Assembly (NCBI GenBank): GCA_031316235.1
Contig: JALDRA010000001.1
Coordinates: 930,001 to 962,000 of the forward strand
Direction of reading: 5' to 3'
DNA length: 32,000 nucleotides
Source of the DNA: Candidatus Scalindua sp.
GTDB lineage: Bacteria; Planctomycetota; Brocadiia; Brocadiales; Scalinduaceae
Shown: one piece after another, positions 1 to 32,000 of the stretch
Position numbering within the stretch: the first letter of the stretch is position 1
Layout of the letters: each line of letters starts with the position of its first letter
The notes under the pieces: model-generated
The model's database searches: none
Told to the model about the DNA's origin: nothing
The model's input: the letters and a program-made list of their open reading frames with translations, nothing else
Position numbers and translations under genes: made by a program

Positions 1-1454
1 TAGTAGTCGTCTCCTCCGAGATCGATGATTACGGCAGCATCTTCATAATAGCAGGTGGCCCCCGGACCACCCACCACGATCTTTCCTATCCCCCTGGCCT
101 CCTGAATAAAGAGCACATCACCTCCAAACCCTGATCCCCTCAGGCTTTCATCTCTCCCGTTTCCCGGACCGGGAGTATTGGTCTTGTCAAACAGTGTCTT
201 CGAGTCAGGAATATCAAATGGCTGGAGTTCTCTGTCTTCAGTTTCAATATTCAGAAACGGTTGCAGAGGAATTGATTCAGCAACCGTAAGGCAGCTCTTC
301 ATGAGCAGTGACATATCGATCTTTACAACCGTTTCGAGAAACTTTTCAATAGTCTCGGATTCCACCGTTTCGGAATGGAGCCACAACCGATGAGATATGT
401 CGTAGAGAAATGATAACTCAGATGGTGTCAATCTGCTGAAAGATTCTTTCCTCAACTCAGCCCCCGTAAGTATTGCTCCCATGATATCGTCTGCCAGTTT
501 CTGCAACGAATGCCTGGTATCAGCACACTCTCTCAGCGCCCCATCATCACCCGCTGGTAAAGCTCTCTTTCCCGTATCTGTCTGCCTTGATGTTAACGGC
601 TCAAATGGTACCAGGTCAAGGAGTCTCACTCCATAAGAGAGTGGATGGAGGAGTGATCTCCCGGTAAGCTGCTTATGGATAATGTCACTATAGCAGGGAA
701 CATCGAGGGGACGTGAGATGAGCTGATCGATCAGGCTTAACCGAAAGATATTGATGCCGCTTTTCATGTGGTAACTCTCACGCACCAGCGTCTCTTCACC
801 AATCCTCTGCATTGACTTGAGAAATATATCCTTAAACCTTTCGTCCCTGAGAATAAAAGAAAAAAACGATTCTTCCCCGTTAACGTTCCGCTCTTCTTTT
901 TTCTCCCTCATTTCATCCACCACACATGAAGAGGATGAGGTGTCTATCTGATGTTGACCCGTTCTGTTTCCGGTAGTGAGTAATTTTGCAATTAACCTTG
1001 GCTGAAACACTAACCGAGTCTCACCCCTCAGGACAGACAGCCTCATGATACTGTCTCTGCCCGATTCCTCCATATCCCTCTTGAACAGGATAAGGTTTTC
1101 ATCATCACCGTTTAATTCTCTCCCGTTAACCTCTGTGATAATATCTCCAGTCTGCAGACCGCAGGAGTGTGCGGGAGATCCCTTGATTACCCCTTCTACA
1201 CGAAGACCCCTGCCCTTCTGGTTTCCCATAAATATCCCGAGCCATCCCTTATTAAGATCAACCCTGCTTTTCTGAAATGCGTACTCTTTCTGATCAAAGA
1301 AATTCTCTGGAGAAAATTTCCGCTCTTTTACGGATACTGCTCTCTCCCGCGGAACAGTTTCATGGGCCTGCACTTCACGATCCAGCAGGAAACCCCAGAG
1401 CATCATGAGACAACTGAAGAGGTGAACAGGGAAATGAAATCGCATGTGCATCAT
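1..1454 (-). CDS. Secreted PDZ-domain protein; 3' end runs off the window
   Basis: By manual translation, the minus-strand frame has no stop from 1616 down to position 3. It is absent from the ORF track because no stop lies in the window. ATG ATG at 1454/1451 follows AAGGG. The N-terminus MMHMRFHFPVHLFSCLMMLWGFLL looks like a signal peptide, and GLRVEGVIKGSPAHSCGLQTGDIITEVNGREL is a typical PDZ segment. An alternative ATG lies at 1523. Confidence 0.7.
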   Translation of the reverse strand, partial: MMHMRFHFPVHLFSCLMMLWGFLLDREVQAHETVPRERAVSVKERKFSPENFFDQKEYAFQKSRVDLNKGWLGIFMGNQKGRGLRVEGVIKGSPAHSCGLQTGDIITEVNGRELNGDDENLILFKRDMEESGRDSIMRLSVLRGETRLVFQPRLIAKLLTTGNRTGQHQIDTSSSSCVVDEMREKKEERNVNGEESFFSFILRDERFKDIFLKSMQRIGEETLVRESYHMKSGINIFRLSLIDQLISRPLDVPCYSDIIHKQLTGRSLLHPLSYGVRLLDLVPFEPLTSRQTDTGKRALPAGDDGALRECADTRHSLQKLADDIMGAILTGAELRKESFSRLTPSELSFLYDISHRLWLHSETVESETIEKFLETVVKIDMSLLMKSCLTVAESIPLQPFLNIETEDRELQPFDIPDSKTLFDKTNTPGPGNGRDESLRGSGFGGDVLFIQEARGIGKIVVGGPGATCYYEDAAVIIDLGGDDY

Positions 1455-1627
1455 TAAATCAATACCCTTACAGAACGTTTCAGTGATATAAAAAGATATA
1501 TACCCATCAGGTAAATCATACATTACAGGGCTGGTTTCCCCGCCTGAATGACAAGCCTGCCAGGCCAGACGGGTCAAATAATAAAACACAAATAACAAAC
1601 AAATTCCAATTAATTGTCAAGCAAAAT

Positions 1628-1793
1628 CAACAGTGTCCGGTTAGGTTTTTGCGTAGGCGGCATTTGTCATACCCGAGCGTCTTTATCGGGCATCCAGAGA
1701 TTCGTTTCATCATAGATTCCCGCTAAAAACATGCGGGAATGACAGTTTTGGGGCAATAAATTAAATATGCAAAAACCTAACCGGACACTGTTG
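1628..1793. mobile_element. Family-D MITE (166 bp) with perfect 25-bp TIRs and a 9-bp target-site duplication
   Basis: 1628-1652 CAACAGTGTCCGGTTAGGTTTTTGC is the exact reverse complement of 1769-1793. AAGCAAAAT flanks both sides (1619-1627 and 1794-1802). Two internal hairpins lie at about 1666-1695 and 1715-1743. There is no credible ORF. Confidence 0.85.
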
Positions 1794-1926
1794 AAGCAAA
1801 ATAGAAATGTCCGAACAATCTTTTTCTGATCGTTCCCGTCTGCTGACAGGGAGGCGAACAGGGAAATTTGTAATTTGAGATTTGTATGCCTCAGCATTGC
1901 ACGCAGACAGGTGTCTTTGCCGAGAA

Positions 1927-1963
1927 TATACTAAAAACCGATCTGGTTTTCGGTTTTAGTATA
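1927..1963. repeat. 37-bp mini-palindrome built from two family-A right ends
   Basis: TATACTAAAAACCGATCTGGTTTTCGGTTTTAGTATA. Both arms match the A-element terminus ...CCGAAAACCAAATCGGTTTTAGTATA. Confidence 0.6.
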
Positions 1964-2061
1964 CCTGGACATTACAGAATTACTCCTGTAACAAAGCAGA
2001 TGATTAGTTTTCCTTCTGCCGTGCAATAAGATACTTGACCTTTCTCTCTCCTTACGGTATG

Positions 2062-2176
2062 TATACTCAAATCGATTCGGTTTTATATTTTTCTAAAAAG
2101 CAAAGCCCGGGTGCGGGTATCCCGGGACAAAACCAGGCGCCGAGGACTTTACCCGCTCTGTTTTTTCCCGGATTTT
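2062..2176 (-). repeat. Family-A repeat, truncated copy abutting family-B copy
   Basis: It aligns with the copy at 6873-7015 (GTATACT..CGATT.GGTTTT...CGCCGAGGACTTTAC.CGCTC...CGGATTTT). It lacks the TATGAGATGAGTATA end and stops where the B terminal repeat GAACGAAAAC starts. Confidence 0.6.
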
Positions 2177-2290
2177 GAACGAAAACTTCCGAGGTACAAG
2201 GCACGAAATAATTATGTAACCGGAGCGTACTCAAGTACGTGAGGATTACGTCATTATTGCAGCAAGCTCCTAGATGGGAAGTTTTCGTTC
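2177..2290 (+). repeat. Family-B palindromic MITE-like repeat (114 bp)
   Basis: The ends GAACGAAAACTTCC (2177-2190) and GGAAGTTTTCGTTC (2277-2290) are exact reverse complements. The core CCGGAGCGTACTCAAGTACGTGAGGATTAC is shared with copies at 6133, 21899 and 28329. Confidence 0.8.
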
Positions 2291-2345
2291 ACACACTATA
2301 TAGCATTTTCACACAAAAAAAGAATTTCATACAAAGGCAAGAACC

Positions 2346-3122
2346 ATGCAATTAATGAAGAGAACTGCAATAAGAGCAGCAAAGGAAGCAGGAAAAATAA
2401 TCTTGGCGTATTATTCGAAGAGCGTGACTGCTCACAAGAAGGGAGACACCTATAATCTGGTTACCGCCGCCGATATTGCCGCCGATAAAGCAATTATCAG
2501 GATAATAAAAGAACGGTTTCCCACTCATTCTCTCTTAACCGAAGAGTCCGGAGAAGAGACAAACAGATCCGATTACTGCTGGATAATTGATCCGCTGGAC
2601 GGTACAAATAATTTTTATCACAGATTCCCCATGTTTTGTGTATCAATTGCACTCTATAAAAAAGGACGCCCGCTCATCGGAGTCGTATACGATCCTGTTA
2701 AGAAGGAGTTATTTTACGCCGAAAAAAAAGGAGGCGCATACCTTAATAACAAAAGAATCGAAGTATCAAACGCAAACAAGCTCGACAAATCCCTGCTCTC
2801 ATTGGGATTCTATTATGAGCGGGGAACCCTGATGAGAAAAAGTCTCGATCAGATGAAGAGGTTTTTCTATGAAAACGTTCACGGCATCAGAAGGACAGGC
2901 TCCGCCGCATTAGATCTCTGTTATACCGCCTGCGGAAGATTTGACGGATACTGGGAGTTAAAACTGAATCCCTGGGATTATGCAGCCGGCAGTCTCATAG
3001 TAATGGAAGCAGGCGGAAAGATTACGGATATCCAGGGAAAAACGTACGATATCATGATGAAAAACATTGTCGCTTCAAATGGGAAAATCCACAAAAACAT
3101 GTTAAAGATTCTGGAAAAATGA
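2346..3122 (+). CDS. suhB: Inositol monophosphatase family protein (SuhB/IMPase-FBPase type)
   Basis: 258-aa ORF carrying the IMPase signatures LLTEESG, WIIDPLDGTNNF and GSAALDLCYTACGRFDGYWE. Confidence 0.9.
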   Translation: MQLMKRTAIRAAKEAGKIILAYYSKSVTAHKKGDTYNLVTAADIAADKAIIRIIKERFPTHSLLTEESGEETNRSDYCWIIDPLDGTNNFYHRFPMFCVSIALYKKGRPLIGVVYDPVKKELFYAEKKGGAYLNNKRIEVSNANKLDKSLLSLGFYYERGTLMRKSLDQMKRFFYENVHGIRRTGSAALDLCYTACGRFDGYWELKLNPWDYAAGSLIVMEAGGKITDIQGKTYDIMMKNIVASNGKIHKNMLKILEK

Positions 3123-3227
3123 ATTGCTGACAGGCAAAAACTGCACCGCTTTCAGTTCCCGGGGGTTACCGGCAGGTACCGCATATTTTCTGTTTTCCCA
3201 GGAAAACCGGAAAGAAATGACACCCTA

Positions 3228-6020
3228 TCAAGCATCCATCGTAATAGGCCCCTTGAAATCTTTTATCTCTCTTTTGCATTGGTTCAGGGTTGCGGGGTGA
3301 CAGGTAAACATGATGACCTGGTGTTCACCGGCAACTTCGTTAATGAGCCCCAGGGTTGCCTTCGCCCTTTTAGGATCAAAGTTTACGAGTATATCGTCAA
3401 CGATCAGGGGAAGCGGCCCGACCCTGTCTGCGTATTCCTTTATAAAGGCTAATCTCATCGAAAGATAGAGCTGTTCGGCAGTACCCTTGCTCAGTGAAGC
3501 GACACTCTTCTGCTGCCCTTCAGGTGTCTCGACCACCAGCATGTTATCATCGGCCTTCTTAATTACGCGAGAGTACCGTCCCTCAGTAATCTTACCAAAA
3601 TATTCCCCGGCAAACCTGAGAACAAATGGCTGTCTCTCCCTTTCGTAAATCTTCATTGCACCATCGAGAAGTTTGTAACAGAGCGCGCTTACGGACCACT
3701 CATCTATTGATTCCCGTAATCTCGCCTTCAGGTTCTCCTCTTCGAACCTCAACTCAGACAACCTCTCCTTTTTCTCCAATTCTGACAATTGATTTTTCTT
3801 CGCACCGATATCCTGGGTACAGCTGGCAAGCTCTTCTTCCATCTGCGATATCTCGTTTTCTAATCCCGGAAGGGAGCTATCCGTCAATGACGGATCTGTC
3901 TCACTCGCAACCTCTTCCCTGAACCTTTCAACCTCTTCCGGTTTACCAATCAGCCTTGCAAGCTGTATCTCAATGGCGCTCTTTCTCTCTGTCAAAGACT
4001 CCCTCTTCTTCACGATACCGGAAAACATCAGAAACTCCTCAACATCCGCTGCCCCACCCTGTTTTATTAAATCCTGAATAGAACCCTCACTCTCTTGTAT
4101 CATAGCCAGGGTCGTCTTTTCGGTAACTCCAACTTCCTCTCTCTTTTCTTCCAGGCGATCTTTCCTCTCCTTCAACATCTTCTGTCGTTTTAACATATCA
4201 TCAATCTTGAAGATTGATTGTGAAAGATTGTCCAGTTCTGCAGGGAGTAGGCCACACAGATGCAAGAGATTGTTCAGGCGGGCAAGATATGTATGGGCTC
4301 TCTTCTTAACAGATACAAGTTTGGATTCTGCATCCCTCCTTTTTCCGATAATGGCTTTGGTTTTCTTAATAGCTTCAACCAGATCAACAATACCATTCCG
4401 ATCAAGCGCCTCATTAAGACCATGATTCCGAAGCCACCCCTGCCATTGCTCCAAAACTCTCTTATATATCCCCCTTGCACCCTCAAATGACTTTTCAGCC
4501 TCTCCAATTGCCCTCTCCCGCGCATCCATAACACGCATCTGTTGCTCCCTTGATTCCGCTTTGTAAGCCCTCGGCACCATATTGTAGAGGTAGTAGAGGC
4601 CAGCCATGACAAGAAGGCCAACGATCAAGGATATAATGCCCGAGATCGGCTTATACGTTATCCAAAAGAGTGCACCTAACAAGATTACAACCGGTACGCC
4701 AAAGATCAGAAAAAACTTGAACTTAATCGTCGGTCTCACTCTCTCTAAGTTGCTGGCATACGCCTCTAATTCCTTAAGAGATTCATCCCTGTTTCTCTCT
4801 GCCTGATTATAGATCTCTTCGGCCTTCTCGACAGTAACCTCAGCATCTGAAAGTTGGTCGGTAATGAGCCGGATATTCTGCAATGTTTCATTTCCCACAT
4901 TTATTGCCATTACACGATCCTCGTCCCAATCTGCTCCGAGATCGGCAAGAGCGTCTGATATTTCTCCCTGGAGCAGATTCACGTTCGACTCTATTTCGTC
5001 CCTCCTCCTCAGATTTTCTCTTTCGGCGGTCCAATCATTGACTAAAGAGATTATAGATACCTCCTCCTCCAGGACCTCATTTGCGATAGTCAATTGATCA
5101 ATTTGGGTTTGCACTATTTCGGATTGGTTGCGGCACTCCTGAAGTTCTCGTTTTTTTTCCGAAAGAGATTCTTCGTATTTCTCCAATCTCTTCACCCCTT
5201 CTTCCGGAAAATTTTCGACCTCTAAAAGAGAGGCAAGCTGTCTCTCTATCTCCACTAACTCATGAACATTGTCCCTGCCCGCCCTTAGTCTCGCAGAACG
5301 TTCCCTCTCTCTTCTCTTAATATTAATATCCTGGGTAACTCTCTGTTGCTCCTGTTTCAGGTTGTCAATCTCTAAAACGGTCGATTTGTACAACTCATGA
5401 TCTCTCTTTATATCTGAGATCTCAGACCGGATCCTCTCCAGCGCCTTTACTATTTTTGGTACAACCTGCGCTGATCCCCCCTGCTTATAGAGTCTGTTTC
5501 TCTTCTCCGCTACGATCTTTAGAATCTCCGGCAGGGTAACATCACCCACTCCCGTACCTGCTGAGTAGATGTGTGCACCGATCTCGTCGTTTTCCAGCGT
5601 GTCCAATCTCTGAAGCTCTGATAGACTAAAGACGAAGACCGATCTGTATATGTTCTCACTTACGCCATGAAGGATATGCTGAAGGCTCCTTTTGGCATTT
5701 TCTCCGCACAATTGAGCACCATCCTCTACTATTACTTCTCCCGAAAGGGTACGGCCGGGTCTTAAGACAACTGAGACCCCCTTTCCATCGGTTGTTTCAA
5801 TCTCCACCCTTCCGCCATGAACCCCGCCCGCTAAAGGTTCATAACGATCAATGGCCTCTCTCCGCCCCGGAAACCCAAAGAATATGGCCCGGAAGAAAGA
5901 CATGAGTGTCGATTTGCCCGCCTCATTGGGACCAAAAAAGAGGTTAAAGCCGGGTTCAAGAGTAAATTCCCGGTTATGAAACTTTCCGTATCCGTCTATG
6001 TACACCTTTAAGAATCTCAT
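3228..6020 (-). CDS. YhaN/SbcC-Rad50-like AAA ATPase (930 aa) with a central double transmembrane segment
   Basis: N-terminal Walker A is FFGPNEAGKST. The middle is long, heptad-rich and charged. C-terminal motifs are LSKGTAEQLYLSMRLAF (signature-like), LPLIVDDILVNFD (Walker B) and MFTCH. The hydrophobic run FFLIFGVPVVILLGALFWITYKPISGIISLIVGLLVMAGLYYLY is encoded around 4580-4733. Confidence 0.85.
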   Translation of the reverse strand: MRFLKVYIDGYGKFHNREFTLEPGFNLFFGPNEAGKSTLMSFFRAIFFGFPGRREAIDRYEPLAGGVHGGRVEIETTDGKGVSVVLRPGRTLSGEVIVEDGAQLCGENAKRSLQHILHGVSENIYRSVFVFSLSELQRLDTLENDEIGAHIYSAGTGVGDVTLPEILKIVAEKRNRLYKQGGSAQVVPKIVKALERIRSEISDIKRDHELYKSTVLEIDNLKQEQQRVTQDINIKRRERERSARLRAGRDNVHELVEIERQLASLLEVENFPEEGVKRLEKYEESLSEKKRELQECRNQSEIVQTQIDQLTIANEVLEEEVSIISLVNDWTAERENLRRRDEIESNVNLLQGEISDALADLGADWDEDRVMAINVGNETLQNIRLITDQLSDAEVTVEKAEEIYNQAERNRDESLKELEAYASNLERVRPTIKFKFFLIFGVPVVILLGALFWITYKPISGIISLIVGLLVMAGLYYLYNMVPRAYKAESREQQMRVMDARERAIGEAEKSFEGARGIYKRVLEQWQGWLRNHGLNEALDRNGIVDLVEAIKKTKAIIGKRRDAESKLVSVKKRAHTYLARLNNLLHLCGLLPAELDNLSQSIFKIDDMLKRQKMLKERKDRLEEKREEVGVTEKTTLAMIQESEGSIQDLIKQGGAADVEEFLMFSGIVKKRESLTERKSAIEIQLARLIGKPEEVERFREEVASETDPSLTDSSLPGLENEISQMEEELASCTQDIGAKKNQLSELEKKERLSELRFEEENLKARLRESIDEWSVSALCYKLLDGAMKIYERERQPFVLRFAGEYFGKITEGRYSRVIKKADDNMLVVETPEGQQKSVASLSKGTAEQLYLSMRLAFIKEYADRVGPLPLIVDDILVNFDPKRAKATLGLINEVAGEHQVIMFTCHPATLNQCKREIKDFKGPITMDA

Positions 6021-6028
6021 GAATTATA

Positions 6029-6087
6029 TACCGATAATTTTCAAAACTGTTGCCCCGCATTCCTGCGCGTTAGCCTCTTCACGATTC
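6029..6087 (+). repeat. Family-E 59-bp direct repeat, copy 1
   Basis: TACCGATAATTTTCAAAACTG...CACGATTC aligns without gaps to 7023-7081. I counted 43 of 59 identical positions by hand. Confidence 0.6.
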
Positions 6088-6132
6088 CTGAATTTTTACC
6101 TACAGCAATCAGTACTTGAACAGAGTCCCTGT

Positions 6133-6264
6133 GGTTGAACCAAAACAGCCCAGGTACAAGGCACGTAATAATTCTGTAACCGGAACATACGCGCACATGG
6201 GTGCCTGAGTACGTGAGGATTGCGGAATTATTACAGCACCGTCGTAGATGGGTAGTTTTTGTTG
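6133..6264 (+). repeat. Family-B repeat (with a small internal duplication)
   Basis: It runs from GGTTGAACCAAAACAGCCCAGGTACAAGGCACGTAATAATTCTGTAACCGG to TTACAGCACCGTCGTAGATGGGTAGTTTTTGTTG, in the same orientation as the 2177 and 21695 copies. Confidence 0.8.
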
Positions 6265-6369
6265 CCGAAAAACGGCTAGAAAATTCGACCAGACAACTTA
6301 CAAGTAAGAAAATGAGACAAGAACTTGGCCTGAAGCATTGAATATTAATCAACAAAATCTTAGATGTTT

Positions 6370-6696
6370 TTAAGTTTGATAAATTATTTCACCTGTTGTT
6401 AATATATCATTCACAAAGCTTGCTTTTTCATAATTATTTAATTCTTCAGCATAAAATAACGTGGGCTCAATTCTAACATCTACTCTTCTCACTAATTTAA
6501 ATAACAGAGCCGATTGTTCAACATAATCTAATCCCTTCCCATCTTTTTCAACAAATATGGCAATATCTATGTCACTATTTTTTGTTGAAGTACCTTTTAC
6601 CTGCGAACCAAAAAGAATAACAAGCTTTACATTAAAATTTTGTTTTAATGATTCTATATAATTTTCTAATTTTGCTTTAATTTCTTTTTTATCCAT
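6370..6696 (-). CDS. Minimal nucleotidyltransferase (MNT-type antitoxin-like)
   Basis: 108 aa with the nucleotidyltransferase motif LFGSQVKGTSTKNSDIDIAIF (GS-X9-11-DxD). It overlaps the 3' end of the HEPN fragment, as in HEPN/MNT pairs. Confidence 0.85.
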   Translation of the reverse strand: MDKKEIKAKLENYIESLKQNFNVKLVILFGSQVKGTSTKNSDIDIAIFVEKDGKGLDYVEQSALLFKLVRRVDVRIEPTLFYAEELNNYEKASFVNDILTTGEIIYQT

Positions 6697-6872
6697 TTTT
6701 GCAGTTCCTTTGTTTCTTTTAGAATAGCTTCACATTTTTCTTGAGTTAAACTTTTCAAAAGTTCCTCTTTATATTTTGGATAACGAGCCTCAATATTCAA
6801 CGGCATTAGTTTTTCTAACAATGACATCTGGTTTTCTGAAAGCTTATCCAGTAATTCAAGTTTTTCAGCAAG
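6666..6872 (-). pseudogene. HEPN-domain gene fragment, 5'-truncated by a family-A repeat
   Basis: Only the C-terminal HEPN part is present (LLEKLMPLNIEARYPKYKEELLKSLTQEKCEAILKETKELQKWI; compare GRYPDAFPEG in the 23728-24118 copy). The first ~23 codons of track ORF 6666..6941 are encoded by repeat sequence 6873-6941. Confidence 0.7.
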
Positions 6873-7015
6873 TATACTAAAACCGATTTGGTTTTCGGTT
6901 TTACCGGAAACCAAATCCTGGTTGCTGGTATCCCCGGACAAAAAAACGCCGAGGACTTTACTCGCTCAATGTTATCTCGGATTTTATCCGAAAACTATTA
7001 TGAGATGAGAATATA
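6873..7015 (-). repeat. Family-A repeat, full length (143 bp)
   Basis: It runs from TATACTAAAACCGATTTGGTTTTCGGTTTTACCGGAAACCAAATCC to TCGGATTTTATCCGAAAACTATTATGAGATGAGAATATA and is the reverse complement of the 13533-13672 copy. Confidence 0.85.
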
Positions 7016-7022
7016 AATTTTT

Positions 7023-7081
7023 TACCGCTAATTTTCAAGATTTTTGTCCCCTGCTTCTGCGCGTCCGTCTTTTTACGGTTC
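7023..7081 (+). repeat. Family-E 59-bp direct repeat, copy 2
   Basis: TACCGCTAATTTTCAAGATTT...TACGGTTC aligns to 6029-6087. Weaker similarity continues for about 20 bp. Confidence 0.6.
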
Positions 7082-7322
7082 AAGTTTGAATCTACGATAA
7101 TGATGTTTTAACGTATATTTCATAAAGAAGAGCTAAAAAACAAGAAATTGTCGGCTCAGGGCCCTTAGAGACTAAATCAACCAACTTCTCGGATAGTAAG
7201 CTCAGAAGGTCTTTTCGTACAAGGTATAAGGATGGAATTTAGTTGCTTTAGATGGATGATAGTGTTAGCATTTTTCTTGTATCCTTCCTTTGCATAACGA
7301 TTTGGCATGATAGGTATCTTGC

Positions 7323-7940
7323 TTGATAATCAATCAAGATGAGAAATTGATCCTTGAGAACTACGCTCCGCCTTGTGTTATTATCAACGAAAAGCATGAA
7401 ATTCTCTTTTTTTATGGACAGACAGAGAGATACTTATCGCCACCAACAGGAGTCGCCAGCTTCAATATCTTAAAGATGGTACGTGAAGACCTGCGTTACC
7501 CACTTACGATAGCACTTCAGAAAGCGATCAAACAGAGGACGGAGATTGTAACAGAGAGGCTAAAAACAAGATACGCAGAGAATTATGCAAAAGCGATTTT
7601 CGATACTATACGGGAGCCCCTTTTGGTGTTAGATGAGGAGCTGAAAGTTGTCTCTGCGAATAGATCATTTTACTCTGTATTCCACGTTACCGTTAAAGAA
7701 ACCAGGGGAAATTACCTCTATAATCTGGGTAACAACCAATGGGATCTCCCTGAGTTCAGAGAGTTGCTGGAAAAAATTCTCTCTGACAAAAGTGTATTTA
7801 ATAATTTTAAGATTGAACGTGAGTTTCCATCAGTAGGACAAAAAACCGTGCTCTTGAATGCACGTCAATTACTCTATCGTAATAAGAAGTTTATTCTCCT
7901 TGCCTTTGAGGATGTCACTCTTAACAGTAAGAGCATATGA
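7323..7940 (+). CDS. Stand-alone double-PAS fragment, of the type found after the CheB-CheR domains in CheB/CheR-fusion sensors
   Basis: 205 aa with a TTG start directly after an in-frame TAG (7311-7313). ENYAPPCVIINEKHEILFFYGQTERYLSPPTG..FNILKMVREDLR and REPLLVLDEELKVVSANRSFYSVFHVTVKETRGNYLYNLGNNQWDLPEFRELLEKIL match my recollection of those sensors. Its stop overlaps the next ATG (ATGA at 7937-7940). Confidence 0.6.
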   Translation: MIINQDEKLILENYAPPCVIINEKHEILFFYGQTERYLSPPTGVASFNILKMVREDLRYPLTIALQKAIKQRTEIVTERLKTRYAENYAKAIFDTIREPLLVLDEELKVVSANRSFYSVFHVTVKETRGNYLYNLGNNQWDLPEFRELLEKILSDKSVFNNFKIEREFPSVGQKTVLLNARQLLYRNKKFILLAFEDVTLNSKSI

Positions 7941-10087
7941 AAAAAAGAGCCTCTCAACAGGAACAAGAGTTCGAGCTCCGAAAAAGAGCTGAGACAAGGT
8001 TAAAGTCTCAGGTGCAGGTTTCGGAAGAGATGTCAAATAGCGACATGAAAAAACTGATTCATGAACTGGAGGTCCATCAGGTTGAGCTCCAGATGCAGAA
8101 TGATGAACTGCTTAAAACACAGATGAAACTTGAAGAGTCCCGAGAGAGATATGCCAATCTCTATGACTTTGCACCAGTTGGTTACCTTACCTTTGACAGA
8201 GATGGAGTGATACGGGAGGCAAACCTCACCATTGCTGATCTGTTGGCAACAAAAAGGAACCTTCTCATCAATAGCCTATTTCACCATTTTGTTAAGAGAG
8301 AGGACCAAGACATATTTTATCTGCATAGGAAGAGGATCTTTGAGGGAAAAAAAGCAGAGACCTGCGAGCTAAAATTAAAGGGAAAAGATGATAGAGAGTG
8401 GTATGTCCGATTAGATAGCGTGCGAGTGCAGGATTCTCGAAATAACAGCACCTGTAGAACCGTTATAACGGACATCACCGGGCAGAAAAAGATGGAGAAT
8501 CTATTAAAAGAGTCTGAAGAAAGGCATCGTAAACTTATTGAAACGGCACAAGACGCAATTGTATGTGATGTTAATCAGGTAATTACCGATTGGAACAGAT
8601 CCGCAGAGAAGATCTTTGGGTATTCAAAACGGGAAATAATAGGACAACCGATATCACTCCTTATTCCTGAGAAATATAGGGAAGATCATAGCGAGGGAGT
8701 AAGGCGATATCTAAAGACAGGTAAAACTAAGATAATAGGTAAAACAGTAGAAATCTCAGGAGTGACGAAAGAGGGTGTTGAAATACCGTTAGAAATATCT
8801 ATAACCCATCAAAAACTGAGAAACGAAAAGCACCTATTTACGGCCATCATCCGAGATATCACTGAGCGTAAAGAGGCGATTAAGGCATTGGAACAGAGCG
8901 AGGAAAAATATAGAACCCTTGTAGAGACGATACCTGATATAGTATACAAGATCGATGAGAATGGGTATTTTACCTTTGTAAACAACTCTATACGGAATTT
9001 AGGCTATGAGCCGGAAGAGCTTTTAGGAAAACATTTTAGTCAGATATTACACCCGGATGACGTTAATAACTTGAGCCGGTCCGTAGTCTTAGAGAAGTAT
9101 TCAGGCATCAAGACGAAAGAGATGGATACACCAAAACTCTTTGATGAACGAAGGTCGAAAAAAAGAATGACAAGAAACCTTGAGGTGCGGTTAGTAACAA
9201 AGAATCAAGTGAGAGCAAAAGGTGATATCGGAGGAAGGAGGGGATTATTAACCTCCTTTGGTGAAATAGTAGCTACCGGACACTATTACGATAATGGACA
9301 CAATCATAGCAGGAGATTCGGAGGAACGGTGGGCATTATCATAGATATTACAGAAAAGATAAAATTGCAGGCGGAAATGATACGAGCAGGTCAATTGGCA
9401 TTGATAGGAGAGCTGGCAGCAGGTGTTGCCCACGAGATTAACAATCCCATATACTCCATGATAAATTTAGCCCAACTTATTACGGATGAAAGCGATAAGG
9501 ATAGCAGGCCATATACGTTTGGTAAATTGATTATGGAAGAGGGTAACCGTATAGCAGATTTAACCGCAGACCTTGTCTCTTTGTCGAGAAGTACAGATGG
9601 CCCAAAAAAACCGGTCCCTATACATGAACTCATCTCCAACTCTTTTAAACTGATCGGGATGCAGTTGGAAAAGGACCATATCACTATTAAGGTTAATATC
9701 CCAAAAGAGATACCCCCCCTCATCGTAAATCCACAGGAGATCCATCAGGTATTTTTGAATCTTATCCAAAATGCGCGATACGCCTTAAATGAGAAATATC
9801 CCGGTAGAGACAAAGACAAGATACTTGAAATTTCATGTAACACAGTGTTCATTGACGATCACCAATATGTCCGAATTATATTTTTTGACCGAGGAATCGG
9901 AATTCCGGAAGAGATCCTGCACAGAGTAAAAAGCCTCTTCTTTACGACGAAACCTCCCAACAAGGGAACCGGTATTGGCTTAAGTGTAAGTAAAACTATC
10001 ATTCATAATCATGGTGGCGTAATCACGATAGAGAGCATACGGGGAAAATTTACAAAGGTTGTAATTGATCTGCCCGTAACAGAATAA
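7937..10087 (+). CDS. Cytoplasmic multi-PAS sensor histidine kinase
   Basis: 716 aa with no hydrophobic segment. It has the coiled-coil ELEVHQVELQMQNDELLKTQMKLEESRERY, several PAS S-boxes, the H-box AAGVAHEINNP, the N-box FLNLIQNARYAL, and the G-boxes DRGIGIP and GTGIGLSVS. Confidence 0.9.
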   Translation: MKKRASQQEQEFELRKRAETRLKSQVQVSEEMSNSDMKKLIHELEVHQVELQMQNDELLKTQMKLEESRERYANLYDFAPVGYLTFDRDGVIREANLTIADLLATKRNLLINSLFHHFVKREDQDIFYLHRKRIFEGKKAETCELKLKGKDDREWYVRLDSVRVQDSRNNSTCRTVITDITGQKKMENLLKESEERHRKLIETAQDAIVCDVNQVITDWNRSAEKIFGYSKREIIGQPISLLIPEKYREDHSEGVRRYLKTGKTKIIGKTVEISGVTKEGVEIPLEISITHQKLRNEKHLFTAIIRDITERKEAIKALEQSEEKYRTLVETIPDIVYKIDENGYFTFVNNSIRNLGYEPEELLGKHFSQILHPDDVNNLSRSVVLEKYSGIKTKEMDTPKLFDERRSKKRMTRNLEVRLVTKNQVRAKGDIGGRRGLLTSFGEIVATGHYYDNGHNHSRRFGGTVGIIIDITEKIKLQAEMIRAGQLALIGELAAGVAHEINNPIYSMINLAQLITDESDKDSRPYTFGKLIMEEGNRIADLTADLVSLSRSTDGPKKPVPIHELISNSFKLIGMQLEKDHITIKVNIPKEIPPLIVNPQEIHQVFLNLIQNARYALNEKYPGRDKDKILEISCNTVFIDDHQYVRIIFFDRGIGIPEEILHRVKSLFFTTKPPNKGTGIGLSVSKTIIHNHGGVITIESIRGKFTKVVIDLPVTE

Positions 10088-10094
10088 AAAAAAC

Positions 10095-11786
10095 ATGAAA
10101 AGAGAAATCCTCATAGTTGATGATGAAAAATCCATTCGATTCACCGTAAAGGAGTTTCTGTTAAAAGAGGGATATAAGGTTTATACTGCTGAGAATTTTG
10201 ACGAAGCAGTAAAAACAATTACTACGGAACATCTGGACACCGTTTTATCGGATATTGCTTTAGAAGAAAAGACAGGCATCGACATCTTAAAAGAGGTGAA
10301 AGAGAGACGTCTGAATTGTCCGGTGATCCTGTTCACGGGATACCCTGATGTGGAGACTGCATCAGAAGCGGTTCGTCATGGAGCCTACGACTATATAACA
10401 AAGCCCATTAAAAAAGAGGCACTGCTGCATACTATTTCCAATGCGTTACAGTACAAAACCCTGGTAGAGGAGCGAAATCGGGTCCGTACCAATCTTGAAG
10501 CTATTTTTAAAAGTGTCAAAGATGCCATCATAACAGTGGATAAGGACTTGAAAGTTATTGAGGTGAATGAAGCAGCGAATGCAATCTGTGGTTTTTCACG
10601 TGAAGAAGCCACAGGAAGATCTTTTGACTCAATTCCAGACAGATGTTGCGGGCAATGTATAGAGGCCATGAAAAAAACGATAGAAGAGAAACGACCCATT
10701 GAAATGTATCACATCGAGTGTAAGCATAAGATCCACAATGGACAGGTTGTCTCTCTCAATACATTCCCTTTAATAGACGGGAATAGTCGTCTTTCCGGCT
10801 GTGTCATGATCGTAAAAGATGAGACCCGTACCCATGAGTTAGAAAGAGAGTTAAAGGTGCGACAGCGTTTTTTTAATATTGTAGGGAAAGATGATAAGAT
10901 ACAGACGCTCTACTCGTTAATAGAGCACTTAAAAGATATTGATACGAACGTACTCATTACCGGAGAGACCGGTACGGGGAAAGAACTTATCGTCGAAGCT
11001 CTGCATTACAGCGGCATACGGAGTAAAGGACCGTTAGTAAAGGTAAACTGTTCCGCTTTACCGGAAAGCCTTCTTGAAAGCGAGCTTTTCGGACATGTTA
11101 AGGGTGCATTTACGAGCGCTGTTACCGATAAGGTGGGCCGGTTCAAACAAGCCGATGGAGGTACGATATTTCTCGATGAAATTGGTGACGTATCTTTAAC
11201 TGTGCAGCAGAGACTCCTTCGGGTGCTTCAGGAAAAAGAGTTTGAGCGCGTGGGGGAATCTAAAACAACGAAGGTAGATGTGCGTATCGTGGCGGCAACC
11301 AATCAGGACCTTAAAGAAAAAGTGAGGCGGAGTGAATTCCGAAACGACCTCTATTATCGGCTGAAAGTAGTGGTATTAACTCCACCGCCACTCAGAGATA
11401 GACGAAAAGACATACCACTTCTGGTTGAACACTTTATAAAAAAATTCAACCAGAAGTTTAAAAAGCATATTGAAGCCCTTTCTCCAGATGTGTATAAGCT
11501 CTTTATGAATTATGAGTGGCCCGGAAATGTCAGAGAGTTGGAGAATACCCTAGAGCACTCCTTTATCCTCTGTCATGAGCGCATCATTACCATTGAGGAG
11601 CTTCCCGTTGAACTGAGAGAGATAAAAACCTCTCCTGGTGAAAATGCTAAGACTAATGAATCCGAGACAATCTTGCAGGCACTGGAAAAAAGCCACTGGA
11701 ATAAGTCCCTCGCAGCCAGTTTCCTGGGTGTATCCCGGAGGACCATCTACAATAAGATCAAAGAGTACAATTTACAACATAAATAA
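10095..11786 (+). CDS. Sigma-54-dependent transcriptional activator (REC-PAS-AAA+-HTH)
   Basis: The receiver domain has ILIVDDE and VLSDIAL. The PAS domain carries RCCGQC. AAA+ motifs are [23 protein letters not shown] (a GAFTGA variant) and [10 protein letters not shown]. The C-terminal Fis-type HTH is [19 protein letters not shown]. Confidence 0.92.
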
Positions 11787-11800
11787 CTCCCCCGGTAGCG

Positions 11801-11869
11801 CACATTTCACACTTTGTACATTTCACACTTTGTGCAAATTGCACACTTTGAGCACGTTTCAAACTATCC
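11801..11869 (+). promoter_or_regulatory. Four tandem ~17-bp repeats containing a 7-1-7 palindrome; candidate activator or operator sites
   Basis: TTTCACACTTTGT occurs twice (11805-11817, 11821-11833), followed by TTGCACACTTTGA (11838-11850) and the degenerate TTTCAAACTATC. TGTGCAA-A-TTGCACA at 11831-11845 has perfect dyad symmetry. The array starts 15 bp after the activator stop codon. Confidence 0.4.
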
Positions 11870-11965
11870 TCACCTAGCAAAAAGCACCATTGATTGCCCT
11901 GCTCTTCCACCTTATAACTCCATTTAAAAGCGAAGAGCGATAATAGTGATTCAATTATCTCTCTC

Positions 11966-11980
11966 TGGCATATGTTTTGT
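11966..11980 (+). promoter_or_regulatory. Possible sigma-54 promoter (TGGCAT-N5-TTGT)
   Basis: The -24/-12 spacing is correct, but the -12 element is GT rather than the conserved GC. It lies upstream of the response-regulator gene, with repeat A (12014-12153) in between. Confidence 0.35.
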
Positions 11981-12013
11981 TATGTATATATCTCATGAAT
12001 AAATCGTGCAGAA

Positions 12014-12153
12014 TATACTCATCTCATAATGGTTTCCGGATAAAATCTGAGATAAAAAGGAGCGGGTCAAGCCCCCGGCGTCTTTTGTCCGGTTTTACCG
12101 GCAACTGAGATTTCGTTTCCGGTAAAACCAAAAACCAAAGCAGTTTCAGTATA
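12014..12153 (+). repeat. Family-A repeat (diverged, 140 bp) in the leader of the response-regulator gene
   Basis: It runs from TATACTCATCTCATAATGGTTTCCGGATAAAATCTGAGATAAAA to TTTCCGGTAAAACCAAAAACCAAAGCAGTTTCAGTATA. Confidence 0.8.
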
Positions 12154-12192
12154 TCTGGCAGGGGATATTTAAGAGAGAGGAGGCTTGTTGTT

Positions 12193-12567
12193 ATGACTGT
12201 TGTTCTCATTGCAGAAGGCAATAAAAACCAACGCTTGCTTTATGAGCAGGAATTAAGCATCGAAGGCTATGAGGCCATAACTGCAGCAACTGGCAGGGAG
12301 GCCTTGGATCAAGTTCAAGAACTGCATCCTGACATAATTGTAATGGATATAAGCATGCCAAAGATGGATGTTCTTGAAGCAATTGGCAAGATTACAGGTA
12401 AAAGCAGGAGTACGCCGATTATTATACACACCGCTTATAGCCAATATAAGGAGAACTTTATGTCATGGGCTGCCGATGCTTACCTTGTTAAATCCTCAGA
12501 TCTGACTGAATTAAAGAAAACAATCAATGATTTGCTTAAAGAGAAATCAGGAGCTGCTCTAATGTAA
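12193..12567 (+). CDS. Single-domain response regulator (CheY-like receiver)
   Basis: 124 aa with RBS GAGGAGG. Phospho-acceptor context is IIVMDISMP, with conserved HTAY and YLVKS. The N-terminal acidic pocket is atypical (LIAEGN instead of DD/DE). Confidence 0.85.
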   Translation: MTVVLIAEGNKNQRLLYEQELSIEGYEAITAATGREALDQVQELHPDIIVMDISMPKMDVLEAIGKITGKSRSTPIIIHTAYSQYKENFMSWAADAYLVKSSDLTELKKTINDLLKEKSGAALM

Positions 12568-12719
12568 ATTAAAAAAACATAACAGTAACTGGAAAATACT
12601 TATGGAGCGTCGTTTATTTTTAGGAGCATCCGTTATAAATGAGAAATAGTTATAACCACCCAAACACTGATAAGAATACGAGAGAAACAAAAGACCAACC
12701 TTACCATTTAGGAGTACCG

Positions 12720-12914
12720 ATGGCGAGAGAACATAAAAAAAGGATGTGCTTAACATGTGGGAAGAGGTTTCTCAGCAAATTCCCTCACAATCGTATTTGC
12801 GCACACTGTAACATGATCAACAATACAATAATAGCAGAAGAGCACTCTGTTACTATTAGATCTGAAGATTTAGCGCAAAGGATGGGACACTATCTATGTG
12901 AGGGGGAACTTTGA
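12720..12914 (+). CDS. Small C4 zinc-ribbon protein (64 aa), function unknown
   Basis: The ATG at 12720 follows AGGAG, and I judge the track start at 12639 to be an upstream extension. It has two CxxC pairs: CLTCGKRFLSKFPHNRICAHC. Confidence 0.5.
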   Translation: MAREHKKRMCLTCGKRFLSKFPHNRICAHCNMINNTIIAEEHSVTIRSEDLAQRMGHYLCEGEL

Positions 12915-13062
12915 ACAGAGGGGTTACAGGTGAAGACTCACCATAATTCAGACGAACCAAAGGCCCGCATAATGCATGGGATTCAGGCACAAGTGTATTG
13001 CACGAGCTTACAATTTTAGCGTCTTTATTTAATGTGCAACTTTTTTAAGAGGGAGTTTAGTA

Positions 13063-13491
13063 ATGGTAAAAAATTTAGAAAAAAGCGGTACAAATTTGGA
13101 AAAGGGAATAATCGAGAAAGATAACCTCAGCAAAAATTGTGTTAAAGCGGAATCACAACCAGTGAAAGATAGAACGAGAAATGGCGGGATAAAAAAAGAG
13201 TACGTTAACGATAAAAATCTCTGCAGGGTTACGTTTACACTTCCCAAAGAAGCTACCAACGGGTCGGAGAGTGTCTCTCTCGTAGGCGATTTTAATAATT
13301 GGGATAGCCGTGCCAACCCTATGGAAAAGGGTAAAGATGGGGGGTTTGTCACCGTATGTGATCTAGAGCCGGGGAGGGAATTCCAGTTTCGCTACCTAAT
13401 CGATGATTCGATATGGGAAAATGACTGGTGCGCTGACAGATATGTTAAGAGTTGCTATGGTGACAGCGATAATTCAGTAGTTATAACCTAA
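13063..13491 (+). CDS. CBM48 / AMPK-beta glycogen-binding-type (early set) domain protein
   Basis: VTFTLPKEATNGSESVSLVGDFNNWDSRANPMEKGKDGGFVTVCDLEPGREFQFRYLIDDSIWENDWCAD matches the E-set/CBM48 pattern. RBS is GAGGGAG. Confidence 0.7.
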   Translation: MVKNLEKSGTNLEKGIIEKDNLSKNCVKAESQPVKDRTRNGGIKKEYVNDKNLCRVTFTLPKEATNGSESVSLVGDFNNWDSRANPMEKGKDGGFVTVCDLEPGREFQFRYLIDDSIWENDWCADRYVKSCYGDSDNSVVIT

Positions 13492-13532
13492 GTGTATAAG
13501 AATCTCGATTTTAGATATCTTTGAATAAAAGT

Positions 13533-13672
13533 TATACTCATCTCATAATGATTTTCGGATAAAATCCGAGATAAAATTGAGCGAGTAAAGTCCTCGGCGT
13601 TTTTTGTCCGGGGATACCAGCAACCAGGATTTGGTTTCCGGTAAAACCGAAAACCAAATCAGTTTTTGTATA
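13533..13672 (+). repeat. Family-A repeat, full length (140 bp; used as reference copy)
   Basis: It runs from TATACTCATCTCATAATGATTTTCGGATAAAATCCGAGATAAAATTGAGCGAGTAAAGTCCTCGGCG to CCAGGATTTGGTTTCCGGTAAAACCGAAAACCAAATCAGTTTTTGTATA. Confidence 0.85.
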
Positions 13673-13673
13673 T

Positions 13674-13706
13674 TACCGCAACGCCGTAGATGGGTAGTTT
13701 TTGTTC
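13674..13706 (+). repeat. Family-B right-end fragment abutting the A copy
   Basis: TACCGCAACGCCGTAGATGGGTAGTTTTTGTTC matches the right ends of the 6133-6264 and 21899-21992 copies. No B left half is present. Confidence 0.65.
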
Positions 13707-13729
13707 CACCACTAATTAAGGGATAAAGA

Positions 13730-13954
13730 ATGAAGTCGATGAATGATTTTAAAGAGTTCAATGTATCAAGTTTAGCACATTCAATAAATGAGAATGTTCG
13801 AAAAAGTGAATTTGGATACGCCCATGCAAAAATTAATGACTCAATAGGACAGTGGAAGAAAAAGGCTAACTACGAGTTGCTTTGTGATGAGGCCCAAATT
13901 ATGGTAGAGCTCATGTCGTGTGATAGAGTATTTTCTGGTTGTTTAAACAGTTGA
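13730..13954 (+). CDS. Hypothetical 74-aa protein
   Basis: An ORF with a weak AAGGGA RBS lying in repeat-derived sequence. I recognise no motif. Confidence 0.3.
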   Translation: MKSMNDFKEFNVSSLAHSINENVRKSEFGYAHAKINDSIGQWKKKANYELLCDEAQIMVELMSCDRVFSGCLNS

Positions 13955-14314
13955 TAATCTCAAATTATGTTAATGAAAGAGAGTATTACAAGATGTGGGT
14001 ACTAGAGGGTGCTAAATCAAGAACAACAAGTTATTCTTTCCTGGGCCCTTAGGTATATACTCCTCGCTAGCTCATAAGCATCACCCCACTCTTTTTTTAT
14101 CCAAATATGTAAACAGCTTTTGAACTGATTTATTTCTGTTTTTCATACCTAACTTTTATTTAAAATGAATATTTTGGGTAATACAATTCCCATTTAATTA
14201 GTTGTTGAATCCTGTATAACACTTGAATTCGTTGAGACTTAATAATAATTTAAAGAATTTATTTAAAAAATATTCATACTGTTCACACCCTAGAGAATAC
14301 AAGTTAACATAATA

Positions 14315-14332
14315 TGGGTACTAATATACCCA
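14315..14332. promoter_or_regulatory. Candidate upstream activator site (6-6-6 palindrome TGGGTA-CTAATA-TACCCA)
   Basis: A perfect inverted hexamer pair 64 bp upstream of the sigma-54 promoter. The word TGGGTA(C/A)TA also occurs at 13996-14004 and 14175-14183. Confidence 0.4.
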
Positions 14333-14395
14333 ATTTGATAAATATTTATATCCTGAAAACATATAAGTCTCATCATAACAATTACATAGATGTTT

Positions 14396-14410
14396 TGGCA
14401 CATTCGTTGC
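14396..14410 (+). promoter_or_regulatory. Sigma-54 (-24/-12) promoter of the hsp20 cluster
   Basis: TGGCACATTCGTTGC is an exact match to TGGCAC-N5-TTGC with canonical spacing. It lies 103 nt upstream of an ATG preceded by AAAGGAGG, and an AT-rich tract lies upstream. Confidence 0.8.
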
Positions 14411-14512
14411 GTATTGGAAATCCAGAAAAAATACCTTTTAAAAAAGCGAAAATTTGTTGAGGTGCTGCCTTATTTAATTACATATCTATTATATTTTGAA
14501 AGGAGGTTTAAA

Positions 14513-14932
14513 ATGTTATTACCAAGTGTATTTCAAGACTTATCGGGGCTACAGGAAGCAGTGGACCGTTCGTTTAACACCGACTTCTTTAATAGCTTAA
14601 CAAGCGGGCGGGGTGTTTATCCGGCAGTTAACATCTTTGAAAAGGATGGTGACACCGTTTTAGTTGCGGAATTACCTGGAGTGAAAAAGAAGGATATCAA
14701 CATTGAAGTAAAAGAAAACACTGTAAGACTTTCAGGGGAACGTGCGATAAAGTACGACAAAAACGTTAGTTACCACCGCGCTGAACGTAACTCCTCTAAA
14801 TTTGACAGGACACTGAAACTGCCAATAAACGTTCAGACTGACAAGGTAAAAGCGGAGTATAAAGACGGTCTTCTTGTTCTCTGTCTACCACGTGCCGAAA
14901 AAGATAAACCAAAACAAATTACAATCCAATAA
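14513..14932 (+). CDS. Hsp20/alpha-crystallin small heat-shock protein 1
   Basis: I place the start at 14513 (RBS AAAGGAGG), because the track start at 14390 would put the sigma-54 promoter inside the gene. Alpha-crystallin motifs are AELPGVKKKDINIEVKENTVRLSGER and DGLLVLCLPRAEK. Confidence 0.9.
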   Translation: MLLPSVFQDLSGLQEAVDRSFNTDFFNSLTSGRGVYPAVNIFEKDGDTVLVAELPGVKKKDINIEVKENTVRLSGERAIKYDKNVSYHRAERNSSKFDRTLKLPINVQTDKVKAEYKDGLLVLCLPRAEKDKPKQITIQ

Positions 14933-14952
14933 TTATCGGAAAGGAGGATATC

Positions 14953-15363
14953 ATGAACAATGAAACGAAAGCAGTTACCAAAACTGAAGATAAGAAACCT
15001 GAAAAGAGAGAATATGCTGGAGAGAGGACCGTACAGGGGAAATATTATGTCCCCAAGACTGATATTGCGGAAACAGAAAAAAACCTTGTGGTAACTATGG
15101 ACGTTCCTGGAGTACGAAAGGAAAACGTAAATATCACCCTTGAAAACAATAACCTGGAGGTTGATGCCAAAATAGATTTTTCACCCTATGAAAAACTCAA
15201 CCCGGTATATACCGAGTACAACGTCGGGCACTATACGAGGAGTTTCACTGTATCAAACATTATTGATACGAAGAACATTGATGCAAATCTCACAGATGGA
15301 GTGTTGACATTGACACTACCAAAGGCTCCTGAAGCACTGCCAAGAAAGATTGAGATTACCTAA
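14953..15363 (+). CDS. Hsp20/alpha-crystallin small heat-shock protein 2
   Basis: RBS is GGAAAGGAGG. Motifs are MDVPGVRKENVNITLENNNLEV and DGVLTLTLPKA. It starts 20 nt after hsp20-1. Confidence 0.88.
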   Translation: MNNETKAVTKTEDKKPEKREYAGERTVQGKYYVPKTDIAETEKNLVVTMDVPGVRKENVNITLENNNLEVDAKIDFSPYEKLNPVYTEYNVGHYTRSFTVSNIIDTKNIDANLTDGVLTLTLPKAPEALPRKIEIT

Positions 15364-15497
15364 CTCAGATCGACAGAGGGCTCCTTGGGCCAGGCAACAA
15401 TGAACTTGTGATCGACACACATTCACCATTGCGACGTAAATTAGAATAGTATTTTAAATGCTTATAATTTTAAATTTTAACAGAAAAGGAGGCTATC

Positions 15498-16004
15498 ATG
15501 GCTTTACGAGACTTAATAACATTGAACAGAAAAAAACAGCAACAGACGCAACCTGAACTTCAATCCCCTGTAGCTACGCTTCACAGGGAAGTTGATCAAT
15601 TATTTGACGATTTCTTAAGAAGTTTTGATAGATTTCCGTCTCTCCCTTTCAGGAAAGAGAGGCTATCTGATTTTTCACCAAAGATTAATGTTAGCGAAAA
15701 TGACAAAGAGATTGAAGTCACGGTAGAGGTACCGGGAATGGACCAGAACGACGTTGATGTCTCCCTGAGAGACGACGTGCTCACTATCAAGGGAGAAAAG
15801 AAACAGGAAAAAGAGGAAAAGGATAAAGAGTACTACCATGTAGAGCGGAGCTATGGATCTTTTTACCGTTCCCTTCAGGTTCCCTGTGAAGTTGACCAGG
15901 ATAATATCAATGCCGCATTTAAGAAAGGAGTACTTAAGATAACCCTGCCAAAGAGTATAAAAGCTCAGGAAAACGTGCGGAAGATTGAAGTAAAAGATGA
16001 ATAA
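15498..16004 (+). CDS. Hsp20/alpha-crystallin small heat-shock protein 3
   Basis: RBS is AAAGGAGG. Motifs are VEVPGMDQNDVDVSLRDDVLTIKGEK, ERSYGSFYRSLQVP and GVLKITLPK. A TTAGAA-16-TATAAT (15441-15468) lies upstream. Confidence 0.9.
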   Translation: MALRDLITLNRKKQQQTQPELQSPVATLHREVDQLFDDFLRSFDRFPSLPFRKERLSDFSPKINVSENDKEIEVTVEVPGMDQNDVDVSLRDDVLTIKGEKKQEKEEKDKEYYHVERSYGSFYRSLQVPCEVDQDNINAAFKKGVLKITLPKSIKAQENVRKIEVKDE

Positions 16005-16011
16005 GTAAGAA

Positions 16012-16073
16012 ACCGCTTACTATGGAAGTTAATATTTTGAACTACTTTTTTAAATGCTTCCATAGTAAGCGGT
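16012..16073 (+). terminator. Perfect 17-bp stem with a 28-nt loop after hsp20-3 (attenuator, terminator or processing site)
   Basis: ACCGCTTACTATGGAAG (16012-16028) is the exact reverse complement of CTTCCATAGTAAGCGGT (16057-16073). No U-tract follows, so the terminator call is weak. Confidence 0.35.
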
Positions 16074-16287
16074 CAAATGGCAACAAGCAAAACTTTGTTT
16101 AGCAAGGTATGACAAGTTATATTTCAGTATGAAAAAATCATCCTTCGTTTCTGCTCAGGGCACTCGGCATAACTTATTGGTTGATACTACGAAAAAAAGA
16201 AAAAGAGGCAAGTGTATAAGTAAACTTTTTGAAGATTTCGATAACAAAGCGTCGGTATGTAGGTACTTATCAGAAAAGGAAATTGAA

Positions 16288-16890
16288 ATGTTAAAATACC
16301 AGATAATTATCGGTGTATTATGTTTTGCCCTTGGTGCAGCAGTTCTACTTGCAGTTCAAAACTTTAGAAACGATGAGAAACACGACATACATACAGATGA
16401 TAAATTATTCGATCATAAAGGAAACGTGGACAAAACATTAGATTCATTTTTTAATGATGATTTTTTAAGGTCCAGTAAATCCCCTTTTGAAGAAATGAGG
16501 AGAATGCAGGAGAGTATGATGAGTCAGTTCGGTAAACTCGATGATGATCCCGGTGATGGAATGTTTGGTTCTTGGTTTAAAAAGAGGTTTGGCGGAGGTA
16601 AGCCTGGAGATATACAAACGAGAGAGGATGAAGATTTTGTCTACTATGATGTTGTTATCAAGGACCTTTCCAATAAAAAAATTGACATAAAGGTGGAAGA
16701 CGGACAGATAAGAATTTCCGGTACAATTGAAACAAGATCTGATAATAAGGAAAAGGATGCAACTTCCAGTCAGTTTTATAGCTCAACATTCCATCGATCA
16801 TTTCCTGTTCCCAATGGGGTCGATGGTGATAGGGTACAGATGGAACAGGAAGGCGAGAAAATGATTATCAAATTTCCAAAGATCAAGTAA
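16288..16890 (+). CDS. Membrane-anchored alpha-crystallin-domain protein
   Basis: I prefer the ATG at 16288 (RBS GAAAAGGAAA) to the track start at 16129. N-terminal MLKYQIIIGVLCFALGAAVLLAV is a single hydrophobic helix. The C-terminus FVYYDVVIKDLSNKKIDIKVEDGQIRISGTIE...FHRSFPVPNGVDGDRVQMEQEGEKMIIKFPK follows the sHSP fold pattern. Confidence 0.65.
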   Translation: MLKYQIIIGVLCFALGAAVLLAVQNFRNDEKHDIHTDDKLFDHKGNVDKTLDSFFNDDFLRSSKSPFEEMRRMQESMMSQFGKLDDDPGDGMFGSWFKKRFGGGKPGDIQTREDEDFVYYDVVIKDLSNKKIDIKVEDGQIRISGTIETRSDNKEKDATSSQFYSSTFHRSFPVPNGVDGDRVQMEQEGEKMIIKFPKIK

Positions 16891-16963
16891 GAGAAAAAAC
16901 TAATAATCATTTGAGAAATAAACATCAAACTACCAGCTAAACGTAAGAAAGGAGAAACGGGAA

Positions 16964-17674
16964 ATGAATCCAATTCGTGATATTTTTCTCAATCGTAAAA
17001 ACAAGACAATTGTTGGTGTGGCTGCATTACTGATACTGACCATCTTTACCTACACGATTGGTGAAGCCTCAGATAAGATAAAGGAGGGTGTAGGACAGAG
17101 GGACCGATCATCCATTACTACAGGCAGCGGAAAGCTCTATCAAACAACCGTAGAGCGGCACACTGAAGGCACTTTGTCTGCACAGGATTTACATCAGGCA
17201 TCTCTTCTCACTTCACGTATCGTAAAACACCTGAACGAGGCAACAAAAGGCCTCTTAGATGAAAACCCGGAAGCTGCAAAGCCGAATATCGTAAGTGCAC
17301 AGAAACTGGTGGAGGTGGTAAGAGAATTACTCCCCGTAACAACGGTAACGACCACTGTAAGAGACGCAAGAGGTAAAGAGGTATACCGAGACATCGATAC
17401 GGTACAAGACGACAAGATCCACCTGTACAGTAAAATGATTGCCATAGAAATTCTCCAACCGATCATTGATGCCAAGGAAGAAGATGTGGATGTTAAAGGT
17501 CTGAAGCTTGCAGACGCCGAAATTATTCATACATCGGTTCTTGCAGACCTCAGCTATATTGAACGAAAATTGAACCGTGCAGAGGCGTTATACTCATCTC
17601 ATAATGGTTTTAGTATAGTACTGATTATGAGCGAAACAGATCGTGGGAACAAATTCGAAACTGAGGTTGTTTGA
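16964..17674 (+). CDS. Exported or anchored helical protein, tentatively YfdX-like; carries a 9-codon repeat-derived insertion
   Basis: RBS is AAAGGAGAAA, with the N-terminal hydrophobic anchor IVGVAALLILTIFTYTIG. The pattern HLNEATKGLLDENPEAAKPNIVSAQKLVEV ... LADLSYIERKLNRAEAL resembles YfdX repeats from memory only. Codons YSSHNGFSI are encoded by the mini A element. Confidence 0.45.
   Translation: MNPIRDIFLNRKNKTIVGVAALLILTIFTYTIGEASDKIKEGVGQRDRSSITTGSGKLYQTTVERHTEGTLSAQDLHQASLLTSRIVKHLNEATKGLLDENPEAAKPNIVSAQKLVEVVRELLPVTTVTTTVRDARGKEVYRDIDTVQDDKIHLYSKMIAIEILQPIIDAKEEDVDVKGLKLADAEIIHTSVLADLSYIERKLNRAEALYSSHNGFSIVLIMSETDRGNKFETEVV
17589..17617 (+). repeat. Family-A mini element (29 bp: left end fused to right end) inside a coding region
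   Basis: TATACTCATCTCATAATGG+TTTTAGTATA consists of the two A termini with the interior missing. Confidence 0.75.
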
Positions 17675-17803
17675 AATTTGAAGGGAGAAACTTCTGTTAC
17701 AGATGAAAACACTTTGGATTAATTGGTGAGTATTGATAATTTTTTCAGTCGGGTAACTAAATTTGCATTACAGCAAATACGGATAGCTTTTCAGGAGAAT
17801 AGG

Positions 17804-19288
17804 ATGAAGACAAATATAAGTATGCGGTTTATCTTTTTGTTGTTCCTGTTTATTTTTACAGCAGGGCCGGTATATGCATTAGAAGAGAAGGGTGTCAAAA
17901 ACTTACGCCAGACCAGTAAGGCCTTTGCCGCTGTTGCGCGGGAGGTATCACCATCGGTGGTTTTCATACGGGTTGAGGCTAAAGTTCCCGGTTCGTCAAT
18001 TAACCGGTTTCAGTTACCTTTTGGCAATGAGTGGCCCTTTGAAGATGACCTCTTCAGACGTTTCTTTGGGGACAAATTCCCTGGAACACCTCGGGAGCCA
18101 CGCTCCGAGGAACCGCGTGGCGAAAATAGAACCATGGGACAGGGGTCCGGTTTCGTGTTTGCGGCAAAAGACGGATTTCTATCCGAGAAGACATACATAA
18201 TAACAAACAACCACGTTGTAGAGAATGCTGACGAGATCAAGGTACAATTTCAAGATGGCGCTGAATATAAAGCTAAAATCACGGGACGTGATCCCCAGTC
18301 AGACGTTGCGGTTATAGAAATCAAAACCGGAGATATAAAAGCTGCCAGATTGGGAGACTCTTCCGATCTGGAGGTTGGGGAGTGGGTTGTAGCAATTGGA
18401 AACCCATTCGGACTGAGCCACACTCTTACTGTAGGTGTGGTGAGCGCTACGGGGCGTACCAGTATCGGTATCAATGATTATGAAGATTTCATCCAGACCG
18501 ATGCTGCGATCAATCCGGGCAATTCCGGCGGACCATTGGTCAATCTGGATGGTGAGGTGGTGGGTATCAATACTGCCATCTTTAGCCGCAGTGGAGGCTA
18601 TATGGGAGTTGGCTTCGCTATCCCGATCAATCTAGCCAGGGAGATAGCCAACCAGTTAATCGATAAAGGCGAGGTAACGCGTGGTTATCTTGGCATAGTG
18701 ATTCAACCGCTTACTGCTGACCTTGCCAAATCATTTAATATTGAAATGGGTAAGGGTATACTTATCTCTCAGGTATCAGAGGACTCCCCTGCAGAGAAAG
18801 CGGGTTTACGCCAGGGAGATGTTATCATTGCTTATCGCGGAGAACCGGTAACGAATGTCGGCAATTTCCGCAACAGGATAGCGCTCACTCAACCAGACAG
18901 CCGGGAGGAGCTAACGATCCTGAGGGAGGGAAAGCAGAAGACACTTACCATAACAATTGGCAAGCTCACCAAAGACAAACTTATTGCACAGTCTCCGGCC
19001 CAAAGCACAGAGCAGCTTGGTTTGACGGTACAGACGCTTACACCACAGTTGGCGGAACAATTTGGAGCAAAAGAAGATGAAGGCGTCGTGGTGACGGAAG
19101 TCAAACCCGGATCCATCGCTGCAATGGCGGGTATCAGGTCTGGCACGGTGATCATGCAGGTAGACCGTAAACCAGTAAAAAGCGCTGCCGAGTTTAAGAG
19201 TGCAGTTGAGAAGAGCAGCAGTGACAAGAGTGTACTGTTGCTCATTCAGAGAGGAGAGATACAGCAATATATTGTGTTGAGTTGGTAA
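17804..19288 (+). CDS. htrA: HtrA/DegP-family periplasmic serine protease with two PDZ domains
   Basis: Start is at 17804 (RBS AGGAG) with signal peptide MKTNISMRFIFLLFLFIFTAGPVYA. The catalytic triad contexts are TNNHVV, SDVAVIE and GNSGGPLVN. Two PDZ segments are present (GILISQVSEDSPAEKAGLRQGDVI and GVVVTEVKPGSIAAMAGIRSGTVI). Confidence 0.93.
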   Translation: MKTNISMRFIFLLFLFIFTAGPVYALEEKGVKNLRQTSKAFAAVAREVSPSVVFIRVEAKVPGSSINRFQLPFGNEWPFEDDLFRRFFGDKFPGTPREPRSEEPRGENRTMGQGSGFVFAAKDGFLSEKTYIITNNHVVENADEIKVQFQDGAEYKAKITGRDPQSDVAVIEIKTGDIKAARLGDSSDLEVGEWVVAIGNPFGLSHTLTVGVVSATGRTSIGINDYEDFIQTDAAINPGNSGGPLVNLDGEVVGINTAIFSRSGGYMGVGFAIPINLAREIANQLIDKGEVTRGYLGIVIQPLTADLAKSFNIEMGKGILISQVSEDSPAEKAGLRQGDVIIAYRGEPVTNVGNFRNRIALTQPDSREELTILREGKQKTLTITIGKLTKDKLIAQSPAQSTEQLGLTVQTLTPQLAEQFGAKEDEGVVVTEVKPGSIAAMAGIRSGTVIMQVDRKPVKSAAEFKSAVEKSSSDKSVLLLIQRGEIQQYIVLSW

Positions 19289-19498
19289 GCCATGAAAATT
19301 AGGGAAGCGTCTATATTTTCAATCTAATTACTGAATGGAGGCGATGTATTCAAAGATTGTGAAAAGATTACGTCTTTTGAGATAAAGGAAGGAGACTACA
19401 TTAAGGCCAGGCATTCTCATATTGGAGACAGTGCAATCCTGCTGGATACCTGTCTGATTGTTAAAAAGTAGTGTACGTTTTAACTAAACGCTCACATA

Positions 19499-19534
19499 AT
19501 TCATTGGCCGCTTGAATCCCGGCGGCCAATGAAT
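19499..19534. terminator. 13-bp-stem hairpin between convergent genes (possible bidirectional terminator)
   Basis: ATTCATTGGCCGC (19499-19511) and GCGGCCAATGAAT (19522-19534) are exact complements, followed by TTTAATAA. The U-tract is modest. Confidence 0.45.
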
Positions 19535-19658
19535 TTAATAAGTTGTCTGCTGGATTTTTCAACCAATCTAAAACAGATATTCTTACACTAGTAATGAATA
19601 CCACATTTGTTGGCGCCACCCAAAGAGGTCAGGCATCGGCCCACATTCACTTTCCTCA

Positions 19659-19757
19659 TCAATACTCTAAGGGTTCTAACGCTTCAGAATGTGGTTTTTG
19701 AGAATGAAAAATAATTGTAGTGGTTTTAGGAAAATTCTCATCTAGAAAGAATCTCAT
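19659..19757 (-). pseudogene. Possible remnant of a DUF5615/PIN-like toxin gene (32 codons)
   Basis: Its ATG overlaps the DUF433 stop (ATGA). MRFFLDENFPKTTT resembles the M.FL.DENLP start typical of DUF5615 partners of DUF433. The frame then closes after 32 codons, and I could read no convincing continuation in other frames. Confidence 0.3.
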
Positions 19758-19984
19758 TGAGTGGAGGCCTCGTATGATAATTCTTCAAATTGAGCCAGTT
19801 TACTGCCAAAGGATAAAGCTGCGTAGATATCCTCACGTGTTATATTAGGGTAATCCTCAAGAACTTCCTCGATCGAGTTACCAGCACCTAAAGCACCAAG
19901 TAAATTACTTACAGGCACTCTCGTACCTTTAATTACCGGTTTTCCATGACAAATCTTCGGACTTATTTCAATTCTTGAATTCAT
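19754..19984 (-). CDS. DUF433-domain protein (antitoxin-like)
   Basis: I prefer the start at 19984 (MNSRIEISPKICHGKPVIKGTRVPVSNLL...VLEDYPNITREDIYAAL), because the track start at 20050 extends into repeat A. Confidence 0.75.
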   Translation of the reverse strand: MNSRIEISPKICHGKPVIKGTRVPVSNLLGALGAGNSIEEVLEDYPNITREDIYAALSFGSKLAQFEELSYEASTQ

Positions 19985-20041
19985 TTTCTGTCGACTCCAT
20001 ATTCTTTTTGAGACCGAAACCCTTCGATAATCTTTATTTAA

Positions 20042-20153
20042 TATACTCATCTCATACTGGATTTCGGATAAAATCCGAGATAAAATTGAGCGAGTATACC
20101 TTCACCAGGATTTGGTTTCCGGTAAAACCGAAAACCAAATCGGTTTTAGTATA
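20042..20153 (+). repeat. Family-A repeat, 112-bp subfamily
   Basis: It has the same ends and both hairpins as the 140-bp copies, but the central ~36 nt are replaced by TACCTTCA. By my count it differs at about 7 of 112 positions from the reverse complement of 26003-26114. Confidence 0.85.
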
Positions 20154-20285
20154 TTATAATCCATACACACTATGGCAACTTATTTTGTATAATTAAGAGA
20201 GGCAATGCGTGCAAGATTACCTTATCGCTACTCGGTACTCCCTATAGCTGAAATTGGGCGGACTAAATCAAAGGAAAGGAAAAAA

Positions 20286-21440
20286 ATGAGATACATAGCA
20301 ATGTTAATATTAATGGTTTTTGTTTCAAATATCTTTTTCACAGTTGACTCTTTTGCACAGCGGGGAAGGGGCTGGAGAGGAGGATGTGGAAATGGGAATC
20401 CGTGTTGTAGAACGTATAACCCGGAAACAGAAGCAACAATCAGTGGCGAGGTTGTTAGCGTAGACAAGATCGTTCGAGGAAAAGAAGGGCTTTACGGAAT
20501 CCATTTAACGGTGAAAGCCGACGAGGAAATCGTGACCGTTCACTTAGGACCGGGCTGGTACATTGAGCACCAGGATATGAAGATTGAGGCGAAGGATAAG
20601 GTTGAAATTACTGGTTCAAAGGTTTTTTATGAGGGCAAACCAGTCATTACTGCTTATGAAATAAAAAAGGGAGACGATATATTAGTACTAAGAGATGCGG
20701 ACGGTTTTCCTGCCTGGAGTGGTTGGAGACGGCTCTCTGATAATCAACCTCCCAAAAGACAGGGAATGGGATGGAAGGGTAGTGGTGAGTGGGGATGTCG
20801 GAATCCGGGTTGCAGGAGGCATAACCCCAAAATGCAGGAGAAGTTAAAAAAGGCCATGGTGGATTTAAAACAGGAGATAAAGATTGATGTTAAGGCCGAG
20901 AACGGAGGAACTATTACTGGAAATGTAGAAAGTGAAAGAGTCAGATACCCGGAAAACGTAGTTGTCTCTATTGAGAAAGTGGGGGACAATATTTATCCTG
21001 CTCCAGAGGAACACGGAATAATTGATCAATTCAACCTTACTTTTGTTCCACACGTATTGGCTGTACAAAAGGGAACGAAGATTGATTTTCTCAATAGTGA
21101 CAGTGTGCAACACAACGTCTTTTCTCAACCTGATTGCTGTCAGCCGTTTAATGTTGGAACGTATGACGTTGGAGATGTAAAGACTGTAGAGTTTAACGAA
21201 GCCGGTGAAATACCTCTTTTATGTAACGTCCATGCCGAGATGTCTGCATTTGTGGTTGTACTCGAAAATCCTTATTTTTCTGTTACCGGTAAGGACGGAG
21301 TCTTTACAATTGGAAATGTTCCACCCGGAACATACAAACTAAATGCCTGGCATGAATCGTTAAGGACAGTATCAAAAGAAGTAACAGTAGAAGCAGGAAA
21401 GACAACGACTGTCGATTTTCAATTAAAGAACAGAAAGTAA
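20286..21440 (+). CDS. Exported protein: duplicated Gly/Trp/Cys-rich motif, cupredoxin-like domain and carboxypeptidase-regulatory-like domain
   Basis: Start is at 20286 with signal peptide MRYIAMLILMVFVSNIFFTVDSFA. The type-1-copper-like ligand pattern is SVQHNVF ... LLCNVHAEM (H...C-x2-H-x2-M). The C-terminal FSVTGKDGVFTIGNVPPGTYKLNAWHE is typical of CarboxypepD_reg folds. Confidence 0.7.
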   Translation: MRYIAMLILMVFVSNIFFTVDSFAQRGRGWRGGCGNGNPCCRTYNPETEATISGEVVSVDKIVRGKEGLYGIHLTVKADEEIVTVHLGPGWYIEHQDMKIEAKDKVEITGSKVFYEGKPVITAYEIKKGDDILVLRDADGFPAWSGWRRLSDNQPPKRQGMGWKGSGEWGCRNPGCRRHNPKMQEKLKKAMVDLKQEIKIDVKAENGGTITGNVESERVRYPENVVVSIEKVGDNIYPAPEEHGIIDQFNLTFVPHVLAVQKGTKIDFLNSDSVQHNVFSQPDCCQPFNVGTYDVGDVKTVEFNEAGEIPLLCNVHAEMSAFVVVLENPYFSVTGKDGVFTIGNVPPGTYKLNAWHESLRTVSKEVTVEAGKTTTVDFQLKNRK

Positions 21441-21694
21441 GAAAGTCTCTATTTCTAGAGAAGAATACAACACGATACACCCTTATCGAACATTGAGTAA
21501 CAAAGACGTTATAATACGAAATCAAGAAACACTATAACACAATAAAACGCATTACCCTGTAAAAAAACAAGAGACCCTGGCTGCCTGATTTTAATCTGAA
21601 ACGATCCAGAGAATATAGACAGTCAGTAATAACATCCCCCAAATCCCCCGTTCAAAGCGGGACTTTGATTTTAATGGGGATAATAGCAAACAGT

Positions 21695-21992
21695 GGTTGA
21701 ATCAACTGCCCAGATATACTCATTACAAAATGATTTTTGGAATTTCTGGGCAGGAGTTCGTTTGAAATTTGGATTTTTCGATTGAACAAAACCAGAGGCT
21801 TAGTAATACTAAGTCGAGGATTTTGTGATTGAGAAAAATATAAATTTCATGTGAAATCGGGTTCTGAAAACCAAAAATCAATTTGTAATGGGTATAAAAG
21901 GCGCGTAAAAATTCTGGAACCGGAGCGTACTCAAGTACGTGAGGATTACAGAATTTTTACAGCAACGCCGTAGATGGGCAGTTGGTTCAACC
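21695..21992 (+). repeat. Family-B repeat split by a nested family-C element
   Basis: The left end GGTTGAATCAACTGCCCAG (21695-21713) and the remainder (21897-21992, ending GTAGATGGGCAGTTGGTTCAACC) together match the 6133-6264 copy. The outermost ends GGTTGAA.C and GGTTCAACC are inverted. Confidence 0.75.
21715..21896. repeat. Family-C palindromic element (182 bp) whose ends resemble the family-A left end
   Basis: TATACTCATTACAAAATGATTTTTGG (21715-21740) is an imperfect inverted repeat of CCAAAAATCAATTTGTAATGGGTATA (21871-21896). The whole element folds as a long imperfect hairpin centred on TTAGTAATACTAA. Confidence 0.75.
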
Positions 21993-23270
21993 ACCGGATA
22001 AGAGATCAATACCAAGATCCACCGCCGCATCGAGGATATGTAACAATTCACTCTCATTTTTTTCGGTGAGGTATTTCCGTATTACCCTGTTTGACAATGG
22101 TTGGTTCAGGATCTCAAGCAATTCAGTTCTCATTTGAGCATCATCACTCCCTCTCTCAGCAAGTCGAATAAAATCACTGATAAAGCTCTCCTGATTCATA
22201 AAGTCTGCACGCTCAACAACCGGCTTGACTGATAAGCGAATTGACTCGGGAAAGAGAAAGGGAGAGTGATGAAAGAAGCGCTCAACCAATATCTCCTTTA
22301 CCTCCTCTACCTTATCAGATATCGTTAATTCATGATAGAGTGGTGACGCGCCTGTCAGCGTCCATCGGGAGACCATCCCCCTTTCACCATTACTAAGATT
22401 TGAAAGCTGCTCCTCACTTCTGTCAGACAATAGGTCTACCAACTCCAACAAGGTTGAAGTCTTTTCCAAATTCAGCTCCTCATGCCCCCAGACAATATTC
22501 TGTACCGGCCTGAATTCATGAGATATCTTCCGGTTTACCTCTACAGAGATAAGATAACAGCCCCTTGGACCATCCTCATTAATATGCCTCCCCTGTATAT
22601 TCCCCGGATAGAGCATGAAGGGGTCCCTGCAGATGACCTCCGGTGTATGAATATGGCCAAGCAGCCACATGTCCACACCGGTGGACCTAAGATCATTTAT
22701 GGTACACGGCGCATACGGCTCATGCCCGGCCCGTGAGCCTACATTAGCATGGAGCATTGCGATTGATACCCCCCTGTCACTTGACAGGCCACCACCTGCC
22801 TCCCCTTGAAACTTTAAGGAGAGGTTTTCCCTGGTATCTCTCACCTTATAACTGATCCCATATACCGTAGCAATCACGCTGCCCGATTTTTCAACCGGCA
22901 CCGCTTCCACATGGTCTCCTGAAAACAGATGTACATTCCGGGGAAACCCTATCTCCATCACCCATTCGGACAGGGGGTCGTGGTTGCCCGCAACAATAAA
23001 GACGGGAATGCCTGCCTTATGCAGCCTTTCAAACTGATCCCGCAAGAGGATCTGAGCCCTTAAACTTCTATCAGCCCCATCAAAGGTATCGCCGCCAATC
23101 GTCAAAAAGTCAACGCTTTCACCCAGGCAGAGATCTATGATCTGCACGAACGCCTCATTGGTAGAGTCCTTAAACCTCTCAGCCAATGCAGGTTCCTTAA
23201 TAGCAAGTCCCTGAAAAGGGCTGTCAAGATGCAGATCGGCACAGTGAATGAATGTTGTGTTTTTAGACAA
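21987..23270 (-). CDS. YhaO/SbcD-Mre11-like metallophosphoesterase (DNA repair exonuclease family)
   Basis: 427 aa with a TTG start. Calcineurin-like phosphoesterase motifs are IHCADLHLD, GGDTFD, VAGNHDP and LLGHIH. The last Gly codon and the TGA stop lie inside the family-B terminal repeat. Confidence 0.85.
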   Translation of the reverse strand: MSKNTTFIHCADLHLDSPFQGLAIKEPALAERFKDSTNEAFVQIIDLCLGESVDFLTIGGDTFDGADRSLRAQILLRDQFERLHKAGIPVFIVAGNHDPLSEWVMEIGFPRNVHLFSGDHVEAVPVEKSGSVIATVYGISYKVRDTRENLSLKFQGEAGGGLSSDRGVSIAMLHANVGSRAGHEPYAPCTINDLRSTGVDMWLLGHIHTPEVICRDPFMLYPGNIQGRHINEDGPRGCYLISVEVNRKISHEFRPVQNIVWGHEELNLEKTSTLLELVDLLSDRSEEQLSNLSNGERGMVSRWTLTGASPLYHELTISDKVEEVKEILVERFFHHSPFLFPESIRLSVKPVVERADFMNQESFISDFIRLAERGSDDAQMRTELLEILNQPLSNRVIRKYLTEKNESELLHILDAAVDLGIDLLSGG

Positions 23271-23371
23271 GAGTTTGACTGAAGCCTCAAATAAAATAGT
23301 AGATATTTGGCGGTTCAGGAGTCAGATACAAAAAAAGGAAATAAACAAAAGATGAAACGAAAAATACTCTT

Positions 23372-23731
23372 TCACAATACCTGTATCATCTTTTTCTGCA
23401 TTTCAAGGCTAAAACCTGAGGCACTCATTTTCACCTTTTCAAATTCTTCCGGCGTATACACTATGATATCCAGAGAGACACCCAGGTCAAAGAGTTCCTG
23501 ATAGTCTAAGGGCCTTTCGATGAAGGCTTTCTCTGTTTCCGTAATAATTAAGATATCTATATCTGACCAGGGAGTTGTCTCATTCAAAGCCAATGATCCG
23601 AATAAAAAACAAGACGTAATATCTCTTTTTGCAAGTTTCTCCTGAAGAAATGAGATAATGTCGGACAGAGAAAAATCCTGGACACTAATAACGGGCCTGC
23701 TTTTTTCAAGTACTGATCCATCACCATTCAC
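23372..23731 (-). CDS. Minimal nucleotidyltransferase (MNT-type antitoxin-like)
   Basis: 119 aa with a GTG start overlapping the HEPN stop (GTGA). Motif is LFGSLALNETTPWSDIDILIITE. Confidence 0.85.
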   Translation of the reverse strand: MNGDGSVLEKSRPVISVQDFSLSDIISFLQEKLAKRDITSCFLFGSLALNETTPWSDIDILIITETEKAFIERPLDYQELFDLGVSLDIIVYTPEEFEKVKMSASGFSLEMQKKMIQVL

Positions 23732-24118
23732 AAAGTTATCCCCCCCAATCGCTTGACAACAATATCATAAATTTCAACGGCCGCGGATAAAGCCCTTTCA
23801 GCCTGTTCCTTCGTAATCAGTTCAAATGGTGCCCCCCTCCGGAAATGCGTCAGGATATCGTCCAGAGATATAAAATATATCCAATTCTTTGGCATTTTTT
23901 TCCAATTTCCCATCTTCTTTCAACGAACGCACGATCTGAAACAATGAATGAGTTTTCACTATATCAAACCCCTTATAGAAACAAAACGCCTTGAGTGCCT
24001 TTTCACCAGCTAGTTGGGAAATAAAGCATGTTTGCGCGAAAAATTCACCCTCTAACGAGTGTTTTACCCATTCTAAATCATTTGCTGCTTGTTTCAACCA
24101 GTCCTGATATCGACTCAT
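23728..24118 (-). pseudogene. HEPN-domain gene interrupted by a frameshift in a G6 run
   Basis: Track ORFs 23822..24118 (...ISGRYPDAFPEGGTI*) and 23728..23913 (...GAPFELITKEQAERALSAAVEIYDIVVKRL) are the two halves of one HEPN domain. Removing one G from the coding-strand G6 (plus-strand C6 at 23832-23837) joins them as ...PDAFPEGAPFELITKEQ... Confidence 0.75.
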
Positions 24119-24210
24119 TACCTTTATGTTTCAAAGATGAAGTGTTTGTATACTATACAGCTCCTAATTATTATATGACAGAACCCTATCAAAAAAAACC
24201 ATAAAATTGC

Positions 24211-25302
24211 CTACACATTAAAGAGAAAATGCATAATATCCCCATCTTTTACTACGTACTCTTTTCCCTCAATCCTTAAGAGCCCTTTTTCCTTAACCTT
24301 TTGTTCAGACTTGTATGTCGCAAGATCTTCGTAACCATAGACCTCTGCACGTATAAAACCCCGTTCAAAGTCGCTATGGATAACACCTGCCGCCTGCGGC
24401 GCCTTTGTCCCGCTTCTTATTGTCCATGCACGTACCTCCTTAGGCCCGGCAGTAAAATAGGTCATAAGCCCCAGTAAGGTGTAGGTCTCACGAATTAATC
24501 TCTTGAGCCCTGATTCTTTCAGCCCCATATCCTCATAATAGTCTGCCTGCTCCGAGGGATCCATCTGGGAGATCTCTGCCTCAATGTCCCCGGAGAGAAC
24601 CACATACTTTGAACCTTCTTTCTCCGCATACGCCCTGATAGTATCAATGTGGCCTTTATCCTTCTCGACATCAAAGACATTGATAACGTACAAGACAGGT
24701 TTTGCCGAAATGAGGTGTAAATCCGCCGTACATATCTTCTCTTTCTCGGTCAGTGGCAGGAGCCGCAACGGAATATTATTATTCAAGCCCTCCTCAACTT
24801 TATTGAGTACCTCAAGTTCTGCCAATATCTTCTTATCTCCGGTCTTGGTGAGTTTTTTGTTTTTCACTATCCGTTTTTCAACCGTTTCCAGATCGGCAAG
24901 GAGGAGTTCCGTATGAATAATTTCAATGTCCCGGATCGGGTCCACAGTCCCTTCTACGTGTACGGTGTCTTCTTTCTCAAAACAGCGCACAACATGTAAA
25001 ATAGCATTTACGCTCTTGATATGACCCAAAAACTTATTCCCTAATCCCTCTCCTTTGCTGGCTCCTTTAACCAGGCCGGCAATATCCACAAATTCAACCA
25101 TTGCAGGAATTACCTTTTCCGGAGGAATAAATTCCGTAATTTTCTCTAATCGTTCATCCGGGACAGCTACCACACCAATATTTGGGTCAATGGTACAGAA
25201 TGGATAATTTTCTGAAGCTGCCTTACTGGATGATGTTAATGCATTAAAAATGGTGGATTTGCCAACATTCGGCAACCCGACAATACCACAGTTTAACCCC
25301 AT
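24211..25302 (-). CDS. ychF: Ribosome-binding ATPase YchF (Obg-like)
   Basis: 363 aa with the N-terminal G1 motif GIVGLPNVGKSTIFNAL, DIAGLVKGASKGEGLGNKFL, and a TGS-like C-terminus RAWTIRSGTKAPQAAGVIHSDFERGFIRAEV. Confidence 0.95.
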   Translation of the reverse strand: MGLNCGIVGLPNVGKSTIFNALTSSSKAASENYPFCTIDPNIGVVAVPDERLEKITEFIPPEKVIPAMVEFVDIAGLVKGASKGEGLGNKFLGHIKSVNAILHVVRCFEKEDTVHVEGTVDPIRDIEIIHTELLLADLETVEKRIVKNKKLTKTGDKKILAELEVLNKVEEGLNNNIPLRLLPLTEKEKICTADLHLISAKPVLYVINVFDVEKDKGHIDTIRAYAEKEGSKYVVLSGDIEAEISQMDPSEQADYYEDMGLKESGLKRLIRETYTLLGLMTYFTAGPKEVRAWTIRSGTKAPQAAGVIHSDFERGFIRAEVYGYEDLATYKSEQKVKEKGLLRIEGKEYVVKDGDIMHFLFNV

Positions 25303-25462
25303 AACGTAAAATCCCTCTCTCGTTTCTCTTGATTGTAATAAATATAAATGTTACAAAATATCACCTATACATACACAGGTATCCTTTTCGCGTAAAACTT
25401 TTCCAGACTCCTTTCTCCCTGTTAACTGGTACTTGAATTTAAACCCCTCGTTGAACAACTAT

Positions 25463-25693
25463 CTATTCCTCTGTTTCCATTTTAAATCGCAGGTACAACT
25501 CCTCAACCTTCTTCCTGGCCCAGGGGACCCTTCTCAGAAATTTCAGACTGGATTTCATACTGGGTTCGTGATTAAAGCACCTGATATTGATCATGCTTCC
25601 CATTTCATCCCACCCATAATGGTCGACAAAGCTGGTAAGAATTCTTTCCAGAGTTATACCGTGAAGGGGATTATTGGGTTGTTGCTCTTCCAT
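25463..25693 (-). CDS. DUF2132 (VF530-like) small protein
   Basis: [60 protein letters not shown] matches the DUF2132 pattern as I recall it. Confidence 0.75.
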
Positions 25694-25694
25694 C

Positions 25695-25772
25695 TATACT
25701 AAATCTTGGTGAAGGTTTACTCGCTCCGTTTTTTCTCGGATTTTACCCGAAAACCATTATGAGATGAGTATA
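25695..25772 (-). repeat. Family-A repeat, 78-bp deletion derivative of the 112-bp subfamily
   Basis: TATACTAAATCTTGGTGAAGGTTTACTCGCTC...CGGATTTTACCCGAAAACCATTATGAGATGAGTATA lacks the GGTTT..AAACC hairpin. It starts 2 bp from the DUF2132 start codon. Confidence 0.75.
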
Positions 25773-26002
25773 TTTACTGCTCTTACTTTTTATCGAGTTC
25801 ATGCATGCTTCCTGCCTGTGCAGAGAAACCTCTCTGCCTGGAGCGCACCAGGCAGAAGCAGACAGGCATGACTCTTTCAAAATGACCACCTCGTCCCCGA
25901 GCCCCGATGAATCCCCGCCTGAATGGTGATGAAGTCGGGCAGGGTTCAGGCAGGTGTGCCTCGGCACAACAAAGCATGTAATCTATTGATTGGTGTTCGA
26001 TT

Positions 26003-26114
26003 TATACGAAAATCGATTTGGTTTTCGGTCTTACCGGAAACCAAATCCTGGTGAAGGTATACTCGCTCAATTTTATCTCGGATTTTATCCGAAAACCATT
26101 ATGAGATGAGTATA
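26003..26114 (-). repeat. Family-A repeat, 112-bp subfamily
   Basis: TATACGAAAATCGATTTGGTTTTCGGTCTTACCGGAAACCAAATCCTGGTGAAGGTATACTCGCTCAATTTTATCTCGGATTTTATCCGAAAACCATTATGAGATGAGTATA. Confidence 0.85.
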
Positions 26115-26131
26115 GAATGAAAATTCCTCTT

Positions 26132-26965
26132 TTACTCAACCAGTTTAATACCATTCTCCTCAAGCGTAACAAGTCTTTCCCTGTAAATGGCACCTATTGC
26201 CTTTTTATACGTTTTCTTACTCACACCAAACAGCTGGTAAATGACTTCAGGTGAGCTTTTGTCTGTTACAGAAAGGTACCCTCCTCTCTTTTTCAAGACA
26301 GCAATAATTAACTCCTTTACATCATTGACCTTTTCATAACCAGGCTTCTGGAGACACAGGTCTATCTTCTTATCTTCTCTCACTTTTTTAATGAATCCCT
26401 TTATCTTCTCTCCCTTCCTGAGTGTCTGGTACACATCTCTGTAATGAAGTACCCCCCAATGAGAGTTGTTTATGATGGCTTTATAACCTATATCGGTCTT
26501 GCCGCATATGAACAGTTCAACTTCCCAGCCTACGTGAAAGTTACCCGGTTTTTTGTCAAGGAATTTATCAAGTCTTGAAGAGGCTGTGATGCGGTTGGTT
26601 CTTTCATCGACATAAACCCTCACGATATAAGAAAGACCCTCTTCCATCACCGTGTTCTGTTCACCGAAAGGCACCAGCAGATCTTTGGTTAACCCCCAGT
26701 CGAGGAAAACCCCGATACGATCAACGGAAACAACCTTCAGCATGGCGAAATCACCCACCGTCGCATAGGGACTTTCCGTCGTCGCAATTATACGATCTTC
26801 AGAATCTCGATAGACAAAAACCTTGAGGCTGTCGTCTACCTTACAATTTTCGGGGACGTATCTGCGCGGGAGCAGTATCTCTCCAAGCCCTCCACCATCA
26901 AGATAGAGACCGAAATCGACCGTCTTGATTACCCTCAGTTTGTTCAGTTTTCCTATCTCCGCCAT
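26132..26965 (-). CDS. cvfB: S1 RNA-binding domain protein of the CvfB/YitL family
   Basis: I prefer the ATG at 26965 over the TTG at 26989. Repeated S1-like segments are FGLYLDGGGLGEILLPRRYVP, IGVFLDWGLTKDLLVPFGEQ and GYKAIINNSHWGVLHYRDV, with a winged-helix-like C-terminus. Confidence 0.75.
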   Translation of the reverse strand: MAEIGKLNKLRVIKTVDFGLYLDGGGLGEILLPRRYVPENCKVDDSLKVFVYRDSEDRIIATTESPYATVGDFAMLKVVSVDRIGVFLDWGLTKDLLVPFGEQNTVMEEGLSYIVRVYVDERTNRITASSRLDKFLDKKPGNFHVGWEVELFICGKTDIGYKAIINNSHWGVLHYRDVYQTLRKGEKIKGFIKKVREDKKIDLCLQKPGYEKVNDVKELIIAVLKKRGGYLSVTDKSSPEVIYQLFGVSKKTYKKAIGAIYRERLVTLEENGIKLVE

Positions 26966-27471
26966 GTATAATCTGCCTTTACCTGACAATTAGAATAAAA
27001 GGAAACAACTCTCACATGTTAAACGAAACATCGAGAAAGACTCCTATTCTATTAGGTAATTCATACTATTTCAAAGATTATATTCCTGTTATTTCACAAA
27101 TTGTTTTTCATCGGGTCAGTCCGTACTGCCAGTGCATATAAGAAATTTATGCCTTTTTTTAGTTCTGACCAGGCCACGTAAAATAGGATTGTCACCTGTT
27201 GAGGTGTTCATTATTTAGACAATTTGTTGCCAATTTAAACGCCAGCAACCACTTCACGTCCACCATGAAGAGAAGACAGGAATCAGAAAAAGACAGTATC
27301 TTTATATTGATAAACCACTTAGAGAAAAACGAGATATAAGCAGCTTTATACGCATAAATGGCGCATTTGTTGCTAATACTAAATGTTGAGTAATTACTCT
27401 TGTACAGAAATTTATAAAGAACAGGTATTGAGGTGGTACGCCAGAAATACATTTTTCAGGAGGGTATAATT

Positions 27472-28113
27472 ATGAGATACAAAAAAATGGTATTTGTAAC
27501 TTTTATGAGTGTATTCATTGTCATGGCCACGCAACCATATCTCTGGTCTGGAGTCCCGGCGAAAATCGTTGAGGATATTATCCATAATGATTCTTCATCC
27601 GTTTCAGGAGAAAAGACTCCTCAAGAGGAAACAGAACTCTGGGAAAAGATTTCACCCTCTTTTCATTTTGAAGAGATGGCCAGGATGTCATTAGGGGAAC
27701 AGTGGAGAAATCTATACCCGAAACAACAGGAAGAATTCATGAGATTGTTTACCAAAAACCTCAAAAGCTCTTACCTGAGAAATACAACCCATATCTTTAT
27801 AGATAAAATTCTCTCGATAGAGGAAAAACAAGGTAAAAACCATGCCAAAGTACAAACTGAACTACTCACAAGGAGGGGGAAAGAGATCAGTGCGGTCTTT
27901 TACTTACTCAACAAAAATGAGAATTGGAAAATCTATGACATTAACATTGAAGGGGTAAGCCTTATCAGCAATTACCATAGCCAATTTCAAAGTGTTATAG
28001 TTCACTCCTCATACGATGGCCTGATACAAAAGATGAGGCAAAAACACGATAAGGATTATTTATTATCTGGATACGAACTCCTTGTCCAGGAGCAAGCGAA
28101 ACGAACCTATTAA
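27472..28113 (+). CDS. MlaC/Ttg2D-family periplasmic lipid-binding protein
   Basis: Start is at 27472 (RBS AGGAGGG) with a signal-like N-terminus. MARMSLGEQWRNLYPKQQEEFMRLFTKNLKSSYL and WKIYDINIEGVSLISNYHSQFQSVI match the family pattern. No mlaDEF genes are adjacent. Confidence 0.7.
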   Translation: MRYKKMVFVTFMSVFIVMATQPYLWSGVPAKIVEDIIHNDSSSVSGEKTPQEETELWEKISPSFHFEEMARMSLGEQWRNLYPKQQEEFMRLFTKNLKSSYLRNTTHIFIDKILSIEEKQGKNHAKVQTELLTRRGKEISAVFYLLNKNENWKIYDINIEGVSLISNYHSQFQSVIVHSSYDGLIQKMRQKHDKDYLLSGYELLVQEQAKRTY

Positions 28114-28328
28114 ATGATTCAGAATCTTTGAACCTAGCTCAGGGTGCGGGAAAGAATATCACTATATTTTTTCCTGAACCCTTAAGGCCGGGTGAGCAGT
28201 GGGTAGAGTACTTCAATTTCCGTAAGGCTTTGATTTAATGTTCCACAGATAACCCGCCAGTTTATCCATATCGGTATCAAGAAACGGATACTTCATCAGA
28301 TTACACATGGATAGCTCCCAGAATGTTT

Positions 28329-28454
28329 CAAGTTAAACGAAAACTACCCATCTACTGCGTTGCTGTAATAATCTGGTACTCCTCACGTACCTGAGTACGT
28401 TCCGGTTCCGAAATTATTACGTGCCTTGTATCTGGGCTGTTTTCGTTTAACTTG
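28329..28454 (-). repeat. Family-B repeat (126 bp), opposite orientation
   Basis: CAAGTTAAACGAAAAC (28329-28344) is the exact reverse complement of GTTTTCGTTTAACTTG (28439-28454). The interior is the reverse complement of the B core (CCTCACGTACCTGAGTACGTTCCGG). Confidence 0.8.
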
Positions 28455-28756
28455 TAAATTTCCATCAAGAAATTAACTTATTTATTGTAACACAATAACG
28501 GGATAGACATAAATTGTATCCTGTACCTGTATGACAATCGTTTTTATGGTCAGCGCCGTAGTCACATCCACCATCGGCACAAATGTACAGGCGCGTCCAC
28601 CTTGCACGCTTTCGAAACTGGTAGCCCCATGCAAGAGGGCGGATCTGCGTCTATTCCTAAACCCCACTTCGGTGTGCGGTGCGCTTCATACTATGACCTG
28701 AGAACGGTATCCCTCCAGGATGTGTAATAATACCAAGTCATTATTTTCTCAGCGGG

Positions 28757-30307
28757 CTAAACAATTATCAAATTTTTACTGGTCATCTCGGCAGGTTTTT
28801 CTATCCCTAAGAGATAGAGGATGGTGGGAGCAATGTCGGAAAGGATTCCACTTTCAACGAGTTTTACGTTTTTATAGTCTTCGGCTACATAGATGAATTC
28901 AACGAGATTTTTCGTATGGGATGTCTTTGGTATGCGGGTCTCATAATCTATCATCTCTTCAGCATTTCCATGGTCGGCCGTAATCAGGGCTATTTTGTTA
29001 TGAGACAATACCTCATCTACCAGGAGTCCGACACATTCATCAACTACCTCTACCGCCTTTTTAGCCGCCTCATAGTCTCCCGTATGACCAACCATGTCGC
29101 AATTTGCCAGATTTATGACCAGCAGACTAAAACTGTTTGAATTGATGATCTCAATGGTTTTTCTCGTTACATCACGGGCATTCATTTCAGGATGGGATGC
29201 AAACGTAGCGGGGTCGTATTCACCCTTGATCTCAATCTGCTCTTCACCTGTATAGGGTTCTGTTCGTTTACCATTAAAGAAGGATGTTACATGGCTGAAC
29301 TTTTGTGTCTCAGCAATACGGACCTGCCTGAGTCCTTTTTGACTCAGCACCTGCCCGAGAAGGTTGTGCATCCCACCGCTGTCATTCATCGCACCCAGGA
29401 TGTTATATCGAAAGGTATCATAATATCTGGTAAGTCCGCAATAAACGATGTCCAGCTTTTTCCACCGAACCCCTGGATAATCTTCTTCCACAAAAGCCTT
29501 TGTCAATTGAATAGCCCTGTCCTGTCGGTAATTGATATGAATTACCGAATCACCGTCACGAATCCCTTTAAAGTCTCCAACGATCATTGGCGGTATGTAC
29601 TCGTCAAACATCGCCTCACCATTTGGAGTCTTCGTATTGTATACATCCCTGATTGCATCATCAATATCAGTTATCTTTACACCTTGTGCCCTTGTTAATG
29701 CATCATAGGCTATTGTCGTCAGTTCCCAGTTCCTGCCGCGATCCATCGCATAGTATCTGCCCATTATGGTTGCAATCTCACCGATCTTATACTCCTCAAT
29801 CTTCTGTTTTAAGACACCAATGTAGTGTAATGCACTCCTCGGTGAAGTATCCCTTCCATCGGTAAAAAAATGGATGTATACCCTTTTCACTCCGCGCTCT
29901 TTTGCATATTTCATGATTGCAAAGAGATGGTCCTGATGTGCATGTACCCCCTCGTCCTGGACGAGTCCCATGAGATGAAGTGCTGAATTATTGTCAAGAA
30001 CGTTCGAAACAGCCTTCTGAAAGTTTTGACTCTGAAAAAATGATCCATCCTGGATGCTTTGCATGATCCTGGTCATCTCCTGCACAACGACCCTTCCGGC
30101 ACCCATATTGAGGTGTCCGACTTCTGAAGAACCCTGGTAACCATCTGGTAAGCCAACCGAACACCCTGATGCACTCAGGAGGATATTCGGATATTTTTTG
30201 AGGAGATCATCGGTCTTTGGCGTATGGGCATTCATTACCGCATTAAATTCAGGATTTGGGTTTACGCCCCAGCCATCTCTAATAATGAGAACAATCGATT
30301 GTTGCAT
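28757..30307 (-). CDS. gpmI: 2,3-bisphosphoglycerate-independent phosphoglycerate mutase
   Basis: 516 aa carrying IIRDGWG, GSSEVGHLNMGAGRVV (catalytic Ser context), NLANCDMVGHTG and TADHGNAE. Confidence 0.95.
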   Translation of the reverse strand: MQQSIVLIIRDGWGVNPNPEFNAVMNAHTPKTDDLLKKYPNILLSASGCSVGLPDGYQGSSEVGHLNMGAGRVVVQEMTRIMQSIQDGSFFQSQNFQKAVSNVLDNNSALHLMGLVQDEGVHAHQDHLFAIMKYAKERGVKRVYIHFFTDGRDTSPRSALHYIGVLKQKIEEYKIGEIATIMGRYYAMDRGRNWELTTIAYDALTRAQGVKITDIDDAIRDVYNTKTPNGEAMFDEYIPPMIVGDFKGIRDGDSVIHINYRQDRAIQLTKAFVEEDYPGVRWKKLDIVYCGLTRYYDTFRYNILGAMNDSGGMHNLLGQVLSQKGLRQVRIAETQKFSHVTSFFNGKRTEPYTGEEQIEIKGEYDPATFASHPEMNARDVTRKTIEIINSNSFSLLVINLANCDMVGHTGDYEAAKKAVEVVDECVGLLVDEVLSHNKIALITADHGNAEEMIDYETRIPKTSHTKNLVEFIYVAEDYKNVKLVESGILSDIAPTILYLLGIEKPAEMTSKNLIIV

Positions 30308-30446
30308 ACGTTAACAGAACCTGAAAGTGTTGAAATAAAAAAATCCATGGATAAAATCCTTTACCTGTTAAGAGTATGGGAAAACCCTGGATTTCTGCTT
30401 TGTTTTTAAAGCTATCGCGCCTCAATGTCTCTTTTCAACTTGAAGC

Positions 30447-31463
30447 CTAGTCTTTATATGTATAGCCGTATTTTATGGCACGGGTATTCTCTTCCCGAAA
30501 TCTCGAATGTAATTCTGATTGAAAATCTATCGCTTCGATCTTGATACCAATCATGCTGAGCAGCCTTCCCAGCGCTAACATATTTACAAAGACCGGACTA
30601 TTGAACTCTTCTAAAGATATTTGAGAAAAAGGAATTCTATTACTTACAGGACAGATAATGTCACAGCCCGTACATTCCTGATTACAGGCAGCAGCATCAA
30701 TAACTATTTCTTTGGCATTCACTAAGGGTTTTTTACCCTTGGACAAACAAATTCCCACATCAGCTTTTTCAAAGAATGGTGTTTCAATCTTTTCGTCAGA
30801 ATAGATCAACTCAGCCGTTATCTCTCCTCCCCGGACGGCAGCACCATAGACAATGTTCAATGATACCTCCTTTCCCATTTTCGCAAGTATATTCCCAAGG
30901 GTATGCGCCATAAGTTTTATACCCTGCCCCGCCTCTCCTACAAGGATTATTTTTTTTGTCCTTTTTTCTAAAGGGGTCGGCGCTAATTTTTTCACCATCT
31001 GGATAATGCTCACCCCGAAAAACTGTTCGTCTATAAAGGATTTCTGCTCAAAACCAGCACTTCTAAACAGCTGGTGCAGGTCTCTCTCTTTAGGATAAGA
31101 GGAGAATATACGCGCTTCATAACAAGACTTCTTTATGAACTGTTTTATGGTTTCATTCAAAAGATCCCTTGCGTACCCTCTTCCTCTACAGGGCACTTTA
31201 ACCCCTAACCAGTGGATGTTTCCAATACCATCGGTAACCCAGGAAAATACAAAACTGACAATCTCTTTCCCCAGCTTTCCCACAAGATAAACAGAGTCTT
31301 TCTCCTTGATATGCTCAGTAACTTTTTTAGCAGAATATGCTGCCTTAAAATGTTTACGTTCAGATTCAAGGCTCCCCGCGTGCAATTCGTCAATAACTGA
31401 CTGAAACAATTTCACCGTCTCCTTCACATCTGCTTCAGCAAGTTTCGTTATCACATATTTCAT
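30447..31463 (-). CDS. Fusion protein: N-terminal GNAT acetyltransferase domain plus 2-oxoacid:ferredoxin oxidoreductase gamma-subunit domain
   Basis: Residues ~1-165 carry GNAT motif A (WLGVKVPCRGRGYARDLLNETI). Residues ~170-338 match the POR/KOR gamma pattern (KIILVGEAGQGIKLMAHTLGNILAKMGKEVSLNIVYGAAVRGGEITAELIYS...ADVGICLS). The start overlaps the beta-subunit stop (ATGA, 31460-31463). Confidence 0.8.
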   Translation of the reverse strand: MKYVITKLAEADVKETVKLFQSVIDELHAGSLESERKHFKAAYSAKKVTEHIKEKDSVYLVGKLGKEIVSFVFSWVTDGIGNIHWLGVKVPCRGRGYARDLLNETIKQFIKKSCYEARIFSSYPKERDLHQLFRSAGFEQKSFIDEQFFGVSIIQMVKKLAPTPLEKRTKKIILVGEAGQGIKLMAHTLGNILAKMGKEVSLNIVYGAAVRGGEITAELIYSDEKIETPFFEKADVGICLSKGKKPLVNAKEIVIDAAACNQECTGCDIICPVSNRIPFSQISLEEFNSPVFVNMLALGRLLSMIGIKIEAIDFQSELHSRFREENTRAIKYGYTYKD

Positions 31464-32000
31464 CTTATAATCCCAATTTCATTGTGCTCTAACGTATCGG
31501 TGTTATCGTTTATCTTAAAAGTATCTTTATAGGACATCAACATTTCATACGCATTCTTAAAACCTCGTCTACGGCCATCATTGGTAATGCATTGGGTCCT
31601 TATCTCAACAAAAGACAATCCCTCGTGCTTGAATGACTCAGTAATGCATTTATCCGCATGGTTGAAGTGGAATACGGTCGTCCGGGCATAATAAGAATTG
31701 TGAGCCTTCAGGATAGCTTGCGCATCAATGGGTGTATCAGCATTCCCTTCAGGTGCAGTAAGAGTTCTTGACCCCTGTTCAGTGGTTGGTGAGGACTGTC
31801 CGCCTGTCATGCCGTAGATGGAATTCGCAATGCAAATGATACTGATGTTTGTATTTCTTCTTGATGCGTGCAATAAATGGTTCCCGCCAATTCCCAGGAG
31901 ATCACCATCACCGCTTATGATGATTACGTTAAGGGCCTGGTTGACATTTTTTATTCCCTCAGCTACGGGAATTGCTCTTCCATGTACAGAATGAACAGAA
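31460..32000 (-). CDS. 2-oxoacid:ferredoxin oxidoreductase beta (TPP-binding) subunit; 5' end outside the window
   Basis: The frame stays open to the window edge upstream of the track start. It reads ...HGRAIPVAEGIKNVNQALNVIIISGDGDLLGIGGNHLLHASRRNTNISIICIANSIYGMTGGQSSPTT, which contains the TPP motif GDG...N. Confidence 0.85.
   Translation of the reverse strand, partial: SVHSVHGRAIPVAEGIKNVNQALNVIIISGDGDLLGIGGNHLLHASRRNTNISIICIANSIYGMTGGQSSPTTEQGSRTLTAPEGNADTPIDAQAILKAHNSYYARTTVFHFNHADKCITESFKHEGLSFVEIRTQCITNDGRRRGFKNAYEMLMSYKDTFKINDNTDTLEHNEIGIIR

Follow-up and report, generated by a model that had tools for sequence, protein, structure and literature searches.

In Bacillus subtilis, yhaO and yhaN (SbcF-SbcE) form an SbcCD/Mre11-Rad50-like pair of a nuclease and an SMC-like ATPase (PMC2811018). 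The yhaN gene lies downstream of yhaO, yeast two-hybrid assays show the two proteins to interact, and SbcE has a role in the repair of double-strand breaks (PMC2811018). The window analysed here, 32,000 nucleotides from the anammox bacterium Candidatus Scalindua sp., carries a comparable co-oriented pair with the nuclease first, but with 15.97 kb between the genes. This layout, already noticed in a sequence-only reading, is borne out by the gene coordinates and Pfam domains.

3228-6020, minus strand: intact SMC-like AAA_27 (YhaN/SbcE-type) ATPase of 930 aa, no Shine-Dalgarno (AAA_27/AAA_23/SMC_N; PF13514, PF13476, PF02463)
6019-6087, minus strand: ATPase-proximal upstream sequence, termed C
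21987-23270, minus strand: intact SbcD/Mre11-like (YhaO-type) metallophosphoesterase nuclease of 427 aa, calcineurin-like (PF00149, E=2.4e-15)

Within Scalindua, orthologs of the nuclease are 90%, 85% and 66% identical to it, and those of the ATPase 86%, 81%, 74% and 58%. Both genes are still under purifying selection, with dN/dS values of 0.10-0.12 for the nuclease and 0.14-0.15 for the ATPase. The nuclease reaches no NCBIfam equivalog (the SbcD subfamily scores 51 bits against a cut-off of 77.65), and a search for an ATPase promoter gave no convincing candidate.

The proposal that the pair was once a single operon holds. In S. japonica (L007) the nuclease stop overlaps the ATPase start (TAATG), the pair is adjacent or nearly adjacent in three further Scalindua genomes (L010, L012 with a 12-bp gap, and L018), and in an outgroup (L025, 41% identity) PGM, nuclease, AAA_27 ATPase and Inositol_P are contiguous. 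The ancestral order is (i)PGM, nuclease, ATPase and IMPase, and the ATPase start overlapped the nuclease stop or lay directly next to it. In the window's subclade the pair is split in all four species (the window, L003/L008, L006/L009 and L015), and in each of the window, L003, L006 and L015 a repeat element, B, is inserted at the identical nucleotide, where it provides the stop codon of the nuclease; it is absent in the adjacent-type L012. Of the events of the split that the species have in common, the B insertion at the nuclease 3' end is the oldest. The branching order on which the parsimony argument relies is based mainly on amino-acid identity, because for some flank genes synonymous sites place the three closest species at almost equal distances. 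Parallel insertions are seen at the same junction outside the subclade, namely a 262-bp dispersed repeat in L010 and an 862-bp IS200-like element in L018 (Y1_Tnp, E=6e-25).

Between nuclease and ATPase, the relatives carry about 10.3 kb (L003/L008), 12.8 kb (L006/L009, on one 2.28-Mb contig) and 6.4 kb (L015) of cargo. Across the four species the four cargos are unrelated, measure 6.4-16 kb and consist mostly of TA modules and transposases, the kinds represented being TA modules, IS transposases, SIR2/AAA_15-type genes and a guanylate cyclase. The sequence-only reading had a block pulling an intact operon apart; the synteny comparison that it suggested instead found the pair already split within this lineage, at the same B site and around unrelated cargo of 6.4-12.8 kb. 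On the nuclease side, the window, L006 and L015 can be aligned as far as about 21444-21450, and beyond that point each differs. L003 lacks this boundary, its homology ending about 145 nt nearer the nuclease, and part of the flank recurs beside a TA cassette within the L006 cargo. The locus is a recurrent insertion site that has grown into a variable island.

In the window, Pfam matches confirm the interval content described earlier: a TA cassette, a kinase/sigma-54 activator pair, an sHSP-HtrA cluster, a second TA remnant and a cupredoxin-like gene. Also as described, no integrase or transposase was matched by Pfam among the interval ORFs scanned. No tRNA gene was found in the interval either.

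6370-6941, minus strand: nucleotidyltransferase and 5'-truncated HEPN TA cassette (Pfam), compositionally foreign (GC3 0.15 and 0.33)
7100-21441, plus strand: relocated native module, collinear with L020 ~2481-18197 at 84-92% nucleotide identity
7323-11786, plus strand: PAS ORF, PAS histidine kinase and sigma-54 activator
7323-7940, plus strand: the 205-aa PAS ORF, a mosaic remnant of the L020 CheB/CheR-PAS gene
12193-19288, plus strand: response regulator, CBM48, four HSP20 genes and HtrA
14396-14410, plus strand: perfect sigma-54 -24/-12 consensus TGGCACATTCGTTGC at the head of the sHSP cluster
19659-19757, minus strand: truncated toxin remnant beside DUF433
19754-20050, minus strand: DUF433
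20205-21440, plus strand: cupredoxin/CarboxypepD_reg gene
21444-21691, no strand assigned: conserved flank on the nuclease side of the island; the shared cargo boundary is at its distal end

The TA cassette is 97-99% identical in nucleotides to L008, compared with about 87% for the ATPase gene, and its HEPN ORF matches residues 23-91 only. The module to its right runs from a CheBR-PAS remnant through the PAS histidine kinase, sigma-54 activator, response regulator, CBM48 and four sHSP genes, and also carries a YfdX-like ORF, HtrA, the DUF433 TA remnant and the cupredoxin/CarboxypepD_reg gene. At its left end, window 7337-7574 matches L020 4250-4487 and 7576-8223 matches L020 5251-5898; the hybrid histidine kinase neighbouring the CheB/CheR-PAS gene in L020 is missing from the window.

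The claim of an inserted or translocated block stands in part. The 14-kb block is indeed out of place, for the orthologous module lies elsewhere in every relative examined (L020/L021, L022, L023): on other contigs in L020/L021 and L022, where a radical-SAM neighbour is common to L020 and L022, and about 100 kb away in S. japonica. Among matches of at least 57% identity, the sigma-54 activator has only one ortholog from the window's 4.15-Mb contig. By synteny, the 14.3-kb module sits in the island in the window's lineage only. A comparison of composition with the flanks, proposed in the same reading, revealed no difference (tetranucleotide r=0.89, native and indistinguishable). What does not stand is the splitting of an intact operon by the block and junctions mediated by B repeats. 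On the right, L020 homology ends at 21441 and homology to the nuclease flank of L006 and L015 starts at 21444-21447, about 250 bp from the nuclease-side B copy; the left junction lies near 7100, about 840 bp from the ATPase-side copy. Since the two ends of the block have no transposase, repeat or clear microhomology in common, the way in which the module moved can only be proposed.

Several families of repeats are found in and around the interval.

2175-2289, plus strand: further B copy, outside the interval
6134-6263, plus strand: B element of the long-loop subtype, with a 19-nt insert at its centre, 113 bp before the ATPase ATG
13671-13705: B fragment
21692-21993, plus strand: B element, short-loop subtype, at the nuclease ORF 3' end, its terminal repeat giving the TGA stop
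28336-28451, minus strand: further B copy, outside the interval, orthologous to L003 6215-6329
~21716-21895, no strand assigned: P, a 180-nt palindromic MITE-like element nested in the nuclease-side B copy
6873-7014, minus strand: A element (MITE), truncating the HEPN gene; L003/L008 homology ends at 6875
12014-12154, plus strand: A element within the block, missing from the orthologous site in L020 (insertion polymorphism)
13533-13673, plus strand: A element within the block, present also at the orthologous L020 site
20042-20153, plus strand: A element, short variant, upstream of the cupredoxin-like gene
7012-7098, minus strand: C', a diverged duplicate (72%) of C abutting the block's left junction, with a sigma-70-like site

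A B copy does lie near each gene in the same orientation, one overlapping the nuclease stop and the other 113 bp from an ATPase ATG without a Shine-Dalgarno, as had been reported. The nuclease-side copy, taken earlier for a B repeat of about 300 bp, is really a B element of about 115 nt with P nested in it. P (DNA fold -43 kcal/mol, z=-9.3) is present at this site in the window and L006 and absent in L003, with other copies in L006, L008 and L009. B is a dispersed family with more full copies than the two near the junctions, and these two are its most distant pair, sharing 72.8% identity with an indel and a longest exact run of 14 nt. The ATPase-side copy has an orthologous copy in L008 (92%) and none in L009. 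Judged by their conservation at orthologous sites in block-free relatives, both copies predate the block.

We therefore consider it very likely that a variable island arose at the old nuclease/ATPase operon junction and later received a native stress-response module. In the common ancestor of the subclade, B inserted as a hairpin element of about 115 nt into the nuclease's last codons, supplying the new TGA stop and uncoupling the ATPase from the nuclease. The gap then became a high-turnover site, as the four unrelated cargos show, with the nuclease-side boundary near 21444 in three of the four species. In the window's lineage only, the whole module, histidine kinase to cupredoxin-like gene with the sigma-54 activator, sHSP genes and HtrA between them, appears to have left its usual place beside an AmmeMemoRadiSam radical-SAM gene, most likely by a rearrangement that was illegitimate or IS-assisted. 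A sister Scalindua lineage may have contributed through exchange, since divergence from that lineage is relatively lower in the block than in its flanks. Selection on nuclease and ATPase shows that they still function as unlinked genes, and transcription of the ATPase may now start within the adjacent TA cassette or upstream of it.

Could the block have entered, or could it leave, an intact operon by recombination between the direct B copies, as first suggested? A direct copy does lie near each gene, and removing the intervening DNA would arithmetically rejoin them. However, the junctions lie away from B, the copies differ in subtype and occupy orthologous sites in relatives without the block, and the pair is already split in the whole subclade; moreover, 73% identity and a 14-nt maximum exact match are too low for efficient homologous recombination. 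This highly improbable model is contradicted by the present data, and we conclude that both copies were bystanders to the relocation, only the nuclease-side copy being causal, in the original split. That the numerous A, B and P repeats produced a chimera during assembly is scarcely credible: short-read contigs from the same samples do break at B and A copies, but independent Logan contigs of SRR28338161 (L026, L027) match 6980-12042 and 20131-21750 at 100% and span both block junctions, so the arrangement is not a misassembly, and the right junction lies in unique sequence.

Alternatively, the block may have been gained from a sister (AMX11-type) lineage and put into the island, with loss of the window's own copy and no intragenomic move. 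The dS ratio (window versus AMX11-type, relative to the 85% species) is 0.22-0.34 for the histidine kinase, sigma-54 activator and CBM48 against 0.58-1.06 for flank genes, the block keeps remnants of the AMX11-type CheBR-PAS arrangement, and both HEPN/NT cassettes are 97-100% identical to that lineage, so inter-lineage exchange does occur. We nevertheless regard this origin as unlikely, for homologous exchange in situ, whichever way it went and independent of the relocation, explains the low dS equally well, the response-regulator gene lacks a low ratio (0.65), the composition matches the flanks, and an extra loss of the native copy is required. Still more doubtful is a trans-acting site-specific system that swaps cargo cassettes at a recombination site near 21444. 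It would explain why three genomes, each with a cargo of its own, part from one another at the same point, with the block's last stop codon 3-6 nt away, and the recurrence of the flank in the L006 cargo fits it; but L003 lacks the boundary, no recombinase, tRNA or recognisable att-like repeat was found at the other end, and a common boundary would also arise if the flank is simply ancestral sequence that selection has kept.

With the island and its late native module as the preferred reading, the locus can be set against known systems. Like B. subtilis yhaO-yhaN, it combines a metallophosphoesterase nuclease with a long AAA_27/SMC-type ATPase, nuclease first, and the B. subtilis adjacency equals the ancestral Scalindua arrangement; in the window, however, the genes need separate expression, and their role in Planctomycetota is putative. 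The module resembles sigma-54-dependent sHSP/envelope-stress modules under a two-component NtrC-type activator, with a PAS histidine kinase followed by an RR-PAS-AAA+-HTH_8 activator and by HSP20 genes that have a perfect TGGCAC-N5-TTGC site in front of them, together with HtrA, although regulon membership is here predicted from a single promoter match and gene content differs among Scalindua species. Like bacterial MITE/REP-like repeats (Correia/NEMIS, ERIC, REP-BIME), A, B and P are dispersed, non-coding, hairpin-forming elements of 110-180 nt with terminal inverted repeats and presence/absence polymorphism, whereas they match no Rfam family and no cognate transposase was found; among the papers searched, none ties Scalindua to MITEs. 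The split and the relocated module represent ordinary genome plasticity. As in integration hotspots and regions of genome plasticity, conserved genes flank cargo that is unrelated between related species and enriched in TA modules, IS transposases and defence-like genes (SIR2, AAA_15, HEPN/NT). Unlike those hotspots, this island interrupts what was once a two-gene operon, an integrase, a tRNA or att sites were not found, and most of the window's cargo is not foreign DNA but a native stress module of housekeeping type.

Scanning the open reading frames of this Candidatus Scalindua window (anammox Planctomycetota) against Pfam recovered the gene pair, the gap and the interval genes just as the sequence-only reading had listed them. 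The pair consists of the following two genes:

21987-23270, minus strand: nuclease, a 427-aa calcineurin-like metallophosphoesterase
3228-6020, minus strand: ATPase, a 930-aa AAA_27/AAA_23/SMC_N ATPase

That these genes once formed an intact operon, as had been proposed, is borne out by relatives. In S. japonica the nuclease stop overlaps the ATPase start (GCTAATGAAA), in locus L012 the gap is 12 bp, and in L025, a 41%-identity outgroup, PGM, nuclease, AAA_27 ATPase and inositol monophosphatase are contiguous. The window has the same outer neighbours as L025, iPGM (28757-30307) and IMPase (2346-3122), and adjacency is therefore the ancestral state. The pair is adjacent only in these three loci and in two further ones, L010 and L018, both of which carry an insertion placed precisely at the junction, after the stop of the nuclease and before the ATG of the ATPase: a 262-bp dispersed repeat in L010 (9740-10000) and an 862-bp IS200-like element in L018 (9140-10000; Y1_Tnp, E=5.9e-25), the latter a Y1 transposase element with REP-like hairpins on its flanks. 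These two insertions are independent events. In L011, L013 and L014 the ATPase is preceded by unrelated genes, including a BBP2 porin in L011 and L013 and RtcB also in L011.

Did the block, a kinase/sigma-54 activator/sHSP/HtrA/cupredoxin-like module at ~7100-21441 on the plus strand, split this operon, as the sequence-only reading supposed? The split is older, since none of the four species that make up the window's subclade has the two genes together, and all share the same insertion of the repeat element B. The synteny comparison proposed in that reading came out as anticipated only in part: the pair is adjacent in five loci and the block orthologs lie elsewhere, but the pair was already split throughout the subclade, with a different cargo in each species.

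Table. Gap between the nuclease and ATPase genes and its content in the window's subclade
Window: gap 16 kb; NT/HEPN cassette and native stress module
L003/L008 (AMX11-type, 86-90% identity): gap ~10.3 kb; MazE, RelB, DDE transposase, Gp49/HI1420, TPR protein, guanylate cyclase, HEPN/NT
L006/L009 (one 2.28-Mb contig, 81-85%): gap 12.8 kb; P-II, hemerythrin, FitA/PIN, ParE, SIR2, MComp1, DDE transposase, AAA_15 ATPase
L015 (74%): gap 6.4 kb; ISL3 transposase, RelB/YafQ, unknown ORFs; nuclease frameshifted

B, a hairpin element of 115-130 nt that recurs at dispersed sites, has the terminal inverted repeats GTGGTTGAAC...GTTCAACCAC and falls into two subtypes, split by a 19-nt central insert. The window contains:

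2175-2289, plus strand: full B copy
6134-6263, plus strand: ATPase-side B copy, subtype with the 19-nt insert
13671-13705: B fragment
21692-21993, plus strand: nuclease-side B copy, 300 bp, subtype without the insert
28336-28451, minus strand: full B copy

The nuclease-side copy is one B into which a palindrome of 180 nt, P (z=-9.3), is nested; P reads TATACyCATTACAAA at both ends and is present in the window and L006 and absent in L003. In an alignment of nuclease 3' ends, all four genomes have B at one and the same nucleotide, behind TTATCsGGTGGT, and the terminal repeat of B supplies the TGA stop of the nuclease; an adjacent-type genome reads GGTGGTAAGTAAAGCTAATG instead. The insertion of B at the nuclease 3' end is therefore a shared event and the oldest one. 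Past B, the window, L006 and L015 have ~250 bp in common before they diverge at window 21444-21450.

The sequence-only reading had further placed a B copy near each junction and held that recombination between the two would restore an adjacent pair. That model calls for repeats right at the ends of the inserted DNA that are alike enough for homologous recombination, and neither was seen. At the right junction, homology to L020, where the module lies on another contig, stops at 21441, the stop of the cupredoxin gene, and the flank homology to L006 and L015 begins at 21444-21447; the left junction, at ~7100, directly follows C' (7012-7098, minus strand), which duplicates the sequence next to the ATPase (6019-6087) at 72% identity. 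No B copy is found at either junction, and the two flanking copies, which belong to different subtypes, share 72.8% identity with an indel and a longest exact run of 14 nt. Nor did a B copy arise with the insertion, because both occupy orthologous sites in relatives without the block. The split began with the insertion of one B element and not with recombination between the two B copies, which do not bound the block.

The displacement of the block itself was confirmed. Orthologous modules lie on other contigs in L020/L021 and L022, adjoining an AmmeMemoRadiSam radical-SAM gene, and in S. japonica ~100 kb away from nuclease and ATPase, which are adjacent there. L020 ~2481-18197 and window 7100-21441 are collinear. 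The sigma-54 activator orthologs are 89%, 80% and 66% identical, in step with the 90%, 85% and 66% of the nuclease, and the activator is single copy from the 4.15-Mb contig of the window among matches of at least 57% identity. Misassembly was ruled out by independent SRR28338161 Logan contigs, which match window 6980-12042 and 20131-21750 at 100%. The composition check that the earlier reading had proposed gave no evidence of a foreign origin for the block, which resembles the flanks (tetranucleotide r=0.89, no lower than the values inside either class); we accept such evidence for the NT/HEPN cassette only, which is deviant with GC3 of 0.15 and 0.33. Taken together, the comparisons point to the block as a relocated native module, and show that native genes for regulation and chaperones can move as a module into such a hotspot. 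As to its route, no repeat common to both donor boundaries was found in L020, and a search for the home site through the radical-SAM neighbour gave no match on the 4.15-Mb contig; L024, the best unplaced relative, has only the radical-SAM gene in common with L020.

The synonymous divergence to AMX11-type genomes is uneven along the locus. Relative values for HK, the sigma-54 activator and CBM48 are 0.22-0.34, against 0.58-1.06 for flank genes, which suggests that part of the block is a tract of exchange (window 7937-13491, compared with L020 and L022). Both HEPN/NT cassettes (6313-6762 and 23150-24350) are 97-100% identical in nucleotides to the AMX11-type (dS 0.01-0.07), while the genes adjoining them are 82-90% identical (dS 0.4-0.8), a pattern indicative of TA cassettes recently exchanged between species or converted. 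Lineages thus exchange DNA frequently, and the block may have been part of this; for anammox genomics, extensive inter-species exchange of TA cassettes should be flagged.

Within the block, a perfect sigma-54 site precedes the sHSP genes:

14396-14410: sigma-54 site TGGCACATTCGTTGC

This site falls within the mechanically called sHSP1 ORF (14390-14932), and therefore translation probably starts downstream of the called start codon; the alignment of the S. japonica sHSP1 ortholog begins at residue 33. Compared with L020 2706-7669, the 205-aa PAS ORF at 7323-7940 is what is left, as a mosaic, of a 969-aa CheB/CheR-PAS gene. That gene and a 685-aa hybrid kinase are intact in AMX11-type genomes, and the kinase is altogether missing from the window; internal deletions removed ~3.8 kb. 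Conversely, HtrA is reduced in the AMX11-type to a 21-codon remnant of 95% identity (L020 17176-17238; window region 16129-19288), and tblastn found no ortholog there of the window's fourth sHSP and YfdX-like ORF, so the content of the module varies between close species. A 32-aa ORF (MRFFLDENFP...) at 19659-19757, minus strand, adjoins DUF433 and may be the N-terminal stump of its toxin partner; if so, the second TA module would be degraded.

The nuclease and ATPase genes are both full length, with dN/dS of 0.10-0.12 and 0.14-0.15, respectively, similar to the 0.07-0.11 of neighbouring housekeeping genes, and both have therefore stayed functional while unlinked. A sigma-70 scan found no such site on the minus strand at 6021-6370, between TA cassette and ATPase, and the only good sigma-70-like site is in C' (7038-7010, minus strand); we therefore infer that the ATPase is transcribed by read-through from the TA cassette region. 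In L015 (2311-3570) the nuclease gene is split over several reading frames, and in L017 (2312-3452) the ATPase is without residues ~215-762, which reflects either partner decay in some lineages or MAG assembly errors.

B shares the locus with a more abundant family, A, of 112-141 nt with termini TATACTCATC...AGTATA. The 32 kb of the window hold four or five copies of B and six or seven of A, and copies occur in most Scalindua loci fetched. The A copies in the window are:

6873-7014: A
12014-12154: A
13533-13673: A
20042-20153: A
25698-25772: A
26003-26114: A

The copy at 12014-12154 is missing from the orthologous L020 site, a presence/absence polymorphism. By inspection only, P and A are flanked by a TA dinucleotide. 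All six A copies are oriented the same way as their downstream gene, and A may carry an outward regulatory signal. P and A also share the terminal motif TATACTCAT (21716-21745 and 13533-13550), and therefore one transposase family may mobilise both. Searches gave no match to a cognate transposase for A, B or P, nor to Rfam for any of the three across the window, and no report of Scalindua MITEs was found in the literature searched. For annotation, these families are best treated as abundant mobile elements in Scalindua whose nearness to a rearrangement is not evidence of mechanism; they also break short-read assemblies in anammox genomics.

The locus offers a dated, step-by-step case of operon decay, in which a MITE-like element (B) landed on the stop/start overlap of nuclease and ATPase, the gap at the former operon junction then became a cargo hotspot, and both partner genes stayed under selection once unlinked. 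A broader idea, which we consider very improbable, is that the SbcCD-like operon junction is a preferred target in Scalindua (hit independently by the B element, the 262-bp repeat and the IS200-like element, and unlinked in a further lineage), with the conserved nuclease-side flank ending at ~21444 as a defined recombination site for swapping whole cassettes, native multi-gene modules included, without a cis-encoded recombinase.

How does the locus compare with known systems? According to Pfam, the nuclease matches PF00149 with 57.9 bits (E=2.4e-15), where the cut-off is 21.5, and the ATPase is a long SMC-like protein with a split head, whose N-terminal AAA_27/AAA_23 part matches PF13514 (residues 1-203, E=8.5e-20) and whose C-terminal SMC_N part (residues 550-919) matches PF02463 at 31.3 bits, below the cut-off of 40. 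NCBIfam gave only sub-threshold SbcD, Mre11 and Rad50 matches for the pair, the nuclease's SbcD subfamily match included, and the closest database relatives of the nuclease are all Scalindua. A defence-system reading was set aside, as PADLOC returned a weak LmuB-like match (2.4e-14) for the ATPase and no meaningful one for the nuclease. The pair is therefore SbcCD-like, of the YhaO/YhaN (SbcF/SbcE) type. In B. subtilis yhaN follows yhaO and the two proteins interact; the physical complex and the role in DNA double-strand-break repair are known for B. subtilis only (PMC2811018). The window genes differ from that pair in being 15.97 kb apart, neither adjacent nor co-transcribed. A, B and P resemble MITEs in being short and non-coding with terminal inverted repeats. 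No integrase, tRNA or att site was found in the window and, as the sequence-only reading had noted for integrase and transposase, no integrase, transposase or tRNA gene lies between nuclease and ATPase, whereas the islands of all relatives carry transposases, of the DDE type only. Atypical composition is confined to the NT/HEPN cassette and does not extend to the block, but conserved flanks around differing cargo, the mark of a genomic island, are seen in the window, L003/L008, L006/L009 and L015. The locus is a recurrent insertion site turned variable island, a known kind of genome plasticity.

What the first reader, a model, noticed from the sequence alone, without database searches (positions are those of the whole stretch)
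13996..19534. Sigma-54-driven small-heat-shock / HtrA cluster next to its probable kinase-activator pair: a mixed cytoplasmic and extracytoplasmic proteostasis module
An exact TGGCAC-N5-TTGC (14396-14410) precedes hsp20-1. Upstream lie a perfect TGGGTA-N6-TACCCA dyad (14315-14332) and two more TGGGTA(C/A)TA words (13996, 14175) in an AT-rich tract, which is the classic enhancer-plus-bending layout. Downstream, all on one strand, are three cytoplasmic Hsp20 genes, a membrane-anchored alpha-crystallin protein, an exported YfdX-like protein and HtrA, ending at a hairpin (19499-19534). Gaps of 134, 283 and 129 nt leave room for internal promoters (TTAGAA-16-TATAAT at 15441-15468). I see no CIRCE or HAIR-type heat-shock operator. 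The only sigma-54 activator in the window is 2.6 kb upstream, paired with a PAS kinase. The only sigma-54 control of sHSP genes I am aware of is a reported promoter in front of E. coli ibpB. A dedicated two-component/bEBP circuit driving ATP-independent chaperones for both compartments plus a protease would be an undescribed regulon architecture.
Basis: partly seen in the sequence, partly recalled or inferred. Interest (0 to 1): 0.7.

Follow-up and report, generated by a model that had tools for sequence, protein, structure and literature searches.

The report
Sigma-54 heat-shock operon with orphaned enhancer
In this anammox bacterium (Candidatus Scalindua) a cluster of small heat-shock protein genes and a periplasmic protease gene lies behind a real, conserved sigma-54 promoter, but its enhancer sites match those of a PAS-sensor activator encoded about 620 genes away, not the neighbouring kinase/activator pair, which has its own separate sigma-54 promoter.

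Summary
The TGGCAC-N5-TTGC at 14396-14410 occurs in 0 of 100 shuffles.

The promoter and two GGGnA-N6-TnCCC dyads (centred about -98.5 and -238.5) recur upstream of hsp20-1 orthologues at eight loci in seven anammox genomes. In 211 kb of anammox DNA the dyad core occurs 15 times against 1.2 expected. Fourteen of these lie within 230 nt upstream of an hsp20 sigma-54 promoter.

The activator assignment is probably wrong. In five genomes this control region lies between the hsp20 operon and a divergent ~510-aa PAS-AAA+-HTH activator with no receiver domain. The window genome encodes that activator about 620 genes away.

The neighbouring kinase/REC-activator pair is followed in five genomes by a different enhancer, tandem 17-18-nt GCACATTTCACACTTTGT repeats at 11800-11865. 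A second sigma-54 promoter (P1, 11966-11980) follows and drives REC, zinc-ribbon-like and CBM48 genes. In two genomes it also appears to drive hsp20 genes.

Only hsp20-1 and hsp20-2 are constant downstream. Sigma-54 promoters before chaperone genes in Planctomycetota were already predicted in silico in 2025. sHsp + YfdX + DegP clusters are known from the proteobacterial tLST island. I file this as a new member of a known kind, of moderate interest.

The parts
7937..10087 (+). Histidine kinase (3 PAS, HisKA, HATPase_c), partner of the REC-type activator
   Evidence: Pfam. Syntenic with the activator in L003, L008, L009 and L040.
10095..11786 (+). REC-PAS-AAA+-HTH_8 sigma-54 activator (GAFTSA variant of the GAFTGA loop)
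   Evidence: Pfam Sigma54_activat 230 bits. No NCBIfam equivalog cut-off reached. GAFTSA is shared by the closest orthologues.
11800..11865 (+). P1 enhancer: 3.8 tandem copies of GCACATTTCACACTTTGT, containing the palindrome TGTGCAaatTGCACA
   Evidence: TRF. Conserved directly after the REC-activator stop codon in L003, L008, L009 and L040, and again at L008 (minus strand) and L004.
11966..11980 (+). P1: second sigma-54-type promoter, TGGCATatgttTTGT (GT instead of GC at -12)
   Evidence: the only such site in the window, expected 0.12. Conserved as TGGCAY-N5-TTGT in L003, L008 (twice) and L004. S. japonica has TGGCAA-N5-TTGC and S. rubra TGGCAT-N5-TAGC.
12193..12567 (+). Single-domain receiver (REC) gene, first gene after P1
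   Evidence: Pfam. Same position in L003, L008 and L040.
12639..12914 (+). Small Cys-rich (CxxC...CxxC) ORF, no family hit
   Evidence: The equivalent stretch is present in L008 between the REC and CBM48 genes.
13063..13491 (+). CBM48/AMPK1_CBM-like carbohydrate-binding protein
   Evidence: Pfam. In L008 it directly precedes two hsp20 genes in a P1-driven unit.
13533..13675 (+). Copy of a ~143-nt intergenic repeat with a hairpin plus T-run. It may terminate P1 transcripts before P2.
   Evidence: The termination role is inference only.
14084..14146 (-). Possible 21-codon relic of the 5' end of the PAS-activator gene (MKNRNKSVQKLFTYLDKKRVG*)
   Evidence: It starts 29 nt from the distal dyad. In L041, L043 and L045 the PAS-activator start lies 17-33 nt from that dyad. 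It resembles the P0241 N-terminus, MAKKKYSMQKLLIS. Not BLAST-significant.
14175..14192 (.). Distal enhancer dyad TGGGTAatacaaTTCCCA, centre about -238.5
   Evidence: A counterpart lies at -245 to -249 in L041, L043 and L045.
14315..14332 (.). Proximal enhancer dyad TGGGTActaataTACCCA, centre about -98.5
   Evidence: The dyad-to-TGGCA gap is 63-64 nt in the window, L003 and L004, and 72-74 nt in the five PAS-activator-linked loci.
14363..14371 (+). Conserved ATAAGTNTC block in the AT-rich spacer (80% AT). No canonical IHF consensus.
   Evidence: Alignment A1. IHF scan negative.
14396..14410 (+). P2: sigma-54 promoter TGGCACattcgTTGC. Predicted start about 14422.
   Evidence: Conserved in L003, L004, L041, L042, L043, L045 and L047.
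14513..14932 (+). hsp20-1 (139 aa)
   Evidence: Pfam HSP20. Orthologues listed.
14953..15363 (+). hsp20-2 (136 aa). Follows hsp20-1 at every locus examined except L004.
15498..16004 (+). hsp20-3 (168 aa)
   Evidence: Orthologue in S. rubra. A homologue (~70% nucleotide identity) lies in the P1-driven unit of L008.
16288..16890 (+). Alpha-crystallin-domain protein with an N-terminal membrane anchor (200 aa)
   Evidence: Pfam HSP20 32 bits. Start set by the S. rubra and L004 orthologues. Topology not tested.
16964..17674 (+). YfdX-family gene truncated at its 3' end, with an N-terminal hydrophobic segment
   Evidence: Homology to the ~330-aa relatives ends at about nt 17600, where a fragment of the 143-nt repeat begins (17589-17617).
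17801..19288 (+). HtrA/DegP (Do-family serine protease, 2 PDZ domains) with a signal-like N-terminus
   Evidence: S. rubra orthologue.
19498..19536 (+). Stable conserved hairpin at the end of the cluster, without a U-tract
   Evidence: 98% identical in L003 despite the deletion of hsp20-3 to htrA there.

Best explanation
The hsp20 cluster is a sigma-54-dependent stress operon with two separate activator inputs.

P2 input. RNA polymerase-sigma-54 binds P2 (14396-14410) as a closed complex. It is remodelled by an AAA+ activator bound to two GGGnA-N6-TnCCC dyads at about -98.5 and -238.5. The DNA between them is AT-rich and would loop or bend. This control region is the orthologue of the divergent intergenic region that, in other Brocadiales, separates the hsp20 operon from a one-component PAS-AAA+-HTH activator. 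In this genome that activator (P0265, MDR4503305) is encoded about 620 genes away and would act in trans. The window therefore holds an 'orphaned' copy of its enhancer.

P1 input. The neighbouring kinase/REC-activator pair most likely acts on a second sigma-54 promoter, P1 (11966-11980). Its enhancer is a tandem array of 17-18-nt repeats (11800-11865). P1 drives REC, Cys-rich and CBM48 genes. It could read through into the hsp20 genes. In two other genomes hsp20 genes sit directly in the P1-type unit.

Shown: the motifs, their conservation, their spacing, and which activator gene each lies next to. Inferred: which protein binds which site, the inducing signal, and co-transcription of hsp20-3, the membrane alpha-crystallin protein, the YfdX-like gene and HtrA with hsp20-1 and hsp20-2.
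For: 1. An exact -24/-12 element occurs in 0 of 100 shuffles. It is conserved at eight loci in seven genomes while the flanking DNA diverges.
2. The dyad core GGGnA-N6-TnCCC occurs 15 times in 211 kb of anammox DNA against 1.2 expected. Fourteen of these lie within 230 nt upstream of an hsp20 sigma-54 promoter. In L004 the proximal dyad has changed symmetrically, to TGGGCA...TGCCCA.
3. The dyad-to-promoter distance is fixed and the dyad spacing is shared: -98.5/-238.5 in the window against -107.5/-245.5 to -248.5 in L041, L043 and L045.
4. A PAS-AAA+-HTH activator gene is divergently adjacent in S. japonica, Kuenenia, a Brocadiales MAG, a Scalinduaceae MAG and a Brocadiaceae MAG. A decayed copy abuts hsp20-1 in S. 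rubra. At least 10 contig-length coincidences link activator hits and hsp20-1 hits, including contigs of only 3.9-12 kb.
5. The PAS-activator group is tight (at least 72% identity). Its HTH, TGLNRRTILNKMKKFS, is nearly invariant.
6. The window genome has an orthologue: same 4,149,782-bp contig and same accession series.
7. The P1 enhancer and promoter are conserved right after the REC-activator stop codon in five genomes. P1 repeats are absent from the PAS-activator loci, and GGG dyads are absent from L008, L009 and L040.
8. In L008 and L009 the hsp20 genes follow P1-type promoters with no P2 element in between.
Against: - No expression, transcription-start or binding data exist for any of these loci.
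- rpoN could not be looked for in this genome.
- The P0265 locus could not be fetched, so I cannot show that it keeps its own hsp20 partner and dyads in this genome.
- In the window and L003 both activator types are compatible with proximity. The two HTH motifs are similar ([12 protein letters not shown] against NRRTILNKMKKF), so cross-binding is not excluded.
- P1 has GT rather than the near-invariant GC at -12.
- The REC-activator carries GAFTSA rather than GAFTGA.
- The putative relic of the PAS-activator gene is not statistically significant.
- Gaps of 134, 283 and 126 nt, and variable downstream gene content, leave room for internal promoters.
Confidence: 0.6

Rival explanations
1. The adjacent kinase/REC-activator pair binds the TGGGTA dyads and is the dedicated activator of P2 and the whole six-gene cluster.
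For: It is the only activator in the window. The kinase-activator pair lies within 10 kb of hsp20 genes in five genomes. The HTH motifs of the two activator families are similar.
Against: - The identical dyad/promoter module sits beside a different activator in five genomes that have no REC-activator nearby.
- L004 has the dyads more than 1.4 Mb from the REC-activator orthologue.
- The REC-activator has its own conserved enhancer and promoter, with no GGG dyads.
- S. japonica and L008 link the REC-activator to hsp20 genes without any GGG dyad.
Confidence: 0.15
2. Both activators act at P2. The PAS-activator acts through the dyads. The REC-activator acts by read-through from P1, or by forming mixed oligomers, so that the two-component signal and the PAS signal are integrated on one operon.
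For: - P1 and P2 are on the same strand, 2.4 kb apart, with no strong intrinsic terminator predicted apart from the hairpin plus T-run inside the repeat copy at 13533-13675.
- hsp20 genes are embedded in P1 units in L008 and L009.
- In S. rubra both activator genes flank the cluster.
Against: The repeat element between CBM48 and P2 carries a terminator-like hairpin. Read-through is untested. Hetero-oligomers are pure speculation here.
Confidence: 0.2
3. The dyads are operators of a repressor, or a binding site for some other factor, and the -24/-12 match is not the functional promoter.
For: The proximal dyad could also form a hairpin on the minus strand (listed as terminator-like). A few weak sigma-70-like hexamer pairs lie upstream (14159-14187 and 14282-14310).
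Against: - The -24/-12 element is conserved base for base at eight loci, whereas the sigma-70-like matches number no more than chance (28 found, 20.5 expected).
- The dyads sit at enhancer distances and next to an AAA+ activator gene.
- There is no CIRCE or HAIR operator.
Confidence: 0.05

Closest known systems
In-silico sigma-54 regulon survey in Planctomycetota (PLoS One 2025, PMC12316311)
   Same: [quoted passage not shown] That is the same promoter class in front of the same gene class in the same phylum.
   Different: It is a statistical enrichment at COG level, mainly for Planctomycetia and Phycisphaerae. In the passages read, it names no activator, no enhancer motif and no anammox locus.
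E. coli ibpB sigma-54 promoter
   Same: A sigma-54 promoter in front of a small heat-shock gene. Sigma-54 ChIP is positive at ibpB (PMC2831329, citing Kuczynska-Wisnik 2001).
   Different: The ibpB site is a weak internal promoter (TGGTAA-N5-TTGC) that supplements sigma-32. No dedicated activator or enhancer is known for it. Here the promoter is near-consensus, with two conserved dyads and a linked activator family.
Myxococcus xanthus HsfB/HsfA - lonD
   Same: A histidine-kinase / NtrC-like response-regulator phosphorelay that directly activates a heat-shock gene (PMC9109919, citing Ueki and Inouye 2002). This is a precedent for the kinase/REC-activator/P1 branch. In L008 a Lon-family gene sits next to a P1 element.
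   Different: The target is a Lon protease rather than sHSPs, in a different phylum. No sequence orthology was tested.
PspF / psp system and other one-component sigma-54 stress activators
   Same: A sigma-54 activator without a receiver domain, encoded divergently from the stress operon it activates, binding enhancer sites in the shared intergenic region (established knowledge of PspF; NCBIfam PspF models score 240-273 bits, below cut-off).
   Different: PspF has no sensor domain and is controlled by PspA. The anammox activator has an N-terminal PAS domain. The targets are alpha-crystallin chaperones rather than PspA-type membrane proteins.
[quoted passage not shown]
   Same: One gene cluster combining two cytoplasmic sHsp20 holdases with periplasmic YfdX proteins and a DegP protease. 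That is a mixed cytoplasmic/envelope proteostasis set (PMC8290217).
   Different: The tLST core is dna-shsp20-clpG(K), plus HdeD, Trx and KefB. None of these is in the window. tLST is a mobile island and is not known to be sigma-54 dependent. The window cluster is chromosomal, and only hsp20-1 and hsp20-2 are constant across relatives.

Membership tests
Sigma-54 (-24/-12) promoter class | GG and GC doublets exactly one helical turn apart within TGGCAC-N5-TTGCW | tested here: met
   TGGCACATTCGTTGCG at 14396-14411, 15 of 16 consensus positions.
Sigma-54 (-24/-12) promoter class | Conservation of the element in orthologous upstream regions | tested here: met
   TGGCAY-N5-TTGC at the same place at eight loci in seven genomes.
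Sigma-54 (-24/-12) promoter class | Upstream activator sites about 80-250 bp from the start | tested here: met
   Dyads at -98.5 and -238.5, with conserved position and spacing.
Sigma-54 (-24/-12) promoter class | rpoN present in the genome | not testable with these tools
   Only indirect evidence. At least two intact sigma-54 activators are in this MAG. rpoN is reported in the planctomycete R. baltica (PMC2754498).
Sigma-54 (-24/-12) promoter class | Transcription start 12 nt downstream of the GC, and dependence on sigma-54 and an activator | not testable with these tools
   Needs TSS mapping or in-vitro transcription.
Bacterial enhancer-binding protein (NtrC-type AAA+ activator): PAS-type P0265 and its orthologues | Sigma54_activat AAA+ domain with GAFTGA loop, and C-terminal Fis-type HTH | tested here: met
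   Orthologues score 243-245 bits on Sigma54_activat and about 24 bits on HTH_8, above its cut-off of 22. GAFTGA or GSFTGA is present and the HTH is conserved. No named NCBIfam equivalog is reached.
Bacterial enhancer-binding protein: REC-type, window 10095-11786 | REC + AAA+ (GAFTGA) + HTH_8 | tested here: inconclusive
   All domains are present, but the loop is GAFTSA. The variant is shared by the closest orthologues. Whether it is functional is not known.
Small heat-shock protein (Hsp20/alpha-crystallin) | Alpha-crystallin domain above the Pfam gathering score | tested here: met
   77.6, 70.9, 93.5 and 32.1 bits against a cut-off of 20.8.
HtrA/DegP (Do family) | Trypsin-like protease domain plus two PDZ domains, above the TIGR02037 cut-off | tested here: met
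   502 bits against 416. Pfam Trypsin_2 plus PDZ.
YfdX | Pfam PF10938 above the gathering score | tested here: inconclusive
   The window protein scores 18.5 against 26.6, has no NCBIfam hit and no significant PDB hit (best E 0.5). However, 35 of 36 homologues hit YfdX, best E 8e-15. The window copy lacks the C-terminal ~110 residues of its relatives.
tLST / LHR island | Core dna-shsp20-clpG(K) operon, plus HdeD, Trx and KefB | tested here: not met
   No Clp-type disaggregase, HdeD, Trx or KefB among the ORFs of 11.7-20.3 kb.
HrcA/CIRCE and HspR/HAIR heat-shock repression | CIRCE or HAIR inverted repeat upstream | tested here: not met
   No CIRCE with up to 3 mismatches. The single HAIR-like hit, at 7318, is within chance.
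RNA thermometer (ROSE / fourU) in the hsp20 leader | Conserved structure that sequesters the Shine-Dalgarno sequence | tested here: not met
   No Rfam hit. The window leader's folding z-score is +0.33. Leader length and fold are not conserved (37-142 nt).

The most novel reading that the evidence does not exclude
In anammox bacteria (Brocadiales) a dedicated one-component PAS-sensor sigma-54 activator, acting through GGGnA-N6-TnCCC enhancers, would be the primary regulator of the small-heat-shock/holdase response. In Kuenenia grpE-dnaK lie just downstream as well. It would take the place that sigma-32, HrcA or HspR holds elsewhere. A second two-component sigma-54 circuit (kinase, REC-activator, tandem-repeat enhancer) would feed a different signal into an overlapping set of hsp20, CBM48 and protease genes. 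The PAS domain would then be the stress sensor, for redox state, a ligand or temperature. This would be a heat-shock control logic not described in any bacterium.
Probability: 0.3. Interest if true: 0.6.

Novelty: new member of a known kind. Interest (0 to 1): 0.45.

Why it matters
Anammox bacteria are central to the marine nitrogen cycle and to wastewater treatment, and they are sensitive to temperature, oxygen and salinity shifts. Almost nothing is known about how they regulate stress genes, and they cannot be manipulated genetically.

This analysis yields a conserved promoter, a defined enhancer motif and two candidate activators. Together they form a testable regulatory unit. The PAS-activator and its dyads can be tested in vitro or in a heterologous host. 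The motif can be used to enumerate the regulon in any anammox genome.

It also gives a concrete mechanism for a statistical observation, that chaperone genes in Planctomycetota tend to have sigma-54 promoters.

Finally, it is a caution for annotation. The nearest activator gene is not necessarily the cognate one. Here comparative genomics separates two sigma-54 circuits that lie within 3 kb of each other.

Tried and rejected
- Metagenome DNA-pattern scan for dyad + N58-70 + TGGCAY-N5-TTGC. It gave 30 hits, none from Scalindua or next to hsp20. Eight had an unrelated activator gene adjacent, with targets such as phage-tail-like sheath genes and a Na+/alanine symporter. This shows that GGGYA-type dyads about 60 nt from -24 are used elsewhere. 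It did not help with the regulon here.
- RNA thermometer in the 91-nt leader. The MFE pairs CCUUUU with the Shine-Dalgarno region, but z is +0.33, leader lengths vary from 37 to 142 nt, and Rfam has no hit. Rejected.
- IHF site between dyad and promoter. No WATCAR-N4-TTR match at any of eight loci. Only AT-richness and a short ATAAGTNTC block, the latter in the three closest loci.
- Relic of the PAS-activator gene upstream of the distal dyad. Position and N-terminal residues are suggestive, but tblastn is not significant. Kept only as a possibility.
- Fetching the PAS-activator locus of the window genome. The exact-sequence look-up failed. Only the contig length and accession series link it to this genome.
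- A distant PAS-activator homologue at 58% identity (L046). It sits next to AhpC and an M48 peptidase, with no dyads and no hsp20. The system therefore looks confined to Brocadiales.
- Internal sigma-54 promoters before hsp20-3, the membrane alpha-crystallin gene, the YfdX-like gene or htrA. None with up to 2 mismatches in an intergenic gap.
It is present but weak and not conserved.
- D. vulgaris sigma-54 regulome paper (PMC4641369). No hsp20 target is listed. The Chhabra 2006 heat-shock paper is not held.

Full report
**Source and gene content.** The window comes from a Candidatus Scalindua MAG, an anammox member of the Planctomycetota. Its REC-type activator and hsp20-1 are 100% identical to NCBI proteins MDR4503923 and MDR4503927, which lie on a 4,149,782-bp contig. 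All the following genes are on the + strand:

| Coordinates | Gene |
|---|---|
| 7937-10087 | PAS histidine kinase |
| 10095-11786 | REC-PAS-AAA+-HTH_8 sigma-54 activator |
| 12193-12567 | REC-only gene |
| 12639-12914 | small Cys-rich ORF |
| 13063-13491 | CBM48-like protein |
| 14513-16004 | three Hsp20 genes |
| 16288-16890 | alpha-crystallin protein with an N-terminal membrane anchor |
| 16964-17674 | YfdX-family ORF |
| 17801-19288 | Do-family HtrA |

Assignments rest.

**Check of the observation.**
- TGGCACATTCGTTGC lies at 14396-14410. An exact match appeared in 0 of 100 shuffles.
- TGGGTActaataTACCCA lies at 14315-14332.
- The 'word' at 14175 is in fact the left arm of a second dyad, TGGGTAatacaaTTCCCA.
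- The word at 13996 is not conserved.
- The hairpin at 19498-19536 is stable (dG -25.5 kcal/mol, z -4.3) but has no U-tract.
- There is no CIRCE or HAIR operator.
- The proposed internal sigma-70 promoter at 15441-15468 exists, but it is weak and not conserved.

**Is P2 real?** I fetched hsp20-1 orthologues with their flanks. At eight loci in seven anammox genomes, a TGGCAY-N5-TTGC element precedes the first hsp20 gene. The genomes are the window, Scalindua SCAELEC01, a Scalinduaceae MAG (two loci), S. japonica, Kuenenia, a Brocadiales MAG and a Brocadiaceae MAG. One or two GGGnA-N6-TnCCC dyads lie upstream of each.
- The proximal dyad is 63-64 nt (three Scalindua-type loci) or 72-74 nt (five loci) from the -24 element.
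- The distal dyad lies about 140 bp further upstream in the window, L041, L043 and L045.
- In L004 the proximal dyad has changed symmetrically, to TGGGCA...TGCCCA.
- In 211 kb of anammox DNA the dyad core occurs 15 times against 1.2 expected. Fourteen of these lie within 230 nt upstream of an hsp20 sigma-54 promoter.
- The spacer is 72-88% AT but has no canonical IHF site.

This is strong comparative evidence for a sigma-54 promoter with a bipartite enhancer.

**Which activator?** In S. japonica (L041), Kuenenia (L042), Brocadiales (L043/L044), Scalinduaceae (L045) and Brocadiaceae (L047), the gene divergent from the hsp20 operon is a ~510-aa PAS-AAA+-HTH activator. It shares this dyad-bearing intergenic region and has no receiver domain.
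- In S. rubra a decayed 342-aa copy abuts hsp20-1.
- These proteins form a tight orthologous group of at least 72% identity, dropping to 64% and then 58% or less outside it. Their HTH, TGLNRRTILNKMKKFS, is nearly invariant.
- At least ten contig-length coincidences link activator hits with hsp20-1 hits, including contigs of only 3.9-12 kb.
- The window genome has an orthologue, P0265 (MDR4503305). It is on the same contig and about 620 accession numbers from the cluster.
- Its locus could not be retrieved.
- A 21-codon ORF on the minus strand, 29 nt from the distal dyad (14146 to 14084), resembles the activator's N-terminus. It sits where that gene starts in the other genomes. It is not statistically significant.

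**The neighbouring kinase/activator pair has its own promoter.** Directly after the REC-activator stop codon lies a tandem array of 17-18-nt repeats (GCACATTTCACACTTTGT, 11800-11865). It includes the palindrome TGTGCAaatTGCACA. About 100 nt further on lies TGGCATatgttTTGT (P1, 11966-11980).
- The same arrangement follows the orthologous activator in SCAELEC01, the Scalinduaceae MAG, S. japonica and S. rubra. It recurs at two further sites in the Scalinduaceae genome.
- P1 precedes REC-only genes.
- In L008 the P1 unit continues through the Cys-rich ORF and CBM48 into two hsp20 genes. In S. japonica it runs into hsp20-1 and hsp20-2. No GGG dyad is present in either case.
- The two enhancer types never co-occur in one intergenic region.

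By the usual adjacency logic, the PAS-activator goes with the GGG dyads and the REC-activator goes with the repeats. The conserved synteny of the two-component pair with hsp20 genes in five genomes still supports a functional link. That link runs through P1, not through the dyads.

**Is the six-gene 'module' a unit?** Only hsp20-1 and hsp20-2 are constant.
- S. rubra has hsp20-1, -2, -3, HtrA and the membrane alpha-crystallin protein in a different order, without a YfdX gene.
- SCAELEC01 has lost hsp20-3 through htrA. It keeps a 62-nt htrA scrap and the terminal hairpin at 98% identity.
- L004 has hsp20-1, the membrane alpha-crystallin gene, a P1-type element and htrA remnants.
- In the Brocadiaceae locus htrA is separated from hsp20 by an opposite-strand hicAB pair.
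- Kuenenia has grpE-dnaK downstream instead.
- The window's YfdX-like gene is truncated at its 3' end, exactly where a fragment of a 143-nt intergenic repeat begins.
- No intergenic intrinsic terminator is predicted on the + strand within the cluster; the one + strand hit lies inside htrA. No further sigma-54 site lies in the gaps.

Co-transcription from P2 is therefore possible but unproven.

**Comparison with what is known.**
- A 2025 PSSM survey reported enrichment of sigma-54 promoters before GroEL/ES, IbpA-class sHSPs, GrpE and DnaJ/K in Planctomycetota (PMC12316311). The promoter-class/gene-class link is therefore not new, although that paper names no activator or enhancer in the passages read.
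- E. coli ibpB has a sigma-54 promoter (PMC2831329).
- Myxococcus HsfBA is a two-component NtrC-like system that activates the heat-shock gene lonD (PMC9109919).
- The proteobacterial tLST/LHR island combines two sHsp20, YfdX1/2 and DegP (PMC8290217). Its defining ClpG/K core is absent here.
- Neither activator reaches any NCBIfam equivalog cut-off.
- I found no paper describing the PAS-activator, its dyad or the P1 repeat enhancer in anammox bacteria. The library is limited to open-access texts.

**Verdict.** The enhancer most likely belongs to a PAS-sensor activator encoded elsewhere. The adjacent two-component activator controls a second, previously unnoticed sigma-54 promoter upstream. The fixed six-gene 'module' is not conserved. 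I file it as a new member of a known kind (activator/sigma-54 stress regulons), of moderate interest.

Noticed in passing
window 12014-12156, 13533-13675, 20042-20156; fragment 17589-17617: A ~143-nt intergenic repeat occurs three times in the same orientation, each copy just upstream of a start codon. It contains a hairpin (GATTTGGTTTCCGGTAAAACCGAAAACCAAATC) followed by a T-run. Many copies also occur in L003, L004 and L008, in both orientations. It has no Rfam match. It could be a MITE/REP-like element or a terminator-plus-promoter cassette.
   Followed up: partly
window 16964-17674: The YfdX-family gene is 236 aa, against about 330 aa in its relatives. Homology stops at about residue 212 (nt ~17600), where a fragment of the 143-nt repeat begins. 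The gene appears to have been truncated at its 3' end by a rearrangement.
   Followed up: yes
window 11966-11980 and L003, L008, L004 counterparts: The conserved P1 promoter has TTGT, not TTGC, at -12 (TGGCAY-N5-TTGT) at five sites in three genomes (window; L003; L008 twice and L004, which are the same genome). This is an unusual but conserved departure from the near-invariant GC.
   Followed up: partly
window 10095-11786: The REC-type activator carries GAFTSA instead of GAFTGA in the sigma-54 contact loop. The variant is shared by its closest orthologues (P0002, P0003, P0005, P0006), while more distant ones have GAFTGA.
   Followed up: partly
window 27359-27373: A second sigma-54-like element, TGGCGCATTTGTTGC, lies about 60-100 nt upstream of an MlaC-family gene (27433-28113). 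No GGG dyad and no P1 repeat lie upstream of it.
   Followed up: partly
window 19332-19480 and 19498-19536: After htrA lies the 3' remnant of a small exported-protein gene that is intact in L004 (14911-15294). It is followed by a very stable hairpin that is 98% conserved in L003, even though L003 has lost the 4 kb in between.
   Followed up: partly
window 12193-13491; L008 17398-14983 (minus strand): A REC-only protein, a small CxxC...CxxC protein and a CBM48/AMPK-beta-like carbohydrate-binding protein form a conserved unit behind P1. In L008 this unit continues into two hsp20 genes, next to a LonC-type gene. A glycogen-binding-module protein co-regulated with chaperones is unexplained.
   Followed up: no
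L040 8906-10001 (S. rubra): The PAS-activator is reduced to a 342-aa ORF with an internally deleted AAA+ domain and a truncated PAS domain. It abuts hsp20-1 with no promoter or dyads left. This is either a genuine decay of the circuit or an assembly artefact.
   Followed up: partly
L012, L019, L032 (metagenome contigs): Unrelated bacteria have an activator gene followed by a TGGGTA-N6-TACCCA dyad and a sigma-54 promoter in front of phage-tail-like (contractile injection system) sheath genes.
   Followed up: no
L004 10400-14800: This long-read Scalinduaceae assembly shows many broken reading frames (htrA, REC). They are probably indel errors. Gene calls from it should be treated with care.
   Followed up: no
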